In this document: positions 1 to 64,000 of the stretch, in pieces
Layout of the letters: each line of letters begins with the position of its first letter
Position numbering within the stretch: the first letter of the stretch is position 1
DNA from: a virus
Length of the DNA: 64,000 nt
Direction: 5' to 3' (one strand)
Virus record (IMG/VR): IMGVR_UViG_3300035689_000004
Coordinates: 28,547-92,546 of that record
Program-made: the position numbers and the translations under genes
The notes under the pieces: generated by a model
Databases searched by the model: none
What the model saw: only the letters and a program-made list of their open reading frames with translations
What the model was told of the DNA's origin: nothing

Positions 1-296
1 GCTTGTCGGTATTGAGAGCCATTAGCTTTCTCCTGATTGCGATATTTTTCAACCTGACTGAGCGTGTAGTCCAACGCCTCTTGATGGGAGTAACCCCAAC
101 CCATGCACTGCCCATAGCAAATCAGCGCTAAGACATCCTCTTGGTCCCACACCCGCCGGCGGCCAGGCTGACCAGGCTCATAGCCCAGTTTTGCCATCCA
201 CCGGGATAGCGTGGAAGTAGGAATACTTCCACGGCTCAAACCCTGCGCCAGCAAGGTTTTAAGCTCGGTGTAGGTGTAGGTAACGGTTACTTCCAT
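1..296 (-). CDS. Small HTH DNA-binding protein (MerR/excisionase-like), runs off the window edge
   Basis: Own translation from ATG 296: MEVTVTYTYTELKTLLAQGLSRGSIPTSTLSRWMAKLGYEPGQPGRRRVWDQEDV...; the STLSRW helix plus RRVW wing is MerR-like. Confidence 0.55.
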   Translation of the reverse strand, partial: MEVTVTYTYTELKTLLAQGLSRGSIPTSTLSRWMAKLGYEPGQPGRRRVWDQEDVLALICYGQCMGWGYSHQEALDYTLSQVEKYRNQEKANGSQYRQ

Positions 297-433
297 GGAA
301 CTTCGTGGAACTTCCACGCTCTAGGACTCCTGTACTGTAGTTCCGTTGTATTCTCCCTGTCAACCCCCTACTTAGGGGTTTAGTGGGGAGAAAGCGCTAA
401 AATAGGCGCACCACTTTGATGGAGTAAAATCAG

Positions 434-682
434 ATGGCCTTTACTGCAGAAGCGATGCCCACCAGCAAGCGCAAACTGGTAGAAATCAAAATCAACGTTC
501 CTGAGAACTTGCTGGAAAGAGCCCGACGGGTGTTTGAGGCGATCGGGATAACTGACGGCGATGGCCATCGCGACGCATGGATAGCAGGCGTTTATCACAT
601 GATAGAGTGCGAAAACAAAGCTTTAGTCAACGAAAAACTCCTCAATGATTCTGCAAAGACAACAGAATCAGAACATAATTGA
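434..682 (+). CDS. Hypothetical protein, possible ribbon-helix-helix
   Basis: VEIKINVPENLLERARR strand-helix pattern. Confidence 0.45.
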   Translation: MAFTAEAMPTSKRKLVEIKINVPENLLERARRVFEAIGITDGDGHRDAWIAGVYHMIECENKALVNEKLLNDSAKTTESEHN

Positions 683-1058
683 TCAGTACTTTTACTTACG
701 TCATATAACCATGGCCTTCCTACCACCGCCGTCAGCAACGGCGATCGCTAGCCTTATAGCAGAAAACATCAGCAGCCTTGCCCCTGCAGGTTGCGAAATC
801 AGTGTCCTGCCCCATCCTGTCTCTGGATACAGGGTACGGCTATGGGTTGCTAATCATACCGCTGGCGCCCACCTAGCCAGCAACCTGTTAGCGATCGTCG
901 GTATCCTAAAGAACATAATTCCCCTAACCTCTATTGAGATCAGGGGAGGCTTCGAGCTATTGGTAGATGACATAAGGCTAATTGAGCGCTTGTACCCTGA
1001 TGAAACGGAGCAAGTGGACGGGAGGCGCGATCGCGTCCTTCAAGCTAGCAAGCGCTAA
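645..1058 (+). CDS. Hypothetical protein (start may be ATG 710)
   Basis: ORF track; converges on 1055..1399. Confidence 0.45.
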   Translation: MILQRQQNQNIIDQYFYLRHITMAFLPPPSATAIASLIAENISSLAPAGCEISVLPHPVSGYRVRLWVANHTAGAHLASNLLAIVGILKNIIPLTSIEIRGGFELLVDDIRLIERLYPDETEQVDGRRDRVLQASKR

Positions 1059-1399
1059 CGCTTAGCTTCCTTTCTGATGGTGTGCCCGTAGGCGTCAAGT
1101 TCGCCCAACAGTACCCTCGCCAAATCATCTACCGTTGGGCGGATAGTGGACTCCAGAAATGTAAACTCTGGAATCCTGGATAGCGCCACGAGCACGATCC
1201 AGGCAGGCGTTTTTGCCAACCGTCCACCCCTGTAGATAATGTCTTTTGACAATGGGAAGCCGCTACGTTCACCAATCCACTTGGTGAAACCTTCCCAAGG
1301 CTCATTACTTCTCTTTGCTCTTAGCGCATCAATAAGCAGGGCAAAATTACGATTGCCCTCGCTAGTAACGTAACTCTTTCTCGAATTAGCCATTTTCAA
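1055..1399 (-). CDS. Putative phage repressor/regulator
   Basis: Small helical protein divergent from the early replication operon, with operator-like sites in the intergenic gap; function inferred from position. Confidence 0.4.
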   Translation of the reverse strand: MKMANSRKSYVTSEGNRNFALLIDALRAKRSNEPWEGFTKWIGERSGFPLSKDIIYRGGRLAKTPAWIVLVALSRIPEFTFLESTIRPTVDDLARVLLGELDAYGHTIRKEAKR

Positions 1400-1501
1400 C
1401 TACCTACAAGTAACACCCGGTCTATCGCAATTCTAAACCCCCATTGCAAAATTGTGAAACCTAGCACATTTGCACTACAATGGGGCGGAAGATTAGCGTA
1501 G

Positions 1502-1873
1502 GTGATGACGATGACCGCTGAGTACAGACGAATAGCGCTGCCCCGGCGTTATACCCGGGTGGTGATGGGCGCCGCCGCCCTCAGAAATATGAAGCCAATC
1601 AACTACCAGGAGAAAATCCTGGTGGCAGCGGCAAAGAAGGTGATTGAAGTGGGGGCAGACGGCAAGCCGTTTAAGCCAATTACCCGCAAGCCAGGCGAGC
1701 CTAACCTAGCCTTGATCTTTTCTAGGGAGGGCTATGATACGATCCGGACAGCAGCTCAGATTGAGGGGCTAAATCCGCCCCAGTTTGCCGTGAAATATCT
1801 ACTGCCCAAGGCGTTCAGGGACATAGAGGCTGGCTTTAAGGCCATTAAGGCCACCTACGACGGGGCAGCGTAA
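1502..1873 (+). CDS. Putative tandem ribbon-helix-helix regulator
   Basis: Two similar halves (RIALPRRYTRVVMGAAALRNMKP / ALIFSREGYDTIRTAAQIEGLNP). Confidence 0.4.
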   Translation: MMTMTAEYRRIALPRRYTRVVMGAAALRNMKPINYQEKILVAAAKKVIEVGADGKPFKPITRKPGEPNLALIFSREGYDTIRTAAQIEGLNPPQFAVKYLLPKAFRDIEAGFKAIKATYDGAA

Positions 1874-1875
1874 TG

Positions 1876-1910
1876 AAAAAGGCGATCGCATAACCGGCGA
1901 TCGCCTTTTT
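1876..1910. terminator. Bidirectional intrinsic terminator whose stem is two HIP1 sites
   Basis: AAAAAGGCGATCGC-ataaccg-GCGATCGCCTTTTT perfect 14-bp inverted repeat. Confidence 0.75.
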
Positions 1911-1990
1911 GTTGTTTATTGCCAATAGACACCAGTTTGGCCCACGAAAGTAACACCTACGAAAGTATTACCAATGGAGGTAATTTTACC

Positions 1991-3241
1991 ATGAAATGGT
2001 TTGCTCATGACACAGATATGCACCGTAATCGCAAAATCCGTAAGCTTTTCCGCGTTCACGGAGGGGTTGCTTATGGCTTCTGGTGCGTGCTGCTAGAAAA
2101 GCTCTATGCCGCAGAAGGCGATTTTCAGATACCCGTCGATCATCTTTGGCTGGAGGACATCGCGGATGACATGAAAATGTCTGACTATCGAACCCCCTGC
2201 CGCATCCTTGACACTATGGCAGAAATAGGACTTATAGATCGTCAGTTGTGGGAAGAGCATATTATCTACAGCCCAGCGATCGCCAAAAGAGGCGACGGAT
2301 ATATGGTTAAACGCGCTCAGGAAGCAGAGAAAAAACGGCGCTACCGAGAAAAGCAACGGGAATTACTGACTACTGCTACAGAAGCATTGTCCACGGTGGA
2401 CACCACAGGGACAGTAGGACAGAAGTTTATAATGTCCCCTGCAGATCCAGATCCAGATCCAGATCCAGATCCAGAGATCGATAAAAACTTATTAGAAAGC
2501 TATATAGAGTGTCCGGACATCGAACCGCTTTGTAGCGCTGACGCGCTACCCGATCGCGACTCCATCTCAAAAATCAAAGAACCCGAATTATCCGAACCGG
2601 CTAAACAGGAAGCAGCCGATACCGTTACCCCTCTGGATAGCCAAGCAGAAAAACCTGGGGCTCAACCAAAACCCCGGACAAGAAAAAAATCTACCGCCGG
2701 CGGCAAAACCAAAACCGAAGCCCAACACTATCCAGAAGCTTTCGCAAAATTCTGGAATGACTACCGCAATCACCTGAAGGCGATTGAAAGCAACGTCTGG
2801 GTTACCCAGAAGCGCCCAGAAGCAATTAAGGTATGGGACAGCCTGGTAGCCTCTGGAGTGCCTTTAGAGACGATTCTAGAGGGCGCTCAGGCATGGTTTG
2901 AACTTACCCTGCGAATGATGAAAGCCAAAGGCAAGGTTTACGGTGCTCCCCATTGCTGTCGGTTCTTGTCTGGCCGGTTATGGGAGAGTGCCTTGGACGA
3001 CAAGCGATCGCAGCCTACCGCTGCCCTTCAGTCATCCGCCCGTCCCCAGGCAAAACGCGACGGGCAGGTAGAGATTACGGGGCTGCTGATGGAGCTACGG
3101 CGGACGGTGCTATTGCCGGAGGACTGGCAAACCCGTACTGGCAAACAGCTATCAACCCAGCTAGGGCCGGAGGACTCCGCTGACTATGCCGCATTCTTAA
3201 GACAAGAACGCGATCGCCTGATGAGCGGCGCTATTTTTTAG
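1991..3241 (+). CDS. Phage replication initiator / replisome organiser (Lin1244/DUF4373-like N-terminus)
   Basis: MKWFAHDTDMHRNRKIRKL...YGFWCVLLE N-terminal pattern, central low-complexity linker, C-terminal FAKFWNDY helix; GGAGG before ATG 1991. Confidence 0.7.
   Translation: MKWFAHDTDMHRNRKIRKLFRVHGGVAYGFWCVLLEKLYAAEGDFQIPVDHLWLEDIADDMKMSDYRTPCRILDTMAEIGLIDRQLWEEHIIYSPAIAKRGDGYMVKRAQEAEKKRRYREKQRELLTTATEALSTVDTTGTVGQKFIMSPADPDPDPDPDPEIDKNLLESYIECPDIEPLCSADALPDRDSISKIKEPELSEPAKQEAADTVTPLDSQAEKPGAQPKPRTRKKSTAGGKTKTEAQHYPEAFAKFWNDYRNHLKAIESNVWVTQKRPEAIKVWDSLVASGVPLETILEGAQAWFELTLRMMKAKGKVYGAPHCCRFLSGRLWESALDDKRSQPTAALQSSARPQAKRDGQVEITGLLMELRRTVLLPEDWQTRTGKQLSTQLGPEDSADYAAFLRQERDRLMSGAIF
2444..2473 (+). 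repeat. (GATCCA)x5 in-frame hexamer repeat encoding DPDPDPDPDP
   Basis: Read directly. Confidence 0.9.
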
Positions 3242-3306
3242 CCTAGCTGTTGCATATTTGCTCTAAGCGATGCTAGTGTAAATAAACATCTAGTACGGGG
3301 GAACCA

Positions 3307-3807
3307 ATGGATGATCAGCTAACCATGGAAGGGCTAGAATCCCTGATGGGTGAAATGCAAACTTGGCATGGCAACAAGTTCCGGCTTGATGACGATGCCA
3401 TGGAGCGATTGTTTGATTATTGCCACCAATGCTCATTGGATGAGCTTATTAAGCTATTTGGCAAGGCTTATGCTGAGTCATTTTTGACCCCAGCTCAACT
3501 GCTGGGCAGCGTTAAGCAACTGGTGCGCCAGGAGTTGGAGCGTAAGGCTTCAGCGGTGCCTAGTGGCTACAAGCGATACGCCGATATGAGCGATCGCGAG
3601 AAAGACGCTTACATCGCAGCTCAGCAACTAGCCAAGCAAAAGTTAAAAGCGAATTTGGCCCAACTTCACCGGAAAGGCAAACTGCCCACTACCCGGGTGG
3701 GAGGGTTTTCTAGCGTAGGCGACGTTATGGTGCCAGCCATGTTAGGACAGGCGTTAGATGAGGCTGCCTTTAGCGATCGCCTGGAGGCTGCCAGTGGACT
3801 GCATTGA
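3307..3807 (+). CDS. Hypothetical protein (position of a helicase-loader-like gene)
   Basis: Follows the initiator; no clear motif. Confidence 0.45.
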   Translation: MDDQLTMEGLESLMGEMQTWHGNKFRLDDDAMERLFDYCHQCSLDELIKLFGKAYAESFLTPAQLLGSVKQLVRQELERKASAVPSGYKRYADMSDREKDAYIAAQQLAKQKLKANLAQLHRKGKLPTTRVGGFSSVGDVMVPAMLGQALDEAAFSDRLEAASGLH

Positions 3808-4060
3808 CGTTTTTTTGGCGAGAATCCAGTGCAATTTTAATATGGCACTGGAGTTGTTTAATCAAGACCGCGCCAAGGTCGAAGATTACATCTACAAGGT
3901 GGCCATTCGCTCGATTGTCCTTGAGGACGGCGTGAGCGAAGACGAGGCTATCCAACGCCTGCAGGGTACATCCCCCATGCGTCAGTTGTCGCTGATGTCC
4001 TACGAGGCATTAGAGGCATTAGACGCCAAGTTTCAATCCGTTGTGGAGAGTTTTTTATGA
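3758..4060 (+). CDS. Hypothetical protein
   Basis: ORF coupled to the next gene (ATGA overlap). Confidence 0.5.
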   Translation: MRLPLAIAWRLPVDCIDVFLARIQCNFNMALELFNQDRAKVEDYIYKVAIRSIVLEDGVSEDEAIQRLQGTSPMRQLSLMSYEALEALDAKFQSVVESFL

Positions 4061-4578
4061 TTACCCTTACACCAGAAAAGCTGGCCCAAGTGGCCACCCA
4101 CCGCGCCTTCAAAGGCGTACCTGATGATTGCATTGAGGCGATCGCTGCCCTGGCCGCACAGGAAGTGCAGGCTGCTCAACGTGCACTGACTAAAACCCTG
4201 GTGCAGAAAATTCTGGCTGACAGCGAGGCTGGGTATATTTATGCCAAAATTCAAGACAAGTATGCTGATTATGGCTACTTTGGCTATTTCGCCCCCTTGG
4301 GACGTAAATCAGCAGCCTACCGGTTCAAATTCGAGTGTACCGGCTATACCCGCTTATTCCGCTCCCTAGCAGAGGCTGATGAGTACTTTGTCAATACCCT
4401 CAGCCGTCAACCGATGGCGGTTGGTAGGGGCTGCCCTACTTGCGTCTATGGCGGCCATGGCGATGTTGAGGGACGGTTCTGTGCTGCCCAGCGGTGCACG
4501 GTGCCCTACCGTCAGCTATGGCAAGCTCACTTGTCTTGCAACGGCTACAAGCCTATTCATGCTGAGGTGACGGCATGA
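4057..4578 (+). CDS. Hypothetical protein with C-terminal Cys cluster
   Basis: CPTC...C...C...C; ATGA overlaps on both sides. Confidence 0.6.
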   Translation: MITLTPEKLAQVATHRAFKGVPDDCIEAIAALAAQEVQAAQRALTKTLVQKILADSEAGYIYAKIQDKYADYGYFGYFAPLGRKSAAYRFKFECTGYTRLFRSLAEADEYFVNTLSRQPMAVGRGCPTCVYGGHGDVEGRFCAAQRCTVPYRQLWQAHLSCNGYKPIHAEVTA

Positions 4579-4799
4579 ATGAACCAGTTGTTTCTATGGT
4601 GGCAGACGTTAAGCCACCGGTTGCCGCTGCGATCGCGGCTTACCTCGATAGCCACCGGGAATGGGACTGCGATCGCATCGTCAATGCCGCCCTCGCTATG
4701 TTTTTGCTGCAGGGTGGCAACTCGGGTGATCCTGAGTTGGCCCGGGTGTATCTGGAGGCTCAGTTTGGCGATGTGTTTCAAGCGGAGGAGCAGTCATGA
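4575..4799 (+). CDS. DUF2811-like cyanobacterial small protein
   Basis: YLDSHREWDCDRIVNAALAMFLLQ matches the recalled family pattern (L.sHP.WDQ.R...AAL..FLLQ). Confidence 0.65.
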   Translation: MNEPVVSMVADVKPPVAAAIAAYLDSHREWDCDRIVNAALAMFLLQGGNSGDPELARVYLEAQFGDVFQAEEQS

Positions 4800-4963
4800 G
4801 TCCCCAGGTGAAAGAAAGCCTTAATTTAGCGATCGCGTTAACCAAGCAAGAGAAGCAAGTTGCCTATCAACTTGCCAAGGCGGTGCTGAAAATGCCAGAT
4901 GCACCTCCTAAGGTGCGACAACTGGCGGAAAAGTTGCTGAAGCCATTGCAGGATGCGGCGTAG
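4796..4963 (+). CDS. 55-aa hypothetical protein (not in ORF track)
   Basis: ATGA overlap, GGAGGAG RBS; MSPQVKESLNLAIALTKQEKQVAYQLAKAVLK... Confidence 0.55.
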   Translation: MSPQVKESLNLAIALTKQEKQVAYQLAKAVLKMPDAPPKVRQLAEKLLKPLQDAA

Positions 4964-5003
4964 CAAAACTTTCCCGCTAACACTGAACGCCATGGGACGG
5001 TTC

Positions 5004-6323
5004 CTATGGCGTTCTTTGCATTTTTAGCCGCACCTCTACCACTTCATTCCCCTGCAAGATCACCCGCTCCACCAATTCCGCGTAGATTTCCCGACGCCTT
5101 ACCACCGGCAATAGGTTTAGGTCCGCCTGCGCGATCGCCATTGTCTTTTCCCGTAACTCTTGCTGGTTGGCGCTGGTATGGCTTTCCATCCCTGCCAGGT
5201 TTTGTAGTTCCGCCTCGATGGCAGCAATTTCTTCAGCGATCGCCGCCCGGTGGGCCAAAGGTCGAAGTGCCTCTAGTTCTCGCTCCAATGCGATCGCCTG
5301 CGGGTTTGCCGTTGATGGCTGTAGCATATCCGCCGCGATCGCCTCAGCCGCTTCTGCCAATGCCTCCTGCATGGCTGCTTCAACTACCTCTTGACGGCAG
5401 GAAAGGGTATAGGCGCATTCCCGGTTGCGATAGTCATAGCGGGCGGCACAGGCAAAGTACCGATGGCCTTTCGAGACAGTGCTGCGGCATCGGGTGCCAC
5501 AAACACAGGACACAATCGGCGGCACCGGGTAGATGCGCCCCTGATTATGGCCGCGCAGTTGTCGGTTGAGCCCAATTAGGTAATCAATCCGCTTGTACTC
5601 CTCTTCGGTGATAAGCGCTTGGTGGGTGTTGTAGCGCCATTCATCGGTGCTGGCATAGTGCAAATGCCCACGCAAGGCAGCACTACGCAGCCACCACCGC
5701 CAGCCCGCCCGGGACTTATAAAACCCGTGCTCCTGTTCCATGTAGACCGATAACCCCGCTACATTGCCGTGCTGCATGTAGTGTTCTACCGCCGCCCTTG
5801 CCTTTGCCCACTCTGGCCCTGGCTCATAGCGGCTACCGTCCGGCGATCTCTGGTAGCCAAAGGGAGGTGGGCCACACATGGGGCGTCCCTGTCGCCTCAT
5901 CTGGGCATAGGCGCGCTGGATACGTTCGCCTAGTTCTACTGAGTAATAATGCGCCATCAGTGATTTAACGCCGGTGGTGAGCAACCCTGAGGCGGTCTGG
6001 AGGGTGATCTCCTGTCCAGTGGTTAGCTCCTTCACCTGCACGCCCGCCGCTTCCAATTGGGCTAGGCTCTCCATCGAATAAACCGTATCCCGTGCCCATC
6101 GGGTCCACTCGATGACCCATACTGTAACTTGATGACGTTGACCACGGAGGTCTAATGCTCGTTCCACCATGCGCAAAAATTCAGGGCGATCGCGCCTACG
6201 CCCCGACAAATTTTCAGCAAACAGTTCATCGAACTCAAGCTGTTGCTGGAATTGCTGCATCTGTAATTCCAGGCTTTGCTCTTCAGTCGATACCCGCCCG
6301 TAGCAAAGTTGATAGTGTGCCAT
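5004..6323 (-). CDS. Large serine recombinase / integrase (XisF-like)
   Basis: YGRVSTEEQ catalytic Ser motif, RPEF, PPFGY recombinase domain, CVCG...YFAC...C zinc ribbon, coiled coil. Confidence 0.92.
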   Translation of the reverse strand: MAHYQLCYGRVSTEEQSLELQMQQFQQQLEFDELFAENLSGRRRDRPEFLRMVERALDLRGQRHQVTVWVIEWTRWARDTVYSMESLAQLEAAGVQVKELTTGQEITLQTASGLLTTGVKSLMAHYYSVELGERIQRAYAQMRRQGRPMCGPPPFGYQRSPDGSRYEPGPEWAKARAAVEHYMQHGNVAGLSVYMEQEHGFYKSRAGWRWWLRSAALRGHLHYASTDEWRYNTHQALITEEEYKRIDYLIGLNRQLRGHNQGRIYPVPPIVSCVCGTRCRSTVSKGHRYFACAARYDYRNRECAYTLSCRQEVVEAAMQEALAEAAEAIAADMLQPSTANPQAIALERELEALRPLAHRAAIAEEIAAIEAELQNLAGMESHTSANQQELREKTMAIAQADLNLLPVVRRREIYAELVERVILQGNEVVEVRLKMQRTP

Positions 6324-6471
6324 GGTCAATCCCCTCTCCAATTTCAGCGTACTACGCCGCCTCTAAAGGGAGGTGCCATGGTGAGAGCTGCTCAGAGTTC
6401 TAGCTATGGCACAACTAGCCTAAATTAAAGTGTTATCGTAAGATATACACAAATCGAACCCAGGAGGCAGT

Positions 6472-6696
6472 ATGGCTTGGCGTCCCCAGGCTTGCTTGGA
6501 CAATTTGACACCCAAGCAGCCCTTTTACGAAGAACACAAGAAACGGGGTCAGCTTAGCCTTACCCCAACCGCGTGGGCTATCCTCAGCACCTTAGCAAAA
6601 AAAGCAGGCTTATCTCGCTCTGAATTTATAGAGCGGCTTGCTAGGGCTGAATTAAGCCTTGTCGATGGTGAAGTTATTCAAAAAACTCCTTCATAA
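6472..6696 (+). CDS. CopG/ribbon-helix-helix protein
   Basis: KKRGQLSLTPTAWAILSTLAKKAGLSRSEFIERLAR; AGGAGG RBS. Confidence 0.75.
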   Translation: MAWRPQACLDNLTPKQPFYEEHKKRGQLSLTPTAWAILSTLAKKAGLSRSEFIERLARAELSLVDGEVIQKTPS

Positions 6697-8581
6697 TTTC
6701 GCTTTGGGTCTTGCTGTAATCAGACCCGAGCTCTATTGGCCCTGTGGGCTCCTCTAAGCCCTCTTCTATCACCTCTGGCTCTGGTAGGCTATAGAACTCA
6801 CCCGAGGCCGCTGACAACTTGCACAGTGCCCCCACAACCGATGCAACCGCGTCAGCAATGTCTTTGTGGCTATCGACATCACTGCCTAGGGCAGTACGCG
6901 GGGCATCAATCCGCCCGGTTGATAGCCTTACCAATTTCCTTAGCTCCCCGAACAATATCGGGTCGATGCGGTAAACCAACTGCCGGGCATAAATCAACGC
7001 CTTTAGTTCATCGTAATAGCCTGGGTTGCGGTCCACCGAGAAATTCTGGCTGCTAACCCCATAGTGGTATAGCAGCTGTCGAGCCGTAGCGCTATTGAAT
7101 TGGTCAAACGTCACCCGCGCGATCGCAAACCCTAGTCGCTTACTCAGCAGTAGCACAAACTCCACCGGTGTTTGCAGGTCAATTTCCGCCTGGCGGATGT
7201 CCACAGTTGTGGAATCGCCGCCCTCCCAGTTCATCCGCTGCAACTGGCCGCGCCCGGTGAAATGCGCTGCCTTCCAGCGAAAGGATAGGTCCAGTACCGG
7301 TATCAGTCGGTCTGCGCGATCGCCCACCGGCTCCAGGTGGGCCATGGCAAACCCAGCACTATCGCCCGATAGCCCCAGGTCGATGTGGATATAGTACTCA
7401 CGCTCTGGTTTACCCTTGAACCAGTTGGCTAACATCGGAAAGCCATAGCTATCCAGTACCACGTCGCCAAATAGGTCGCGCTCTAGGATGGGGTCAGGAC
7501 TGCGATCGCTACCCGTCACGCCATAGCGCTTGAGCAGGTCAGCCGTCCCACCACTGGCATGACGGACAATTAGTTCAGGCGATCTAAAGTAGGCTTCGGT
7601 CGCCGCCCGGGGTTGGGCTGCTAGCTTAGCCGCCGATCCTTCTGGGTCCCTGATAAATTCAGTCTCAAAGTCTTTGTATTCCAGGTGGGGCACGACTTCC
7701 CAGGTAGGACGACGTACCACAAATAATTCAGGAAACCGCCCCTCCTGGTGGGCTTCAATGAGCTGTTCCTGCGGGTCCGATACACTACGCGGGAAGCTGG
7801 TTAAAAAGCCCTTCCATGCCTTCCTAAAGCGGGTCCGGCAGGAGGTGACAAAGGTATTGAACAATGCCTCCGCTGTGGCCCCCTGGGCTTCTGACTCTAG
7901 CCCTGCAAACTCGCTAATCACGAATGCCAGCAGGTTAAACCCTTCTGCGCTACTGCTAATCAGCGGTAGGTTGTGGATGCGGATATTGTGCGGTAGCTCA
8001 ATATAATCCGCCGCGTCGGTGGCTTTTTTGATATAGCGGTCAACGTCTGCGATCGCAAACTCGGGCCGCGCTAGGTGGCTTTTTAGCCAGGTGCAGGTGC
8101 GCAATCGGTTCTTTAGCTTAGTGAACGTCACCCGCCGCGTCTGGCGCAGGGTAGGTGAAGCTAGAGCAATATCAATGGGTTCCTGGGGGGCAAGCTCTAG
8201 AAAGTCTTGGGGGTCTCTCAGGCACAGCAGCACATGGGCAAACCACACAAGGCAGACGGAGGCTAGGGTATCCTTGCCCGCTCCCTTGCCGTAGCATAGG
8301 ATGCCACAATTGTAAAGGGTTGGCGGATTTTGAGTAAACAATGCCTTAGCATCCGCCGCTGTGGTGCCTAGAAACTGGCTTAGGTCCTGCTGTTGAATAT
8401 CCCAGGGGGTAACGTCCAGGTAGGCGCGGCAGAACTCACCCAAGGGTAAGGGGTCCTCTAGCCAGGGGGAGTCACCCGCCGTTGGTTCCTGGCCCTGGCT
8501 CATTAGCTCCAATAGCGCGATCGCGTTACCCTGCTTTCTCTGCATGGCGTTGTAGGATGCGGTGGAAGGTTTGTGCGTCAA
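6674..8581 (-). CDS. Terminase large subunit
   Basis: GKGAGKD Walker A, LTSFP motif III, RNase H-like nuclease HIDLGLSGDSAGFAM...VTFDQFNS...KDIADAVA. Confidence 0.88.
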   Translation of the reverse strand: MTHKPSTASYNAMQRKQGNAIALLELMSQGQEPTAGDSPWLEDPLPLGEFCRAYLDVTPWDIQQQDLSQFLGTTAADAKALFTQNPPTLYNCGILCYGKGAGKDTLASVCLVWFAHVLLCLRDPQDFLELAPQEPIDIALASPTLRQTRRVTFTKLKNRLRTCTWLKSHLARPEFAIADVDRYIKKATDAADYIELPHNIRIHNLPLISSSAEGFNLLAFVISEFAGLESEAQGATAEALFNTFVTSCRTRFRKAWKGFLTSFPRSVSDPQEQLIEAHQEGRFPELFVVRRPTWEVVPHLEYKDFETEFIRDPEGSAAKLAAQPRAATEAYFRSPELIVRHASGGTADLLKRYGVTGSDRSPDPILERDLFGDVVLDSYGFPMLANWFKGKPEREYYIHIDLGLSGDSAGFAMAHLEPVGDRADRLIPVLDLSFRWKAAHFTGRGQLQRMNWEGGDSTTVDIRQAEIDLQTPVEFVLLLSKRLGFAIARVTFDQFNSATARQLLYHYGVSSQNFSVDRNPGYYDELKALIYARQLVYRIDPILFGELRKLVRLSTGRIDAPRTALGSDVDSHKDIADAVASVVGALCKLSAASGEFYSLPEPEVIEEGLEEPTGPIELGSDYSKTQSEIMKEFFE

Positions 8582-8981
8582 AGTCTGGCCGGTTTAGTAG
8601 CGCGATCGTCGCCTCCTCCAGCGTGGTCGGGTTCATCTCCCGGTATAGCTGCAGATACCTAGCCAGCGCCGTAGCGACGCCCTCCAATGACTTGGCCTCC
8701 GTCTCATTGACCGCACCCGCCAGAGTCTTGATGGTGCGGGTCATATAGTCATTAACGTCGAGCCCGTCGATGGTGACTTTTGCCCCCGCCGCGATCGCGT
8801 CAGCGACCACCTGATTAGTGCTGCGGGTTGGGGTCCGGCTCAGCTTGCCCTCCTTGACTACCCGCTTAACGGTGCCGGTGGAGACGCCACAAATCTGGGC
8901 AATATCCTCAATGGTATTACCGGACTCAGCATAAAGCTTTTTAATTCGGGCTTGGATCAACTCTGGAGTCTTAGCAGGCAT
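8526..8981 (-). CDS. Terminase small subunit (putative, N-terminal HTH)
   Basis: TIEDIAQICGVSTGTVKRVV HTH, directly upstream of and overlapping TerL. Confidence 0.7.
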   Translation of the reverse strand: MPAKTPELIQARIKKLYAESGNTIEDIAQICGVSTGTVKRVVKEGKLSRTPTRSTNQVVADAIAAGAKVTIDGLDVNDYMTRTIKTLAGAVNETEAKSLEGVATALARYLQLYREMNPTTLEEATIALLNRPDFDAQTFHRILQRHAEKAG

Positions 8982-8999
8982 AGGCTTGTAGCGTTTGGA

Positions 9000-9050
9000 G
9001 ATCTACCGTAGATCCTTAGATCAACTATAGTTGATCCTCCCCGCGATCGC
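9000..9050. repeat. GATC-rich palindrome cluster upstream of terS (candidate packaging or regulatory site)
   Basis: GATCTAC-C-GTAGATC (9000-9014), perfect 18-bp GATCAACTATAGTTGATC (9019-9036), HIP1 (9043-9050). Confidence 0.6.
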
Positions 9051-9080
9051 GCCAATACCCAACCCCATTGTAAAATTGCT

Positions 9081-9120
9081 ATCAATAAGTGTTGACAATG
9101 CGATAGAGGGTTGATAGAGT
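9081..9120 (+). promoter_or_regulatory. Sigma-70 promoter with overlapping operator (family A)
   Basis: TTGACA 9092-97, 17 bp, TAGAGT; flanked by ATCAAT-N12-TGCGAT. Confidence 0.65.
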
Positions 9121-9150
9121 GTAAATGTACACGACAGAGAGGACCGATCA

Positions 9151-9411
9151 ATGACTGCACCGCTAAACCATGATTGGAGCATTATCACCACCGCCGAAGG
9201 AGGCGAGGTTCTAGCCCGCCTAGATGACAGCAGAGAAGGTTACATCCGGGTTTCTTACCCCGAAGACCTGAGGGAAGATTTCCTGATCGAAGCACTCAAA
9301 GACAAGGGGGTAAAGGTTGATCTGGGCGTTCAACCCTTTTACCAGTCGGGCGAGAGCCCCGGCGAGGCTGTAGCGCTGTTTAAGCTGGAGTATTCCGGCG
9401 CTAACCTCTAA
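9151..9411 (+). CDS. Small acidic accessory protein with own promoter and terminator
   Basis: GAGGA RBS; hairpin CCCTCC...GGAGGG-T6 near 9437-9458. Confidence 0.7.
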   Translation: MTAPLNHDWSIITTAEGGEVLARLDDSREGYIRVSYPEDLREDFLIEALKDKGVKVDLGVQPFYQSGESPGEAVALFKLEYSGANL

Positions 9412-9456
9412 CCAACCCTGCATCACCACCCCGCCGCCCTCCCCCTGGAGGGTTTT

Positions 9457-10071
9457 TTATTGCCCTGCCCCTAGCTTTGTCCGCCTCACCCGATCGCGTA
9501 ATGCCCAGGCGACGGTATTAACGCTATGGCGGTTGGGGGACAGCGTTGGGGTGTAGTGTTCTCCCATCCATAGCCGCTTGGCGGTGTCTACCTCCCAGGT
9601 CCAATCGGTAGCGTCTTGATAGAAAGCCATCGCTACTTGGTAGAGAATCGCGATCGCGTAGGCGTCCCGCTCGGGTTGGCTGCCTTGCCAATCATCATCG
9701 AGGCTATAGATTTGCTCAGCGTTATAACGCCCATCGTCATTGATCCAATGGTCGGAGACCAGAATAGTCAGCCGGTGGGTACCGCGTACCTTACCCCTAC
9801 CCCTAGCCGGTGTCTTCATCCCTTCAAGGTGGTCACAGGTGATATGAATATCTCTAACGCCGCCCTCCTGGCGGTAGGGCTCAAAAATGTAGGCATCCAC
9901 ATGGCGTGGGCATAGGGAGCGGGGCCGTTGGACACGATGCAATAGGCCGCGCCCCGCTAGCCGCCAGGTTTGCAAGATGCGGTAGGGTCGTTGCTTTACC
10001 TGCCGCTCCCGCCACCAGTTGCAGCGGTTGACATAGCCAAGCAGGTCACTGACTATCCGATCCACTTTCAT
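9457..10071 (-). CDS. Hypothetical protein
   Basis: Part of an overlapping minus-strand operon. Confidence 0.55.
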   Translation of the reverse strand: MKVDRIVSDLLGYVNRCNWWRERQVKQRPYRILQTWRLAGRGLLHRVQRPRSLCPRHVDAYIFEPYRQEGGVRDIHITCDHLEGMKTPARGRGKVRGTHRLTILVSDHWINDDGRYNAEQIYSLDDDWQGSQPERDAYAIAILYQVAMAFYQDATDWTWEVDTAKRLWMGEHYTPTLSPNRHSVNTVAWALRDRVRRTKLGAGQ

Positions 10072-10402
10072 CGTCCGGGTCCTCCTCTGAGGATGATTCG
10101 CGGGGCATCGCGTTGGTGCCTAGCACCCCGGCGGCGCCGATGCTGATAATGCTCACCGCCAGATCTCGCAGTTGCTTTTGATGTTCCGGCGACCAGTTGA
10201 ATAGCATCAAGGCGCCAATGATCACCACGGTACTGAAGCCTAGGGTTAGCCGTTGCTGGGTCTTGAGCTTACGGGATTGCTCGCGATCGCTTTTCATTAG
10301 CTTCAGTTGCCGCTCTTGCAGCTCGTGCAGCTTTTCATTAATCAACTTCAGGTGCTTCTCTATCGAGTCCAAGCGACGGCACAGAATATCAAAGAACTTC
10401 AC
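10046..10402 (-). CDS. Coiled-coil plus two-TM membrane protein (holin-like, unproven)
   Basis: LTLGFSTVVIIGALMLF and LAVSIISIGAAGVLG hydrophobic segments. Confidence 0.5.
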   Translation of the reverse strand: MKFFDILCRRLDSIEKHLKLINEKLHELQERQLKLMKSDREQSRKLKTQQRLTLGFSTVVIIGALMLFNWSPEHQKQLRDLAVSIISIGAAGVLGTNAMPRESSSEEDPDDESGSDSQ

Positions 10403-10872
10403 GTTAGGGCTGCCTTTCGGACAAATTCCGAGGTGGGGAGGACGGTATCAACTGCAGCCCGCATCCTGCGATCGCTGGCATATTTCCGATAGTCAAATCC
10501 GATCCACACCTCGACGATGCCAGATTCTTCTAACGGTGCGCAGCGTAGGTGGTCCAGGTCCACCACTTGTAGGTAAGTAGGGTAAGCACAGTCTGGGAGG
10601 TTCATCGGGATAGTTAGTTCTACCAAGTCCCGCAGGCGATCGTCGATATTAATCCGTTGCATCAGGCGCAGGCTAGCGGCTTGTCTAGTATCCGGAAACA
10701 ACCACAACCAGCTTTCCTCTTCACCCTCCGCCGATAGCCTGGAAAAGTGACAATAGGCCGGTTCCTTTTGTTGCTGGCCAGGCAAAATTAACCCCGACTC
10801 ACTCTCTGTCGCCAAGGATAAAAACTGAGCGCTCCACGCCCAGCTAAAGAGAGGGGACGGTAGTTGGTACAT
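10399..10872 (-). CDS. Hypothetical protein
   Basis: ORF track, operon overlap. Confidence 0.55.
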   Translation of the reverse strand: MYQLPSPLFSWAWSAQFLSLATESESGLILPGQQQKEPAYCHFSRLSAEGEEESWLWLFPDTRQAASLRLMQRINIDDRLRDLVELTIPMNLPDCAYPTYLQVVDLDHLRCAPLEESGIVEVWIGFDYRKYASDRRMRAAVDTVLPTSEFVRKAALT

Positions 10873-11308
10873 AGGTTCCAGCGTTGATGAGTTGTAAGGT
10901 TTCTCGGCTTGGCAGGCTGGTTAAACTTTCCAGCAACCGGCGATCGCGCTCTGCCCTAGCGTCTAGCCCGTCGAAATACCGAGTAAGCGCGATCGTTGTT
11001 AGTTCGTGGTAGTCCTTGGCATAGCGATATTTCACCGCGTACTCCCACCGGCCACGGGTATGGGAGTCCAGGGTGAAGGGGATCGTGCCATCGTTATCAA
11101 CTGGCTCGCACTCCAGCGTCCCGCCCGCCTCACAAGCTTCGATATAAAGGTCGGTGGTCCAGCGCACCAAGTCGGCAACGCTCGCTAGTTCCCGGCCGTC
11201 CTCCGTCATTACCCGCGATTTCAGCCGCAAGAAAGTTGCTTCCCGCCTCACCCGCCCCGCGATCGCCTCGGGCACCAATAAATTAATCCGCTTGTGCTTA
11301 GTTGGCAT
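10844..11308 (-). CDS. Hypothetical protein, RHH-like N-terminus
   Basis: KRINLLVPEAIAGRVRREA. Confidence 0.5.
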   Translation of the reverse strand: MPTKHKRINLLVPEAIAGRVRREATFLRLKSRVMTEDGRELASVADLVRWTTDLYIEACEAGGTLECEPVDNDGTIPFTLDSHTRGRWEYAVKYRYAKDYHELTTIALTRYFDGLDARAERDRRLLESLTSLPSRETLQLINAGTYVPTTVPSL

Positions 11309-11660
11309 TGAGCAGCACCTCCATAAAGCAGCCCTCTGCCAGCATCAGCGCTGTTTGGGTATGGCTGGTGTCTGGATGCTCTAGCGCCCGTCCTAGGCGC
11401 TCCATCGTCCAGCCCAGTAGGTGAATTGCTATCAACATCACCGCCGCGCCGCGATCGCGTACCATCAGCGCTGTTATGGCTTGCTCAATATCGGCATTGG
11501 TGAACCGCTCCGCCAGCCCCATCGCCCTGAAGCCATGGCCAGTTAGCACCAAGTTGGGCACCCCGGAGACGATGTGGCCGGAAGACATAATATTATCCAG
11601 GTTGCCGCTGCCCCATTGCTGGAGCAAAAAGCCAAGCTGCGACGGGCTATAGGTTGCCAT
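11298..11660 (-). CDS. Putative late transcription regulator (Q/ArpU/sigma region-4-like)
   Basis: LLQQWG...DIEQAITAL...LLGWTMERLGRAL pattern. Confidence 0.4.
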   Translation of the reverse strand: MATYSPSQLGFLLQQWGSGNLDNIMSSGHIVSGVPNLVLTGHGFRAMGLAERFTNADIEQAITALMVRDRGAAVMLIAIHLLGWTMERLGRALEHPDTSHTQTALMLAEGCFMEVLLNAN

Positions 11661-11742
11661 TGTCTATTGCAAATACCCACAGCCCTATCGTATCGAACTA
11701 GGATAGGCGCGATCGTTTTAGCAACCAGAGAGCTTAATCACA

Positions 11743-11782
11743 ATCGAAACGTGTTGACAATTCGATGGGGTTAGGGTACTTT
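11743..11782 (+). promoter_or_regulatory. Sigma-70 promoter with overlapping operator (family A)
   Basis: TTGACA 11754-59, 17 bp, TACTTT; ATCGAA-N12-TTCGAT inverted repeat. Confidence 0.7.
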
Positions 11783-11964
11783 AGGTATAGCCAAACGGCG
11801 CCGCCCCCCGGCGGGATACCAAATAGGGTGCCACCCCGGAACAGGACGGGGATTCAACTAAACCCATCCTTCCGTAGGGATGTAAACAAATTTACGGCGG
11901 TTTACTTTCCGGTTGGTGTCCCGACAGCAACGAACCGGACCCACCATGATTAGGAGATACCGCC

Positions 11965-12162
11965 ATGATGATTGTTCGTTACAGTGTTTTTCCCCGGGAT
12001 GGAGGCTACCGTGTCTTTGCCATTTCACCAAAGACTGGTAAATGGGAGGATTGTGAAAGCCTATTCGGTGACGGTAGCCTATGGGTTACCTATCCGACTG
12101 AAGCTGAAGCAGAAGCCGCGATCTCGCCGCTGATTAAAGACGATTACTTGACTGTTGCTTAA
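11965..12162 (+). CDS. Small accessory protein
   Basis: AGGAG RBS; terminator CCCGCCA-ct-TGGCGGG-T6 near 12189-12210. Confidence 0.7.
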   Translation: MMIVRYSVFPRDGGYRVFAISPKTGKWEDCESLFGDGSLWVTYPTEAEAEAAISPLIKDDYLTVA

Positions 12163-12220
12163 CCGCCCCGGGACCACCCCGGAGCTACCCCGCCACTTGG
12201 CGGGTTTTTTATTGCCTTAG

Positions 12221-12373
12221 CTACAGCCGTCCTGCAGCTGCCAGCCACGCCAGCGCTGCCACGGCACCCACCACCACGCCGGATAAAGTAAAGCGGATCT
12301 CGTGGAGCATGACTTCATGCCGGGCTATCTGGGTAGCGATCGCCTTCACTTGGGCTAGTTGATCATCACTCAT
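12221..12373 (-). CDS. 50-aa single-TM peptide (not in ORF track)
   Basis: MSDDQLAQVKAIATQIARHEVMLHEIRFTLSGVVVGAVAALAWLAAAGRL; AGGAGG RBS and TGCTATAAT -10 upstream. Confidence 0.7.
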   Translation of the reverse strand: MSDDQLAQVKAIATQIARHEVMLHEIRFTLSGVVVGAVAALAWLAAAGRL

Positions 12374-12419
12374 AGCAAGCCTCCTGAAGTTTGCCGGTGA
12401 TTATAGCAGATAAGCAATG

Positions 12420-12563
12420 AAAAGCCCCTGTGGGCAATGTCAGGGGCTCTGGCGCAGTATTAGGAGAATGGGGCTATTGTAGCGGATGCCAGCGGCGAAA
12501 GGCGGAGGAAGCGCGATCGCACTTAGCTAGGGCGCGATCGCGGGTATCAAGGTGTATCTAACG
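12420..12563 (-). ncRNA. Candidate sRNA (about 145 nt)
   Basis: TATAAT -10 at 12575-12570, intrinsic terminator 12448-12420, no credible ORF between, contains CUCCU-type anti-SD tracts. Confidence 0.4.
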
Positions 12564-12628
12564 GTGTTGATTATAGCGGATAAGCAACAAAAAGCCCCCG
12601 AGGGGGCCAAGCAATACAGCGCGTGGTT

Positions 12629-12871
12629 CTATGGTAGCGAGTTGCCGCTGTAGTCGATAAGCTCCGCCGGAGTGCAGTTTAGCGCACGGCAAAGGGCATC
12701 CAGTTGAGTGCCATCAATTCGGGGCATAGTGTCGCGGCGCTTCATATTGCTGACGCTGGCCTCGTGGACGCCTAGCGCCTCAGCCAAGGCGCGATTACTG
12801 ATTTGCCGGTCTGCCATAACCTGGCGGAGACGCCATCGAATCATCGGAGCTACAGAACGCATATTTACCAT
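12629..12871 (-). CDS. XRE/Cro-C1 HTH transcriptional regulator
   Basis: WRLRQVMADRQISNRALAEALGVHEASVSNM...LCRALNCTPAELI. Confidence 0.88.
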   Translation of the reverse strand: MVNMRSVAPMIRWRLRQVMADRQISNRALAEALGVHEASVSNMKRRDTMPRIDGTQLDALCRALNCTPAELIDYSGNSLP

Positions 12872-12936
12872 CCTCCCACGCGATCGCTAGTATTTGCCCC
12901 AACTATAGCGCAGACATCGAATACTTTATATTAAGC

Positions 12937-12965
12937 TTGCATTGTATAACGTCAGGCGTTATACT
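12937..12965 (+). promoter_or_regulatory. Promoter with palindromic operator GTATAACG-N5-CGTTATAC
   Basis: TTGCAT, 17 bp, TATACT; perfect 8-bp inverted repeat 12944-12964, divergent from the XRE gene. Confidence 0.65.
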
Positions 12966-13060
12966 CATATCAAGCGATGGGGACGGCCCCAAAGCAAAGC
13001 CCCCGCCAAGGCTGGCACCGAGGCAGGGGAAGTAAAACCATTCACTAGAGGTTCACTGAT

Positions 13061-13306
13061 ATGGTAGCCCAAGCTGTTAAAGTCCGCACTCCTGAAACCA
13101 CCACTGCCCCTGCCCTTGTCAAATTCTTTGCTTCTTTGGTTGGGGAGGTGAGGGGCGAGTTTACCTTTACTGTCGAGGTTATTGAAATTCAAGACAGTTA
13201 CATGGGGCTGGAGGACAAGCAGCGGATTGAGGCTGCTGTTGAGCAGCAATTTCCGGGTTTGGCAGTGCTGGATTTCTGGCGATGCCGCCAGGATAGCCTG
13301 CTGTAG
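13061..13306 (+). CDS. Hypothetical protein
   Basis: GAGG RBS, downstream of the XRE-linked promoter. Confidence 0.6.
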   Translation: MVAQAVKVRTPETTTAPALVKFFASLVGEVRGEFTFTVEVIEIQDSYMGLEDKQRIEAAVEQQFPGLAVLDFWRCRQDSLL

Positions 13307-13370
13307 TCGCGATCGCTGCCGCCCCACAGCGTTAGCGAGGGGACTAACTAAATTTCGTAGAGACGCTGTA

Positions 13371-13502
13371 ATGAAATACCGACCTTTTGTTTACCGCTGG
13401 CTGATGCACAAAACCAGTTGCCTTTTAGAAGATCTGGCCTATTGGATTGATCGGTTTGCCGGAGTTCTTGAGTGGGAAGCTAGGGAGCCAGGAGAGGAGT
13501 AG
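13371..13502 (+). CDS. 43-aa hypothetical protein
   Basis: MKYRPFVYRW...; followed by hairpin 13505-13545. Confidence 0.4.
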   Translation: MKYRPFVYRWLMHKTSCLLEDLAYWIDRFAGVLEWEAREPGEE

Positions 13503-13577
13503 AATCAAAAGACCTCCGTGGACACGCTTCACGAAGGTCTTTTGAGTGCGCCCTAGGGGGAACCCTGGGGCTTTCCT

Positions 13578-15767
13578 TTAGACGGCTAAATCGCCAAAAA
13601 TGCTTGGTTGGTGAGGCTTTATCTGACTCTTTTGTGCCCAATAGTTTTCTATAGCTTTCTCCGCCCTTTCAAGCGTGGCTTTTTCTTCGGGTGTCAGTTG
13701 CCCGTAAGTTTTTTTGCGATGAGTAACCTTACTCAGTGGCATACAATTTTCAGCAGATCTGACTGACCTGCTTCTTATGTGATCAAACTCGCAATCTTTG
13801 GTTTTGGACCCATTGGCGTTGATCAACAACGTTTGGTCTATGACATCCCGCCCGGTGTTAAGCGTGATATACAAGAAAGCCTCTATAGCGCTAGATATAG
13901 CGTCTGGAAGAAATTCCTTGCGTGGAGAGTTTGTGTTTATGTCGATTCTGTTCACTATTTCTTCTGTCCTAGTGGTTGTCGGAACTACATTATTATCCAA
14001 ACGATCTTTCACAATCTGTACATCCCTATGTATGTTAACCAGCATTTCCCACGCGACTGGATCGGAAGTTTGAAGAGAACTGCCCGATGTTTGTATCTGA
14101 CCTTTCAGGACATTAGCAATTTCTGCCAATGCAACCCAAAAGCTGCTCTTAATCAATTCGGCTGGCTCAGTACGCGCCGCCAAAGCTATCCAAGACGCCC
14201 CGGCAGGGTTGAACAATAGCAGGTGATGTGCTTTTGAATGGACCGTTTTGTCGAATAACCCCTCTACCCTTCTAGATGTAGGCGAGTAGTACTCGCCTAC
14301 ATCTGGAGGGGTCAGGGGGGTCAGGGGGTTATAAATGCTTTTGTAGTTTTTTAACCTATCCCCGGTCAACCGCTCAGTTAAAACAGCTTCTTGTACGGGG
14401 CAGCCTCTAAACCACCAAAGAACGCTATCTTCCTCCAGGCTCAGCAATGATGCCAACTGTTTGACCGTTAGCCATTTCTTGCCCTCAAACATGACCCATT
14501 CAAACTGACGGCCTATTCCTCTGGCGCAGGCAAGTAAAGCGCCTTCAAACAACTCTTGGTTTTTGTCTTCCTGAAAAGTCTCATAAAACCTCTGCCGAAC
14601 TCCGTGCTCTAAAACGTCTTGCAGCGTCTCAGCATTGGTCAAGGCTTGGGCGGTTGGTACCAACGCCCCAGGACTCTCCTGAGCAACTTCGACTACCTCA
14701 ACCTCAGCTTCAACGACAGCCGGAGCGGGCTTTGGCTCATCTGGCGGAGGGGTCACGCAATAGTAAGTAACCCTACGATCCTTCCAGGTATATAATTTTT
14801 CTTGCTGAATTAAATATTCAGTCCGAACAAGATAAAGATCTCGCGCTTCATCCCCGTATTTACCTCGAACCTTATTTCGCAGGATAGTACTCGTGATCGG
14901 ACAAGCACAAGCCCTTAATATCCGTTCATCTACCTTAATTTCTAGGTCTGACCTTTGATCCTGCTCAAACTCTTCTTCAATGGGCAAATCAACAACCTCC
15001 GCCGCCACCTTGACAGGGGGCTCAACAATCTCCGCCACTATAACGGGAGGATTGATCGACTTAGCCTCAACGACAGCCGGGCTAGGCTCTGGCTCATCTG
15101 GCGGAGGGGTCACGCAATAGTAAGTAGCCTTACGCTCCTTCCAGGTATGCAACCTTCCCTGGGCCAGCAGAAGATCTCTTCGAGGAACAACATATTCTTG
15201 AAAACGTTTCCGATCTGGTCCGCTAGTCCTAGCCTTTTTGTACAAAACTTTTGCTGTAACCGGATGGCTAGCGCACTCCAAGATCCTTTGATCGATAATC
15301 TCCCAGATCTCCTCTTTAGTCTTTGAACTAAATGAGAACTTTTTGGCGCGACGATTTGATCTAGTTGCAGTCTTGGCCGCAGCTTGCTCAGTCTCAACAA
15401 CCGGCTCAGTGTTCTCTAGCAGCAGTTTGAATAATGGCTCAACCGGTCGCTCAGGCGCCTTGTCCCAACACAAAACTTTGTAGCTGTTTTTGCCTAATGG
15501 ACGCGGAAAATATTCAAAGATGCACTCAAAGTCTTTTCTAGTAGCGCCGCCACGCTTTAGCGCAGTCTCGGCGAGCACCTTAATTTCAAGGGGAATATCT
15601 TTCTTGTCGTTTTTTATGTCGGTAACAGGACGGCGAACAGCATGAGCATCACCATAAGGATCAGACTTAAGCTTGCTTTTGTGAGCTCGCTCTCCTTTTG
15701 GCATCTCATAGATGACATAGGAGAGATCATCAAAGCTATAGAGACGGTTGTCACCAAAAGCGTTCAT
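13578..15767 (-). CDS. Multidomain DNA-binding protein: duplicated domain, antirepressor-like region, C-terminal HNH-like motif
   Basis: Internal repeat ending TYYCVTPPPDEP twice; KKWLTVKQLASLL; EFDHIRSRS...ENCMPLSKVTHRKKT. Confidence 0.55.
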   Translation of the reverse strand: MNAFGDNRLYSFDDLSYVIYEMPKGERAHKSKLKSDPYGDAHAVRRPVTDIKNDKKDIPLEIKVLAETALKRGGATRKDFECIFEYFPRPLGKNSYKVLCWDKAPERPVEPLFKLLLENTEPVVETEQAAAKTATRSNRRAKKFSFSSKTKEEIWEIIDQRILECASHPVTAKVLYKKARTSGPDRKRFQEYVVPRRDLLLAQGRLHTWKERKATYYCVTPPPDEPEPSPAVVEAKSINPPVIVAEIVEPPVKVAAEVVDLPIEEEFEQDQRSDLEIKVDERILRACACPITSTILRNKVRGKYGDEARDLYLVRTEYLIQQEKLYTWKDRRVTYYCVTPPPDEPKPAPAVVEAEVEVVEVAQESPGALVPTAQALTNAETLQDVLEHGVRQRFYETFQEDKNQELFEGALLACARGIGRQFEWVMFEGKKWLTVKQLASLLSLEEDSVLWWFRGCPVQEAVLTERLTGDRLKNYKSIYNPLTPLTPPDVGEYYSPTSRRVEGLFDKTVHSKAHHLLLFNPAGASWIALAARTEPAELIKSSFWVALAEIANVLKGQIQTSGSSLQTSDPVAWEMLVNIHRDVQIVKDRLDNNVVPTTTRTEEIVNRIDINTNSPRKEFLPDAISSAIEAFLYITLNTGRDVIDQTLLINANGSKTKDCEFDHIRSRSVRSAENCMPLSKVTHRKKTYGQLTPEEKATLERAEKAIENYWAQKSQIKPHQPSIFGDLAV

Positions 15768-15890
15768 CGCTTATGCCCAGACTGCAAATATGTCGCCCTA
15801 TCAATCACAGATTGTATCTATAATAGACGCTTGTTTGCAATATGATACTGAAGCGGCAATTTAGCTACTCTATTGTAAAAGTGCTACCCC

Positions 15891-16145
15891 ATGCCCCTCG
15901 CCGATCGCACCTCCTACCGCAACGCCCTACAAGCGCTCAGGGCAATCAAGGACACTACTGGCAATACGCCCCAGGTGAAGGCCATAGCGGCCTTCCTGCT
16001 AGAGGCGGCCAATGCTGAGTATCCAGGCGGCTACGTGGGCGACCCGAGCGACCCACGGGATAGGGCGGTGGTAGAGGCGCAGCGCGACTACTGGCAACGG
16101 TTCATGGCGGGTGAGGACGTAGAAGAGAATTACTACGATCTATAG
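15891..16145 (+). CDS. Hypothetical protein
   Basis: ORF track, hairpin downstream. Confidence 0.55.
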   Translation: MPLADRTSYRNALQALRAIKDTTGNTPQVKAIAAFLLEAANAEYPGGYVGDPSDPRDRAVVEAQRDYWQRFMAGEDVEENYYDL

Positions 16146-16197
16146 TCAAAGCAAAACCCCTGGCGAGGGCCAGGGGCTAGGGTGAGAGGCGGTAGGG

Positions 16198-16353
16198 TTA
16201 GATCTTACCCTTTGCCTTCTCAGTGGCCGCCAGGGCTATGATCGCCGCCCCAGTGGCGGCAAACAACAGCGCATTCTCCACGGTGCCGGGCACCTGGGAG
16301 GGCGGCTGCGGGTTGTCAGCGGGCTGGGTGGTAGTGCTATTAGTCGTTGACAT
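16198..16353 (-). CDS. 51-aa peptide with C-terminal hydrophobic segment (not in track)
   Basis: MSTTNSTTTQPADNPQPPSQVPGTVENALLFAATGAAIIALAATEKAKGKI; AGGAG RBS. Confidence 0.55.
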   Translation of the reverse strand: MSTTNSTTTQPADNPQPPSQVPGTVENALLFAATGAAIIALAATEKAKGKI

Positions 16354-16483
16354 GGGTGGTAAGCTCCTGATTGATTTGCTCTAATGCAACCCGTGCGCGG
16401 CGCAGGGTCTCCAGCGCTTGTTGAGCCTTGAGTATTGCCGCCCGTGCGGCTTGCTCATTGGCCTGTCTTTCCTCTTCAGTCAC
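16340..16483 (-). CDS. 47-aa coiled-coil peptide (not in track)
   Basis: GTG start after GGAGG; MTEEERQANEQAARAAILKAQQALETL... Confidence 0.5.
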   Translation of the reverse strand: MTEEERQANEQAARAAILKAQQALETLRRARVALEQINQELTTHVND

Positions 16484-16523
16484 AAACTTTCCTCCGTAAA
16501 AATGGTCTTTTGAGTGGAATAAA

Positions 16524-16751
16524 CTAACCCGCTTGGCGCAGGTCTTCCATCAGCAAAACAGTTCCTTGCACGTCCATGGCGCGGATAAGCCGCACCACAC
16601 CCGTTTCGTCCGGTTCATCCAGCGGATCGGCATCAATCGCGCCGGTTTCCCGGCACGCTTGGTTCCAAGCTTGCAGAACCCCTAACCCATCCTCCATGAG
16701 CGCCCTAGCCCGACGCTCGATTTCTTGTTGATCAACTGCCATGGTTGGCAT
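16524..16751 (-). CDS. Hypothetical protein
   Basis: AGGAG RBS, divergent from portal. Confidence 0.55.
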   Translation of the reverse strand: MPTMAVDQQEIERRARALMEDGLGVLQAWNQACRETGAIDADPLDEPDETGVVRLIRAMDVQGTVLLMEDLRQAG

Positions 16752-16851
16752 CTCCTAAACGATATTGCATATTTACTCTACCATGGCATATTTGCAATAT
16801 GCAATAACCCAAGGGGAGAACCGCTAAAATTAGCCTAGAGACTGGCTACCC

Positions 16852-18390
16852 ATGGACCTCACCCGCCTTCACCGCCACCTAGAGACCTCCCCTGACCTGG
16901 ATTTACCCCTATCCCAGGCGAGGGAGCTAGCCAAACGCGCCAATGGCCGTGGCTGGGATGACGGCATCGACAAGAAGCCTGGCCGCCGTTATCGCACGAC
17001 TCCGAACATCTGGACCACCTTCGAGGGACGCGGCCAACCCCGTCAGGGCTTTCTTAGCCCCGAGGTGATGCGGATGGTTTATATGCGCTCTGAGGTTGTC
17101 CGCGCCTGTGTCGATACTCTGGTAGAGCTAGTCTGCGGTTGTGATTGGACGATTCGTCCCATTGACGAAGAGAAAAGCCGGTGGCTACGCGATCGCCGCC
17201 CAGATGACTACAAAACCCTTAAAAAGCGCATCCGCTGGCTAGAAAAGTTCTTTGCCCACCCTGCCAACCATTACAACCTGGACCAGTTCCACCGCCTGAT
17301 ACTGCGGGACTTACTCATCTACGACGCGGCAGCCTACGAGATCGTGACCGCTGATGTAAATGGCCATCGGTTGCCGCTGGAGTTGGGCGCGATCGCGGGC
17401 GATACGGTGGAGATCGATTGTGACGATACGGGCATCCCGCTGGCCTACTGGCAAAGCTATAACGTCAAGACCCATGTACGGTTTGAGCCGGAAGAACTAG
17501 CCTATATCCGACTCAACCCGGTGTCCTGGAGTCCCTACGGCATCTCTCCGATTGAGACCGCCTACGTCAGCATCGCTAGCGACCTGAACGCTAACCGGTA
17601 CAATGCCAGCTTCTTTGAAAAGAACGGCATCCCCCCGGCATTGCTGGCGGTGATGGGATTGTCATCGGCTGAGTTCCGTAGCCTCATGTCCCAGATGCGG
17701 CAAACCAGCCAGGATAACCCGTGGAATATCCACGCCTTCCGGGCCGCCCGGGATGCCGAGGGCAAGAGCCAGCAGGTATTCGACCTGGTGCCCCTGTCAT
17801 CGGTATCTAACCGGGAGATGCAGTTCACTGAATTGCTGACCCACGTGGTGCGGCGCATCACCATGCTGTACCGCATCTCACCGAGCCAGATCGGCTTTAC
17901 CGACGAGGTGACCGGCGGCATCGGTTCTGGGGTAGCTGAGACCCAGGTGGACTTGATGGAGTCCAAGGGTGTCGCGCCATTGCTGCGCAGCTTGTCCTCT
18001 ATCCATACTGAACAGGTGATCCACGGTGTTTGTGGGTGGGAGGATTTAGAGTTTGCCTTCACCCAATCCCAAACCCCGGCGGAGCAGCAAGAATACCAGC
18101 GCGATGCCGGTGAAGTCACCATGGGCGCAATGACCATTAACGAACTCCGTTCTAAGTGGGGTGGACGCGATGCCGTCGAGTGGGGTGACTCGCCCCTCCA
18201 GCCGCCGCCCATGTGGGCACAGGAGAAGCAACAATCCCAGCAGATGCTAGCCCAAGCCCAAGGCATGATGGCCCCACCACCGCCCGGGCAGGAGGACCCT
18301 AACCAGCAACCACCAGGACAACCACCGGAGGACCCTAACCAGCCCGAGCTAGAGAAAAGCGCCAGGAGGCTAGTGATCCGATGGAATTAG
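16852..18390 (+). CDS. Portal protein (HK97-like family)
   Basis: VRACVD, YGISPIE, YNASFFEKNGIP, REMQF, ISPSQIG, MTINELR motifs. Confidence 0.9.
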   Translation: MDLTRLHRHLETSPDLDLPLSQARELAKRANGRGWDDGIDKKPGRRYRTTPNIWTTFEGRGQPRQGFLSPEVMRMVYMRSEVVRACVDTLVELVCGCDWTIRPIDEEKSRWLRDRRPDDYKTLKKRIRWLEKFFAHPANHYNLDQFHRLILRDLLIYDAAAYEIVTADVNGHRLPLELGAIAGDTVEIDCDDTGIPLAYWQSYNVKTHVRFEPEELAYIRLNPVSWSPYGISPIETAYVSIASDLNANRYNASFFEKNGIPPALLAVMGLSSAEFRSLMSQMRQTSQDNPWNIHAFRAARDAEGKSQQVFDLVPLSSVSNREMQFTELLTHVVRRITMLYRISPSQIGFTDEVTGGIGSGVAETQVDLMESKGVAPLLRSLSSIHTEQVIHGVCGWEDLEFAFTQSQTPAEQQEYQRDAGEVTMGAMTINELRSKWGGRDAVEWGDSPLQPPPMWAQEKQQSQQMLAQAQGMMAPPPPGQEDPNQQPPGQPPEDPNQPELEKSARRLVIRWN

Positions 18391-19877
18391 AATTTATCGG
18401 TGATTGGCAACCCTCTGACGCCCACGCGATCGCGCTACAGCTGCGTAAATCCTTGAGCGTTGACGCCGGCGGTGGTGCTGAAATAACGGTGCAGCAGCTA
18501 GACGATAACCCGATCCAGCAAATGCTTAGCCAACGGCAAAAGCGATTGCTGGACCTGCTGCGGGAGGCGGGTAGCAAAACCTTCAGTGAAGCGCCCCTGG
18601 CCAAGGCACTATGGACCGATGACCATACCTGCACCCCTGGTTGCCGCCATGATTGGCTGGAGGACTATAGCCTAGGTGCCCTGACCAAGGCGGTGAGCCG
18701 GGGAGCGCTCAAGCGCGATGCCCAGGGACGCGCCTATGTGTTTAATGCCAATAACCGCTGGCAGCGCTACAATGCCACGCCGCCCCCGCCTGGTGACTAT
18801 CGTTTCCCCCTAGGCGATGGTGACTATGGCCGGGGTGTTTATCTTCCTATCCTCGATACGCCCCAGGGCTACGCCAAGCTACGGGTACGGCTCAACCTAT
18901 CGCCCGCTCAACTGATCAGCGACGATGAGTTCTATGCCATCGAAGACAATTTCGCCATGGACCTGACCACCGCCCTCGATCGCCAGGGCGTTCGGGGTGT
19001 GGTGCAGACCGAAGGCGATCGCGTGTCGTTGTTATTCCTACGCTCCCCCGCCGACATCGAAGTGCTCGGGCTAATTGCTGACTCCGGCATCGTTCCCTCT
19101 GGGCCCGACTTTAGCTATCGCCTATCCTCCTTTGTCGCCAATGACGACCATTGGACGCTGGATCTAGAGCTATCCCCCGCCGGTGATCCACCCTCCCCCC
19201 AGGCGCTTGTCAAGGCGGCTAAGGTTACCCTATTTCCCGATACGCCCCTAGCCACCGCCACCACCAGCCGCGCTCGGGGGTTGCTTAGCCGTCGCCTGCT
19301 GCGGGATGCCTGCGATCGCCTCCGCGCAGACGGGCTAATGGGCTACTGCACCATTCAACTGATTGATAGCGCCCCCGACTGGCTACCCCGCCATTGCAAA
19401 GCCTTTTGTCACCCCTCCACCGGCGTTATCTACCTGGTAGACCACGACCCCGCTGATGCTTTAATGGACCGGCTATTGATGCTTAGCCGTCAGCTAGAGG
19501 ATGCCGCTAGCGATGGCATCATCACCTATGCCCAGGCGATGGATACCCTCCAGGCAGGGCTAAAGCTGACCAGTCAATGCTGGCTAGAATGCCTCCTGCG
19601 GCGGTTTATCGGAGCGTGCTTGATCGCTAGTCGCCATGACCTATCAACCAGCGCTGACTACGGCCCCTGGCAGGGCTACCTATCCTTGCAAGCCGCTCGC
19701 GGGATTCAGTACTGGGGCGATCGCACCGCGATCGTTCGGTGCATGGCCGAAGACTATCGCTGTTGCTTTGAACCAACGGGACTACCTAACGAGGTGACGA
19801 TGATTTGGGATATGGTGACGCCTGCGATCGCCAGGATGGCGCAACAACAATTGATGGAGGTATTGAGTAATGCCTAA
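18381..19877 (+). CDS. Putative head-associated / internal protein
   Basis: Directly after portal; four L-x-K-[AS] sites and the shared Y..N.N.RW.R module. Confidence 0.55.
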   Translation: MELEFIGDWQPSDAHAIALQLRKSLSVDAGGGAEITVQQLDDNPIQQMLSQRQKRLLDLLREAGSKTFSEAPLAKALWTDDHTCTPGCRHDWLEDYSLGALTKAVSRGALKRDAQGRAYVFNANNRWQRYNATPPPPGDYRFPLGDGDYGRGVYLPILDTPQGYAKLRVRLNLSPAQLISDDEFYAIEDNFAMDLTTALDRQGVRGVVQTEGDRVSLLFLRSPADIEVLGLIADSGIVPSGPDFSYRLSSFVANDDHWTLDLELSPAGDPPSPQALVKAAKVTLFPDTPLATATTSRARGLLSRRLLRDACDRLRADGLMGYCTIQLIDSAPDWLPRHCKAFCHPSTGVIYLVDHDPADALMDRLLMLSRQLEDAASDGIITYAQAMDTLQAGLKLTSQCWLECLLRRFIGACLIASRHDLSTSADYGPWQGYLSLQAARGIQYWGDRTAIVRCMAEDYRCCFEPTGLPNEVTMIWDMVTPAIARMAQQQLMEVLSNA

Positions 19878-19985
19878 CTGCTCTCCCCGCAACTATTCAA
19901 CACCGCCAACCCTCTGTGTAGTGGAGGTTGTCGGTTTGAGTGTTGGCAAATGGCCTAAATTTGGACTAAATGGAGGGCTGGAGTA

Positions 19986-21548
19986 GTGCCTACAGCGTAT
20001 CTGTCCCCCTCGCAACTCAAGGAACTGACCGACGTATCAGTGAACCCTGGCTCTGGCCAGAATGGTTACCCTTTAGTCTGGAACAATACTACGGGCAAAT
20101 GGGAAGCCTCTAACGCCTTCACCGGCACTTTAACCGGTAGTGCCACCAGCCTAACTACAGGCAGAACCATCAGCGCTACAGGGGATGTGGCGTGGACCTC
20201 AAGCGCTTTTGACGGAACCGGCAATGTAACTGGCACTGCTACCCTAGCTAACTCAGGGGTGACCGCTGGCAGCTATACCAATAGCTCTGTCACCGTTGAC
20301 GCCAAGGGCAGGGTAACCGCCGCCTCAAGTGGCACTGCACCGGTAACCAGTTTCTCTGGTGGGACTACAGGCTTAACCCCTGCCTCTGCTACGTCTGGCG
20401 CAGTCACGCTAGCAGGAACGCTAGGGTTGGGCAATGGCGGGACCAACGCAACTACCGACACAGCCGCTAGGGCAAATCTGAAAATCCCTGAATATACCAT
20501 TTCCCGTGGTCAAAACCTTGTATCTAACGGGTTTGCCACGATGGGGACGAATTATAATTTTTCACAATTTACTTTTAATGGTGCTGATACTTACTTTAGC
20601 GGAGGTAGTTTCAGGGCAACGGGCGTTGATGATTATGGAATTACCCTGATTAGCGACGAATTTATGCCGGTCGATATAACAAAAACCTATATTTTAAGTG
20701 TTGCAGCAAAACAAACTGGTCAATCTTACATACTGTTTGGATTACGTTTTTATGACGTCGATAAAAACCATATAGAGCCTAGACATTACCAATACATTCC
20801 AAACACAATAACGACCCTTGCAACAAACTTAAATCCAGGTGATGCGGTAATAAATCTAACAAGTGGTACAAATTGGCTGCCGAATGGTGGTGGACCTATT
20901 CCAGTATGGCAACGCTCTATAATTTTTTGGAATTATCAAAACTCTTTCGGCGGTTCTTATCCTTTTTCTATTAATCCCTATAGCAGAAATTTTTATTACA
21001 ATGTTTGGAACAATGGCGGCATTGTCGGTAATACCATTACTCTTAACATGCAGGGAGGGTGGCCAGGACCTTTCTATCCAGCCGGAACTCCTTGTTCAAA
21101 CGGAGACATTAACGTTAACAATACTGATAAACATATAGCTCTTCATACTGGACTTGGGTCTGTAGTTAATAATGCGTTTTCGGTCCATTCTGGCAAAATC
21201 AGCCAAGTTGCTTTAACTGGCATTGATCAGCCAAATAATTTTCCTCCGGGGACAGCTTATTGCAAATTAGTAGCGTATATTTTCGGATCTTCACTTATTG
21301 ATTTTTCCTCTATTTCCTTTAGCGAAGATTACAGCTCTTTGCCCCGCTACACTCCCACTAGCAACGCCGACAGCACTAATACCACTTCAGGCTCAATTGT
21401 GACTCCAGGCGGGGTGGGAATAGCAAAATCATTGATTGTCGGTGGTTCAAGGGTGAATCTAGCTAATTTGCCTACTTCACTTAATTCAACAGTAGCAATT
21501 GGAGACCTCTGGCGAGATGGAGACGTTATTAAGGTGAGAACTTCTTAA
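19986..21548 (+). CDS. Tail fibre / receptor-binding protein
   Basis: LTDV...LVWNNTTGKW, FDGTGNV, GVTAGSYT..VTVDAKGRVT fibre repeats; AT-rich C-terminal domain. Confidence 0.8.
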   Translation: MPTAYLSPSQLKELTDVSVNPGSGQNGYPLVWNNTTGKWEASNAFTGTLTGSATSLTTGRTISATGDVAWTSSAFDGTGNVTGTATLANSGVTAGSYTNSSVTVDAKGRVTAASSGTAPVTSFSGGTTGLTPASATSGAVTLAGTLGLGNGGTNATTDTAARANLKIPEYTISRGQNLVSNGFATMGTNYNFSQFTFNGADTYFSGGSFRATGVDDYGITLISDEFMPVDITKTYILSVAAKQTGQSYILFGLRFYDVDKNHIEPRHYQYIPNTITTLATNLNPGDAVINLTSGTNWLPNGGGPIPVWQRSIIFWNYQNSFGGSYPFSINPYSRNFYYNVWNNGGIVGNTITLNMQGGWPGPFYPAGTPCSNGDINVNNTDKHIALHTGLGSVVNNAFSVHSGKISQVALTGIDQPNNFPPGTAYCKLVAYIFGSSLIDFSSISFSEDYSSLPRYTPTSNADSTNTTSGSIVTPGGVGIAKSLIVGGSRVNLANLPTSLNSTVAIGDLWRDGDVIKVRTS

Positions 21549-21549
21549 T

Positions 21550-21858
21550 ATGGAACAACTATCCCGATTTCAAGCTGATCTTACCCCCTCAGGCGCTATC
21601 TCCATGCAGGCGTACTGGTGCCGTGTGGCTACCATCGAGGGTGAGCCGCCGATTGTCGGCCCGTTGCAACAGGGGTTTGATCGCAACTATCCTTCTTTAG
21701 ATGCCGCCGATCAAGCTGCTCTGGCGTTCCCTGACTTTGCTGAGCTAGCTGAGCAATTTCAGAGCCAGCCGTTTACGGCTTTTTGTGCCCTGCTAGAGGC
21801 GATTAAGAATTATCAGCCAGTACTCGAATTGCCTGAATTGCCTGAAGGTGAGCCATGA
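21550..21858 (+). CDS. Hypothetical protein (possible fibre chaperone)
   Basis: Immediately follows the fibre gene. Confidence 0.5.
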   Translation: MEQLSRFQADLTPSGAISMQAYWCRVATIEGEPPIVGPLQQGFDRNYPSLDAADQAALAFPDFAELAEQFQSQPFTAFCALLEAIKNYQPVLELPELPEGEP

Positions 21859-22604
21859 CCCAAGTCCTCCCCGCCGCCCTTGTCGCCCCCACCCGAGCTG
21901 GCCAAAGCGTTGGCTACCAAATCCGTGCGGTCGATGGCACGACCATTGCCACAGCCTTTACCACCACAGGGGTAACGGAGGTTTCTGCTACTGGCTATTA
22001 CCGTGTGAATGGTGGTATAAGCGCCCCTGACGATGGAGGGACGCTGGAGTGGTACTTGAATAATGCAGGAGCGGCAGGGGCGTTCCTCAGTGCCGTAGCG
22101 ATTGAGCCCGCGCCCAACCAAGCAGACCAAGCGGCAGTCATCCGCGCCGCCCTGGGGCTGGCTAGCGCCAATCTGGATAGCCAGCTATCGGCCATTAACA
22201 GCAAGACCACGAACCTGCCAGCAGCCCCCGCAGCCGTTGGCGATATTCCCACGACTAGCCAGATCTGGACCCATGCCACTAGGGCACTGACAGACAAAGA
22301 TAATTTCAATCTTGCCAGCTCCCAAACCTTCAGCACAACCGGATCGGTCGGTAGCGTAACCGGAGCGGTAACTGTTGGCACGCTGAATAGCAACGTGATC
22401 ACTGCTGGCTCTATTGCCACTGACGCCATTACCGCCGCTAAGATTGCCGACAATGCTATTGACGCCGCCGCCATTGCTACCGATGCAGTAATCGAGATCC
22501 AGGCAGGCTTAGCGACTCAGGCTAGCGTAGACACCAAGGCCAGTCAGGCCAGCGTGGATACACTCAACGCCAAGGCTGATGACATTACGGCATTGGTGCT
22601 ATAG
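21855..22604 (+). CDS. Ala/Thr-rich structural (fibre-like) protein
   Basis: AITAAKIADNAIDAAAIATDA pentapeptide-like repeats, TGSVGSVTGAV. Confidence 0.6.
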   Translation: MTQVLPAALVAPTRAGQSVGYQIRAVDGTTIATAFTTTGVTEVSATGYYRVNGGISAPDDGGTLEWYLNNAGAAGAFLSAVAIEPAPNQADQAAVIRAALGLASANLDSQLSAINSKTTNLPAAPAAVGDIPTTSQIWTHATRALTDKDNFNLASSQTFSTTGSVGSVTGAVTVGTLNSNVITAGSIATDAITAAKIADNAIDAAAIATDAVIEIQAGLATQASVDTKASQASVDTLNAKADDITALVL

Positions 22605-22612
22605 GAGGAGCT

Positions 22613-23011
22613 ATGGGCGTTATCTACCTGCCAGTTTCACTACTCCCCGACCTTGGCGATGCGGTCACCACCGCCACCGCCAGCATCAGCCTATCGGCGC
22701 TCAGGGCGGTAATCCTCGACAATGCAGGCCAGTTTGCCTATGCAGACAGCAGCACCCCCAGCCATGCCTACCGAGTTGCTGGTATTCTGCCCTATGCGAT
22801 CAGCCAAGGGGCTGAAGGCGTAGCCTACCGGCTAGGGGAAATTAGCGATGCGGTGTGGAACTGGACCCGTGGCAGCCCCATTTACCTGGGCACCAATGGC
22901 CAGCTTACCCAGTCGCCACCCACCACGGGCTTTTTGCTAGTGCTGGGCCAGCCAGTGTCAGCCACGACGATCAACCTTCAACCACCTTCTCCCATATTTT
23001 TAGGAGTTTAA
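22613..23011 (+). CDS. Putative capsid fibre / decoration protein
   Basis: WNWTRGSPIYLGTNGQLTQSPPTTG pattern. Confidence 0.5.
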   Translation: MGVIYLPVSLLPDLGDAVTTATASISLSALRAVILDNAGQFAYADSSTPSHAYRVAGILPYAISQGAEGVAYRLGEISDAVWNWTRGSPIYLGTNGQLTQSPPTTGFLLVLGQPVSATTINLQPPSPIFLGV

Positions 23012-23015
23012 ATCC

Positions 23016-23534
23016 ATGACCACGAAAAAGTTTTTAACCGTTGTAAGCGGCACCCCTACCTTGACTGAGGCGCCTAGCAGCAGTGCTGGAGCGGGCGATG
23101 CCAACAAGCTGATCGCTACCAATAGCTCAGGCTTGTTGGATACCACCTTCCTGCCACCTGGCGTTGAGTTGCAAACAGTGCTTTTGCCGACCAGCGAAAA
23201 CCTGACCGCTGGCGACTTTGTGAACATCTTTGACAACTCCGGCGCTCCAACCGCCCGCAAGGCGGATGCAAGCAACAACCGCCCTGCCATTGGCTATGTG
23301 TTGACGGGGGTGACCTCTCCCGCTAATGCCACCGTGTACCTATCTGGGCGCAATACCGCCGTCACCGGCGCTACGGTGGGCACGGTGTACCTAAGTGCTA
23401 CTGCTGCGGGTGGCTTTTCGTCCACCGCTCCCGCCACCCCAGGCGCGAACGTCATTCTACAGCGGCTTGGCAATGCGATTTCAGGCACGTCAATTGTGTT
23501 TGAAAATGACCCACCCATCGCCCTGACGGTATAG
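23016..23534 (+). CDS. Putative capsid fibre / decoration protein
   Basis: SSAGAGDANKLIAT, ENLTAGDFVNI, RKADA, YLSATAAG patterns. Confidence 0.55.
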   Translation: MTTKKFLTVVSGTPTLTEAPSSSAGAGDANKLIATNSSGLLDTTFLPPGVELQTVLLPTSENLTAGDFVNIFDNSGAPTARKADASNNRPAIGYVLTGVTSPANATVYLSGRNTAVTGATVGTVYLSATAAGGFSSTAPATPGANVILQRLGNAISGTSIVFENDPPIALTV

Positions 23535-23538
23535 CGCC

Positions 23539-23838
23539 ATGACTAAAGCAGTCCAGCTCAGCAGTTCAGGCAACCTGGAGACCACCAATATTTTGCCGTT
23601 GGTCTCCTTGCGGCCTGAACCGTTCTACAAAGCCATCACCCGCACCAATGGCGCCATTACGCAAATCAGCATTTACGTCAGCAATGGAGGGGCGGAGCTG
23701 TACCGCAAAACCATCACCCGCACCAATGGCGCTATTACCAGCGTCACCGAGACCGACTACACCCGCAGCCCTGCGGTAACCCGCACCAAAACCATCACCC
23801 GCACCGATGGCGCGATCGCCGCCATAGGAGTCGCCTAA
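23539..23838 (+). CDS. Small beta-repeat structural protein
   Basis: K[AT]ITRT[ND]GAI repeated three times. Confidence 0.6.
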   Translation: MTKAVQLSSSGNLETTNILPLVSLRPEPFYKAITRTNGAITQISIYVSNGGAELYRKTITRTNGAITSVTETDYTRSPAVTRTKTITRTDGAIAAIGVA

Positions 23839-23911
23839 TGCCCCAAACCATCACCCGCACCGATGGCGCGATCGCCGCCATAGGAGTCGCCTGATGACCC
23901 AAACCATCACC
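23789..23911 (+). repeat. 56-bp tandem duplication creating an 18-aa mini-ORF (23838..23894)
   Basis: Identical 48-mers at 23789-23836 and 23845-23892, third partial copy AAACCATCACC at 23901. Confidence 0.9.
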
Positions 23912-24394
23912 AGCATCGCTAGCCTAGGCTCTCGCTACACAGCGGGCATCCAATATCGCCTATTTGATGGCACTACCCTGGGTAGCCTCACCAATGGCAC
24001 CCACCTGGGCGATGGCATTTGGCGGGCCGCAGTAGAGCTGCCAGATACTGGGGGCGAGGTGCGGTGGTTTGCCAATGCTGGGGCAAGGTTACTGGGAGTT
24101 GACGTGGTGGATGCGGCGCCATCCGTCAGTGTCGGTGAAAACATTGCCCAGTCAATCTGGACCTACAGCCAAGGCGATCGCTCCCTTTCTGGCAGTCAAG
24201 CCACCCTGTTCTCTAACCTTTTATCCCTGGTGCAGGCCTTCACCCTGGGGCGCCACCGCATCGACTTTGCTGCTAGTACAACCACCCAGTACAACATAGA
24301 TGGCACCGTGCGACAGGTATTCAACCTCAGGGACAAGGACGGCAACCCCGCCACCAATGCTCAGACCGCCGTTGATCGGGTGCCCCAACCATGA
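23894..24394 (+). CDS. Putative structural protein
   Basis: TGATG coupling; QVFNLRDKDGNP C-terminus. Confidence 0.55.
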   Translation: MTQTITSIASLGSRYTAGIQYRLFDGTTLGSLTNGTHLGDGIWRAAVELPDTGGEVRWFANAGARLLGVDVVDAAPSVSVGENIAQSIWTYSQGDRSLSGSQATLFSNLLSLVQAFTLGRHRIDFAASTTTQYNIDGTVRQVFNLRDKDGNPATNAQTAVDRVPQP

Positions 24395-24436
24395 GCCATT
24401 TTCCCGACGCCAGCAAAAAGGTAGGGAGCTAACCCC

Positions 24437-24631
24437 ATGCTCTACCCCCTTGGACTGACCGGCACCCTTTATCCCCTCGGGCTACACCCTGGCTTGGTAG
24501 CCATACTGATCAAATTTTGCTTAAACCGCCTAGCGATCGCGCCATCGCCCGTTTTTGCCCTTGCCTTGATGCCATCGCCGGTCCTCGATCTAGTCCTGGA
24601 GCAATGCGACCATGCTGTTGATACCTACTGA
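24437..24631 (+). CDS. Small hypothetical protein
   Basis: LYPLGL repeated; GGGAG RBS. Confidence 0.45.
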   Translation: MLYPLGLTGTLYPLGLHPGLVAILIKFCLNRLAIAPSPVFALALMPSPVLDLVLEQCDHAVDTY

Positions 24632-25067
24632 TAGCGCCTTGGACCTGTCGAGCGATCGCTTGTACATCGGCGATACCTTCACTCTTAGCTTTAGCTTATC
24701 GGTGGAGAGCATGGAGGCCAGCTTTCGCCCCAACCTAAGCCAGGTCAACCTTCGCATGATCGGCAAGCGTAACCCAGGCGACCCGGACGAAAAAGCATTA
24801 TTTGATAGCGCCCGGGCGACTAATCCCTATTGCACGATCGCCACCGATCCACCGGTGGGCACCACCTTGAGCGGACGCATCACCATCAACGGCGCGGCAA
24901 CTGCCAAGCTAAAAACCTTCAAGCCCCAGCCAGAACTAGCTAGCTCCACAACCCAGCAAGCGGTGCTGTACTTTGCCCTGACCGCCCTCTACCAAGGTGA
25001 GAGTCGCCGTAAGGTATTGGCGACCGGTGAAATTACCCTACGCCGCGATCGCATCGAGGACCCTTGA
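24612..25067 (+). CDS. BppU-like Ig-fold structural protein
   Basis: LYIGDTFTLSF...GRITI...LYF...VLATGEITL pattern. Confidence 0.45.
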   Translation: MLLIPTDSALDLSSDRLYIGDTFTLSFSLSVESMEASFRPNLSQVNLRMIGKRNPGDPDEKALFDSARATNPYCTIATDPPVGTTLSGRITINGAATAKLKTFKPQPELASSTTQQAVLYFALTALYQGESRRKVLATGEITLRRDRIEDP

Positions 25068-25789
25068 TCTATTACCGTTTCTATGGATGCTTGTACGAGC
25101 ACCGGGGAGATCGCCTGTGCAAGGTAGCGGTCGGCACGATGCAGACCCGTAATGGCATCCAGTACCAGCTAAACCAAAACCATCGCTGGCAACGGGTCAA
25201 GGATTTTGCTGTCCATGAGGGCGATGAGGTAGGGCGTAACGTAGCGGCATGGAAGGCAGGCAAGGTGATTGGCGGAGCGGTCGCTAACCACGCGATCGCC
25301 ATGGGTGCTGACCCGATGGCGGCTCAGTTAATTTCAGAAACCGTGGTGCAGGCGGGTACGGCAACGGCACTATGGGCCGCCCAGCAAGCGCGTAAGGGCA
25401 CCCTTACCGCCGAAGGGTTAGCGGCTTACTTTATCCAACAATCAGCGGCGGCAGCCCTGGGCAAGATGGCCCACCACGAGGCAGAGCATTGGTTGCATAC
25501 CTACAACGCCCAGGCGATCGCCCAGCAGGTAGGGCCAATCTTGGCGGGCAAGGGGGCGGGGCTAGGAACAGTTGTGACGACCGCTAAGACTAAAGCCCAT
25601 ACCGCGTTGGTAGACTGGGTGGTTAGCCGCAGCAAGCATGATCTAGCGATGCTGGGCAAGGTGTTTGGCCATGACCTAGCCAAGGCGGCTGACCCGCAGG
25701 CGATCGCATTGTTGTGGCAATTGCACCAAGCAGGTATTGCCATGGCCGCTATGCAGTTGAGGTATGCCCATGATGAACATCAGCCCTGA
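25064..25789 (+). CDS. Putative internal head (ejected) protein with Ala/Gly-rich hydrophobic helices
   Basis: N-terminal YRFYGCLY tag, LCKV, GTMQTRNGIQYQLNQNHRWQR module, LAKA near C-terminus. Confidence 0.55.
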   Translation: MIYYRFYGCLYEHRGDRLCKVAVGTMQTRNGIQYQLNQNHRWQRVKDFAVHEGDEVGRNVAAWKAGKVIGGAVANHAIAMGADPMAAQLISETVVQAGTATALWAAQQARKGTLTAEGLAAYFIQQSAAAALGKMAHHEAEHWLHTYNAQAIAQQVGPILAGKGAGLGTVVTTAKTKAHTALVDWVVSRSKHDLAMLGKVFGHDLAKAADPQAIALLWQLHQAGIAMAAMQLRYAHDEHQP

Positions 25790-25919
25790 ACGCGCCGAAC
25801 TATTGAAGCTAAAGGAAATGAGCGATGAGGAACGGCTTAGCTACCTGCTAGCCCGCCACGCGCTTATCCCCCTTGGCAGCCCACTGCCGCCTATCCATCA
25901 AGTGCTATGCGAACCCTAA
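25770..25919 (+). CDS. 49-aa hypothetical protein (not in track)
   Basis: GAGG RBS; fills the gap between two genes, overlapping both. Confidence 0.4.
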   Translation: MMNISPERAELLKLKEMSDEERLSYLLARHALIPLGSPLPPIHQVLCEP

Positions 25920-28900
25920 CGCCAAAGTCAAAGCCCACGCCATTGCGCCCCAAGGGTGTCTTTGAACTGGAAATCCAGCCCGGCGATCGCCTGTACTTTG
26001 TCGGCAATGACTGTGAATTGTACCGGGGCGAACAATGCCTAGGGCGCTACGGCTACCACTGGGAGGATGACCTAGCCAAAGCGGTACAACGCACCCAGCT
26101 AGCTCTGGTGGAGGGCGAAGAGAAGCCGGTTAAGGGTCCTAATGTCACCAGCATGAAGCCGGAGGCCAAGGCACCCAAGGCACCGAAGGCACCGCCTAAG
26201 CCCGAGGAACAACCGCAGACCGGCGAGCGGTGGATCACCCTCCACCCCAACAAGGAAAACCCGGACTCCTACGTCAGGGTGAAGATCCGGCAGCACCCGG
26301 ACGGCACCGCCAGTGTGATTGCAGGCGCTAAAGGCAAGCTGAACCAATTGCGCCTGACCAAGCTACGCAGCCCGGAAGAATGGAAGGAACGCGCCGCAGA
26401 ACGCAAACAGAAACGACAGGAGAAGGAAGCAAAACGTCGGGCGGAGTTAAGCGAAGGCGATCGCCAAGCGGAGGACGACGAAACCACCCAAGCCCGGGAG
26501 TACCACCGGGGCGAACGGCACCGTAACGCCAAGGCTACCCTAGACGCCTACCAAGAGGCAGGGCTAGACCACGGGCTAACGCCAGACCACCTAGCCGCCC
26601 TTGATACCCCCGCTGGTGCTGACACCGACCCGGAGGAAGCCAAGCAAGTCGAAGCCCTAGCCAGAGAAGCGGTGCAAAAGGCAGCCGCCATCCAAAAAGC
26701 TTATGAACAACGCCTTGTCCAGGACCATGACGCCCGGGCCGCCGCTAAGCTAGGTGATGAATCCCTAGAGGGGCTAGGCAACCCCCTGCAGCAGGATATT
26801 GACCACACCGCCTATGGCGCCGACGGTGACGCCATTTCTAACCTCATCCAACTGCCCAATGGGCAATGGCTGGTTACCGCTGACGATAAGGCAGATGCTA
26901 CCTTTGACACCTGGCAGGAGGCGGCTAAGTATCACCTGGGTAATGTCAACGAGTACGACGGCACCGCCGGCGATCGCAGCCAGCCCGACGACTTTTATAA
27001 CCCCAAGCTATGGGTGGCCAACCCAGATGGCGTTGATTTTTCTCCCCAACTAGCTGGGCAGATGGCAGCCCTGGCCCTGCAGCGCAAAGAGATTGATCGC
27101 TCTGATAAGGCAGCGGGTAAGGCTATCAAAAAGAAAATGCCATGGAAGCGAGAACAGGGGTTTGACATTGGCGGGGTTAGTGGCATTGACGACCAAGCCG
27201 CGATCGCGCAACTGGACCAGGATGCCAAAACCATCGAGGATGCCATCACCCACGGCAAGCTGCTGGATATGGCGGGGCTGTTGGACCCGCAAGCGATGGC
27301 CAAACACCTGCAGACCGGTGGCATCGCCCAGTTGGGGGAAATTGCCTCTGACGTGCTCAAAGTTGCCCAGGTTGATCCGGCAATCATCGCCCAGATGGGC
27401 CACGATGAAGCGGCCAAGCTGATTGCCTACCAGATCCGTCAGGCGGTGGGGGATAGGGAGTATCAGGCGATCGCGGCAGCCCAGGCGGCCCACCATGGCC
27501 AATGGTCCACCGAGTACGCTAACCAAGTGATTGCCGAAAACCAACCCCGCCTGGACGCCCTGCGCGACATCCACCGCCGTATGCAGGAGATCGAAGCGGC
27601 CAAGGATGGTGACTATACCGCCAACCAACTCATTGAACTAGATACCCTCTCCTACCAGTCGGAGACATTGCAAGCGTCATTGCAGCAGTCCATCGGCACC
27701 GCCCTGGGGCAATTGCAGGCTAGTGCGGCGATGACCCTAGCGTTAGAGTCCAAACCCCGTAGCCTACGCTTTGCCGTCAAGGGTAGCCATGGCGAGGTGG
27801 CCGACGTGCCCGGGCTATTGTCTACCGATGGCAGCCCATCAATCTGGAGCAGCTACGGACTAACCGCTGAAGACTTTAGCCTGGAGGATGGCCCGGATGG
27901 GCAGTTGGTATCTATCCAGCCCAGCGGCATGGAAAAGCTTGCCAGCGCCACCTATAACCCGGAGGACCGGGACGCCTACGAGGAGGCGATCGCCATCAAG
28001 CGCGGTGCCTACGATGAGGACGGGTTCACCCCCGCTGGATTTGCCTATCGGCCTGAGTCCACCTTTACCGATGTGCGGGCGGAAGCCCAGCAGTTTGATA
28101 CCACGTTTAACTACCAGCCGGAGATGGATGATGCTGAGGTGCTGCAGGCGGTTAAAGCTTATCTGGGCGCCCGGGTAGCCAATGGCGAAGATCCAGCAAG
28201 TGTCAGAAATGACCTGTTCTCCCATCAGCTCTATTTCAACCTAGGGTTGCTTGAACACGCAGACCGCATCAAGGGGCTTTTGCTTAAGTTTGAAAAAGAA
28301 AAGTATGGCGATAAGGTCTATCCAGGCGCCAAACAAATCCGCAACGACTACCAGGAAATTGCAAACGAAGAGGCCGCCCGACTTAGGGGCACCCAGGCGG
28401 TAGAGTCACCTGAAGTACTGCACAGCCAAAACCTGGACGCTGATAGCGCCAAGGAGGCCGCCCACCGCACCCTGGCCGCCATGCCCATGGCGAGGGCTGC
28501 CCTCAAGCCATTGGACCAGCTATCCTCCAAAGAACGTAAGTACCTGCGCGACTACGCGATCGCGGAGGTGATGAACGAAACCCTAGAAGCACCGGCGCGA
28601 TCGACACAGCCCGCCGCCCAGGAGGAAGCGCCTGAGATGGGGGCATTGTTCGACCTATCTGCCTTCGGTTCCCCTGAAGAAGAGTCCAACGACCCGGACG
28701 ATCGCCCCATCAGCCTATTTGAGGACGAGAACGACGATCGCCCATTTGAATCCCTTACCCAGTGGCAAAAGTTTTGCCGCATCGTTGGCGGTGAGCATAA
28801 AGCCTATGAAGCACTCCAGGACCGCATTAAGGGTAATTTCTACAGTCGTTTTGCTGGCGCCTATTCATCATTGCAGGGCAAGCCACTAAAGACTGGACTG

Positions 28901-30955
28901 CAAACGATGGTCCACGTGGATCGCCTAGCCGCCGCCAGCCTGCCGCCGGAAGAGCGGGAGGAATTTCTATCATTCCTTAGGGCTCAGGCGCAAAAGGATA
29001 TTGCCGCCGCGATGGAGCGCGACGAGCGAGGGCGGTTTGTAGACCAGACCGAGGGCTGGATAGACCGCTATGAAGAACTGAAAGGTCAGAAACGGCAAGC
29101 CGAACTACTGACCACCGAATCCACCTACCAAGGCAACGCCAGCCAATGGCAACGCACCACCCTAGGCACCCAGGCGGAGCAGGACTTAAATGATGCCCTC
29201 CAAAGCGTCCTACCGGGCTTCGAGCAGGTTAACTCAGCGGTGAATATCTACCCCGAGGTACGCTGGAATGGTGGCTTTGTCGCCCACCAGCGCGGGCTAA
29301 AGCTGCTAGAGAGCCAGAAGAAGATCGGCATGCACTATAGTGCCGGTTCTGGAAAGACATCAGGGATGCTCGGTGCTTTCACTCACCTGCACAGTCAGGG
29401 TAAAGTCACCCGTACCCTGGTAGCGGTGCCCTCCGGCATTCTGGGGCAGGCGGTGGGGGAATGTGCCACTTTCCTAGAGCCCGGGCAGTATAGCTACTCC
29501 GCCAACATTGGCTGGGACCGGGAGAAGCGCTTAGAGGCACTGCGTAACCCCGATATGCACCTCCACTTTACCACCCGGGAATCCCTCGCTAGCGACCTAT
29601 TGCACCTGGTGGAAAAACACACCGGCATCGGGGCGGAGGACTTTCAAAATACCGACGCCCGCAGTGAGGACGATCGCCGATCGCTTCTCCTAACCGCCCT
29701 GCAGCAGGAAGGCGTTGACCCTAGCAGCCTGCTATTCAGTGTGGACGAAGCCCACGACCTATCCCGCCGCCAAGGTGTATCACCGTCCCGCCGATCGCTG
29801 GTGCTTGATGCCCTAGCCCACCATAGCGCCTACCATATCAATGCCACCGGCACTCCCCTAAAGAATGATGCCTCCGAGATTGCCGACTTCCTGCAAAAGG
29901 TAGGGGCACCTGAGGTAAAGGATGTCAGCGCTTTTATGGCCCGCTATGGCAAAAATACCCAGGCTAGCCGCCGTAGCTTGCAACGATTGGTGGCTAAGTA
30001 CGCTTACGCGATCGCCGTCAAACCCACCACCAAGGATGGACAGGAATTATCCATGCGGATGGAGCAGCCCAAGGTAGCCCTATCTGACCACCAAAAAACC
30101 CAGCGGGCGGAACTACTGAAGCACTACGATACCCTGCAAGCCTGGCGGGAGCAGGAACTGCCCAAGGTAATGGCCGCTAAGCGGGAGCGGGGTGATAACT
30201 CGCCCCTCAATGCCAAAGACCTTGCCCATGCCTGGGAGGATGAGGGCGTCCGAAATGCGATCGCCGCCCTGTCGCCTGAGTCCTACGGCAAACTGGACGA
30301 GGCCACCAAGCAAGCCAAAGCAGGCGGGCAATTGCTAGGGGCATCCGCGCTTAAATATGCCGCCCTATCGCGGCTCTACCACCAGACTGACTATGCCAAC
30401 AACGGCAAGGCGCAGCACGTCGTTAAAATGGCCGCCCAAGCTAAGGCGGACGGTAAGCCCATGGTGATCTTTGCCGCCTCCGCCCAGGCCGCCCAGATGT
30501 TGCGGGACCAGCTTGCCAAGGAGGGGCACCGGGTTGGCTATATCGACGGCACCCTGGGGCCAGCGGAGAAAGACAAAGAACGCCTACGGTTCTCCCCCGT
30601 CGCCGGCGAGGACGCTGAAACCGACATTCTAGTGGCCACCGACGCCGCCCAGACTGGCCTTAACCTGCAACGGGGTAAGCTACTAGTCCACTACGATATT
30701 CCCCTCACCCAAAAGGCGTGGGACCAGCGCTCAGCCCGCATCTACCGCCGTGGCCAGACCGAAGATGTGGACGTTCACACCCTGGTCGCTGATGCCCCGG
30801 AGGATGCGATCGCCCTAGCTCGAATGCAACGCAAAGGTTCCGACAGCGAACTATTCCAGGGCGCTGATGCCACCCAGGGCCATGCTGAACTGTTGGACGA
30901 TACTGGACTAGCCGCCGCGATCGCGGAGTTTATGGCAGAGGATGACCCAGGCTAG
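25907..30955 (+). CDS. Giant polyvalent protein with C-terminal SF2 (SNF2-like) helicase
   Basis: AGSGKT, VDEAH, ATGTP, TGLNLQ, QRSARIYRRGQ; N-terminal ERWITLHPN domain and RDERGRF motif. Confidence 0.85.
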   Translation: MRTLTPKSKPTPLRPKGVFELEIQPGDRLYFVGNDCELYRGEQCLGRYGYHWEDDLAKAVQRTQLALVEGEEKPVKGPNVTSMKPEAKAPKAPKAPPKPEEQPQTGERWITLHPNKENPDSYVRVKIRQHPDGTASVIAGAKGKLNQLRLTKLRSPEEWKERAAERKQKRQEKEAKRRAELSEGDRQAEDDETTQAREYHRGERHRNAKATLDAYQEAGLDHGLTPDHLAALDTPAGADTDPEEAKQVEALAREAVQKAAAIQKAYEQRLVQDHDARAAAKLGDESLEGLGNPLQQDIDHTAYGADGDAISNLIQLPNGQWLVTADDKADATFDTWQEAAKYHLGNVNEYDGTAGDRSQPDDFYNPKLWVANPDGVDFSPQLAGQMAALALQRKEIDRSDKAAGKAIKKKMPWKREQGFDIGGVSGIDDQAAIAQLDQDAKTIEDAITHGKLLDMAGLLDPQAMAKHLQTGGIAQLGEIASDVLKVAQVDPAIIAQMGHDEAAKLIAYQIRQAVGDREYQAIAAAQAAHHGQWSTEYANQVIAENQPRLDALRDIHRRMQEIEAAKDGDYTANQLIELDTLSYQSETLQASLQQSIGTALGQLQASAAMTLALESKPRSLRFAVKGSHGEVADVPGLLSTDGSPSIWSSYGLTAEDFSLEDGPDGQLVSIQPSGMEKLASATYNPEDRDAYEEAIAIKRGAYDEDGFTPAGFAYRPESTFTDVRAEAQQFDTTFNYQPEMDDAEVLQAVKAYLGARVANGEDPASVRNDLFSHQLYFNLGLLEHADRIKGLLLKFEKEKYGDKVYPGAKQIRNDYQEIANEEAARLRGTQAVESPEVLHSQNLDADSAKEAAHRTLAAMPMARAALKPLDQLSSKERKYLRDYAIAEVMNETLEAPARSTQPAAQEEAPEMGALFDLSAFGSPEEESNDPDDRPISLFEDENDDRPFESLTQWQKFCRIVGGEHKAYEALQDRIKGNFYSRFAGAYSSLQGKPLKTGLQTMVHVDRLAAASLPPEEREEFLSFLRAQAQKDIAAAMERDERGRFVDQTEGWIDRYEELKGQKRQAELLTTESTYQGNASQWQRTTLGTQAEQDLNDALQSVLPGFEQVNSAVNIYPEVRWNGGFVAHQRGLKLLESQKKIGMHYSAGSGKTSGMLGAFTHLHSQGKVTRTLVAVPSGILGQAVGECATFLEPGQYSYSANIGWDREKRLEALRNPDMHLHFTTRESLASDLLHLVEKHTGIGAEDFQNTDARSEDDRRSLLLTALQQEGVDPSSLLFSVDEAHDLSRRQGVSPSRRSLVLDALAHHSAYHINATGTPLKNDASEIADFLQKVGAPEVKDVSAFMARYGKNTQASRRSLQRLVAKYAYAIAVKPTTKDGQELSMRMEQPKVALSDHQKTQRAELLKHYDTLQAWREQELPKVMAAKRERGDNSPLNAKDLAHAWEDEGVRNAIAALSPESYGKLDEATKQAKAGGQLLGASALKYAALSRLYHQTDYANNGKAQHVVKMAAQAKADGKPMVIFAASAQAAQMLRDQLAKEGHRVGYIDGTLGPAEKDKERLRFSPVAGEDAETDILVATDAAQTGLNLQRGKLLVHYDIPLTQKAWDQRSARIYRRGQTEDVDVHTLVADAPEDAIALARMQRKGSDSELFQGADATQGHAELLDDTGLAAAIAEFMAEDDPG

Positions 30956-30996
30956 CAGAGCATATATACTAAAGGGGTCGTGTTAGGGATACCCCG

Positions 30997-31134
30997 ATGA
31001 GTGTTGAGCAAATCATTATCGAACTAGAAGATATTGCCGCTGTCCTGCGCAGCGATGCCGCTGTTGACCAGGAGGCGATCGTGGCCCGAGCGGAGCGGGT
31101 AAGAGATGAAATACTGGCGGCAAGCCAGGAGTAG
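30997..31134 (+). CDS. 45-aa acidic peptide (not in track)
   Basis: MSVEQIIIELEDIAAVLRSDAAVDQEAIVARAERVRDEILAASQE, followed by a terminator. Confidence 0.45.
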   Translation: MSVEQIIIELEDIAAVLRSDAAVDQEAIVARAERVRDEILAASQE

Positions 31135-31151
31135 TTTAACGTTAGGTTTTG

Positions 31152-31182
31152 GCAGACCCCCGACGATCGTCGGGGGTTTTGC
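31152..31182 (+). terminator. Intrinsic terminator
   Basis: ACCCCCGACGATCGTCGGGGGT palindrome followed by a T-rich tail. Confidence 0.7.
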
Positions 31183-31192
31183 TTTGGGTGGC

Positions 31193-31210
31193 TATTGCAA
31201 ATATGCAATA
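31193..31210. promoter_or_regulatory. Palindromic operator TATTGCA-N4-TGCAATA (family B, best copy)
   Basis: Perfect arms; related copies at 3250, 16764-16805, 42178, 47586-47622. Confidence 0.65.
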
Positions 31211-31279
31211 AAAACGCTATTATGCTTTGACATGGTGCAAAAGTACTAATGCCAGACTTTAAGTTTAGAGATAAAAGCG

Positions 31280-31522
31280 ATGCAAGCTTATTTAATTTAC
31301 GCTTTGATTAATCGACGCTTTCTGCTTCCTAAGCACGTCGCTGCTGTTGTGACAGCGACTACCACTAAAGAGGCGGCTGCCTTCTTCAAGGCAAAAGTGG
31401 CTGACGAACACAAAGTCAAAATTGAGTCTATTCGGATTCAGAAGATTTTGACCAAAGAGGGCATGACGCCCGAACAGTTAATCCAAGCTTGGGATGCCGC
31501 AGCTTATGAGGCTAGGCCTTAA
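31280..31522 (+). CDS. Hypothetical protein
   Basis: ORF track. Confidence 0.55.
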   Translation: MQAYLIYALINRRFLLPKHVAAVVTATTTKEAAAFFKAKVADEHKVKIESIRIQKILTKEGMTPEQLIQAWDAAAYEARP

Positions 31523-31633
31523 CAATTCAACTTTAGGGGTTACTTATCCATAGGCACCTTTGGCATTTCTCCGTAGTAAAAACGCTATAGACGTGCTAAA
31601 AATACACTTGTGTTTTATTTTTGCTACACGCCC

Positions 31634-32746
31634 ATGCCTGGCATTCGCACCCTATACCCCCGTGGCAGTAAAGAAGACGGTTTAGGCGTATTCCTAGCCA
31701 AGATGGGCAGACACAAGCTTCTCACCCCTGCCCAAGAGATAGAGCTAGGGCGACAGGTGCAGGAGGGGCTATGGGCCGCGGCAACGGTCCTGGACGATCG
31801 CGATCGCCGTCAGCCACTACAGGAAGATTTCGAGCGCCAGCACCGTAGCGAGCACGGTGAATTACCAACTCAGGTGGAAATTGACGCTTACTTTGACGAG
31901 GCACGGCAGCGGTTGATTGATACCTACCGCCAGGGCCACCCGGAGGCGACAGAGGCGGAGATGCGCCGACACTTTGAACGGGTAGCCCGGCAGGGCAAGA
32001 AAGCTTGCGACCAGATGGTAATCCGCAACCTGCGCCTAGTAGTGAGTGTGGCCCACAAATATTCCAAGCACGGGCTAGAGCTAGGCGACTTGATCCAGGA
32101 GGGCGTTGTTGGCCTAGTGCGAGGGGTAGAAAAATTTGACCCGGCGAAGGGTTATAAATTTTCGACCTATGCCTACTGGTGGATTCGTCAGGCGATCACC
32201 CGGGCCATCAGCAACAAAGCCAAGTCGATCCGCCTACCGATCCATGTTGTGGACGTACTCAACAAGGTGCGCCGCTATGGCCATGTTTTTCGGGCTCAGC
32301 ACGGACGCTACCCAAGCGATCGCGAAGTGGCCGAGCATTTCTCCTCCCGCAATGGCGTTTCTGCCGATGAATGGCTACGACGCTTGCAACGGTTCAAGGC
32401 GATGAATATCGCGCCGACCAGCCTGGACCACGTGGTAGATAACGGCGATCGCGCTAAAAGCACAATCCACGACCTTGTAGGGGGTATTGATGATAGCTCT
32501 ATCAGTTTGTTTGGAGATCAGGTTATCGAGGAATTGGGCGCCGCTGTGGTGGGCTTGCCGACCAGGGAGCGGCAGGTGGTGGAACTAAAGTACGGGCTAC
32601 TCAGCGGTACGCCTAAATCCCTCAGCGAAGTGGCTAGGGAGATGGATGCACCCCTGGCGACGGTACGAACGATCCACGTCAGGGCATTACGGCGATTGTC
32701 TAGGGAGCGGCGGGGCTTGCGATCGCTGCTCGAAGGACTAGATTGA
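31634..32746 (+). CDS. Phage-encoded RpoD-family (group 1/2-like) sigma-70 factor
   Basis: [11 protein letters not shown] (1.2), [44 protein letters not shown] (region 2), [12 protein letters not shown] (region 4); start uncertain (31610 or 31634). Confidence 0.92.
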
Positions 32747-32787
32747 ACCCCGATACAATAGGGGGTAAATTACCCCTCTCTTACCCC

Positions 32788-35700
32788 ATGGCCATCAATA
32801 CCCTGCGCCCGCTGCGCCCCCGGCGGGCTATTTTATTGCGCAAAGACGCCCAGTTTGACTTGTTTGGCGGACAGGCAGAAGTAAAGCCGACAGCGGCGGC
32901 CAAGCGCCGGGAGCGAATTGCAGCAGGCTGGGGGGCTAAACCTAAAACCCAGCTAGGGCTATTTGGGCAGGATGACGATGTACCTGCCACCAAAGGCAAG
33001 GTAAAACCTAAGGCGCCTAAGGCACCCGTCGCGCCCAAGGTGCCAGAGGTAAAAGCGCCAGAGGTAAAAGCACCTGCTACACCTAAGGCGCCGTCTATGG
33101 CAGCAAAGGGACCCAAGGAGGGCGACACTCGCATTAACCGGGCAGGCAATCAGGAAGTATTGCGGGCAGGACGATGGCGGCTAGCCAGCAACCCTAAGGT
33201 AGTGGCTAAGGATAAGGGTAGTGCCGCGATCGTCCCGGTGGTTCAGGAGATTAAGGAGGAGAAGCCGGTAGAGAAACCAGCGGCAGCACCGGCGAAGGTA
33301 GAAGAGGTTAAGCCTGAACCCGTTGAGGTGCAGCAAGAGGTGAAGCCCGCCGAGCCAACTCCCGCGATCGCCGAGGAGAAACCTAGTCAGCAAGGATTGC
33401 CCCGGGCAACCATCCACCATGAGCGGCTTAATCGTTTCAAAAATCTTGCCAATAACGCTAGTGCGCTTCCCCCGGGTTCTAATAAAGAATCCATGAGAGC
33501 CGCTTTCCGGAAACTTTCTGGGGCGGTAAAAGATGAAGACAAAGTAGTACAAAGATGGCTGCGCGACTGGGAGAAGGAAGGGCTATCGCCTGATGAGGCG
33601 ATGCAAAGAGCTTATCGGTATGGTCAAGGGTTAGATCCCGTTCAGTCAGCGGAAGCACCAGCAACACCCACCACGCCGGAGCAACCTGCCGCTGAGCCAA
33701 CCCCGGCGATCGCGGTTGATGCTGACTTTGCTTCCACCAAGCAACAGAAGCAGCGCATCAAGATTAACCAGGATGTAGAGGCTCTGCTTAGCCAGAAGCC
33801 GGACGGACCTTATACCAAGGATGAATTAATCCTGCTTGCCAAGTATTCTGGCAAGGGCGGCATCACTGAAGATGACGGCAGCCTAAGCGAGTACTACACC
33901 CGTCCTGACGTTGCCAAGCACCTGACCGATATTCTCTACCAGCATGGATTTAAGGGCGGTGCCGTCCTAGAACCTAGCTGCGGTAATGGCGTATTTTTGC
34001 ATCAGTTCAAAGACGATCCCAACGTGTTGCCGGTAGGGGTGGAGCTAAGTGAAACCAGCGGCAAGGCGGCGGCAGCCCTGAACCCACACGCCGAAGTGAC
34101 AGCCGGGGCATCCTTTGAACGGTTCTGCCTAGACAATCCAGACTTTAGCCCTGATGCTGTAATCGGCAATGTTCCCTTTGGCACCCGCACCGTAGGCGGC
34201 GACCTAGAGGCATTTCGCAAGGTAGGGAAAGGATGGAAGGACAATGGCGACTTTTTCGTTCATGAAAGCCTATCCAGGCTGAAGCCAAGCGGCATCATGG
34301 CATTGATCGTGCCCCATGGCATCACCACCGGCAGCACCCATCAACGCCTGCGGGAGGAGTTGATGAAGCAAGGGCGGGTGATTGGCGTTCATCGTCTCCC
34401 TAATACCGCCTTTGCCCATACCAACACCAAGACTATTACCGATGTGCTGGTAATTCAAAAACATCCTGACGTCATCCTTAACGCGATCGCTGACGGGCAG
34501 AGTGATGTTATCGCCAAAACCCGAGACGATGCCTTTATCCATGGCAAATACTTTGAGGCTCACCCCGAACATGTCCTAGGCGAATACCAGGAGACCAGTA
34601 ACCAGTTTGGCGGTAAGTCATTTACCATCAACGGCAAGATCGAAGACGCGCTTGCCAGCGCCCAAGGGTTTACGCCAGACGTGAGCTATGACGGGCTACA
34701 AACAGATGGGGCGGAGGAGCGATCGCCGCAAAAGGGCGACACCCGTTATATCAATGGCAGACTGTACCGGCTAGAGGGTAACCCAGCCCGTTGGCACCTT
34801 GTCGAGCAATCTGAACCGGTTGCCGAGGAAGTGGACGCCTCCGGCTATGGTGCTGAGTCGATGGCAGATGCAGAGGCGCAGCTATTGGATGCGGGGCGAC
34901 GGGTCCTAATCCACCCAGATAACTTACAGGCATACCGAAACCTTGCCCACCAACACCTACCCAAGGCGGAGGCGATGGCGTTTGATGCCGCGATCGCGGC
35001 GAGTAATGCAGCAGGTTCTAGCATCGACAGGGAAAAGCTTGCCCACGCCATGCTGCTAGCAGACCACATTGAAAGGCTGCAGAAGGGCGATGCGGACCCG
35101 ATGCAGGTAGAGAAAGCGCTTAACATGCTGCAGGGCTACAGAGAGGCGCACGGCAACCCCTCGACCGACAAAACATTGATTGGGCTGTCTAGCCAATTCC
35201 CTGCGCTGTTGCGGCTACAGGGATGTTTTGACGAGAACGACAAGATCAGTGATTACTTCACCGACCATGACAAAGTTACCGCCCAGGTAAAGCGAACCCA
35301 TAGTGAAGCGGGCGCCGCTATGGCAGAAGCCTATCGCGCCGCCGGGGGCGAAGCGGTTGACCTGGACATGATCCGAGCTCAGTTAGATACAACGATGACT
35401 GATGCGGACCTAGAGGCAACCCTGGTTGCTGATCCAACGGTTGGCTATATCAATGGCGCCTACATGCCGATGGATCGGCTGCTGACCGGCAATGGCTTCA
35501 ACCTTGTTGATGCCATGCTGATGGAGGCAGAAGGGTTGCCAGAGGGTGCCGCCGCCCGGCGCAAACTTGAGGAGCAGATCGGCATCATTCGCTCCAGGCT
35601 AGAGCCAAGGCAGATGGAGGACATTACTACTCCATTCTGGGCCGTTGGCAGCTGGATACCTGTAGACGCGATTAATGCCTTTTTGACAGACCGCGACTAT

Positions 35701-38700
35701 GGTTCTTACTCCCAAGGGCAACGCGAACCTGTCAAAATCTACCGCGGGGCTGATGGTAAATGGCGGGTATCAGGCTATGCCTACGGCGTAGTAGAAGATG
35801 TCATCACCTCAATGAACCGGGGCAGGATTTCCCATGGCAAAAATACCCAAGAGGCAAAGGAAGCCGTCCAGGCGTTAGAGAAAGACTTTGCCCAGTGGAT
35901 TGCTGGCTCTGACTATCGCGTTCAGGTAGAGGAAGCCTATAACCTTGCCTTTAACTCTGACCTGCCCGAGCAGTTTAGTGGTGACCCGCTTGACATTAGC
36001 CTGTTTGAGCAATACGACGCAGACGAGGCGACCGGCAAGCGCAAAAAACGCCTGCACGACTACCAAACATCGACGATCCGGCAAATGGCCGCCCAGGGGA
36101 GAGGCATCATTGCCCTAGGGGTTGGACTTGGCAAGACAGCGACCAGTATCGGGCTAGCCTTGCACCTAAAAGAATCTGGCAGAGCCAAAAAGCCTACCTT
36201 TGTTGTACCCAAATCCGTCCTATCGAACTGGGTGAGGGAGGTAGGCTTCTGGGCACCTCAGGCGAATGTAATGATCCTGGGCCAGACCCAACGCTACTGG
36301 GCAGACGACACGCCCATGTGGGAGGTGCCAGGCTTTAAGATCGACGTTGCCAAGGGCGTACCAAAGCGCGATAAGGACGGCAACTATATTCTGTACCGTC
36401 AGATCGGGGAGCGTGACGTTACGACAAAAGGTAAAGACGGCAAAACCATAACCAAAAAGGAAAAGGTTTATGCCGATCAACCTATTTTGATGAGCGAAAA
36501 GGAATACCTCAAGGCAGGTAACCTTGTCTTTTCAGATGACGATGCCGCAACAAAACGGCTCAAACTACGCCAGTTGTCTCAAAACAACTATGACATGGTG
36601 CTGATGACGGAGCCTACCTTCCAGGCGCTTAGCTTGCACCCTGACAAAGAAACTGAGTACCTAGAGGACATCACCCAAGACGCGATCGGTCACCTGTCAG
36701 ACTCCAGCAAAGACACCCATAAGATGCTCGAAAAGATCGAGAAACGGCGGGTTAGCTTGGCCGCCAGGACTGATGACAATATCGAAGAGACGATCACCTT
36801 TGAGGAGCTAGGCATTGACGCGCTATTCCATGACGAGGCGCACCACCTTAAAAACCTGTACGGATCAAAGCGCAACCAAAGCTTAGCGTTTATGAGTCAG
36901 GCAGAGTCCAACCGATCGCTAGACTTTTACTACAAAGCCCGGTACATCCGGGAGAAAAACAACAACCAGAATGTTTACTTGCTTACCGCTACCCCTACCA
37001 CCAACAACCCGCTAGAGGCGTTTAACATGCTGCAACATGTTTGCCCGGAGGAGCTTGAAAAACGAGGCATCCAAAATATTGATGACTTCCTCGGCATGTT
37101 TGGCGATATGCAATCAGTTGAGGCGCCTGGCGTTGATGGCGAGATCAAGGAGAAATACGGGCTAGTTGGGTTCAAGAACCTTAAAGACCTGCGCCACCTG
37201 TTTAACAAGTATTGCCGGATGCAATCGGCTAAAGACGTTGGGCTTCCTATCCCTGAAGAAGCCACCCAGCATCACTATGTCAGTATGAGCCCGGCGCAAA
37301 AAGAACTTTACAACGATCTAAGGCGCCGCGCCCGTAATGCCGGTTCTGACAAAGGACCTCAGGACCACCTATTCTCAGTCATCAGCGACATGGATAAGGC
37401 GGTGATTGACCTTGCCTACTACAACGAAAGCGGTAGCGGCAAGTCTCCCCAGGTAGACATTCCAGAGGGTGAAAAGCCGCCTAAGGTTCAAGCTTGTATT
37501 GAGCAGGTGATGAGTAGCCGCAATGCCAACCAGGGCAAGCAGATCGTATTCTGTGACTCCGTGCAAATGCACCAACGCATCAAGCAACAGTTGGTCGAAG
37601 CTGGTTATCCCGAAGACCAGATCGCGATCGTCAATGCGGATGTTGCTAAAAATAGCCCAGACCGTCAGAAAATCAGCAATGCTTACAACGAAGGACGGAT
37701 TACCCTTGTCATTGGCAACACCGCCACCATGGGGGAAGGGATGAACTTTCAAATTGGCACCACTGACATTCACCACCTCACTACCCCATGGACCCCTGCT
37801 GCAATTGAACAGCGTAACGGACGGGGTGTTCGTCAAGGTAACGTACTAGACAATGTGGGCTGCCATTACTACCACGCCAAGGGCAGCTTTGACCAATATC
37901 GGCAACAAACCCTTGAGCGCAAGCGCGGTTGGATTGATGACCTATGGAAAGGGTCTGAGGATACCGCCTCCAACCAAGATACCGGGCTTCTCAATGCTGA
38001 CGAGATGGACATCATGCTGGCAGACGACCCAGAGGCGGCCCGGGCGGCGGCAGAGGCAAATCAAGAGCTTGCCCTTGACCGCCATCGCAAGAAGATGACC
38101 ACCGCCGCCCTGCGTGATTTTGCCCAGTTGCAGAACATGAGGCTGGTTGTCTCCAAGATGACCCCGGAGGCGCGCTCTAGGGAGCGTGGACGAGCGCTAG
38201 AGGCGCGACTAAGGCAGGTGACAGAAGCACTATCCAGGAATGAATACTTCCCCCACAAGCACCTGCTAGACGGCACTACGCCCGCTTATATCGGCTCTGA
38301 TGGCACCGTCTTGCAGGAGGGCGATCATGTTCGTCAGGATGATGGCAGCATTTATCAGATCACCAAGATAGACAATGCCAAGAGCAAATTTATCACCCAG
38401 ATGGTCAGCGGTCCTGACTACAGTCCATCCCGGCTATCGGAGAAGGGTGAAACCTTTGACTTTAAGCACGTCAATAGCACCAAGTCTCGCTCAGCGATCG
38501 CGCCAACGTCCTTTAACGAAAGGGTCCACGCGGACCGGGTGATTGATAGCCTATCTGCCTATGGTGCCTTTGAAACGATCGCTAGCCTATCGCCGGACGC
38601 GATCAACGAAAACCGGGGGCGAATCATGGACAAGCTTAAGAACGACTTGCCCTCCGCCTCCATGCCCTACCTGGACCCGGAGACCGATAAGCTCGTTCTA

Positions 38701-40224
38701 AATGCTTCAGTTAGCGAGATGCCAGCCAACGCCCAGGTGTTGTGGCCCCATGACGGTGAATCGATAGAAATCATCGTCAAGAAAATGGCAGAAGGTACTG
38801 GGGCAGGAACTTGGAAATTTGAAAGCCTCCTGCAACGAATGACCGGACGCAGTTGGAGCGCTGATGGATTAGGCGATGAAATCAAAGCCAGGGTGGAGGA
38901 GTACAAGCAACAAAATGCTGTCATAAAAGAGCAAGGACCTAAAGCCGGTGATACCCGTGTCAACGAGGCGGGGCACCAGGAAGTATTGCGCGATGGTCGT
39001 TGGCGTCGGGTTGACGAAGCTGACACGCCAACGCCTCAGCCTAATGCCGCCTATGCTGAAGGGTTGACGACTGAGCAACGCCTAGCCCTAGCTGAGGCGA
39101 TCAAAGAGAAAGCGCCAGCTAACTGGAGGGGCGACCAGCCACGGGAGCGCCAATTATCCAACGCGGTGTTCCAGGCGCTCGGCAATGACGTGGGGCTCAC
39201 TGTTGACGTGATGGAGCGAATTAAGCGATCGCCCTCTGACGAAGAGTTCATGGCAGCCCTGACGGCTGTTGCTGAGCCGGAGACGGCAACGGCTGAGCCG
39301 GATGCACCTGCCGTTGAAAGCGAGCCCAAGCAAACCAGATCGCCACGACTGCCAGAATCAGAGCATCCTCCCCACCCCGATCCTTTAGGTGCCATCCGTG
39401 ATGCACTAGAGCGCATCCAGGCAGATGATGACGTTGACGGCGGCGTTAAGCGCAATGGGATGGGCTGGAATTATTTCACCCGTAAGCTTGGCAGCAGCCT
39501 TGCCTATGAGGTGATGAGCGGCAACGAGCTAACACCTAGGCAGTATTACAAGGCATGGGAACTATTGACCAAACGTCATCGCCCCCAAGCAGGCGAACAA
39601 GCTACCGCCGATCAGCTTTCTAGTACGCTAAAGGAAATGTTTGGATGGGATGGCATCGAGTATGACAGCGATGGCGTAGAGGTGGGTGCCACCGGCAAAA
39701 TGCGCTTGGTTGGCGATGAAATCCATATCACCCGACCCTATAACAAAGCTGACCTTAACAAATTTAGGCGCATCCCTGGCCGCCGCTGGGACGGACAAGC
39801 TAAGGCGAACGTGATTCCTGTCCAGCGGTTCAGAGAAGCCCTAGAGCAATTCCCTGAAGAGGAGATGGACATCGATCCAGCCATCTTTGATCATCCTGGC
39901 ATCCAGGCTGACCCCGATGACATCCCAGCGGGGACCATCCAGGTTAAAGATGGAGAATTTCACATAACTTTCCCCTACGATCAAGAACTTGTCGCCCGGG
40001 TGAAAGGCATTAAGCAGCAGGGACGACAACTAGGAAAATGGGACGGCGCCAAGAAAGTATGGCGGTTCCCGGGCAGCAGAGAAGTTGAAGATTTGCTAAC
40101 CCGCGAGTTTCCAAATTTCCAATTAAAGAAAGCTGCTAAACGCTATTCCTTGGCAGGTGTTATCTACGAGCTTAGACGCACAGCCAGTAACGCCATTAGC
40201 TTAGTCCGAGTCCATCACGCTTAG
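32788..40224 (+). CDS. DarB-like polyvalent protein: N6-adenine DNA methyltransferase + SNF2 helicase + two HARP-like domains
   Basis: EYYTR, VLEPSCGNG, GNVPFG; GVGLGKT, DEAHHLKN, LTATP, GEGMNFQ, QRNGRGVRQGN; PY...IPGRRWD and FPYD...KWDGAKKVWRFP; ATG 32788 preferred to 32743. Confidence 0.88.
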   Translation: MAINTLRPLRPRRAILLRKDAQFDLFGGQAEVKPTAAAKRRERIAAGWGAKPKTQLGLFGQDDDVPATKGKVKPKAPKAPVAPKVPEVKAPEVKAPATPKAPSMAAKGPKEGDTRINRAGNQEVLRAGRWRLASNPKVVAKDKGSAAIVPVVQEIKEEKPVEKPAAAPAKVEEVKPEPVEVQQEVKPAEPTPAIAEEKPSQQGLPRATIHHERLNRFKNLANNASALPPGSNKESMRAAFRKLSGAVKDEDKVVQRWLRDWEKEGLSPDEAMQRAYRYGQGLDPVQSAEAPATPTTPEQPAAEPTPAIAVDADFASTKQQKQRIKINQDVEALLSQKPDGPYTKDELILLAKYSGKGGITEDDGSLSEYYTRPDVAKHLTDILYQHGFKGGAVLEPSCGNGVFLHQFKDDPNVLPVGVELSETSGKAAAALNPHAEVTAGASFERFCLDNPDFSPDAVIGNVPFGTRTVGGDLEAFRKVGKGWKDNGDFFVHESLSRLKPSGIMALIVPHGITTGSTHQRLREELMKQGRVIGVHRLPNTAFAHTNTKTITDVLVIQKHPDVILNAIADGQSDVIAKTRDDAFIHGKYFEAHPEHVLGEYQETSNQFGGKSFTINGKIEDALASAQGFTPDVSYDGLQTDGAEERSPQKGDTRYINGRLYRLEGNPARWHLVEQSEPVAEEVDASGYGAESMADAEAQLLDAGRRVLIHPDNLQAYRNLAHQHLPKAEAMAFDAAIAASNAAGSSIDREKLAHAMLLADHIERLQKGDADPMQVEKALNMLQGYREAHGNPSTDKTLIGLSSQFPALLRLQGCFDENDKISDYFTDHDKVTAQVKRTHSEAGAAMAEAYRAAGGEAVDLDMIRAQLDTTMTDADLEATLVADPTVGYINGAYMPMDRLLTGNGFNLVDAMLMEAEGLPEGAAARRKLEEQIGIIRSRLEPRQMEDITTPFWAVGSWIPVDAINAFLTDRDYGSYSQGQREPVKIYRGADGKWRVSGYAYGVVEDVITSMNRGRISHGKNTQEAKEAVQALEKDFAQWIAGSDYRVQVEEAYNLAFNSDLPEQFSGDPLDISLFEQYDADEATGKRKKRLHDYQTSTIRQMAAQGRGIIALGVGLGKTATSIGLALHLKESGRAKKPTFVVPKSVLSNWVREVGFWAPQANVMILGQTQRYWADDTPMWEVPGFKIDVAKGVPKRDKDGNYILYRQIGERDVTTKGKDGKTITKKEKVYADQPILMSEKEYLKAGNLVFSDDDAATKRLKLRQLSQNNYDMVLMTEPTFQALSLHPDKETEYLEDITQDAIGHLSDSSKDTHKMLEKIEKRRVSLAARTDDNIEETITFEELGIDALFHDEAHHLKNLYGSKRNQSLAFMSQAESNRSLDFYYKARYIREKNNNQNVYLLTATPTTNNPLEAFNMLQHVCPEELEKRGIQNIDDFLGMFGDMQSVEAPGVDGEIKEKYGLVGFKNLKDLRHLFNKYCRMQSAKDVGLPIPEEATQHHYVSMSPAQKELYNDLRRRARNAGSDKGPQDHLFSVISDMDKAVIDLAYYNESGSGKSPQVDIPEGEKPPKVQACIEQVMSSRNANQGKQIVFCDSVQMHQRIKQQLVEAGYPEDQIAIVNADVAKNSPDRQKISNAYNEGRITLVIGNTATMGEGMNFQIGTTDIHHLTTPWTPAAIEQRNGRGVRQGNVLDNVGCHYYHAKGSFDQYRQQTLERKRGWIDDLWKGSEDTASNQDTGLLNADEMDIMLADDPEAARAAAEANQELALDRHRKKMTTAALRDFAQLQNMRLVVSKMTPEARSRERGRALEARLRQVTEALSRNEYFPHKHLLDGTTPAYIGSDGTVLQEGDHVRQDDGSIYQITKIDNAKSKFITQMVSGPDYSPSRLSEKGETFDFKHVNSTKSRSAIAPTSFNERVHADRVIDSLSAYGAFETIASLSPDAINENRGRIMDKLKNDLPSASMPYLDPETDKLVLNASVSEMPANAQVLWPHDGESIEIIVKKMAEGTGAGTWKFESLLQRMTGRSWSADGLGDEIKARVEEYKQQNAVIKEQGPKAGDTRVNEAGHQEVLRDGRWRRVDEADTPTPQPNAAYAEGLTTEQRLALAEAIKEKAPANWRGDQPRERQLSNAVFQALGNDVGLTVDVMERIKRSPSDEEFMAALTAVAEPETATAEPDAPAVESEPKQTRSPRLPESEHPPHPDPLGAIRDALERIQADDDVDGGVKRNGMGWNYFTRKLGSSLAYEVMSGNELTPRQYYKAWELLTKRHRPQAGEQATADQLSSTLKEMFGWDGIEYDSDGVEVGATGKMRLVGDEIHITRPYNKADLNKFRRIPGRRWDGQAKANVIPVQRFREALEQFPEEEMDIDPAIFDHPGIQADPDDIPAGTIQVKDGEFHITFPYDQELVARVKGIKQQGRQLGKWDGAKKVWRFPGSREVEDLLTREFPNFQLKKAAKRYSLAGVIYELRRTASNAISLVRVHHA

Positions 40225-40232
40225 GTAAATCC

Positions 40233-40631
40233 ATGCTTTACGACTCCCAAGACATTCAGGCGACCAAGGCGGAACTGCTTGCCAAATACCAGACAGATGA
40301 TCGCTATATCGCCAAAGTCCTACCAGCGATCGCGGCTATGGTTGAGCGCCCCTGGGCATGGACTCATTTCGGTCCTTACTGGCCAGTCGTTCAATCGCTA
40401 ATCGTCAAGTATTACCCGCAAATGGCAACCCAGGCTAAAGAGTGGGGCGATCCACCTGACTATTTAGCGCACTATTCCCAGGGCGATGATATGTCAGACT
40501 GCATTGCAGCATTGATGTACCTCGAAAAGGATGACGACTATCTAAGCCCTGTCAATCAACCCCATAGCATTGAACTGCAAGACGGCAGGCGGGTTCTGTA
40601 CTCACCTACATCAGGAATTATTGAGCCATGA
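40233..40631 (+). CDS. Hypothetical protein
   Basis: FGPYWPVV; directly after the DarB-like gene. Confidence 0.6.
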   Translation: MLYDSQDIQATKAELLAKYQTDDRYIAKVLPAIAAMVERPWAWTHFGPYWPVVQSLIVKYYPQMATQAKEWGDPPDYLAHYSQGDDMSDCIAALMYLEKDDDYLSPVNQPHSIELQDGRRVLYSPTSGIIEP

Positions 40632-41698
40632 AATTATTCAAAAAGCGCAGACCCGCGATCGCTAAGTTTGACCCCTACCAAACAGCACTCCAACAATCCA
40701 TGGAAAGTGATCGCCAGGAGGTGCTGGAGAAAACAGCGACAGGACCCATCTTTACCCTCATGGGTGTCCCCTATATCTTTGACCCAGCCCAAGGGGTGCT
40801 GTGTAAGGCGGGGCGACGACGGGCACCCTCCCCGGGCCAGCTAGGTTTATTTGGCGGCCACAATGAGGGCGATACTAAGGTAGAGGATGGTGTCACTTAC
40901 CGGCTCAATGCCAATAGCCGATGGGAACGGATGGACAAACCCAAAGCCAGCGGCAAAAGGAAGCCAAAGCCCGCGATCGTCCCGGTGGTAGAGGCGGAGA
41001 AGCTTATGCCTGAGGTAGTTGACGATGCGCCCAAGCCTACTAGGCTAGGCGATCGCATCCGAGCGATCGCCAATGACCTGCGTGACGAAAATGATGAGCA
41101 GAAAAAGATCGCGGCTCGCATCTTAGGCGCAGCGGCCCAGATGGCGCAGAACTACGACAACTTGGTGGGTGAAGTTGTGGATATGGTGGGCGAGGACTTG
41201 GGTGAGGACATCAGAAGCCTTAACCCAGACGCCACCCAGGCGGACGTAGAGATGGCAGCCAGAGACGGCGGCAACGAGCCATCCCCCACCCGACTGGCTG
41301 ACAAAATGAAGGCGATCGCTAATGACCTGCGCAACGAAACCAACGAGCAGGTTAAGGCAACCGCCCGCATCCTTGACGCTGCCGCCCAAATCGCTCAAAA
41401 CTACGACAACCTAGTCGATGAAGTGGCGGAGATGGTGGGCGAAGACCTTCGCAAGCCATTAGATTCTACTCTCACCAAATCCTTGCCCCCTAGCCCCGTC
41501 TTTACCTTAATGGGTGTGCCCTACATCTTTGACCCCCACCGCGCCGTCCTGCGCAAGGCTGGCACCAGTTGGGAGCAGTTTGTAGCTGACCTCAGCAAGG
41601 AAGCTGATGACGATCCATGCTGGGAGGGCTACGAGGCTGTAGGCATGAAAAAGAAACGCGGCAAGATGGTTCCGAATTGTGTTCCTGTAAGCCGCTAA
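40628..41698 (+). CDS. Modular putative internal head protein
   Basis: Two FTLMGVPYIFDP tags, three L-x-K-[AS] sites, QLGLF/RW module, duplicated helical repeat, C-terminal CWEGY...VPNCVP. Confidence 0.65.
   Translation: MKLFKKRRPAIAKFDPYQTALQQSMESDRQEVLEKTATGPIFTLMGVPYIFDPAQGVLCKAGRRRAPSPGQLGLFGGHNEGDTKVEDGVTYRLNANSRWERMDKPKASGKRKPKPAIVPVVEAEKLMPEVVDDAPKPTRLGDRIRAIANDLRDENDEQKKIAARILGAAAQMAQNYDNLVGEVVDMVGEDLGEDIRSLNPDATQADVEMAARDGGNEPSPTRLADKMKAIANDLRNETNEQVKATARILDAAAQIAQNYDNLVDEVAEMVGEDLRKPLDSTLTKSLPPSPVFTLMGVPYIFDPHRAVLRKAGTSWEQFVADLSKEADDDPCWEGYEAVGMKKKRGKMVPNCVPVSR
40805..41002 (+). repeat. Dispersed coding repeat, copy 1 (copy 2 at 52686-52901)
   Basis: 51-aa peptide identical but for one residue; DNA differs mostly at third codon positions. 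Confidence 0.92.
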
Positions 41699-41752
41699 CC
41701 CACAGCAAAAAGCGCCCCGGTTGAATGGGGCGCTTCGGTAGGTAGGCAGAGG

Positions 41753-41980
41753 CTAGGCACTTAGTGTGGCCCAGGCGGTTTCCTCCACCACGAAAGTTTC
41801 GGTGTAACCCTCAGGGGCGTCACACTTGGCAAACCCCTTTTTAATAAGTTCAGCATCGGTGTCGCTGTCAGTCGGGTAGACCTCAACAGACTGGCCGTTT
41901 AGGTGGCCCCAGTACTGGTTGTCGTCATCCTTGGTAATGCTGTCAAAAACGTAGTAGTTGATTTCAGTAGCGGTAGTCAT
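41753..41980 (-). CDS. Small acidic accessory protein with own promoter
   Basis: GGAGG RBS before ATG 41980 (MTTATEIN); hairpin 41706-41736. Confidence 0.7.
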   Translation of the reverse strand: MTTATEINYYVFDSITKDDDNQYWGHLNGQSVEVYPTDSDTDAELIKKGFAKCDAPEGYTETFVVEETAWATLSA

Positions 41981-42017
41981 CGGTTGGTCCTCCGTAAGTG
42001 GTTTGTTCCATGCCTTC

Positions 42018-42057
42018 AATATACCCCCCCTGTATCGAACTGTCAACACTTTTCGAT
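42018..42057 (-). promoter_or_regulatory. Sigma-70 promoter with overlapping operator (family A)
   Basis: TTGACA (42046-41), 17 bp, TATATT; ATCGAA-N12-TTCGAT. Confidence 0.72.
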
Positions 42058-42236
42058 AAAATAGCTATAACCTAAGCGCTGTCTGTCTTTTGCCCCATCT
42101 AGCCAATATTTCCCCATGAAAACCTTTACCCTTGCAGGAGATCGCTACGTCGCGTGAAAAAGCTCTAGGCGTCTAGCGCTTATTTGCAACAAGCAACCCC
42201 AGGTTATACTTAGGCTGTCCCCCTTCTTTAAGCACC

Positions 42237-42677
42237 ATGGGTACACAACAGGACCTCTACAAAATGCTGGCGGAAGGCGGCACCCGCCTTAGGGATACCC
42301 GACGCATCCACCAGCAGGCGATCGCTAACATCGCCACCCTACAGCAGCAAGCCCTATCCGAGCTATCGCGGCTACGCGATCGCATCGAGTCAGCCGGTAT
42401 CGGCAGTGACCCGGAGGCGGAGGCGCAATACCTGAAATTGCTTGCCACCAAGCGCAAGCTGGAGCAAGTACGCCAGATGAACCCGGTGCTTGCCTCCATG
42501 CCACCTGTGGCACTCCAAAAGGCATTGGACTATGGCTTGCTGTTATTGCAGGTCTACAACGGCGGACGGCTTTCTAAGGCAGCGGGCGGCGACATAGAGG
42601 CCCATATCCTACGGCTAAAGCGCTACCGCCACCCGGCGGCGGTGGCTCAAATCAATGCACTGGAGCAATTGCTGTGA
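42237..42677 (+). CDS. Coiled-coil protein, putative head-associated
   Basis: LQKA and LSKA sites. Confidence 0.55.
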   Translation: MGTQQDLYKMLAEGGTRLRDTRRIHQQAIANIATLQQQALSELSRLRDRIESAGIGSDPEAEAQYLKLLATKRKLEQVRQMNPVLASMPPVALQKALDYGLLLLQVYNGGRLSKAAGGDIEAHILRLKRYRHPAAVAQINALEQLL

Positions 42678-43540
42678 ACCACCCGATCCTTGACGATGGG
42701 CTATGCACGCCAGACGGGCGATCGCTAGCCTGGGCGGACAATGCTCACCTACTCCACTGGCCCGGTGAACTGGTCTATGGCGAACTATTGCCGGTGGCGA
42801 CCGATCAGCCCGAGCAATTCGAGGACCGCAAGAAAGAGTGGGACTATGACAGCGATCGCGGGCGTCCCCGCCGGCGGGAGAAGCGATCGCCGGTGGATGT
42901 GCCGGACCAACCGCTGAACCGACTGAGGCGGCTACTGAGCAACGGCAGGCCGGAGGCGGTTGAACCGGGGCCACGCTTTGCACGACCGGACCAGGCATCC
43001 GCCTTTGCCATGCAGCAGGGCCACCTATCCCGTAATACGCTCCTAGACGAGCTAGAATGCCGTGTGCTGCTAGGGGATTGGCCGATGGGTGGTGAGACAC
43101 CCCTAACCTTCTATGCAGGCGCTCAGACGGTCCTAGACGCCCTGGCGACCGACTTCTTTAATGAACCGATTATCCCGCCGGTGCTATTGAATGCGATCGG
43201 GCCTAGGCGGGCGGGGGAGGTGTTAGCGGGCTATATGGGTAGCCCCCATGCCCAGGAGATCGTTAGACGTTGGCGGGATGGCATCTGGCGCACCATTGAC
43301 CAACGCTTAGACGAAAAGTTGCAGCTGTGCCAGGAGTCCATGTTTAGTTGGGCGGCGGCGGGGCAAAAGCCTATCCTATCCCCCGAGGGGGAGCCGGACG
43401 CTATCCTTACCCTGGCTAGTGCAGCAACGGCAACGGTCGCGGTTTATCACCTGGCTAACCTGGGGCAGGCGTTGAAGGATTTTCAGAAGAGCGGCAGGGA
43501 TGCGATCGCGGGGGTGTTGGATGGGCTGGCAGGCGATTAA
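42674..43540 (+). CDS. Hypothetical protein
   Basis: GTGA overlap. Confidence 0.55.
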   Translation: MNHPILDDGLCTPDGRSLAWADNAHLLHWPGELVYGELLPVATDQPEQFEDRKKEWDYDSDRGRPRRREKRSPVDVPDQPLNRLRRLLSNGRPEAVEPGPRFARPDQASAFAMQQGHLSRNTLLDELECRVLLGDWPMGGETPLTFYAGAQTVLDALATDFFNEPIIPPVLLNAIGPRRAGEVLAGYMGSPHAQEIVRRWRDGIWRTIDQRLDEKLQLCQESMFSWAAAGQKPILSPEGEPDAILTLASAATATVAVYHLANLGQALKDFQKSGRDAIAGVLDGLAGD

Positions 43541-43628
43541 TTAAAACAGGAACGCAATTCCGCCGTCACAGCGCTTATATGCTTTAAGCAATGTGCGCTA
43601 ACATAAGTCTGTATGAACTCATGTTGAG

Positions 43629-45137
43629 ATGGGCGGGCGCATGGTTGCTACAAGTTTTGAAATACGTCCTGAAACAAGATTCGACGAACGGGTTATTAAA
43701 CCATCAGTGATTGGTGACCTTGAAAATTTTTCAGCGTCGATTCTGGAGCGGCAATCACAGGAGAAGGAGCTATTCAAGCCTGGGCTTCATGTGTGTTCAT
43801 CTTGCGCTGCTGTTGTGTTGGCAAAGATGGGGGATTCGGAGGCTCGGAAATTTAGGGATCGATCTGTGTTGGAGCAGTGTGACAGGGAGGGGTGCAGCGA
43901 TCGGGTCGAAGAATGGCAAGCGATCTTGCACAAAAATCGCCTAATCAGCGACGGCAAGGTTCACCCTAAAATTGCCACCCGGTTTGTTGCTTGCTCAGAC
44001 AAACACTTGAAAGCGCCTGATGGTCGTCGGGCAAGCTACCGCCACCTGCCCGGTCACGGTGAAAACTGCAGGGCAGACACCGAACACGAAAGAATAACTG
44101 ATCGATTGAGATCCGTTTTCACCAACGAGCTAAAAGCGCTTTACCCTGGCTGTGATATCACCGACCAGCTAAACCTAAAAGCCTCAGACGACCTCAACCA
44201 GCGACCGGATATTAAATTCACCATCAAGGGGGATACCCCGTCAGGGCCGGTCGACTTTGCGATCGCCGTCGAAGTGCAGCAGTCTAAAATCGCTTTTGAT
44301 GCCTGGGAAAATCGCAACCAAGGGCTATTGACTGTTGCTACCCCTGTAGTGTGGGTCTTCAAGCAAAGCAGGTCTGGGGGCTCATTCAAGCCTATTCTGA
44401 CTTCTATGGTGGAGGGCGACTTGCCTGCCTGGGTTTACCACATTGAAGGTGAGCCCGGCAGTGATGATGGCAACTTGATATTGACGCCCGCAAAAGATGG
44501 CTACCCTAATTTTTGGGGTGGGTTCGATACCCCGAATCAGCCCAAAGAAAATCCAGTCTGCCAAAACGCCTACCATCGGAGACGCAAAGAGATCGCCGAA
44601 ACCTATCGGGTTGGAATATCGGGCAGGTCTGAAGTGACTTTGATCGGTGGACTTGCCCAGCTTAAAAGCATTTTGCCAGGGCTAGCTACGCCCCAATCTG
44701 TTCAGGTAGATATGTCGGTGCAAGTTGACCTTAGCGCAGTCTCAGAAGAGCAAGAAAAATTACCAGAGTTAATGTGGTGGAATTTTGATGTGGGATCTTA
44801 TGTTGCACTTCAGAAAGGGCTTTATGGAGTTCTTGTTCCTAAGCCGCGAGAGTGGAACCCCAACCATCCGAAGCCTAGCCACGATCCTCCTCTTTATGTG
44901 CAATACAAAGGTAGATGCACGTTTCACCCAGCCCTTTCCGGTAAATCAAAATCAGAATTGCCTCCAGGCTTTTATCGGCTGAAGGACGGCAGGGTTGTTG
45001 AAGTCTTCCCAGAAAGCCTTGATGGCTACCCGGAGTTTTGGAGTGGGTTCAATGCAACCGCGGCATATCAAGACGGAGTTGCAGTGCATCGGCTCAGCCA
45101 GCTCACATTTTTTGAGAGCGGCATGCTTCGGCCTTAA
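43629..45137 (+). CDS. CoiA-like PD-(D/E)XK nuclease domain protein
   Basis: QRPDI...IAVEVQQS, preceded by Cys/His clusters and E.EH. Confidence 0.55.
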   Translation: MGGRMVATSFEIRPETRFDERVIKPSVIGDLENFSASILERQSQEKELFKPGLHVCSSCAAVVLAKMGDSEARKFRDRSVLEQCDREGCSDRVEEWQAILHKNRLISDGKVHPKIATRFVACSDKHLKAPDGRRASYRHLPGHGENCRADTEHERITDRLRSVFTNELKALYPGCDITDQLNLKASDDLNQRPDIKFTIKGDTPSGPVDFAIAVEVQQSKIAFDAWENRNQGLLTVATPVVWVFKQSRSGGSFKPILTSMVEGDLPAWVYHIEGEPGSDDGNLILTPAKDGYPNFWGGFDTPNQPKENPVCQNAYHRRRKEIAETYRVGISGRSEVTLIGGLAQLKSILPGLATPQSVQVDMSVQVDLSAVSEEQEKLPELMWWNFDVGSYVALQKGLYGVLVPKPREWNPNHPKPSHDPPLYVQYKGRCTFHPALSGKSKSELPPGFYRLKDGRVVEVFPESLDGYPEFWSGFNATAAYQDGVAVHRLSQLTFFESGMLRP

Positions 45138-45838
45138 CCCGCCTCCCGTCGCCATCTAGCCTCTAACAGCTCCCGATAGCAAATCGCATCCATAATTACC
45201 CGTGGCTCATTCTGTAGGTTCCACTCAGCATCATCTAGCCCGGGGCAGCGGTAGCGATAGATCGTCTCGCAGGTGATATTTTTCTCCCGCAGGTACAGGT
45301 CCTCCGGGTTGGTTGGGTGGGTAAGGTGAATCAGACGCTTAACGCTCATCGCTTCACCGGTGGGTTCTGTTAAGGGCAGGGCACCCTCTAGGGGCACCTG
45401 AAGTACATTGGCACCGTAGACAACGGTTTGATGGGCGATGATGTCCCCCTGCACCGTGGCGCGAATAATCCGCAGCCGTACCGATCGCCGTAGTGACTGC
45501 AATTCATCAATTAACTCCCGACGCCGATCGCGATCGTCACCCGCTTCCTGTATCAACTTGATAAACCGCGCTTGGTAGCCCAGTAGCTTATGGTTTGCCC
45601 AAGGTGGCACCGGTAGGCATCGGTCCAGGCGAATGCAACGCCCAGGCGTCTCTGGCGGTAGCTCCGGCTGTTGCCGTTGACGGCGGTATGTCTGTACCAG
45701 ACGATCTATAGACTCGTCTAAAATGTGAACGGTGGCATCAAGTTCGACGCTAGCGCCCTGGCCCGCCTTGATGCCTAGCCTGTCTAGGGTATTGAAGGCA
45801 GACTGTAAATTATCGTGGGGGATTGTAATAGTGGCCAT
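45134..45838 (-). CDS. Hypothetical protein (start likely ATG 45838)
   Basis: The longer track ORF overlaps a plus-strand gene. Confidence 0.5.
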   Translation of the reverse strand: MATITIPHDNLQSAFNTLDRLGIKAGQGASVELDATVHILDESIDRLVQTYRRQRQQPELPPETPGRCIRLDRCLPVPPWANHKLLGYQARFIKLIQEAGDDRDRRRELIDELQSLRRSVRLRIIRATVQGDIIAHQTVVYGANVLQVPLEGALPLTEPTGEAMSVKRLIHLTHPTNPEDLYLREKNITCETIYRYRCPGLDDAEWNLQNEPRVIMDAICYRELLEARWRREAG

Positions 45839-45878
45839 AGTTGATTTTTCCCAGGTGGCGGCGGCAGCCTTTAGCGAT

Positions 45879-46079
45879 ATGCTAATCCTACGCGATCGCG
45901 TCTTGAACGAACGCCAAACCTTCCGCAACGAGTCCGCCAACTGGCAGGAGCTATCCAAACTGGAAGAACCCGCCCTCCAGGACCGGTTGATCCGCTGTGA
46001 AATCTTGAACCGCACCGAGGCATTGATTCGCACCACAGACCTACGCTGTCACCCCCTGGAGGTGCTGAACTGTGATTAA
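45879..46079 (+). CDS. Hypothetical protein
   Basis: 3' part of track ORF 45732..46079, overlaps the next gene. Confidence 0.4.
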   Translation: MLILRDRVLNERQTFRNESANWQELSKLEEPALQDRLIRCEILNRTEALIRTTDLRCHPLEVLNCD

Positions 46080-46284
46080 TTGGCGTTCTTACCTGGAAGG
46101 CGTCCGGGATGCGCTATGCGCCTTCGATAAGCCTACCGCGTTCGATATCCTGGAGTTAGCGATGCGCTTTAACGAGTCTGGCGATCGCGCTGACATTTAC
46201 CAAGCTTGGCGCTCCATGTTTCCCCACTGGCGACCAACACGGGATATGGAGCGTCAAAGCTTCCAGCGTTGGGGCGTCGAATAA
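46072..46284 (+). CDS. Hypothetical protein
   Basis: GGAGG RBS; TAATG coupling to the next gene. Confidence 0.55.
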   Translation: MINWRSYLEGVRDALCAFDKPTAFDILELAMRFNESGDRADIYQAWRSMFPHWRPTRDMERQSFQRWGVE

Positions 46285-47315
46285 TGTGGTCCCCCCTTGC
46301 CCCCGATGATTTCAGCCAGTTTGAACCGACCGATATTATCGCGTTCCTAGATTGGTTTGAACGACAGTACGAGGACGCGATCGCCCTCGGCATTGTCGAT
46401 GGCTATGTGGAGGGGGTGACAGAGCCCTACCTGGTGAATATCTCCACCGGCCAACCGATACCGGAGTGGGTAGCGACCGTCCTCAAGGTACGAGAAGTGG
46501 CCCAATGGGCGTACCAACAACAGGAACCGATTGCCGCCCGCCTGCGCCGCAACCTAGCCGCCATCATCCCAGATGATCAGGTGGCAGGCTACGCCGCCCG
46601 GTTTAGGGTAACCCCGCAGGACATTGCCAACGTCCCCCCGGCGGTGAGGGAGAGCTTTAACCAGGGCGCTCGCTTTTCACTGGACTGGGTGAAACGCTTG
46701 TCCGATGACGCCCGGGGCATGATGCGGGACGTGCTGGCGGTGGAGTCGCTAAAGAACCGTAACCCCGCCGGGGCCGTACCCATCCTTGAAAACCTATTGC
46801 GCCGCGATCTAATCGCCCAGGAGCTAGGGGCGGACCCTAGCGCTGTCACCCCGGCCATGGTGCAGGAATGGTTGATTAATACCGAGTCACGGTTGTTAAA
46901 TGCGATCGCGTCCCGGGCGCAAACCATTTCCCGCACCGAATCCATGCGAATGATGAACTTGGGCATCCTGGCCACGCTGGAGGCAAGCGGGCAACGACTA
47001 GCCTATGTGATGCCCCACGCGGGTAGTTGTGAGCATTGCCGCCGGTTGATTGACGGTCGCGTTTTTACAATAGAGGTGCTAAAGCGCAACCTATTTGCTA
47101 ATTTTGGCGTTCGCCCCGATGCCTGGGTCGCTAGTCTGCCCCAGCATCCTAACTGTCGCCATTCGGCAGGCAAGATACCGGTTAAGTTTAGGCGCAAGCT
47201 TGCCAACATGGAGATCCCCCCGGAGGGGCTGGTGCTGCAATACTACGGCTTGCCGGGCGGTAAAACGTCCATGGATGCCCTGGAACTGCCAGAAGTGGAA
47301 TGGCTAGAGCCCTAG
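46284..47315 (+). CDS. Head morphogenesis protein (Mu gpF / SPP1 gp7-like)
   Basis: RAQTISRTE...N.G, CEHC, PQHPNCRH. Confidence 0.82.
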   Translation: MWSPLAPDDFSQFEPTDIIAFLDWFERQYEDAIALGIVDGYVEGVTEPYLVNISTGQPIPEWVATVLKVREVAQWAYQQQEPIAARLRRNLAAIIPDDQVAGYAARFRVTPQDIANVPPAVRESFNQGARFSLDWVKRLSDDARGMMRDVLAVESLKNRNPAGAVPILENLLRRDLIAQELGADPSAVTPAMVQEWLINTESRLLNAIASRAQTISRTESMRMMNLGILATLEASGQRLAYVMPHAGSCEHCRRLIDGRVFTIEVLKRNLFANFGVRPDAWVASLPQHPNCRHSAGKIPVKFRRKLANMEIPPEGLVLQYYGLPGGKTSMDALELPEVEWLEP

Positions 47316-47554
47316 CTAAGCCCTCTAATCGTCAACCTGTCTTGATCGTAGTCTTCCAGCACTAGAACGCACTCCGCGCCATTGCAGATAAAGTTGAGCG
47401 TGATCTGGGTATCTACGTGGTTCTTTAGCCACCGAGCTGCCACCGCCCCACAGGCGCCATCCACACCCTTGAAACGCAAGCGATCGCCGTCGCTGGTGAT
47501 GTAGAGTGCATTCTCTCCGGGAACATACCGAAAATCCTTGAGCGTCATGTGCAT
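47312..47554 (-). CDS. Hypothetical protein
   Basis: GAAGGGGA RBS; divergent from 47688. Confidence 0.55.
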   Translation of the reverse strand: MHMTLKDFRYVPGENALYITSDGDRLRFKGVDGACGAVAARWLKNHVDTQITLNFICNGAECVLVLEDYDQDRLTIRGLS

Positions 47555-47585
47555 GGCTATCCCCTTCTCCGTGAAACTATCGAAT

Positions 47586-47628
47586 TATTGCATATTTGCT
47601 TGACCATTGCTTATTTGCAATATACTAT
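47586..47628 (+). promoter_or_regulatory. Promoter covered by two family-B operators
   Basis: TTGACC 47600-05, 17 bp, TACTAT; TATTGCATATTTGCTT and ATTGCTTATTTGCAATA flank the -35. Confidence 0.65.
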
Positions 47629-47687
47629 TTGAATTGTGAGCCACGGGGTTCACAACCACTCAAAAGACCACGGAGACGGAGATTGTT

Positions 47688-48071
47688 ATGAGAAGTTTCA
47701 TTATCGGCGCTAGCCTGACTGCTGCCTTGCTTCCCACTATGCCTATGGCAACCACAACCACAACCACAACCACAACCGCGATTGTTGTTGCCATGCGCGG
47801 CGACGGCTACTGCCCGGACGAAAAGTACAGCTCTGATCCAGATTGCGCCCGGGAGGGCGCCCAATGGCGGGGCAGTGGACGGGTAGATGACACTGACAGC
47901 CAAGCTAAGTCCGGACCTAGCCGCGACGACTACCCCCGGTGCCGCAACTGGGAAACAAGCGAACCACGCCCTGCTGGCTGCCGTCGGCGGGCTAACCTGA
48001 TGGCTAGCGCCGAAAGCGATAAGCGGAATCAGTGGCCCGATCGCACACCCCAGCCTGGCCACCTTGGCTAA
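47688..48071 (+). CDS. Secreted peptide precursor containing RGSGR (PatX-like candidate)
   Basis: Signal-peptide-like N-terminus, (CAACCA)n poly-Thr, RGSGR at 47868-47882; GGAG RBS, terminator about 48088-48118. Confidence 0.55.
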   Translation: MRSFIIGASLTAALLPTMPMATTTTTTTTTAIVVAMRGDGYCPDEKYSSDPDCAREGAQWRGSGRVDDTDSQAKSGPSRDDYPRCRNWETSEPRPAGCRRRANLMASAESDKRNQWPDRTPQPGHLG

Positions 48072-48133
48072 TTGACGCAACCCCCTAGGGCTGGCTTCGG
48101 CTGGCCCCCAATTTTTTTATTTAGGAGAGAACC

Positions 48134-48901
48134 ATGGCAGACAACGTTGATACAAATTTGGCGATCGCTCTCGCCCTTGAGGAGATCGCCGCATCCTTGA
48201 AGGCGATCGCGCTATCGACAGTTCCCAAGAGCACTCATCAGGCTTTAGGTTTTCTGGCAGATGACGCACGACCTACCTATATTTATTGCAATCTAACTGG
48301 CGGCGGCGATCGCTGGTATCGCTTGACAGAAGACAACCAAAGGGAAAACATGCCCTCTGCCTTTTTGGGACTGGTAAAAGACCTGCGCTTTGTCAGTAGA
48401 GAGCGAAGTGGCGAGGAAACCGCAAAGTTTGAGCTACACATGGAGGACAAGGACGGTAACGCTTACGTCTTTGAAGCTGGGGCAGAAACGTTCTTTGCTC
48501 GATCCGTTCTAACCGCCCTAAGCCTCTGCCCCGTGGCGGACTTGAGGCAGCCCATTCGACTGTTCAGCTTTGTATCTGATCTGAATAACAAGAAAAAAAC
48601 TCTCAATGTCAGCCTTACCAGCCAGTCTGGAAAGCTAAACGCTAGCTGGAAGAAGGACGACAACTGGCGGGCGATCGCTACCGCCGCCAAGTTCAACGTC
48701 TACAAAGCCCTGGGCAAAGAAGCGCCAGCACCGGAGCCCACCACCCATCCAGCGACACCGCCGCCGCCAACCCGTCCCCCGGCAGGCAATCCACCTGGCG
48801 GAGCCCGCGATCGCATTGCCCAGCGGGCCAGTGTTAGACCCGTCGCCGCCGGGGTGGATTCACGGGCGGCAACTGATTGGGATGAAGAGATACCGTTCTA
48901 G
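48134..48901 (+). CDS. Putative ssDNA-binding protein (SSB-like acidic tail)
   Basis: Pro-rich linker and C-terminal DWDEEIPF like bacterial SSB DFDDDIPF. Confidence 0.55.
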   Translation: MADNVDTNLAIALALEEIAASLKAIALSTVPKSTHQALGFLADDARPTYIYCNLTGGGDRWYRLTEDNQRENMPSAFLGLVKDLRFVSRERSGEETAKFELHMEDKDGNAYVFEAGAETFFARSVLTALSLCPVADLRQPIRLFSFVSDLNNKKKTLNVSLTSQSGKLNASWKKDDNWRAIATAAKFNVYKALGKEAPAPEPTTHPATPPPPTRPPAGNPPGGARDRIAQRASVRPVAAGVDSRAATDWDEEIPF

Positions 48902-48909
48902 GAGTAGCC

Positions 48910-49107
48910 ATGAACCAACCTATTGAGTTGTCTGCTGAAGCGGAGTTTGCGATCGCGGCATTTGAGCAGTCGCTAGACAGCCTGGAGTTTACCCGGGCCA
49001 ACTTTGAAGAGCTCAAGGGTATCGCCCTGGGGCTAAAGCGCCTGGAGGCGGGCCAACGGGCGTTCCTGGCGGCCCAGGTAAAAAGCGCCTGGGGGAGGAA
49101 CCAATGA
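48910..49107 (+). CDS. nblA: Phycobilisome degradation adaptor NblA-like
   Basis: MNQPIELSAEAEFAIAAF...VKSAWG versus recalled Nostoc NblA MNQPIELSLEQQFSIRSF...LKHQWG; same size. Confidence 0.72.
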   Translation: MNQPIELSAEAEFAIAAFEQSLDSLEFTRANFEELKGIALGLKRLEAGQRAFLAAQVKSAWGRNQ

Positions 49108-49334
49108 CCATCAACCGTCTGATCGACCTAATGCGACAAGCCCAGCAGCGGGCAGCATCAGAGCGATCGCTAGTCATGCCCACTAGTTACTCATCGCGCC
49201 GTGGCGTTTCCCATACCCTTCTCTGTTTGGACTGCAAGTACTACAACCCTACCACCCAGGCGTACCTGCGGTGTGCGGTTCACCCCGAAGGACCGGAGGG
49301 CGATACCTTTTGCCCCGACAAGGAGGAGCGATGA
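49104..49334 (+). CDS. DUF6464-like Cys-rich protein
   Basis: CKYY...YLRCAVHPEGP...CPD. Confidence 0.6.
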   Translation: MTINRLIDLMRQAQQRAASERSLVMPTSYSSRRGVSHTLLCLDCKYYNPTTQAYLRCAVHPEGPEGDTFCPDKEER

Positions 49335-49873
49335 GGAGACTGTTATTGCTAGATCACACCGCCCTGGTGCAACACCGCAACGGACCCGGCATCTACATCA
49401 ACAACCGGGACGATATGGTGCTGGTTCCAGGTATCCTAGGCGCCCTGGAGCCTTACATTGATAAGGGCTACAACGTCGCCATCTGTAGCAACCAGGGCGG
49501 CGTTGAGAAAGGCCACCTAGCCTTCGGCGCCTGCCAAAGCCTATTCGGTGAAATGTTCAAGCTGTCCAACTATTGGGTTCAGGCCATTTGGTTTTGCCCC
49601 CTAGCCCGGGGCAGCACCGGCAGTTATGCCATCCAGATGACGATGCCCTACGAGCCTAAGGAATACAGCAAGTGTCAGAAGTATGCCAGCACTGGCTACC
49701 GGATGCCCAAGGCGGGCATGATTTTAGCCGCCATGAACTGGTTCAGGGTGACACCTGAGCAGACCACCATGGTGGGCTTACAGCCAAATGCTTACGATGC
49801 CGCCGCTGATGCGGGCGTCAGAAAGTTTGTCCACAGTTCCTATTTCATTGAAAAAGCGGGAGTATTGCAATGA
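49331..49873 (+). CDS. HAD-IIIA (GmhB/PNKP-type) phosphatase-like protein, catalytic motifs degenerate
   Basis: SNQGGV, RMPKAGM, TMVG; motif I LDHTAL. Confidence 0.65.
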   Translation: MRRLLLLDHTALVQHRNGPGIYINNRDDMVLVPGILGALEPYIDKGYNVAICSNQGGVEKGHLAFGACQSLFGEMFKLSNYWVQAIWFCPLARGSTGSYAIQMTMPYEPKEYSKCQKYASTGYRMPKAGMILAAMNWFRVTPEQTTMVGLQPNAYDAAADAGVRKFVHSSYFIEKAGVLQ

Positions 49874-50994
49874 AGTTTACAGTTGATGCAGAAGTATTGG
49901 CAGAGGCGATCGCGCTGTGCGATCGCGCTATCCCTAAGCGCCCTAGCCGCCCTATCCTGGGCCACATGCTAATGCAGCTAGACAATGGCAGCCTTACCCT
50001 AAAAGGGTTTGACGAAGCGCTAGGGATTAGCTTTTCGTTGCCAGTAGACATGGAGCGATCCGGTGATTGCTGTGTGTCGCCTACCTACCTAAAACCCATC
50101 TTGGAGCGCCTATCAGGGCAGGTGGCTTTAGATCTGCAGCACCCTGTCCTGGTGCTAACCACCCTAGGCGGTGAGTACCGGATTAATACCCTCCTGGCTG
50201 AGGACTACCCCAACTTGCCTGAGGTGGACGGCACCCCGGTGGAGTTGTCCATATCCTCAGAAGAACTACGGGCCGCGATCGCGGCTACGGTGTTCTGTGC
50301 CAGCACCGACGAAAGCAAACAGGTGCTGACCGGCGTCCATTTCTCTGTCACCCCCGGCGAAGAGGGGGAGGCAGGGGTAATGGAATTAGCGGCCACCGAT
50401 GGCCATCGAATGATCGCCTATCCGCTACCCGGCGGTAGTGTTGTCATCCCCGAGGACTATCGCCCCGTCACCCTACCCGGGAAGAGCCTGCGGGAATTGT
50501 TAACCGTCCTGAAGGGCTACGAAGGCACCGTCAAGCTAACCTTTGACGATGTGTCTGTACATGCCCTGTGTGGCGACACCGAGCTTTACAGCCGTGTCAT
50601 CGAGGGGCAATACCCCAACTACCGGCAGCTATTCCCCAAGGTGTTCTCCAAGGTGGCGACCTGCGATCGCAAACCGTTTCTGTTAGCCCTCGATCGCACC
50701 CTGGTGGTGGCCGGTGAAAACCGAGACATCGTTAAGCTGGAGTTTGACACCACTGGGCTGGTGATGAGTGCAGAGGCAAAAGAGGCGGCCAAAGCTCAGG
50801 AGCAGGTTGCCGGTGCAGCCTGCAACGACGCTATCACCCTGGCGGGCAATGGCAAGTACATCAAGGAGGCGCTAACCAACGCGATCGTTGGCGAAACCTT
50901 CACCATGGAGATGAATAAGCCGGAAAGCCCAGTGGTTTTTACAGATGGGTCCCCGGCGACCTATTTGATGATGCCCATTCAGATTAGGAGTTAG
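49870..50994 (+). CDS. dnaN: DNA polymerase III beta sliding clamp
   Basis: RPILG, STDESKQVLTGV, AATDGHR, GQYPNYRQL, YLMMPIQIRS; 374 aa. Confidence 0.95.
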   Translation: MKFTVDAEVLAEAIALCDRAIPKRPSRPILGHMLMQLDNGSLTLKGFDEALGISFSLPVDMERSGDCCVSPTYLKPILERLSGQVALDLQHPVLVLTTLGGEYRINTLLAEDYPNLPEVDGTPVELSISSEELRAAIAATVFCASTDESKQVLTGVHFSVTPGEEGEAGVMELAATDGHRMIAYPLPGGSVVIPEDYRPVTLPGKSLRELLTVLKGYEGTVKLTFDDVSVHALCGDTELYSRVIEGQYPNYRQLFPKVFSKVATCDRKPFLLALDRTLVVAGENRDIVKLEFDTTGLVMSAEAKEAAKAQEQVAGAACNDAITLAGNGKYIKEALTNAIVGETFTMEMNKPESPVVFTDGSPATYLMMPIQIRS

Positions 50995-50996
50995 TT

Positions 50997-51176
50997 ATGA
51001 ACCTGAAGCCCGGCTATGCGATCGCCTATCGCCCATCCACGGAGGAACCCTGGCAACAAGCGTCTGTCTTTGCGGTCGATGGCGATAAGGTGATGGTTAA
51101 ACTGCCACCACGCGCCCACGCGTCTAGGTTTGTCACGGTGGACATTGACAGTGGTTTGATAGGGCCACCGTTCTGA
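50997..51176 (+). CDS. 59-aa small beta protein (not in track)
   Basis: AGGAG RBS, TGATG coupling; MNLKPGYAIAYRPSTEEPWQQASVFAVDGDKVMVKL. Confidence 0.6.
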   Translation: MNLKPGYAIAYRPSTEEPWQQASVFAVDGDKVMVKLPPRAHASRFVTVDIDSGLIGPPF

Positions 51177-51916
51177 TGCAGGAGTTTTACATAGGCTGGC
51201 ATCAGCCCGTCAACGGCCTGTCTGGCTGCGGGGATTTTCCCCGGTGCATGGTGTCAGTCAACCGACTTCTAAGGCGTCGCTCTCCCTTCCCGGTTCAATC
51301 CTGGATATTGGATAGCGGCGCTTTTACTCGCATCGCTAGCGGGCAAGGCCATTTGCCAGCAGAAGACTATGCCAAAGAAATCCGGCGATGGGCAAAAAAC
51401 GGTAACCTTGTGGCAGCTGTAGCGCAGGACTATATGTGTGAGCCATTTATCCTTGGCAAGACCGGGCTAACCATTGAAGACCACCAACGGCTAACCATAG
51501 AAAACTACGATCGCCTGCTTGCCCTAGATACCGGCGTCTATATTATGCCAGTGCTGCAAGGCTACTCCCCCGCTGACTACGTTAGGCACCTGCACGATTA
51601 CGGCGATCGCTTACGTCCTGGACAATGGGTAGGGGTGGGTTCTGTCTGCAAGCGAAACAGCAACCCTGGGGCAATTGAAGCCGTCTTGGTGGCGATTAAG
51701 ACAGCTCGCCCCGATCTGAGGTTGCACGGGTTTGGCGTTAAGAAGACCGCCCTAGAATCTTCAATTGTGTGGGACTTACTTTACTCAGCGGATAGCCAAG
51801 CCCATAGCTTTGCAGCACGGATGGAGAACCGAAACGCCAATTGCCCAAAGGTTGCGCTTAATTACGCCAAAGGCATCGGCAGCCCCTTGCAGGCATCCAT
51901 ATTTTCAGCGTTCTAA
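51176..51916 (+). CDS. DpdA-like (TGT-fold) deazaguanine DNA transglycosylase
   Basis: ILDSGAF, QDYMCEP, MPVLQG, GVGSVC, LHGFG, SADS motifs. Confidence 0.72.
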   Translation: MQEFYIGWHQPVNGLSGCGDFPRCMVSVNRLLRRRSPFPVQSWILDSGAFTRIASGQGHLPAEDYAKEIRRWAKNGNLVAAVAQDYMCEPFILGKTGLTIEDHQRLTIENYDRLLALDTGVYIMPVLQGYSPADYVRHLHDYGDRLRPGQWVGVGSVCKRNSNPGAIEAVLVAIKTARPDLRLHGFGVKKTALESSIVWDLLYSADSQAHSFAARMENRNANCPKVALNYAKGIGSPLQASIFSAF

Positions 51917-51992
51917 CCATTTCTCGAACCTACGCTAAGATAGGCATAGCGTAGGCATAATTTATTTCCTATCCCTAGCTCCTATCTCCTCC

Positions 51993-54722
51993 ATGGTTCT
52001 TCCGGTGGAGGCTATCCTGTCCAAGTCAGCCGATATGGTTGTGGGCGGGGTAGCCTCCAATTTTTTTAGAGATCTTGACGGCGATGCCATTTGCCCGGAC
52101 GCGATTCAACGCGCTATCCCTGGCTTCATGGCAACCCGTGGCCCGGACGGGCTAAAGGGTGGCCCCATTCGCCTGCACCATGGCTTCTGGGAGCGATTTC
52201 TAAAGCAGTCTATCTCTGCCCTTAATATTCCCTACGACCAACAAGTGGGGCTACTAGCCGCGATCGCGCTCCCCCTGGGCCGGGTGACTGAGATGAGCGT
52301 CGATAGCGATGGCACTACGCGCTGGCGGGGTGTCCTGTCTGGCGCTAACCCCATCGCCCGGGTGGTGTGGAATATGCTCAAAGAGGGCATGGTTCACCTT
52401 GGCGTTAGCGTGGGTGGCAAGATCAACGGTGTACGCCCCGGCAGAGATGCGATCGGGCGGACCTGCAACCTGATTACCGACGTACGGCTGGACGAATTGA
52501 GCATTACTGACAACCCGGCCAACCGGCTAATTGAGTCCGAGACCCCCGACAATGGCGCCTACATTACCGCGCTTGCTAAATCTGTGGGTAATACCATGCT
52601 CGCTCAGAAACAACAGCATTACATCTACCTGAATGGCATCGCCTATACCGCTCACCCTAGCGAAGAGCATGGCATTGTCCTACGCAAGGCAGGACGGCGG
52701 CGAGTGCCCTCCCCGGGCCAGCTAGGCTTATTTGGTGGCCACAATGAGGGCGATACCAAAGTAGAGGACGGTGTTACCTATCGGCTAAATGCCAATAGCC
52801 GCTGGGAACGGATGGATAAACCCAAGGCCAGCGGTAAGCCGTCTGGCGGGAAGATGAAGGCGGAAAAACCTGCGATCGTCCCGGTGGTGGAGGCGGAGAA
52901 GGGAGAGGCTAAGCCTGAGGACGTTGAACCTAGCATTTCAACCTCTGCTGAACCTAAAGCAAGCCGCACTAGCAGAAGCTTTACCGCTGAAACGCTTACG
53001 CCTCAAGATATTCAATTGAGCGACATCCAGGAAGTCGCTGGCGAAGAGTCGCTTCACGGGGAAAAGCAATACTCATTAAGGAATTTATTTGATCCTACCG
53101 CTTCACCGCTTAAGCTGGGATTTTTCCCGTCCGCTAATGCGGCCTTAGCCACTGTTCAGGACGAAATGGAGTTTCCGTATTATGTAGGTGAAATGGAGAT
53201 GGCGGCAGGGGCTCTTGGACGCATTGAGCGACGAGAGGCGGTTGCTGAAATGGTGCTTGGCGCGATTCGGAAACGGGTGGCTGACGGCGAATCGGTGCTA
53301 CTGTCCCAAGGGCGGTACGGCATGAGTTCTCGCAATCCCAAAAGTACCGTCATTGATGCCGACAGCGTCGATCTCCTCAGGGCCAGGAATGGGAATATTG
53401 AGCTGAAGCATGGTCAAAAATGGGTACAACATACGGCGGGTTTTGACCTGCTGGAATTGGCCCAGCGGGTAGGACTTGATCCTGAAGCCCTTGATGCCTT
53501 CATTTCAGGTGACTCCGACCCCGAACCCACCGTTAGCGAAATGCTGGAGCAGCAGCAAGCCGCGATCGCGGATGAGCCTATGCCTGAGGGTGAGGCGATG
53601 GAGGGGGCGGATGATGACTGGGAAAGCAAGCTGCAAGAGCTTCAATCCATTGGCAATCAAGCCAAATTAGATGGACCCGAGGGTGTGAAGGATGACGCGA
53701 CAGAGGCGCCTGGGGTTTCTTACAATCCTGACTTAGTGCAGCAACGAATCAACCAAGGTTATTTTGAAGGCCGGGCTTTCTACTCAAAAGCCGTACAAGC
53801 CATGAAAGCAGCATTGTCAGCAGGTAGATCTGTCAAACTGCATTTTGATGACCAAAGTAGCTATGGCGCCAATCTGGTAGCTGAAATCGACGGGGTTCGG
53901 CACCCTATCACTCGCTCGAAACTAAAGCCAAAAGATATTGCGTTTCTCCTGACGGTCAACAGTCATTCGGCAATGGACGTTTCGGCAGGCGCCTTGGAAC
54001 AATTAGGACTAGGCAGCAAAACTGCCCCAACCGGACGCAAACGATCTTCCGCCTTTACCAAATCCTCCACCCCCTCACTCCCCATGACTATCGATAACTT
54101 CCTCCGCAAAGCCCTGGGCAATCCTGGGCGTGAGTTTGGTTCTGGCGCATGGCGGGATACGGGCATCCCGGCGATGGGTCGCAAGGTTGACGCCAAAAGC
54201 CCGCAGCCGAAGGGTGGCAAAGAGGTACAAATGGATGAATCCGGCAGTGCCCATGCCGGTAAGGGTATCGGTGGCAAGCAACCCAAAGCCCATCGCCCCT
54301 ACTCCTCCGGCGGTATGCCCCCCACCGATGTATTCGGTATCACCATCACCCAGCTGACCCGCAACCTAGCTAAAGCTTGCTACATGGACAAGGACGCCTG
54401 GGGTAGCCCGGAGACGGTTTCTTTCTTGACCGACAGCGCCAGGGCGATCGCGGGCATGACTGACACCCCGACCGACCCGATGGTGAACTTTGTCCGGTTC
54501 TTGCAATACTGCACCCGTTTCGCCCAAGAATTGCCGTTTATGAACGACTACCAGGCGGCGGGGACGGTGAAGGCGATGAATGCCGACCTAACCAAAGCAC
54601 TGGACGAATTCGTAGAGAAGATGCCTGAGGAGCTAAAGGGAAAACCTTTGCGCCCTGCCGGTTCACCCGGCGTTGTGGGCATCGACGTTCAGTTTCCCCA
54701 ACAGTACGTTATTTACTCCTAG
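51993..54722 (+). CDS. Prohead maturation protease (HK97-type) fused to a long multi-module extension
   Basis: GVAS...RDLDGD, LHH, GVSVGG, LDELSITDNPAN. Confidence 0.82.
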   Translation: MVLPVEAILSKSADMVVGGVASNFFRDLDGDAICPDAIQRAIPGFMATRGPDGLKGGPIRLHHGFWERFLKQSISALNIPYDQQVGLLAAIALPLGRVTEMSVDSDGTTRWRGVLSGANPIARVVWNMLKEGMVHLGVSVGGKINGVRPGRDAIGRTCNLITDVRLDELSITDNPANRLIESETPDNGAYITALAKSVGNTMLAQKQQHYIYLNGIAYTAHPSEEHGIVLRKAGRRRVPSPGQLGLFGGHNEGDTKVEDGVTYRLNANSRWERMDKPKASGKPSGGKMKAEKPAIVPVVEAEKGEAKPEDVEPSISTSAEPKASRTSRSFTAETLTPQDIQLSDIQEVAGEESLHGEKQYSLRNLFDPTASPLKLGFFPSANAALATVQDEMEFPYYVGEMEMAAGALGRIERREAVAEMVLGAIRKRVADGESVLLSQGRYGMSSRNPKSTVIDADSVDLLRARNGNIELKHGQKWVQHTAGFDLLELAQRVGLDPEALDAFISGDSDPEPTVSEMLEQQQAAIADEPMPEGEAMEGADDDWESKLQELQSIGNQAKLDGPEGVKDDATEAPGVSYNPDLVQQRINQGYFEGRAFYSKAVQAMKAALSAGRSVKLHFDDQSSYGANLVAEIDGVRHPITRSKLKPKDIAFLLTVNSHSAMDVSAGALEQLGLGSKTAPTGRKRSSAFTKSSTPSLPMTIDNFLRKALGNPGREFGSGAWRDTGIPAMGRKVDAKSPQPKGGKEVQMDESGSAHAGKGIGGKQPKAHRPYSSGGMPPTDVFGITITQLTRNLAKACYMDKDAWGSPETVSFLTDSARAIAGMTDTPTDPMVNFVRFLQYCTRFAQELPFMNDYQAAGTVKAMNADLTKALDEFVEKMPEELKGKPLRPAGSPGVVGIDVQFPQQYVIYS
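52686..52901 (+). repeat. Dispersed coding repeat, copy 2
   Basis: Matches 40805-41002. Confidence 0.92.
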
Positions 54723-54737
54723 CTAGGTAACTAGAAA

Positions 54738-55544
54738 ATGGACCCACAAACCCTACAAGCCTTGATGGGAGTATTCCAACAAGGCTTACAAATCCTGCAA
54801 TCTGCCCAGGCGGGTGCCGGTGCGCCCCCTACCGCTGGTGCCCCCGCCGCCAATGGTGCGCCACCCATGTCCCCTGGTGCGCCTCCTGCCATGGACCCCG
54901 ACGACGAGGACATGATGGAAGAGGATGACGAGGACATGGATGCCCCTGAAGCCATGGACGCCGATGATGAAGATGACATGGACGACAGCGGCATGGGTGG
55001 TTCCTCCCTGCACGATCGCGTCAGTCAGCTAGAAAACCACACTGGCCTTAAGAAAAGCGCCCGGGGTGGCTCCTTGCTTGATGCCGTCGCTGCCCTCGAA
55101 GAAACTATCCTTGGCACCGAATACGAAGGTCCCCTAGTAGATCGCGTCAACCAATTAGAAAAAGCGGCAGGCATCAGCCAACGCGCCCAGGACCAAGCAC
55201 CGGACGAAATCCCGCTAGAAAACTTGATCAAGAGCGCGATTGAATCCGGCATCCAACAAGCCATGGCAACCCGTGACCCGGAGGATAACGAAGACCCGGA
55301 CGCTATCCCCGACCTACGCCAGATGCGCAAGGCAGCCAAGGGCCAGCGTTATGGCAGTCGTAAGGGCGTCGCTGGTGCGATCGTCAGTGATGAGGACCTA
55401 GTAAAGAGTGCCGCTAGCCTTGGCTGGGACGGCGATGACCTGGACCGCCCCGTGTCCTTCGGTGATGCGCTGTTGCTGCAATACCATTCACAACAAGCGG
55501 GTGAGCCACTGCCATTTTCAGCTGACGAAGCTGACGACGATTAA
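54738..55544 (+). CDS. Scaffolding protein (putative)
   Basis: Acidic, helical, between protease and capsid; four L-x-K-[AS] sites. Confidence 0.7.
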   Translation: MDPQTLQALMGVFQQGLQILQSAQAGAGAPPTAGAPAANGAPPMSPGAPPAMDPDDEDMMEEDDEDMDAPEAMDADDEDDMDDSGMGGSSLHDRVSQLENHTGLKKSARGGSLLDAVAALEETILGTEYEGPLVDRVNQLEKAAGISQRAQDQAPDEIPLENLIKSAIESGIQQAMATRDPEDNEDPDAIPDLRQMRKAAKGQRYGSRKGVAGAIVSDEDLVKSAASLGWDGDDLDRPVSFGDALLLQYHSQQAGEPLPFSADEADDD

Positions 55545-55572
55545 TTTAGCTACGACATAAGGACCCCAAACC

Positions 55573-64000: not shown

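Follow-up and report, generated by a model that had tools for sequence, protein, structure and literature searches.

A portable mini-domain on predicted virion cargo of a cyanophage and its likely relative in phiKZ gp184

A short module that recurs in a 92.5-kb cyanophage, referred to here as B, is interpreted as a portable handle that docks packaged anti-defence cargo inside the phage head, with a probability of about 0.55. According to its structural models, B is a self-folding mini-domain of about 25 residues, a three-stranded beta-meander, with the skeleton G-D-T-[KR]-x3-(N)G-x-T-Y-x-[LF]-x2-4-R-W-x-[RL]. Judged by sequence, the family is widespread on phage-packaged proteins and has no existing name.

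Copies of B and their carriers

The window is the whole stretch of 64,000 nucleotides analysed, and it has seven copies of B in five proteins, while the complete genome has nine copies in seven proteins. The original prediction placed a G-D-T...R-W module in five proteins of the window, and profile and motif coordinates confirm a copy at every position and all five carriers. It did not list the two copies beyond the window (genome 7396 and 16633), and its description lacked the upstream beta-meander (A) and the Q-L-x-L-F motif. In a six-frame search with a profile built from the copies, those in the window score E 1e-7 to 1e-12, and the next match in the window has an E of at least 0.3. The copies and the annotated genes around them are:

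18702..18767, + strand: B in o18381 (498 aa), HMM E 2.5e-10; L-T-K-A before B at 18681-18695
25133..25195, + strand: B in o25064 (241 aa), HMM E 4e-12; upstream an A-like segment and L-C-K-V (25115-25129, motif coordinates)
32743..40224, + strand: o32743, DarB-like polyvalent protein with N6_Mtase, SNF2 and Helicase_C (Pfam)
33121..33183, + strand: B copy 1 of o32743 (aa 127-147), HMM E 5e-8
34735..34800, + strand: B copy 2 of o32743 (aa 665-686), "NP.RWH" variant, HMM E 6e-10
38947..39009, + strand: B copy 3 of o32743 (aa 2069-2089), after the helicase, HMM E 1e-8
40233-40631: Ulx-like gene after o32743 (PHROG E 8e-9)
40868..40930, + strand: B in o40628 (profile and motif coordinates)
51993..54722, + strand: o51993, HK97-family prohead protease with an insertion of about 490 aa (homology to P0166)
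52749..52811, + strand: B in o51993 (profile and motif coordinates)

The polyvalent domain set of o32743 and its place in a virion gene module match Dar-type packaged cargo at the sequence level, and its order with the Ulx-like gene is that of darB and ulx in P1. Copy 2 of o32743 sits between the N6-methylase and the SNF2 helicase; both this position and the "NP.RWH" variant recur in phage PHB04 and in many giant carriers. o18381 begins before the portal gene (16852-18390, PHROG E 1e-37) has ended. In o51993, aa 7-205 are 59% identical to P0166 (417 aa, named by NCBI "HK97 family phage prohead protease"), and alignment to P0166 puts the insertion between this protease domain and a C-terminal domain (aa 700-909). 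The major capsid gene (55573-56562, PHROG E 9e-30) is the second gene downstream; N-terminal homology together with this location identifies o51993, by sequence, as an HK97-family prohead protease. Its match to Pfam S78 is sub-threshold (E 0.027), and tblastn gave no match to the protease in INPHARED phages. The genes of two B carriers belong to the tail/baseplate region, not to the head region. The original prediction of a domain shuffled among head cargo is retained for an autonomous domain moved among virion-associated cargo, but "head" is too narrow for the gene context.

The copies in o40628 and o51993 belong to a common block of 54 codons (from 40796 and from 52677, respectively), and the similarity ends abruptly on both sides. 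A 51-residue block with a single amino acid change had been described; that count is correct for those residues, and the full block has two amino acid changes and synonymous changes in 21 codons. By the Nei-Gojobori method (S = 40.7, N = 121.3; 23 synonymous and two non-synonymous differences), dS is 1.05, dN is 0.017, and omega is 0.016. Random placement of the 25 nucleotide differences gives about 17 amino acid changes; in 20,000 trials it never gave two or fewer. The strong purifying selection claimed for the module is therefore upheld by dN/dS between its two closest copies. Since copies of B cluster by locus and not by genome, gene conversion was ruled out as the source of the near-identical pair, which instead reflects an old duplication kept by selection.

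Distribution, fold and relation to phiKZ gp184

An exhaustive hmmsearch of 1.84 billion representatives gave 159 clusters of B carriers at E<=1e-3, many with two to four copies. Most are giant polyvalent phage proteins (DarB-like methylase-helicases, ADP-ribosyltransferases, and nucleases), and five are Mu-type portal fusions; the domains fused to B include SNF2, N6_Mtase, LPD1/3, ART-PolyVal, InPase, Ntox46, PBECR3, and ddrB-ParB. B proteins adjoin terminase, head protease, and major capsid protein genes in unrelated phages and in two of five prokaryote-genome (MAG) matches, gene contexts that come from loci found with a degenerate DNA pattern and leave out the 150 listed representative carriers themselves. 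Related phages with capsid proteins 96-98% identical have the same leader on different payloads. For example, in near-identical phages the same leader of about 180 aa precedes either a DarB-like protein of 2,493 aa or an unrelated mosaic of about 1,000 aa. B was found in none of six plasmid-borne (conjugative or plasmid) DarB homologues sampled, unlike the DarB-like protein of PHB04, which has B at the internal position seen in o32743. Nor was B found in P1 DarB, Bcep22, LASTA, or PBC5.

AlphaFold (AF2) predicts B as a three-stranded meander with pLDDT 91-92. Trp and Gly are invariant in the module, and exposed Tyr, Leu, and Trp residues form a conserved face. Searches of existing collections did not name it. 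Against Pfam at E<=10 the one match of the isolated modules, to LZ_Tnp_IS66, was compositional and sub-threshold; NCBIfam gave no match, and PHROGs gave none for the module-bearing regions. A PDB sequence search with the B profile gave no match at E<=10, and VIA-align wide gave none at Z>=2. The ESM Atlas had no usable feature match, only weak structural ones (TnpV, DUF6550, choline-binding repeats), and a word-indexed protein search returned only eight close relatives. The WW domain, at about 25-35 residues, also folds as an antiparallel meander of three strands and likewise has a conserved aromatic residue in strand 2 and a Trp in strand 3. B differs from it in having neither the N-terminal structural Trp nor the C-terminal Pro and in its shorter spacing between strands 2 and 3; no WW match to B was obtained in Pfam (E<=10) or by PDB sequence, and no WW domain is among the best 50 PDB fold matches.

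The best PDB fold match to the B-only model is 8y6v_I, phiKZ gp184, which ranks first of 350,542 chains, and second of 350,542 with a longer model. The superposition has an rmsd of 1.4 A over 25 residues, 28% identity, and TM scores of 0.57/0.65, although the Foldseek E-values (0.12-0.19) are not significant alone. A plain HMM search leaves B and gp184 unconnected (3.2 bits). Profile-profile alignment with hhalign of B against the meander of gp184 and Psa21 gives a probability of 93.9% and E 1.5e-7 over 28 columns, while 60 shuffled-column controls reach at most a probability of 14.7% and a score of 15.3; the gp184 profile consists of four sequences from only two distinct lineages, and the gp184 homologue search gave two close sequences. 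These comparisons support homology of B with the meander of phiKZ gp184 and Psa21 gp249. Matching identity counts suggest that the gp184 segment modelled in 8y6v_I is residues ~78-102. The skeleton of the two meanders, P-x-x-G-[DE]-[TS]-x3-(N)G-x2-aromatic-x-hydrophobic-x3-4-G-[GR]-W, resembles that of B but has Trp/Tyr in place of Tyr/Leu in strand 2 and no N-x-N turn. Cryo-EM places gp184, a minor head protein processed by a protease, at a hexamer on the inside of the capsid, where it is ordered against capsid proteins (PMC11297242). A Tad1-like anti-defence domain is also part of gp184. As is predicted for B, the meander is found on a processed head protein with an anti-defence payload, and it is separable, being absent from some orthologues; unlike B in its carriers, it occurs once per protein and lacks the companions A and Q-L-x-L-F. 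No name for the gp184 meander was found in the searchable literature.

The composite leader

Within this group of phages, B belongs to a longer leader with the order N-terminal A, L-x-K-A, basic patch, Q-L-x-L-F, B, and a hydrophobic-acidic motif such as AIVPVVE. A is a beta-meander that ends in L-x-K-A, which a protease may recognise and cut. In o18381, o25064, o40628, and o51993, L-x-K-[AV] precedes B by 1-23 residues. AIVPVV had been predicted to follow B in three proteins and does so in exactly three (o32743, o40628, and o51993). The companion elements, located by motif coordinates unless stated, are:

32851..32964, + strand: QFDLF (32851-32865) and QLGLF (32950-32964) at the N-terminus of o32743 (motif search)
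33226-33243, + strand: AIVPVV after B copy 1 of o32743
40796..40957, + strand: block of o40628 with the end of A and L-C-K-A, basic patch, QLGLF, and B (alignment and motif coordinates)
40838-40852, + strand: QLGLF in o40628
40973-40990, + strand: AIVPVV in o40628
41501..41563, + strand: second A of o40628, with L-R-K-A-G, near the C-terminus and with no B after it (motif coordinates and sequence)
52623..52889, + strand: cassette of o51993 with A (52623-52691), L-R-K-A-G, QLGLF (52719-52733), B, and AIVPVV (alignment and motif coordinates)
52872-52889, + strand: AIVPVV in o51993

The pair of Q-[LF]-x-L-F motifs in o32743 is paralleled at the N-terminus of the DarB-like protein of Bordetella phage PHB04. 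Across B carriers, the hydrophobic-acidic motif follows 26 of 233 copies (0.5 expected). Strict Q-L-x-L-F occurs 56 times among carriers where 1.6 are expected, a 35-fold enrichment, and 25 of these 56 precede a B by 1-15 residues. This genome has seven (0.36 expected), six in B proteins and one at the very N-terminal end of a stand-alone DNA methyltransferase. The motif lies within a predicted disordered linker (linker pLDDT 50-64).

Possible functions of B

As a docking handle, B would hold virion-interior proteins against the inner capsid face, or against an inner-shell partner, until they exit with the DNA. Recombination shifts the leader among payloads, here a DarB-like methylase-helicase, uncharacterised small proteins, and an insertion within the prohead protease. 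Binding of B to the capsid interior in this phage would follow from the comparison with gp184, and the role of Q-L-x-L-F is likewise presumed. In P1, DarB needs no more than its N-terminal 30 residues to be targeted to the capsid (PMC9024508), and DarA-Hdf attach to the capsid interior and exit with the DNA (PMC12810830). The capsid-targeting sequences of P1 DarB and T4 internal proteins resemble the B leader as short N-terminal elements that load heterologous cargo (PMC9024508), but they are linear peptides, while B is folded and is also found internally and in several copies; P1 DarB has no Q-L-x-L-F, and its N-terminus is unrelated to this leader. Polyvalent proteins as described by Iyer et al. 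(2017) have the same domain repertoire and predicted packaging delivery as B carriers (PMC5512222), although none of their LPD or other Pfam models matches B. B is not described in the main text of that paper (PMC5512222), and a literature search found no described packaging module in polyvalent proteins and no clamp motifs on injected proteins.

A pure entry signal was also considered, and it is weakened by the presence of B on portal and protease and by the absence of B from 54 of 55 compact protease homologues. Docking or retention fits portal and protease better than targeting, because both enter the procapsid anyway. Counting against docking are the two baseplate-region carriers, the absence of B from P1 DarB, Bcep22, LASTA, and PBC5, and the match of the companion motif to a beta-clamp-binding motif, suggestive of action after injection.

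That match is the basis of an unlikely alternative in which B acts after injection with Q-L-x-L-F: the motif would bind a beta sliding clamp, of the host or of the phage, with B as an accessory contact, so that injected effectors would be recruited to clamp-loaded DNA. QLGLF is exactly the clamp-binding motif of E. coli Pol II and fits the QL[SD]LF-type consensus (PMC3716654), which the carriers' QLGLF, QLSLF, QMSLF, and QLDLF match exactly in disordered linkers or termini, the usual setting of clamp motifs. The strong enrichment of the motif in carriers and in this genome agrees with such a role, and if L-x-K-A is cut, both Q-L-x-L-F and B would remain on the mature cargo. However, strict Q-L-x-L-F is confined to a third of the carriers, whereas B is constant, B is on portal fusions and many non-DNA enzymes, and its structurally resolved relative binds capsid protein. 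The motif in carriers also differs from known clamp motifs in being usually preceded by [SA]-P-G, followed by B within 15 residues, and located on virion proteins. To our knowledge, clamp partners need no folded domain alongside. A doubtful combination of the two is a tag with two addresses: A and L-x-K-A would direct processing by the head protease, B would dock the mature cargo on the inner shell of the capsid, and Q-L-x-L-F would load the ejected cargo (methylase-helicase, other effectors) onto the host beta clamp to act in cis on incoming DNA.

Reading of DNA by three-stranded sheets that have conserved Arg and Trp is known from AP2/ERF and integrase arm-binding domains, and B might instead tether cargo to the packaged genome, with the cargo exiting with the DNA and acting in cis; this corresponds to the DNA-binding or ejection-piloting role in the original prediction. 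The flanks of B in this phage are basic (RRR; KPK-rich), several copies per giant protein would add avidity, and in P1 the Dar proteins make contact with DNA and work in cis (PMC12810830). Over 225 copies, however, the flanks are neutral on average and the core has almost no net charge (mean +0.6; zero or below in 55%) with conserved Asp/Glu positions, which makes DNA binding quite improbable. B is also absent from the six plasmid DarB homologues sampled, which likewise act on DNA, and its fusion partners include ADP-ribosyltransferases, pyrophosphatase, toxins, protease, and portal. Pfam and NCBIfam gave no match to known DNA-binding domains, and judged by its net charge B lacks a basic surface. 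The DNA-binding role in the original prediction is not sustained, given this near-neutral core, these non-DNA partner enzymes, and a sole resolved relative that binds capsid protein and not DNA (PMC11297242). Finally, B could lack a binding partner altogether, as a fast-folding spacer between domains of tail-threaded proteins or as an element that the maturation protease recognises. Its location at domain boundaries amid low-complexity linkers, with two to four copies per giant protein, suits such a role, as do the conserved L-x-K-A upstream and the hydrophobic-acidic motif downstream. An omega of 0.016, the invariant Trp and Gly, and the conserved exposed face exceed what a spacer needs, and the gp184 relative is ordered against capsid proteins (PMC11297242), so this is very unlikely.

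Anti-defence enzymes reach the host by being packed in the phage head, and cargo loading and retention there is known for few model phages, through short phage-specific peptide signals. B, by comparison, is a small folded module that marks such cargo, recognisable by sequence across many uncultured phages and movable between payloads. The tight pairing of B with a clamp-like motif suggests a link between packaging and the action of the cargo after injection; if the tag with two addresses were true, it would be a recombination-portable system that packs and then aims injected anti-defence proteins, from cyanophages to phiKZ-like jumbo phages. If docking by B is confirmed, then it would account for a density in the phiKZ capsid that has no name, supply a compact tag with which foreign proteins could be loaded into phage heads, and provide a sequence signature to predict injected proteins in metagenomes.

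Copies of the module and the composite leader

All the copies of B (the G-D-T…R-W module) listed in the original prediction were found in the window, and a profile built from them gave no further match above noise there beyond seven copies. Their assignment to five proteins holds for the window (o18381, o25064, the DarB-like o32743, o40628 and the prohead protease o51993, named by coordinate), but a profile search of the whole genome gives nine copies in seven proteins, the two additional carriers being encoded in the baseplate region, outside the window. Other phages have B on one or two proteins only, so the seven carriers are an expansion in this phage group. The record is 92,546 bp long and the window covers 28547-92546; its main landmarks, in window coordinates, are:

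16852-18390, portal
32743-40224, DarB-like 2,493-aa protein o32743, with N6-methylase, SNF2 and helicase domains
40233-40631, Ulx-like gene, directly after the DarB-like gene
46206-47315, MuF-like minor head protein
49870-50994, candidate sliding-clamp gene of the phage
55573-56562, major capsid protein (MCP)

The order of the DarB-like and Ulx-like genes is the same as that of darB and ulx in P1. A filamentous cyanobacterium is the probable host, since relatives of the protease occur in Leptothoe, Leptolyngbya, and Desertifilum.

Over the 54-codon block shared by o40628 and o51993 the two proteins differ at 2 residues and 21 codons have synonymous changes, and the similarity breaks off sharply on either side. 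Random placement of the 25 nucleotide differences would be expected to give about 17 residue changes, and Nei-Gojobori estimates (dS 1.05, dN 0.017, omega 0.016) bear out the strong purifying selection that had been proposed. Gene conversion was considered as the source of these near-identical copies and rejected: in a nucleotide tree of four related genomes the B copies cluster by locus, not by genome, which indicates an old duplication maintained by selection.

The conserved unit extends beyond what was first noted, and forms a leader with the following parts in order:

Part 1, beta-meander A, upstream, (M)KIYTLxGVPY…G-[IV]-V-L-x-K-A
Part 2, basic patch
Part 3, linear motif [SA]-P-G-Q-[LM]-x-L-F
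Part 4, B module
Part 5, Lys/Pro-rich linker
Part 6, hydrophobic-acidic motif, AIVPVVE here and L-x-V-[IL]-x-D-E-P elsewhere

In the AlphaFold prediction A and B each form a three-stranded meander of their own, with a disordered linker between them, and B alone, with a more diverse alignment, reaches pLDDT 91-92. Representative carriers contain 29 A-like matches (0 expected), 17 of which begin at residues 2-6, and 56 strict Q-[LMF]-x-[LM]-F motifs (1.6 expected), 25 of them no more than 15 residues upstream of a B; the hydrophobic-acidic motif lies downstream of 26 of 233 B copies (0.5 expected). This genome has the same Q-[LMF]-x-[LM]-F motif seven times (0.36 expected), six times on B proteins. 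The seventh, M-H-Q-L-A-L-F, opens a stand-alone DNA methyltransferase (L063, genome 5729-6517, outside the window; PHROG E 3e-33) and is the genome's only clamp-binding-like motif away from B-bearing proteins.

Two of the related contigs (G001 68533-67370 and G003 18551-19900) encode a carrier with two tandem B units, in the order degenerate B (…F-R-L-N-K-D-H-Q-W-E), L-S-K-A-G, Q-L-G-L-F, canonical B; a B-like unit thus stands where A usually is. The last 35 or so residues of o40628 (window 41560-41695; C-W-E-G-Y-E…G-K-x-V-P-N-C-V), just behind a second A/L-R-K-A-G element, have matches in six PHROG families, all of unknown function, with E down to 1e-8, and this C-terminal cysteine motif is widespread.

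Carriers and exchange of payloads

B has no match in Pfam, NCBIfam or PDB sequence searches. When 1.84 billion cluster representatives were searched exhaustively with the B profile (hmmsearch), 159 proteins passed E<=1e-3, and 42 of them E<=1e-10. Many carriers have 1,000-3,450 aa and 2-4 copies of B, and their co-occurring domains (SNF2, N6_Mtase, LPD1/3, ART-PolyVal, InPase, Ntox46, PBECR3, ddrB-ParB, RadC, and even sigma-70) are the phage polyvalent set described in Iyer et al. 2017 (PMC5512222); B itself is not in the main text of that paper. In one unrelated giant carrier the Pfam tally shows fused sigma-70 regions 2 and 4, a hint that packaged cargo can include sigma factors. By reading alone, the translation of window 31610-32746, directly upstream of the DarB-like gene, resembles a sigma-70-type factor.

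Five Mu-type portal proteins have B within C-terminal extensions. A search for the B signature with a degenerate DNA pattern gave 5 hits across 596 Gb of prokaryotic genomes; in IMG/VR it gave 18 stretches, on about 10 contigs unrelated to this phage. At the annotated loci the B protein adjoins terminase (L040 and L044, the latter also with a minor head protein), lies within a few genes of head protease and MCP (L048), is two genes upstream of protease and MCP with a 120-aa ORF intervening (L050), or is close to a tape-measure-like gene (L041); the neighbors in L042 and L043 are uninformative. Among six phage DarB-like proteins, that of Bordetella phage PHB04 has B in the post-methylase position as here, that of Thermus phage Lalka27a has it in part, and those of P1, Bcep22, LASTA, and PBC5 do not have it; B is in none of six plasmid-borne DarB homologues, a small sample.

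Three long contigs with MCPs 96-98% identical place the leader on different proteins. In two of them (G002 9838-12876 and G003 10665-13895; L019, L024) the DarB slot holds a mosaic of about 1,000 aa that has only the first 180 or so residues in common with the DarB-like protein (Q-x-x-L-F motifs, B, AIVPVV) and a C-terminus matching o40628. Retention of the N-terminal leader together with an o40628-like end shows that the payload has been swapped at a fixed locus in these close relatives. Residues 7-205 and 700-909 of o51993 align to the two halves of P0166, a 417-aa protease homologue, and by this alignment o51993 is a compact HK97-family protease with a cassette of about 490 aa (A, the Q-L-x-L-F motif, B, and a variable payload) inserted between its two parts. 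B was found in only one of 55 compact protease homologues.

Likeness to phiKZ gp184

No hit of the fold searches with the B models reached statistical significance, as one would expect of a unit of some 20 residues. PDB 8y6v chain I, which is phiKZ gp184, was the top hit of the B-only model (rmsd 1.4 Å over 25 residues, 28% identity, E 0.12) and the runner-up with the long model. The sole beta-rich minor protein of the phiKZ capsid, gp184 is cut by the head protease, and its ordered part is a short piece wedged between gp86 and the hexamer center on the inner capsid surface (PMC11297242). The best ungapped B match in gp184 is at residue 78, and since its 7 of 25 identities equal the Foldseek figure, the modeled piece is very probably this segment. 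The sequence of gp184 includes P-E-P-G-D-T-Y-H-V-N-G-V-D-W-I-Y-Q-E-D-G-G-W, and that of the 91-aa gp249 of jumbo phage Psa21 includes P-K-E-G-E-S-Y-Q-V-G-P-N-H-W-V-W-A-N-G-R-W, which bridges gp184 to the "NGRWHR" flavor of B. Comparison of the B profile to the gp184/Psa21 meander with hhalign gave a probability of 93.9% (E 1.5e-7, for a very small domain and a gp184 profile of few sequences), while 60 shuffled-column controls reached at most 14.7%.

Tad1 is a Thoeris anti-defense protein. The C-terminal half of gp184 (residues 117-226; L065, 38470-39159) is homologous to it (PDB 8kbb and 7uav; E 2e-6 to 4e-6), and phiKZ therefore appears, from this homology, to package an anti-Thoeris sponge domain as part of an inner-capsid minor protein. 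With this payload the layout of gp184 is that of the carriers here: a processed N-terminus (putative in the carriers, with L-x-K-A as the candidate cleavage site), a meander, and an anti-defense payload. The Tad1-like orthologues of 201phi2-1, PA1C, and Phabio are without the meander, which marks it as a separable module, and Psa21 gp249 (L069, 557-832) is a gp184-type meander as a separate protein without the Tad1-like domain.

Proposed role at the inner capsid shell

The original prediction of a DNA-binding domain is unlikely in view of the near-neutral charge of B and its conserved acidic positions. A serious rival is a role after injection for Q-L-x-L-F, and perhaps for B along with it: this companion motif exactly matches a clamp-binding motif (PMC3716654), and it stands at the N-terminus of the stand-alone methyltransferase as well. 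The most economical reading is that B would dock packaged proteins to the inner face of the capsid shell, or retain them there. Docking fits the restriction of B to phage carriers in virion modules, its fusion to many unrelated payloads, the swapping of leaders between payloads among close relatives, the strong constraint on paralogues that need to fit one highly conserved capsid, and the capsid-bound position observed for its gp184 relative. The N-terminus of P1 DarB, which directs cargo to the capsid, is a functional precedent (PMC9024508), and the DarA-Hdf pairs of P1 are located on the inner shell and exit with the DNA (PMC12810830). That portal and protease proteins have B too speaks for docking or retention instead of entry.

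Bordetella phage PHB04 (L029, MF663786.1) is a cultured 94-kb myovirus that has in common with this phage the order portal, protein of about 490 aa, …, DarB-like protein. With Q-L-A-L-F at the N-terminus of its DarB-like protein and a B inside it, PHB04 is a tractable experimental model for the B module.

Follow-up and report, generated by a model that had tools for sequence, protein, structure and literature searches.

Why should one short peptide recur on otherwise unrelated proteins of a single virus, bounded each time by a protein terminus or by what looks like a protease site? The question is raised by an uncultured myovirus of about 92 kb, of which the 64,000 nucleotides analysed here ("the window") are positions 28547-92546 of a single 92,546-bp contig. 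Our answer, built up below from the peptide itself to its probable fate in the head, is that this tag is probably a removable pro-piece of head-carried proteins. The relevant features of the window are collected in Table 1.

Table 1. Tag copies, flanking modules and head genes in the window (a slash marks a predicted cut)
Feature	Position	Strand	Remarks
Apparent degenerate N-terminal tag of P0001 (MIYYRFYGCLYEHRGDRLCKVA), followed by RW motif	25064..25129	+	motif at 25073
DarB-like methyltransferase-helicase, 2493 aa, predicted virion cargo	32743..40224	+	phrog_10089/11801; N6_Mtase, SNF2, Helicase_C
Tag-like C-terminal end of the DarB-like 2493-aa protein (LKKA-AKRYSLAGVIYELRRTASNAISLVRVHHA)	40123..40221	+	motif at 40144, after LKKA site
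Ulx-like protein adjoining the DarB-like gene	40233..40631	+	phrog_1629, E 8e-9
P0003 tag 1 with both flanking sites (LEKT ... FTLMGVPYIFDPAQGVLCKA)	40724..40810	+	motif at 40751; E 1.5e-4 to P0005-type tags
QLGLF clamp-binding-like motif and RW motif (GVTYRLNANSRW), after tag 1 of P0003	40838..40924	+	
P0003 tag 2 with both flanking sites (LTKS ... FTLMGVPYIFDPHRAVLRKA)	41471..41560	+	motif at 41501
Tagged-gene remnant, 13 codons (MKTFTLAGDRYVA, then stop codon)	42116-42157	+	
Prohead protease domain (residues 1-196) of the 909-aa protease-passenger-scaffold polyprotein	51993..52580	+	weak PHROG match to head maturation protease
Tag inside the protease polyprotein with both flanking sites (LAKS ... 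IYLNGIAYTAHPSEEHGIVLRKA)	52572..52691	+	motif at 52623; E 8e-6 to P0005 tag
Acidic scaffold-like protein, five L/M-x-K-[SA] sites	54738..55544	+	observed 5 vs 0.24 expected
13-residue N-terminal propeptide of the HK97-fold major capsid protein, ending ALLK/SLGISDGGGAE	55573..55611	+	cut predicted

The tag is about 24 residues long and follows the consensus [hydrophobic]-[YF]-T-L-x-G-x-x-Y-x(5-9)-(G)-I-V-L-[RQC]-K-A. The called proteins, 29,052 residues in all, contain its strict core, [YF]x[LF]xGxxY, seven times, against a mean of 0.56 in residue shuffles, none of which (0/2000) reached seven. When a relaxed pattern was combined with an L-x-[KR]-[AVSTG] end in a six-frame scan, the matches were confined to real plus-strand ORFs. 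The motif is real and stands far above chance. All five sites of the original prediction were located where it had placed them; the protease copy, which starts with I instead of Y or F, fits the relaxed form only. Two further copies lie beyond the window, at the N-termini of paralogs encoded at L001:7267-8349 and L001:16504-17643.

How close is the kinship between these copies? From sequence comparison, three of the cited ones are clearly homologous, namely the two of P0003 and that of the protease; in BLAST and leave-one-out profiles, homology can be demonstrated only among the tags of P0003, the protease, P0005/P0006 and the Dps type. The P0001 N-terminus has no significant similarity to these core tags and is missed by leave-one-out and enlarged profiles alike. 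Judged from alignment it is a degenerate copy, a status it owes solely to its ortholog P0062, whose body is 56% identical (E 1e-76) and which has a canonical tag at the same position, the two N-termini aligning at E 2e-5. The copy attributed to the roughly 2500-aa DarB-like enzyme did not hold up: its best non-self BLAST match is a P0005-type tag at E 0.6, neither leave-one-out nor enlarged profile recovers it, and its scores are at noise level, which leaves a weak, statistically unsupported member at the level of pattern only. What this protein has at its N-terminus is a leader of another kind, ending ILLRK/D. As for the "four unrelated proteins" originally described, the tag does sit on non-homologous bodies, but P0003 and the protease are not fully unrelated because a whole module of about 70 residues (tag, QLGLF and RW motif) is common to both. 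A 13-codon remnant adds a trace of another copy. Window positions 41977-42154 align to L016 14199-14371 and positions 42178-42700 to L016 16348-16870; because these flanks align on either side of a tagged ferritin/Dps-like gene (L016:14324-16339), its body of about 2 kb is missing here.

Portability becomes plainer among relatives. An exhaustive search of 1.84 billion proteins with a tag-only profile, the scan that had been proposed as a check, gave 28 matches at E <= 1e-3, about 20 of them true and representing some 20 further families. The true matches were validated by features outside the profile: the downstream PGQ[LM]xLF and GDTK..NG.TY.LN...RW, and the upstream L-x-K sites. The tagged bodies include ferritin/Dps-like proteins, DnaJ, DUF3560, an SNF2 helicase, helical proteins of unknown function and the protease polyprotein. 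The tag is a discrete portable module on non-homologous proteins of this phage and its relatives. Against 50,697 records of cultured phages, neither the head genes nor the tag module gave a match by megablast or tblastn; P0003 matches such records through its C-terminal Cys motif only, and T4-like cyanophages that have this motif have no tag beside it. A genome scan with the tag-QLGLF-RW alignment (A2) found no prophage relatives, its sole match being an Archangium MutS, through the clamp motif. In more distant relatives that share the protease, scaffold and capsid, the 10-kb flanks examined contain no tag, and the tagged proteins P0054 and P0051 were not found in IMG/VR. The claim that the tag had not been described also stands, as far as Pfam, PHROGs and the literature found are concerned. 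Neither the tag module nor P0005/P0006 matches Pfam even at E 10, the PHROGs search of tag-bearing proteins gave a single weak match (P0001 to the unnamed phrog_29576), and a fold search with the 90-residue tag module found nothing at Z >= 2.

The tag obeys a strict rule of position, in keeping with the proposed framing by cleavage-like sites or a terminus. The 12 N-terminal copies start at residue 2-5, and each of the 12 others is preceded, 4-13 residues upstream, by an L-x-K-[SAT] site; all copies end in L-x-K-A, with K-A invariant in tag alignments A5 and A7. AlphaFold models the tag as a small β-hairpin (pLDDT 70-88), as had been supposed, with a disordered linker C-terminal to it; in the polyprotein copy the predicted strands cover residues 211-232, at pLDDT 52-62. 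Since L-R-K forms the end of the last predicted strand, could the L-x-K-A strings simply be structural, in a hairpin that is never cut and that mediates stable interaction or oligomerisation in the infected cell, for example in a replisome together with the clamp motif? The phage does encode its own beta clamp, clamp motifs also occur on its non-virion enzymes, and the genes for P0005 and P0006 lie with those of the tail and baseplate, outside the head module. We nevertheless consider an uncut hairpin quite unlikely, for it leaves unexplained the second site just upstream of all 12 non-N-terminal tags, as well as the same motif marking the capsid propeptide and studding the scaffold.

By analogy with HK97, L-x-K/[SA] is inferred to be the site of the prohead protease. 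The capsid protein belongs to PF05065, and its predicted cut sequence LLK/SLGISDGGGAE parallels FNK/SLGSDADS of HK97 gp5; the site is conserved in 11 relatives, down to 63% identity. Such sites are concentrated in the protease (6 observed vs 1.0 expected), scaffold and cargo proteins, with 4 vs 0.24 in the post-portal protein, and the scaffold-like protein keeps four to six of them across all relatives (homologs of 31-57% identity). The cleavage-like character first ascribed to the tag borders thus agrees with the presumed capsid maturation site. As to the enzyme, Foldseek places the protease model nearest to T4 gp21 (probability 0.99) and herpesvirus proteases, so that, as modelled, it has the T4 gp21/herpesvirus (assemblin) fold, and its homolog P0033 is annotated PF04586. 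Direct Pfam and PDB sequence searches with the protease were negative, and profile comparison with HK97 gp4 produced an alignment of no more than 29 N-terminal residues, at 3% probability. Excision of the tag by this head protease is well supported, with the cut site assigned by analogy with HK97. A separate idea, that the tag is a docking site required for cutting, was rejected because capsid, scaffold and portal carry sites without any tag.

An N-terminal L-x-K-[STA] is found in all protease homologs. In those only 20-40% diverged the tag is absent from the polyprotein, and another peptide, or nothing, stands between the same two cut sites. The tag is therefore not needed to load the protease; this copy looks like the leader of a cargo gene fused into the polyprotein, a captured cargo cassette.

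Most N-terminal copies stand 6-10 residues ahead of PGQLGLF, a resemblance to clamp-binding motifs that extends in P0003 to the string PSPGQLGLFGG, also the C-terminal clamp motif region of the Archangium MutS. Every suspected cargo carries the RW motif, which also turns up in giant polyvalent proteins of phages that have no tag; because its distribution is wider than that of the tag and it survives the predicted cut, it could be the real retention element. These observations suit a pro-piece that is cleaved but does no addressing, one that keeps the cargo inactive or hides the clamp motif until it is in the head, loading being left to the RW motif or the body, and the dispensable copy in the polyprotein would fit as well. 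Such a role seems unlikely to us all the same. Many tags, namely those of the C-terminal cassettes, P0045, P0057 and P0062, are not followed by a clamp motif, and a tag at the C-terminus cannot mask a motif at the N-terminus. The cassette in question, opened in P0003 by tag 2 and ending CWEGY..VPNCVP, forms the end of at least seven different proteins of 105-1077 aa.

Over 66 codons P0005 and P0006 differ by 14 synonymous and 3 replacement changes, and over 54 conserved codons the modules of P0003 and the protease differ by 21 and 2: synonymous differences far outnumber replacements between copies, and the peptide is under purifying selection. The first 66 residues of P0005 and P0006 are 95% identical and the remainder 16-48%. 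Recent gene conversion was considered as the source of this identity and rejected, because synonymous sites have diverged between copies. Might the excised peptide itself be the product? Phage T4 has small internal head peptides, II and VII, and here a peptide of 25-40 residues, defined by its two-sided framing and strongly conserved, could likewise stay with the DNA or be injected. We hold this to be very unlikely: N-terminal tags need no two-sided framing, and the peptide is neither strongly acidic nor strongly basic. A RiPP-like function, in which the tag would be the leader recognised by a modifying enzyme, is extremely improbable, since scanning the neighbours with Pfam and PHROGs yielded no candidate maturase, and motifs tie the tag to a single enzyme, the prohead protease, which evidently also cuts untagged capsid and scaffold sites.

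The explanation we prefer, with a probability of about 0.5 for the whole of it, is an excised β-hairpin pro-piece of virion cargo that probably holds this cargo to core or shell as the T4 capsid-targeting sequence (CTS) does; a role as a capsid-targeting or loading signal is plausible by that analogy. One clade of uncultured myoviruses, equipped with an HK97-type prohead protease, a separate acidic scaffold and an HK97-fold capsid, would carry this pro-piece of about 24 residues on its cargo. The hairpin would anchor the cargo either in the scaffold core during assembly or on the inner face of the shell, and proteins tagged at each end (P0003, P0046) could cross-link the core. As the tag ends in I-V-L-R-K/A and, when not N-terminal, is preceded by L-x-K/[SAT], the protease would then free the peptide inside the prohead, and the cargo would be left with a new N-terminus displaying the clamp-binding-like QLGLF motif and the RW motif. 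The presence of DarB- and Ulx-like genes speaks for this explanation. The gene location of P0005 and P0006, the dispensability of the tag in the polyprotein, the tagless distant relatives, the wider spread of the RW motif and the unsupported DarB-like copy count against it.

A bolder version is tentative at best. Here the hairpin would be a general, position-independent address label that, in one or two copies, directs enzymes of any kind (methyltransferase-helicase, SNF2 helicase, Dps/ferritin, J-domain) into an HK97-type prohead by co-assembly with the scaffold core; after excision by the protease, the injected proteins with an exposed N-terminal clamp-binding motif would dock on the host sliding clamp at DNA entry.

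If the tag does load head proteins, it would be a defined cargo-loading signal for a phage of the HK97-protease type, folded and able to act at either terminus; the protease's own tail aside, we found no such signal described in these phages. The removal rule would then allow injected proteins (anti-restriction enzymes, helicases, Dps-like and J-domain proteins) to be read from sequence, and foreign proteins might be packaged into capsids with the tag as a candidate handle. Even if targeting is left aside, a cutting motif is defined for this prohead protease family, its site taken from HK97, and three short modules (tag, clamp motif and RW motif) mark the putative substrates.

Several known systems invite comparison. 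Encapsulin cargo-loading peptides are short and portable, and they load diverse enzymes, notably ferritin-like ones, into an HK97-fold shell; they are not known to be excised or to form hairpins. One tagged body here is likewise ferritin/Dps-like. In the Dar antirestriction system of phage P1, DarB and Ulx are loaded into the head, DarB has an N-terminal capsid localisation signal of 30 residues, and a reporter can be brought into heads by a short terminal peptide alone (PMC9024508). Our phage similarly has a DarB-like methyltransferase-helicase with a Ulx-like neighbour, but the P1 signal is N-terminal and its cleavage is not reported (PMC9024508), whereas the tag on the DarB-like protein would be C-terminal and is statistically weak. 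With HK97 it shares the fold class of the protease and the site type, hydrophobic-x-K/S with a mature capsid predicted to start SLG; in HK97 the capsid delta domain is cut by gp4 between K103 and S104. The C-terminal tail of gp4 is an encapsidation signal (Duda, Oh and Hendrix 2013, as cited in PMC12749128). Both share the idea that a short tail can bring a protein into the prohead, although the tag has no similarity to this tail. A separate scaffold and a protease polyprotein of 909 aa, in which some 200 C-terminal residues form a conserved domain, further set the phage apart from HK97. In T4, the CTS of the internal proteins IPII and IPIII and of Alt, injected head proteins on which Mullaney and Black reported in 1996, is removed by the prohead protease gp21 (PMC9958956, PMC7411985) and discarded once assembly is over. 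Like this CTS, the tag is short and portable, is common to proteins of one phage that are not otherwise related, and is directly followed by the consensus site of the phage's own prohead protease, as that site is inferred from HK97. The CTS, however, has about 10-20 residues, is N-terminal only, is cut at L/I-x-E and bears no sequence relation to the tag, which is N-terminal, internal or near the C-terminus and belongs with an HK97-type protease. Because of its site, L-x-K/[SA], and its predicted 24-residue hairpin, the tag is best regarded as an analogue of the T4 CTS and not as a member of it.

The window lies within one virus contig of 92,546 bp (bases 28547-92546), which belongs to a myovirus with genes for a tail sheath and for a wedge protein of the baseplate. 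Nothing similar to this phage was found in the cultured-phage collection, and its nearest relatives are uncultured contigs from IMG/VR and metagenomes.

Genes, tags and motifs in the window, with [LM]-x-K-[SA] sites observed and expected
Feature	Position	Length (aa)	Sites observed	Sites expected
Portal	16852-18390
Portal C-terminal end	18343-18387
Post-portal protein P0013	18381-19877	498	4	0.24
P0001 N-terminal tag	25064
RW motif	25154-25189
SF2 helicase	25907-30955	1682
Helicase leader and cut	25907-26090
Sigma-70	31610-32746
DarB-like methyltransferase-helicase	32743-40224	2493
DarB-like tag-like C-terminus	40123-40221
Ulx-like protein	40233-40631
P0003			3	0.45
P0003 tags	40724-40810, 41471-41560
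QLGLF motif	40838-40852, 52719-52733
RW motif	40838-40924, 52719-52805
P0003 C-terminal tail	41561-41695
Ferritin/Dps-like gene remnant	41977-42157
Tag remnant	42116-42157
CoiA-like nuclease	43629-45137
Beta clamp (DnaN)	49870-50994
DpdA	51176-51916
Protease polyprotein	51993-54722	909	6	1.0
Polyprotein tag	52572-52691
Acidic scaffold-like protein	54738-55544		5	0.24
HK97-fold capsid	55573-56562

The tag is a peptide of about 24 residues, and its five sites all lie where the original prediction had placed them. A strict form of its pattern is found at 7 places in the phage's proteins, where shuffles give 0.56 on average (0 of 2000 reached 7), and a longer form with an L-x-[KR]-[AVSTG] end matches solely genuine plus-strand ORFs in the six-frame translation. 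Two more copies lie outside the window at the N-termini of the paralogs P0005 and P0006, which are 95% identical in their first 66 residues and 16-48% thereafter. Between tag copies, synonymous differences outnumber replacements by 14 to 3, and by 21 to 2 in a second comparison. Since differences are mostly synonymous and identity is confined to the front of P0005 and P0006, the tag peptide itself is under selection; recent gene conversion as the source of copy identity was rejected on the same excess of synonymous differences. A 13-codon remnant of a further tag also persists. In the relative G002 (L016:14324-16339), a 672-aa protein joins the tag to a ferritin/Dps-like domain, the RW motif (G[DE]T[KR]..NG.TY.LN.N.RW.R) and two C-terminal repeats; of such a gene the window keeps the upstream region and the first 13 codons, followed by a stop, with some 2 kb missing.

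How would such a peptide be released? HK97 gp5 is cleaved at FNK|SLGSDADS; strings such as LTKS and LIKS also occur in its delta domain and in the HK97 protease. The phage capsid begins MTNAALTRRALLK|SLGISDGGGAE (the bar marks the predicted cut), again with K before the cut and SLG after it. The start LLK|[SA]L..GGGAE recurs in 11 relatives, the most divergent of them 63% identical, and the sites of the scaffold-like protein persist in homologs at just 31-57% identity. L-x-K-[STA] is present at the N-terminus of all protease homologs, and a conserved AL-x-K lies past their protease domain, which in this phage is modelled with a T4 gp21/herpesvirus protease fold. Because of this likeness to HK97, the enrichment and conservation of the sites and the protease fold, we infer that L-x-K|[SA] is the cleavage site of the phage's prohead protease.

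The tags follow a position rule, in keeping with the cleavage-like borders noted originally: 12 copies start at residue 2-5 of their protein, the other 12 of 12 lie 4-13 residues downstream of an L-x-K-[SAT], and every one ends in L-x-K-A. With such sites occurring at about 1.5 per 1000 residues, the 12 upstream ones are not chance. By analogy with HK97, it is well supported that the tag would be built for excision; that it is instead an interaction hairpin left uncut is unlikely, that the excised pieces act as functional internal peptides is less likely still, and that the tag is a recognition leader for an enzyme is highly improbable.

Similar borders occur elsewhere. Past a Pro/Gln-rich linker the portal closes with ..PELEK|SARRLVIRWN, so its last 10 residues may be removed. 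The leader of the post-portal protein ends LQLRK|SLSVDAGGGAEITVQ, with G and K spaced as in the tag, and the sequence after the predicted cut mimics the mature capsid N-terminus (SLGISDGGGAEVTLQ); this protein also carries three further L-x-K-A sites and an RW motif.

The predicted beta-hairpin form agrees with an AlphaFold model built from a 17-sequence alignment, in which residues 4-24 form three short strands (pLDDT 70-88). The clamp-binding-like motif falls in a disordered stretch (pLDDT 52) and the RW motif forms a second small hairpin (pLDDT 78-83); a pTM of 0.30 does not support packing of both hairpins into a single domain. A fold search with the module returned no structural neighbour.

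When a profile covering only the tag (26 positions) was run against 1.84 billion representative proteins, it gave 28 matches at E <= 1e-3. Such a scan of relatives had been suggested with the original prediction, and about 20 matches are true, as confirmed by features absent from the profile: a downstream PGQ[LM]xLF or GDTK..NG.TY.LN...RW, or an upstream L-x-K-[SA]. Six others were rejected as repeat proteins with Ig-like strands. The true tagged proteins are all metagenomic and unnamed, and their bodies are mutually unrelated (ferritin/Dps-like, DnaJ, DUF3560, SNF2 helicase, helical proteins without assigned function). A C-terminal cassette of L-x-K-[SA], tag, LRKAG and a 44-residue tail with CWEGY..VPNCVP closes at least seven different proteins. 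The P0003 tail (DPCWEGYEAVGMKKKRGKMVPNCVP) carries this Cys motif, which also occurs, without the tag, inside proteins of T4-like cyanophages (S-RIM2, BUCT-ZZ01; L057-L059) encoded next to terminase and virion structural genes.

The tag had been described in four unrelated proteins, and this holds in part. Tags of the P0005 type show significant similarity to both P0003 copies and to that of the protease (E 1e-4 to 8e-6). The P0001 N-terminus shows no significant similarity, but P0062, its ortholog with a 56% identical body, bears a canonical tag in this position and the N-termini align; we read the P0001 copy as degenerate. The DarB-like C-terminus fits the pattern after an LKKA site, but the real tag closest to it matches at E = 0.6 and its profile scores are at noise level. 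Since C-terminal tags exist elsewhere (P0046, 17.7 bits) the position is plausible, yet this copy is unproven. At its N-terminus the same protein bears another kind of leader, which ends ILLRK|D and precedes clamp-like and RW motifs.

The protease polyprotein is conserved in its N-terminal protease domain and its C-terminal ~200 residues, with a variable middle between them. Homologs with a 60-81% identical protease domain keep both cut sites, yet another peptide (LQTTVSPSPVDRFLEQVLDDNLSK) or next to nothing lies between these. Other passengers occur in polyprotein homologs (P0022-P0025, L048:480-4502), where either a DnaJ domain or a pair of ParB-like domains, each flanked by L-x-K sites, lies between the protease and the conserved C-terminal domain. 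The tag-QLGLF-RW stretch and its P0003 counterpart share 77% identity, and in the polyprotein this stretch reads more naturally as the front end of a captured cargo gene than as the protease's own address.

Companion motifs accompany these proteins. The RW motif, which no Pfam model matches, is found on every suspected cargo, and in 2-4 copies inside 2367- and 3235-aa proteins (L017, L018) of more distant tag-less phages. In most tagged proteins, QLGLF stands 6-10 residues past the predicted cut; M-x-QLALF begins a DNA methyltransferase (L001:5729-6520) and QLTFF ends the CoiA-like nuclease. In Archangium MutS the string PSPGQLGLFGG likewise forms the clamp-motif region at the C-terminus, and the phage has its own beta clamp. 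The SF2 helicase has an N-terminal leader of ~57 residues (..DRLYFVGNDCELY..WEDDLAK|AVQRTQLALVE) ending in the protein's only L-x-K-[SA] site, before a clamp-like QLALV, and could be cargo that uses another leader.

Taken together, it is well supported that the tag is a portable, selected and folded module, one which the head protease would cut out. The tag may load cargo into the prohead, as the T4 capsid-targeting sequence does (PMC7411985, PMC9958956). Tag-associated proteins include homologs of P1 DarB and Ulx, which are packaged anti-restriction proteins (PMC9024508). Against tag-driven loading, however, P0005 and P0006 are situated among tail genes, the RW motif is commoner than the tag and would remain on the mature protein, and no tag was seen in the available flanks of more remote relatives that share these head genes. 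In L048, a relative with a 60%-identical protease, a tagged gene is inserted among head-tail genes. That the tag is a cleaved pro-piece with a non-addressing role is the least improbable alternative, though still doubtful. Pfam, PHROGs and the searchable literature gave no description of this peptide, of its folding as a hairpin, of its use at either protein terminus or of such a tag paired with an L-x-K protease of the HK97 type, in keeping with the original claim of novelty. The concept of cargo targeting is already known from T4, giant phages and P1.

What the first reader, a model, noticed from the sequence alone, without database searches (positions are those of the whole stretch)
32851..52735. 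Clamp-binding motifs on predicted injected proteins plus a phage-encoded beta clamp
Seen: QFDLF (32851) and QLGLF (32950) in the DarB-like N-terminus, QLGLF in 40628 and in the protease extension, weaker terminal QASIF (DpdA-like) and QPSIF (13578), and a full dnaN at 49870. Established: QL[SD]LF is the beta-clamp motif and E. coli Pol II uses QLGLF. Inference: injected proteins dock on or jam the host clamp, or ride the phage clamp to modify newly replicated DNA.
Basis: partly seen in the sequence, partly recalled or inferred. Interest (0 to 1): 0.72.

Follow-up and report, generated by a model that had tools for sequence, protein, structure and literature searches.

The report
Clamp-type motif on phage cargo tags
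Five head-packaged proteins of this cyanobacterial phage, and its DNA-modifying enzyme DpdA, carry a conserved short peptide identical in form to the handle that bacterial proteins use to grip the DNA sliding clamp, which suggests but does not prove that injected anti-restriction enzymes ride or block that clamp.

Summary
QFDLF and QLGLF sit where stated, and dnaN at 49870-50994 is a full beta clamp. The QLGLF copies are not independent. They belong to a ~70-residue tag shared by five proteins of the 92.5-kb phage record (three in the window, two upstream). The tag is a beta-hairpin ending in V/I-L-R-K|A (probable HK97-type prohead-protease site), then an unstructured basic loop with PGQ(L/M)xLF, then an 'RW' hairpin. 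Across homologues Q, L4 and F5 are fixed while positions 2 and 3 vary, which is the constraint seen in real clamp-binding motifs. The two in-window copies differ by 21 synonymous changes and almost no amino-acid changes. The same 12 residues occur at the clamp-binding site of Archangium MutS. Unrelated polyvalent phage proteins start with a short hydrophobic leader ending in KA, then QLGLFD. The 'weak' DpdA motif is the strongest case: 94 of 120 homologues end in a QLSIF-type motif, and penta- and hexapeptide forms interchange. The link to a phage-encoded clamp is weak: 0 of 50 DpdA phage records and 0 of 16 RW-hairpin records have dnaN. Clamp binding is my best reading (about 0.45). The main rival is a virion assembly or ejection docking motif. 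Nothing here tests binding.

The parts
32743..40224 (+). DarB-like polyvalent protein (N6 DNA methylase plus SNF2 helicase, 2493 aa) with three RW hairpins at about aa 127, 665 and 2069
   Evidence: Pfam N6_Mtase, SNF2-rel_dom and Helicase_C. PHROG 11801 and PHROG 10089 'DarB-like antirestriction', E 2e-111. RW hairpins.
32851..32865 (+). QFDLF, directly after L-L-R-K-D. It reads QLGLF in a related phage.
   Evidence: The relative L165 has QLGLF at the same place.
32950..32964 (+). Second motif, QLGLF followed by GQ, 33 residues after the first. It is deleted in a related phage.
40233..40631 (+). Ulx-like gene next to the DarB-like gene, the same pairing as in phage P1
   Evidence: phrog_1629, E 8e-9. 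P1 gene order.
40745..40939 (+). Cargo tag of ORF 40628-41698: beta-hairpin, L-C-K|A-G, loop with QLGLF (40838-40852), RW hairpin
   Evidence: In the AF2 model strands 41-60 and 83-101 have pLDDT 85-90 and the loop 61-80 has pLDDT 55-61.
49870..50994 (+). Phage-encoded beta sliding clamp (dnaN, 374 aa)
   Evidence: Three Pfam clamp domains. TIGR00663 at 221 bits, over the cut-off. PDB clamps at E 1e-29.
51176..51916 (+). DpdA (PF23859) with the C-terminal motif QASIF at 51890-51904, outside the Pfam-matched core
   Evidence: Tail conservation.
51993..54722 (+). Fusion of HK97-like prohead protease (aa 1-190), tag plus passenger of about 470 aa (flanked by L-R-K-A at aa 230 and 704), and a scaffold-like C-terminus
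   Evidence: TIGR01543 gives only a weak hit. Homologues of about 420 aa lack the insert.
52617..52820 (+). Cargo tag inside 51993, with QLGLF at 52719-52733
13596..13610 (-). QPSIF, 5 residues from the C-terminus of ORF 13578-15767
   Evidence: An 85%-identical homologue ends QPGLLLDTQL*.
54738..56562 (+). Acidic scaffold-like protein (54738-55544) with five L-x-K-[AS] sites, and the major capsid protein (55573-56562) whose N-terminus reads A-L-L-K|S-L-G
   Evidence: phrog_10 major head protein.

Best explanation
The pentapeptides are a selected short linear motif of the beta-clamp-binding type, carried on a modular tag for head cargo.

Shown: five proteins share a tag made of a beta-hairpin ending in V/I-L-R-K|A, a basic Pro/Gly-rich unstructured loop with PGQ(L/M)xLF, and an RW hairpin.

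Inferred: the hairpin and the L-x-K|A/S site act as a capsid-targeting propeptide that the HK97-type prohead protease removes. That would leave QLxLF within about 3-12 residues of the mature N-terminus of each packaged protein.

Inferred: after ejection, or late in the infected cell, this motif docks in the hydrophobic cleft of a sliding clamp. The clamp would usually be the host's; in this phage it could also be its own DnaN. Docking would tether the DarB-like methylase/helicase and the other cargo to DNA-loaded clamps, or compete with host clamp clients.

The non-packaged DpdA uses the same kind of motif at its C-terminus, which would couple 7-deazaguanine insertion to newly replicated DNA.
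For: - The motif matches the highest-affinity consensus QLxLF. QLGLF is the E. coli Pol II motif.
- In 20+ tag homologues Q, L4 and F5 are fixed while position 2 is L/M/F and position 3 is G/S/D/E/N. Positions 1, 4 and 5 are the critical ones in real motifs.
- QFDLF changes to QLGLF at the same site in a related phage.
- The two in-window copies show 21 synonymous differences across about 50 identical codons.
- The motif loop is unstructured in the AF2 model.
- The 12 residues around the motif are identical to those at the MutS clamp-binding site of Archangium.
- Q[LMF]x[LM]F occurs 6 times against 0.4 expected in 21 unrelated RW-hairpin polyvalent proteins. Several of these sit right after a short N-terminal leader ending in KA.
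- DpdA tails: 94 of 120 homologues have the motif, against about 10 after shuffling and 1 in an internal control window. In a more diverse viral set 40 of 59 distinct tails have penta- or hexapeptide forms, against 3.8 expected.
- The phage DnaN is complete and keeps T-D-G-H-R and a C-terminal M-P-I-Q-I-R. I matched these to the E. coli pocket segments from memory. E. coli Thr172 and Gly174-Leu177 are among the subsite I residues listed in the review.
- Precedent: phage Mu MuC binds the clamp through QHDLF and QPDLF.
Against:
- The tag also sits on a passenger inside the prohead protease and on three proteins of unknown function, two of them encoded among tail and baseplate genes. A role for the clamp there is not obvious.
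- The motif always travels with conserved hairpins and a protease site, as expected of an assembly signal.
- P1 DarB and T4 internal proteins are packaged through N-terminal signals.
- dnaN is absent from 50 of 50 DpdA phage records and from 16 of 16 RW-hairpin records, although the latter are only 12-68% complete.
- The DpdA consensus has Ile at position 4 and a nearly invariant Ser at position 3, which is tighter than typical clamp motifs.
- Few copies of each protein are injected compared with the number of clamps in a cell.
Confidence: 0.45

Rival explanations
1. QLxLF is a virion-internal docking motif. It would bind the scaffold, portal, MuF-like protein or capsid interior to load cargo into proheads, or position cargo at the portal for ejection. 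Its likeness to clamp-binding motifs would be convergence on a generic Q-hydrophobic-x-L-F peptide.
For: The motif is shared only by proteins expected in the head: the DarB-like protein, the neighbour of the Ulx-like gene, and the protease passenger. It is always next to a probable protease site and conserved hairpins. N-terminal capsid-targeting signals are established for P1 DarB and T4 IPIII. Polyvalent proteins of unrelated phages carry the motif at their extreme N-terminus. dnaN is not generally present in such phages.
Against: The part N-terminal to the cleavage site (the hairpin, or a 7-14-residue hydrophobic leader) already looks like the targeting propeptide. QLxLF lies on the mature side. 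Homologues of the protease-scaffold without the tag exist, so the fusion does not need the tag for packaging. The P1 DarB signal shows no such motif. This reading does not explain the same motif class at the C-termini of DpdA and ORF 13578, which are not head proteins.
Confidence: 0.33
2. QLxLF is part of the recognition or processing signal of the prohead protease or another peptidase, marking where polyvalent proteins are cut into pieces.
For: Recurrent short motifs in linkers of giant multidomain proteins are typical of polyprotein cleavage sites. L-R-K-A occurs 5 times against 0.7 expected. A 3235-aa relative has three such motifs spread along its length.
Against: The probable cleavage sites in the capsid protein and scaffold (L-x-K|S/A) have no QLxLF nearby. 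C-terminal copies only 3-5 residues from the stop codon would release nothing useful. In the DarB-like protein the motif occurs only at the N-terminus, although RW hairpins mark three domain borders.
Confidence: 0.1
3. The motifs are chance matches or a by-product of composition and have no function.
For: Short pentapeptides do arise by chance. The methyltransferase QLALF is not conserved.
Against: QLxLF occurs 6 times against 0.36 expected. It is conserved across more than 20 homologues and under purifying selection. DpdA tails show 94 of 120 against about 10 after shuffling.
Confidence: 0.02

Closest known systems
Bacterial beta-clamp-binding motifs (QL[SD]LF; Pol II QLGLF, MutS, DnaE, Hda)
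   Same: Same penta- and hexapeptide pattern. Same critical positions. Terminal or unstructured location. Flanks identical to a MutS site.
   Different: The carriers are phage head-packaged polyvalent or cargo proteins and DpdA, none of which is a described clamp client. Binding is untested.
Phage Mu MuC/Mor clamp-binding motifs (PMC12867686)
   Same: A phage protein with near-consensus motifs at both termini (QHDLF, QPDLF) that uses the host clamp. QP-type variants resemble the QPSIF of ORF 13578.
   Different: MuC is a late transcription activator made in the cell. It is not a virion cargo or a DNA-modifying enzyme.
Capsid-targeting sequences of P1 DarB and T4 IPIII (PMC9024508)
   Same: An N-terminal signal on a DarB-type protein with an Ulx-like neighbour. 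The propeptide ends at a prohead-protease site, as in T4.
   Different: No sequence similarity to the P1 DarB N-terminus. Here one tag is shared by five proteins, and it carries an extra conserved motif and an RW hairpin on the mature side.
Polyvalent proteins of phages and conjugative elements (Iyer et al. 2017, PMC5512222)
   Same: Giant multidomain methylase/helicase proteins predicted to be packaged and injected.
   Different: That paper's main text does not contain the word 'clamp'. I did not see the RW hairpin or the KA-QLGLF leader in the passages I read.
Phage DpdA 7-deazaguanine DNA transglycosylases (PMC6884629, PMC10516641)
   Same: The Pfam DpdA domain scores over the cut-off. The enzyme is proposed to act after replication.
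   Different: A conserved C-terminal Q-L-S-I-F-type tail is not mentioned in these papers ('sliding clamp' occurs 0 times in either; 'clamp' 0 times in PMC10516641).

Membership tests
Beta-clamp-binding motif clients | Pentapeptide Q-aliphatic-x-[L/M]-[F/L] or hexapeptide Q-aliphatic-x-[L/M]-x-[F/L] | tested here: met
   QLGLF three times in the window and twice upstream, plus QFDLF. The definition is taken from the review read. The QASIF of DpdA and the QPSIF of ORF 13578 have Ile at position 4 and fit only a looser pattern.
Beta-clamp-binding motif clients | Positions 1, 4 and 5 conserved among homologues, with positions 2 and 3 tolerant | tested here: met
   Tag family. QFDLF to QLGLF swap. 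DpdA family.
Beta-clamp-binding motif clients | Motif lies in a disordered terminus or loop | tested here: met
   The AF2 loop 61-80 of ORF 40628 has pLDDT 55-61 and no secondary structure. The DpdA motif is in the last 8 residues, outside the Pfam core. This is inferred for the other carriers from their Pro/Gly-rich flanks.
Beta-clamp-binding motif clients | Physical binding in the clamp's hydrophobic cleft, lost on Q or LF mutation | not testable with these tools
   No complex prediction or binding assay is available here.
DnaN beta sliding clamp (49870-50994) | Three clamp domains, full length, equivalog score | tested here: met
   PF00712, PF02767 and PF02768. TIGR00663 at 221 bits against a cut-off of 138.
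DnaN beta sliding clamp (49870-50994) | Intact peptide-binding pocket | tested here: inconclusive
   T-D-G-H-R-M and a C-terminal M-P-I-Q-I-R are present. I matched them to E. coli T172-L177 and M362-L366 from memory together with the residue list. No residue-by-residue alignment to E. coli was shown.
P1 DarB-type packaged antirestriction protein | N6 methylase plus SF2 helicase in one giant protein, with an adjacent ulx-like gene | tested here: met
P1 DarB-type packaged antirestriction protein | Presence in the virion and injection | not testable with these tools
   Metagenomic record; no proteome is available.
T4/P1-type capsid-targeting propeptide | Short N-terminal segment ending at the prohead-protease cleavage site, shared by head-internal proteins | tested here: inconclusive
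   L-R-K-A is enriched at 5 against 0.7 expected. The capsid N-terminus reads A-L-L-K|S-L-G. The passenger is flanked by two sites. The cleavage itself is not shown.
HK97 prohead protease (N-terminus of 51993) | Match to the family model over its cut-off | tested here: not met
   TIGR01543 gives 16.8 bits against a cut-off of 59, and Pfam gives nothing. A 68%-identical homologue is named HK97 family prohead protease by NCBI, so the assignment is likely but rests on that name.
DpdA (PF23859) | Pfam domain over the gathering score | tested here: met
   129 bits against a cut-off of 27. The AF2 model has mean pLDDT 95.

The most novel reading that the evidence does not exclude
A widespread N-terminal signal on phage head-packaged polyvalent proteins consists of a hydrophobic leader, a K|A cleavage site, then QLGLF-type motifs. 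Together with a conserved C-terminal motif on phage DpdA, it recruits the bacterial sliding clamp, so that injected and early anti-restriction DNA-modifying enzymes are carried along phage DNA by the clamp or displace host clamp clients. A few phages, such as this one, add a private DnaN.
Probability: 0.3. Interest if true: 0.85.

Novelty: new variant of a known kind. Interest (0 to 1): 0.63.

Why it matters
Two gaps would be addressed. How giant injected anti-restriction proteins find and cover incoming phage DNA in time is unknown. How DpdA reaches the high modification levels reported for some phages is also unknown. A clamp handle on these enzymes would give both a simple physical mechanism, parallel to DNMT1-PCNA coupling in eukaryotes and to Mu MuC in phages. 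It would also add a new class of clamp clients and offer a role for orphan phage dnaN genes. It is directly testable with peptides and purified clamps. Independently of the clamp question, the shared cleavable tag is a candidate signal for loading foreign proteins into capsids.

Tried and rejected
Host assignment to filamentous cyanobacteria rests only on the names of protease and methylase homologues.
- tblastn of the tag and of the capsid protein against cultured phages found nothing. megablast of 40200-55000 found nothing.
- A viral scan with P0010 found nothing.
- The protein atlas gave no usable hit for the protease passenger or the record-7267 cargo. Pfam and PHROGs give no function for four of the five cargos.
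- Co-occurrence with dnaN was tested and rejected as a general rule. Only this lineage and one very distant myovirus (G003; DnaN 25% identical, 6 of 101 genes shared) have it.
- The methyltransferase N-terminal QLALF was rejected as evidence because it is not conserved.
- The P1 DarB N-terminus has no similar motif.
- A first alignment-based locus search failed because the alignment was too gappy.

Full report
**Context.** The window is bases 28547-92546 of a 92.5-kb IMG/VR virus record that is about 87% complete. It is a myovirus-like temperate phage. It has a portal, tail sheath, baseplate and HK97-type capsid protein, a serine recombinase, its own sigma factor, a DnaD-like replication protein, dnaN and dpdA. 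I found no DNA polymerase among the ORFs scanned. Homologues of its protease and methyltransferase are named from Leptothoe, Leptolyngbya, Desertifilum and other cyanobacteria, so the host is probably a filamentous cyanobacterium. That is an inference.

**Observation.** dnaN has three clamp domains and passes the TIGR00663 equivalog cut-off. QLxLF occurs 6 times in 101 predicted proteins against 0.36 expected.

These occurrences are not independent. The copies in ORF 40628 and ORF 51993 lie in a duplicated segment, 161 nt at 85% DNA identity. Across that segment about 50 codons encode the same residues despite 21 synonymous differences, which is clear purifying selection on the peptide. Scanning the whole record found the same element at the N-termini of two more paralogous proteins upstream of the window, at record ORFs 7267-8349 and 16504-17643.

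**Anatomy of the tag**:
- A small beta unit, I-Y-T-L-x-G-V-P-Y ... G-I-V-L-R-K-A-G.
- A basic Pro/Gly-rich loop carrying P-G-Q-(L/M)-x-L-F.
- An 'RW' hairpin, G-D-T-K-x-E-N-G-x-T-Y-x-L-N ... R-W-E-R.

AlphaFold2 on a 23-sequence alignment gives both beta units pLDDT 85-90. The 20-residue loop with QLGLF gets pLDDT 55-61 and no secondary structure.

The RW hairpin occurs alone, often 2-4 times, in giant polyvalent proteins of other phages. It occurs three times in the DarB-like protein here.

**Probable processing.**
- L-R-K-A occurs 5 times against 0.7 expected, and L-x-K-[AS] 36 times against 16.6.
- The capsid protein begins ...A-L-L-K|S-L-G-I-S-D. From memory, this resembles the HK97 maturation site.
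- The acidic scaffold-like protein has five such sites.
- The 909-aa ORF 51993 equals its ~420-aa cyanobacterial homologues (protease plus a scaffold-like C-terminus) with an inserted tag and a ~470-aa passenger. The insert is flanked by L-R-K-A at aa 230 and 704, and the shorter homologues lack tag, motif and hairpin.

I therefore infer that the hairpin plus L-R-K|A is a cleavable targeting propeptide, as in T4 IPIII and functionally like the N-terminal signal of P1 DarB. QLxLF would then end up near the mature N-terminus. In other polyvalent proteins the leader is only 7-14 hydrophobic residues ending in K-A, followed at once by Q-L-G-L-F-D or by repeated x-D-L-F-[AG].

**Is the motif a clamp-binding motif?**

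In favour:
- It matches the highest-affinity consensus QLxLF, and QLGLF is the Pol II motif.
- Homologues read QLGLF, QLELF, QLDLF, QMSLF, QMGLF and QMNLF. Q, L4 and F5 are fixed, and positions 2 and 3 are free. That is the pattern described for DnaE and PolC motifs.
- The DarB-like first motif is QFDLF here and QLGLF in a related phage. The second motif is deleted there.
- A scan of 185,579 genomes for P-[SA]-P-G-Q-L-G-L-F returned 13 confirmed loci, all in Archangium and close myxobacteria. In the locus I translated (L041, Archangium minus) the match lies in MutS, in the C-terminal linker where MutS carries its clamp motif, and 12 residues are identical to the tag.
- In 21 RW-hairpin proteins recruited through the hairpin rather than the motif, Q[LMF]x[LM]F occurs 6 times against 0.4 expected.

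**The strongest independent support is DpdA.**
P, Q and S are each at least 90% conserved in a 70-sequence alignment.
- 94 of 120 homologues have Q-x-x-[LIMV]-[FLWY] in the last 25 residues, with consensus P-x-Q-L-S-I-F. An internal control window gives 1 of 120, and shuffled tails give about 10.
- In 76 more divergent IMG/VR loci, 40 of 59 distinct tails have either a pentapeptide (QYGLF, QMALL*, QHSLF*) or a hexapeptide (QLSLCL, QHLLDL, QLSLVF). Shuffling predicts 3.8. Interchange of these two forms is typical of clamp motifs.
- The tail lies outside the Pfam-matched core.
- A cultured example, Sinorhizobium phage phiLM21, ends in QMEMFA*. Some mycobacteriophage DpdAs end in acidic x-L-F motifs and others have none.
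- 'Sliding clamp' occurs 0 times in the four main DpdA papers listed, and 'clamp' occurs 0 times in the one I searched directly.
- ORF 13578 ends in QPSIF, and its 85%-identical homologue ends in QPGLL-L. QP-type motifs are functional in Mu MuC.

**Against, or limiting.**
- Binding was not testable.
- The tag marks head cargo in general, including proteins of unknown function and the protease passenger.
- The tie to a phage clamp is weak. 0 of 50 DpdA phage records have dnaN, and 25 of those are at least 90% complete. 0 of 16 further RW-hairpin records have it, but those are only 12-68% complete.
- Only this lineage and one very distant myovirus have dnaN. That myovirus, G003, shares 6 of 101 genes with this phage, and its DnaN is 25% identical. 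G003 also has a cargo-like protein that starts M-T-V-L-L-F-K-A and contains G-Q-A-D-M-F-G-G, and a small ORF ending in Q-M-D-L-F-G-G-V-A*.
- If the motif binds a clamp, it is therefore mainly the host's.
- The methyltransferase QLALF is not conserved.

**Verdict.**
- The motif is real, selected and of the clamp-binding type.
- I put clamp binding at about 0.45 for the tag and somewhat higher for DpdA.
- A virion assembly or ejection docking role is at about 0.33, and a processing signal at about 0.1.

Noticed in passing
window 51890-51916 (DpdA C-terminus) and loci L054-L130: The DpdA family PF23859 has a conserved C-terminal P-x-Q-L-S-I-F-type tail. 94 of 120 homologues carry it, and penta- and hexapeptide forms interchange in more distant phages. 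I did not find it mentioned in the DpdA papers I could search.
   Followed up: yes
window 51993-54722: The prohead protease gene carries an insertion of a tag plus a ~470-aa passenger, compared with ~420-aa protease-scaffold homologues in cyanobacterial prophages. The insert is flanked by L-R-K-A at aa 230 and 704.
   Followed up: partly
window 55573-55620 and 54738-55544: The capsid protein N-terminus reads A-L-L-K|S-L-G-I-S-D, which resembles the HK97 maturation site. The acidic scaffold-like protein has five L-x-K-[SA] sites. L-x-K-[AS] occurs 36 times against 16.6 expected in the proteome.
   Followed up: partly
window 33121-33204, about 34735-34830 and about 38947-39040 (DarB-like aa 127, 665, 2069): The RW hairpin (G-D-T-R/K ... 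R-W-x-R/L) recurs at three domain borders of the DarB-like protein. It is found, often in several copies, in polyvalent proteins of many IMG/VR phages. No library used here describes it as a domain.
   Followed up: partly
window 41594-41695 (C-terminus of ORF 40628): The C-terminal C-W-E-G-Y ... N-C-V-P motif matches the ends of several PHROG families of unknown function (phrog_9737, E 1e-8). It is preceded by a second copy of the tag's beta-hairpin and L-R-K|A site, without QLGLF.
   Followed up: no
window 41063-41446: ORF 40628 contains an internal direct repeat: 135 nt, 76% identity, spacing 249 nt. It duplicates a long helical segment.
   Followed up: no
L026:9790-10296 and G003 23805-26081: A very distant dnaN-encoding myovirus has a small ORF ending in S-P-Q-M-D-L-F-G-G-V-A*. 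It also has a 758-aa protein that starts M-T-V-L-L-F-K-A and contains G-Q-A-D-M-F-G-G, the same pentapeptide as the internal motif of E. coli Pol III alpha.
   Followed up: partly
L041:7427-10174 (Archangium minus MutS): The MutS C-terminal linker reads S-R-A-P-S-P-G-Q-L-G-L-F-G-G, identical over 12 residues to the phage tag loop.
   Followed up: yes
window 13578-13800 (-): The C-terminal region of ORF 13578 has a C-E-F-D-H-I ... N-C ... H-R-K-K pattern that looks like an HNH nuclease, just before the QPSIF tail. Pfam, PHROGs and NCBIfam give no hit.
   Followed up: no

Follow-up and report, generated by a model that had tools for sequence, protein, structure and literature searches.

HetR and its RG[S/T]GR inhibitors form the textbook reaction-diffusion patterning system of bacteria. 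The role of HetR in non-heterocystous filaments has yet to be established. Several types of precursor carry the pentapeptide. PatS (13-17 aa) and HetN, a reductase-like protein, are cytoplasmic precursors that lack an export signal, have a glutamate residue before the motif, and are restricted to heterocyst formers. Their RGSGR core is the HetR-inhibiting unit (PMC7761841). PatX is represented by Asl2332 of Nostoc/Anabaena PCC 7120, by small ORFs linked to hetR in filamentous cyanobacteria, and by the profile NF047413. It must be exported by Sec, and the periplasmic PatP cuts both sides of its HRGTGR sequence; the hexapeptide has a Kd of 88 nM for HetR, whose DNA binding it abolishes (PMC12756182). 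The patX-hetR pair is also present in the non-heterocystous Leptolyngbya BL0902, in which the deletion of hetR alters the expression of 993 genes (PMC11298460). Among phage signals, the closest described case is the arbitrium peptide AimP of Bacillus phages, which acts on an adjacent phage receptor, AimR, and whose mature peptide is C-terminal and phage-specific.

It was found that a tailed phage carries a gene for a 127-aa orphan protein with an internal RGSGR sequence. No description of a phage-encoded RGSGR protein was found in the literature. The protein is like PatX in that it is a small precursor with an N-terminal Sec-type signal peptide and a low-complexity spacer, and in that an aromatic or His residue stands before RG[S/T]GR; in the PatX proteins of the probable host order, the motif is likewise internal and is then followed by [VIRF][ED]. 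It is unlike PatX in that its gene is a phage gene that does not lie upstream of hetR, in its unrelated four-Cys scaffold with a long region after the motif, in the Trp residue usual at position -1 in the phage family, and in that the motif is optional within this family. With PatS and HetN it shares the RGSGR core, whereas the export signal, the size of the precursor, the residue before the motif, and the probably non-heterocystous host all set it apart from them. Like AimP, it is a phage-encoded secreted pro-peptide that would be processed outside and act after re-import; unlike AimP, it comes without a receptor gene, and what the candidate peptide copies is a signal of the host. I estimate at about 0.5 the probability that the gene is a phage-borne, non-homologous functional analogue of PatX, whose product, once exported, would yield a HetR inhibitor through cleavage in the periplasm.

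The phage and its probable host

The window (the whole stretch of 64,000 nucleotides analysed here) is part of a 92.5-kb IMG/VR record estimated to be 87% complete. The phage genes include those for a portal protein, a terminase, a tail sheath protein, a sigma factor, and a beta clamp. A further gene encodes a large serine recombinase (445 aa) of the integrase type. Thus, the virus is a tailed phage and probably a temperate one. No close cultured phage was found, the best portal match having 25% identity. The HIP1 octamer GCGATCGC occurs 121 times in the window, while 1.4 occurrences are expected, and a cyanobacterial host is therefore indicated. When 185,579 species genomes were scanned by pattern, a relative of the portal protein was detected only in one Leptolyngbyaceae MAG (61% identity), and a search of 90 genomes of the order of this MAG added a second one, in genome G412 (58%). 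Relatives of the portal and capsid proteins were found in these two genomes of the order only, with 58-62% amino acid identity and with 68-69% nucleotide identity in the capsid region. No hetR gene was found in the 92.5-kb record. The preliminary description of this DNA had named hetR in the host as a point to check. In the order to which the host probably belongs, 85 of the 90 genomes have hetR, including both genomes that have the phage relatives. The host is probably a filamentous, non-heterocystous Leptolyngbya-type cyanobacterium, as judged from the phage relatives binned in MAGs.

In a 130-kb contig of the second genome (G412:C100, with loci L014, L043, and L047-L049), the portal, protease, scaffold, and capsid genes are in synteny with those of the window. 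The contig has neither the cassette described below nor the adjacent replication genes. The ends of this contig carry mostly phage-like genes and one Rieske oxygenase gene, and the contig may be an integrated prophage or a binned phage contig. A 37-nt match (89%) in genome G478 was considered as a CRISPR spacer and was rejected since there is no repeat array.

A cassette with its own promoter and terminator

The gene lies between a head-morphogenesis gene and the replication module. With a promoter and a terminator of its own, it forms a self-contained cassette at 47586-48118, so that the monocistronic organization proposed in the preliminary description stands. The sigma-70-type promoter (TTGACC-17-TACTAT, 47600-47628, plus strand) is 93-95% conserved in the sister phages L003 and L005. 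Two operator-like 13-nt direct repeats, ATTGC[A/T]TATTTGC (47587-47599 and 47606-47618, plus strand), flank and overlap the -35 hexamer, and an inverted pair TATTGCATAT/ATTTGCAATA is located around the -35 hexamer and the spacer of the promoter; this arrangement agrees with the operator-covered gene that had been described. The predicted transcript has at its 5' end a leader hairpin of 9 bp, TTGTGAGCC-N4-GGTTCACAA (47634-47655, plus strand), which is conserved in L003 and L005. The hairpin was not exceptional in comparison with shuffled sequences, and an Rfam search of 47300-48300 gave no match. A ribosome-binding site GGAGA (47678-47682, plus strand), read from the sequence, precedes by 5 nt the ATG start codon of the 127-aa coding sequence (47688-48071, plus strand). 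In the source gene call (P0001, 114 aa), the start codon is a TTG located 13 codons downstream of this ATG at 47688; the ATG is the better start because all homologues keep the upstream Met residue and the hydrophobic stretch. An intrinsic terminator (48088-48118, plus strand) consists of a hairpin with an 8-bp GC-rich stem (48088-48107) and a T-run.

The divergent neighbour encodes an 80-aa orphan protein (47312-47554, minus strand). The regions of the ribosome-binding site and start of the two genes (47552-47573 and 47669-47690) compose a 22-nt inverted repeat with 77% complementarity. The downstream neighbour (48134-48901) encodes a 255-aa orphan protein ending in DWDEEIPF, which is like the acidic tip of bacterial SSB. 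This gene precedes a PNK-phosphatase-like gene and dnaN, and its N-terminal half is unusually variable, with 53-73% nucleotide identity between near-identical phages.

In the window, the 13-nt element is more frequent than expected, with 13 matches (up to two mismatches) against 2.9. The two-repeat arrangement recurs together with TTTGCAATAT upstream of the portal gene (around 16760-16800), and it is also present as a perfect palindrome, TATTGCAAATATGCAATA, at 31193-31210. Further sites of the element are located at 3249-3261, 12406-12418, and 42175-42187. Since the arrangement recurs at other phage promoters, the cassette would belong to a promoter or operator class used throughout the phage. 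The element probably defines such a phage-wide class, perhaps one tied to the phage sigma factor encoded at 31610-32746, and a phage regulator or the phage sigma factor is likely to switch the cassette jointly with further operons of the phage.

This kind of regulation bears on another suggestion of the preliminary description, namely that the processed peptides serve the lysis-lysogeny communication of the phage itself. The protein would then be the precursor of an arbitrium-like phage-phage peptide that is secreted, processed, and re-imported, and its variable interior would define "pherotypes". A probably temperate phage, a secreted precursor that is predicted to be disordered, the diversity among sister phages, which resembles pherotype diversity, and a promoter covered by an element that recurs at phage promoters including that of the portal operon would be compatible with such a scheme. 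However, no receptor candidate, such as a TPR-type peptide receptor gene, adjoins the gene: the neighbours are the 80-aa orphan and the protein with the SSB-like tail, and neither has receptor-like matches in Pfam or PHROGs. Moreover, the most conserved stretches of the protein (the motif and the C-terminal QPGHLG) are common to unrelated phage groups, contrary to what private signals would show, and cyanobacteria are not known to have an arbitrium-like system. The suggestion found no partner gene at this locus, and I regard it as very improbable.

The motif within a mosaic protein family

The 127-aa product looks exported by Sec. The signal peptide comprises approximately residues 1-21 (47688-47750, plus strand), with an n-region containing R2 and a hydrophobic 12-mer whose mean Kyte-Doolittle value is 2.2 in a manual test. 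The cleavage site is uncertain (after the Ala of PMA-T or of VVA-M), while sites of the A-x-A type exist in all homologues. The signal-peptide-like start noticed in the preliminary description is supported by these features and by the basic character of the n-region. The signal peptide is followed by a poly-Thr spacer of nine residues (T22-T30, 47751-47777, plus strand) encoded by an (ACAACC)n repeat, at which slippage may change the length of the spacer. The length and the composition of the spacer differ among the homologues. The protein has four Cys residues, the first pair in GDGYCP...DPDC and the second pair after the motif. The HetR-inhibitor motif of the PatX/PatS/HetN type, W60-RGSGR65 (47865-47882, plus strand; RGSGR, residues 61-65, at 47868-47882), is embedded in the segment A-R-E-G-A-Q-W-RGSGR-VDD. 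It is followed by 62 residues, which include a conserved C-terminal tail, ESDKRNQWP...QPGHLG.

An AlphaFold2 model of the protein has a mean pLDDT of 52 and a pTM of 0.17, and the pLDDT of residues 56-76 is below 50. The RGSGR segment (residues 56-76) is therefore predicted to be disordered, which is compatible with protease access. A complex prediction of residues 50-84 with the HetR dimer of the Leptolyngbyaceae MAG, run without controls, gave a score of 0.00 and is evidence neither way. Pfam, PHROGs, and NCBIfam assigned no family to the protein, and the ESM Atlas gave nothing above 0.8 and no useful structural neighbour.

Sequence searches yielded 30 homologues, and a profile search of 1.84 billion representatives brought the family to a total of 39 proteins, all from metagenomic or viral sources. 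No member was found in deposited phages (tblastn and blastn), in 185,579 GTDB species genomes (pattern scan), or in 401 cyanobacterial genomes, and the 90 genomes of the Leptolyngbyaceae order gave chance-level matches only. The gene is present at seven IMG/VR loci, which represent two phage groups. Group A (L003 and L005/L006) is of the same phage type as the window. In this group, the neighbouring proteins are 90-98% identical to those of the window, but the 127-aa protein is only 42-49% identical. At the nucleotide level, the flanks are 85-98% and the promoter is 93-95% identical, versus 33-46% for the interior of the coding sequence; in the latter, the identity has a local peak of 68-76% over DPDCAREGAQWRGSGR and rises again at the C-terminus and the terminator. 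Group B (L002, L004, L007, and L008) is an unrelated phage type in which only one of the four loci has the motif. It shows no HIP1 enrichment, with no octamer in 20 kb (56-58% GC) against 38-42 in group A, and the two groups may differ in their hosts or in their history with the host. The helicase of group B has 63% identity to that of Synechococcus phage S-CBS3 and 45% to that of one genome of the Leptolyngbyaceae order. In group B, the gene adjoins a divergent gene for an XRE-type regulator. In L008 (13080-14950), short hairpins (CCCCACC-N4-GGTGGGG) with spacings of 37-75 nt form two arrays that flank a gene for a 227-aa protein; they could be packaging or terminase-binding repeats.

The family is composed of modules: two types of signal peptide, two types of N-terminal loop, three or four types of second loop, and several C-termini, found in nearly all combinations. 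Thus, the gene is an accessory cassette, which undergoes recombination within phage lineages as well as between them. Is the pentapeptide conserved in such a mosaic? The sequence [WY]RG[ST]GR is present in 18 of the 39 members, and a degenerate version in none. In the other 21 members, the motif is cleanly deleted (AQ-QLS/N-KS) while the scaffold is kept. The conservation expected from the preliminary description therefore divides into two parts: the R, G, G, and R residues are invariant wherever the motif exists, but slightly more than half of the family does not have it. Among 17 motif-bearing members, whose identity goes down to 35%, 16 columns are invariant, including R61, G62, G64, and R65, whereas the residues after the motif vary. 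One member has an overlapping duplicate, RGTGRGTGR. The distant members P0034 and P0037 have lost the second Cys pair and have kept YRGSGRID. All nine members with an MxxFI-type signal peptide have the motif, versus 6 of 24 with the other type, and among the loci with a known context the MxxFI type is confined to the HIP1-rich phages of group A.

It had been cautioned at the outset that a pentapeptide can occur by chance. In the window, RG[ST]GR occurs once in all, in approximately 44,750 residues of six-frame ORFs of at least 60 aa, and therefore a lone occurrence is unremarkable. To this extent the caution was justified, but the invariance in 18 homologues, down to 35% identity, goes beyond it. 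The pentapeptide might still be neutral, inherited as part of an orphan gene and without a role in signalling, given that composition alone would put one RG[ST]GR into roughly 1 in 10 phage proteomes and that this pentapeptide was singled out after the fact. Neutrality leaves unaccounted for, however, the four motif columns that are invariant at 35-75% identity within the most variable part of the gene, the lack of degenerate forms, and the local peak of nucleotide identity over the motif, and I consider it improbable. Judged from these alignments, the all-or-none invariance of the motif inside the most variable part of the gene exceeds chance, and the pentapeptide is best described as a selected, optional module on the family scaffold.

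Since 21 of the 39 members have the scaffold and not the motif, the inhibition of HetR is not the only or the original function of the family. The remaining scaffold (GDGxCP...DPDC, RDxFPxC, and ESDKRNQFP...QPGHLG) may be a conserved carrier or may have a second role in the periplasm. It is conceivable that this scaffold, looped by disulfides, is itself the active part. The protein would then be a periplasmic host-interaction factor, for example for superinfection exclusion or the masking of an envelope receptor, and the motif loop would serve in binding or in recognition by a protease, with no relation to HetR. The small size, the probable export, the four Cys residues, and the self-contained cassette fit this idea. 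So does the wider conservation of the scaffold motifs than of RG[ST]GR, which half of the family lacks; the hypervariability between near-identical phages and the mosaic of every module are as in a cell-surface arms race, and the site next to the divergent XRE-type regulator in group B is a common accessory-gene site of temperate phages. Yet the idea leaves the exact PatX pentapeptide unexplained, in which only S and T alternate, which is all-or-none, once duplicated, and has host-like flanks, and the searches gave no similarity to known exclusion proteins. I regard such a factor as unlikely, though still a serious competitor of the PatX-like function.

Comparison with the PatX proteins of the host order and possible meaning

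The hetR loci of the Leptolyngbyaceae order were surveyed for PatX. In 19 of 20 loci, there is an ORF of 60-121 aa just upstream of hetR. Its product has an internal [HY]RGSGR behind a signal peptide, and the tail after this motif comprises 7-20 residues and usually starts with [R/I/V/F/L]-E. Two hetR-linked genes, L030:2695-3057 and L031:2440-2739 (both on the minus strand), encode PatX polyproteins with eight and six tandem [Y/H]RGSGR[V/I][E/D] units, respectively, behind one signal peptide. No description of the YRGSGR form or of tandem PatX units was found in the literature, and a search of deposited phages gave no relative of the multi-copy host PatX. The phage unit, [WY]RG[ST]GR[VI][DG], is very close to the host units (YRGSGRID and WRGSGRVD versus YRGSGRIE and HRGSGRVD). 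The preliminary description had counted it as a weakness that the motif is in the middle of the protein and is preceded by W instead of E or H. Because at 19 of 20 hetR loci of the host order PatX carries an internal [HY]RGSGR, these objections to the position and the preceding residue are removed, except that W itself was seen in none of the host PatX proteins surveyed, which have H or Y at this position.

Is the phage protein then a member of the PatX family? In a BLASTP comparison, the window protein and the L031 PatX gave 32 bits with a pairwise E value of 2e-7. A shuffle test revealed that this score comes from the signal peptide and the Thr-rich spacer (p of about 0.03) and from the motif. 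When the motif was masked, the score fell to the shuffle level, and the motif-less members had no match. The shuffle test thus gives no support to homology with PatX beyond the motif. The PatX profile NF047413 had no match among 30 family members; this test is weak because the genuine hetR-linked PatX proteins of the Leptolyngbyaceae order score 11-17 bits against a cut-off of 30 or give no match at all. The phage protein is not filed as PatX because it lacks the position next to hetR, the short tail, and a match to the profile; it is better classified, from its sequence, as a protein that may work like PatX without being a member of that family.

If the gene is a functional analogue of PatX, the following course can be proposed. 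The 127-aa precursor would be exported by Sec, and its largely disordered mature part would display [W/Y]RG[S/T]GR between two small disulfide loops. A host periplasmic peptidase of the PatP type, which matures PatX, would cut out the RG[S/T]GR peptide. The released peptide would re-enter cells along the filament and block the DNA binding of HetR, and the infected and neighbouring cells would be held in the vegetative programme. The central proposal of the preliminary description, that the phage mimics a host signal so as to manipulate HetR, is strengthened by a protein that looks exported, by a motif that appears to be selected, and by the presence of hetR and PatX in the likely host clade; it is weakened by the 21 of 39 members that lack the motif, and a descent from PatX is not supported by the sequence comparison. 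Further points count against the PatX-like function. The 62 residues after the motif are far more than in any host PatX surveyed; the host is inferred from MAG-binned relatives, and the related contig of G412 does not have the cassette; and a motif-bearing gene also exists in a group B phage without HIP1 enrichment.

A virus with an exported carrier of the PatX peptide may tamper with the cell-to-cell signalling of its host. In a fuller and more tentative version, to which I lean somewhat less than to its rejection, the virus would secrete a counterfeit host morphogen: a PatP-cut peptide would spread along the filament and silence HetR in infected and neighbouring cells, and unrelated phages would pass the cassette among themselves and retain it only with hosts that have HetR. 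If this is true, HetR-driven differentiation or filament fragmentation that could limit viral spread would be prevented. A phage-encoded exported carrier of the inhibitor would mean that viruses exploit the intercellular channel of HetR, and this phage would be the first one to manipulate bacterial multicellular patterning via the mimic of a diffusible signal. The cassette would also provide an independent substrate for the specificity of PatP and a natural gain-of-function tool for the role of HetR in Leptolyngbya-type filaments.
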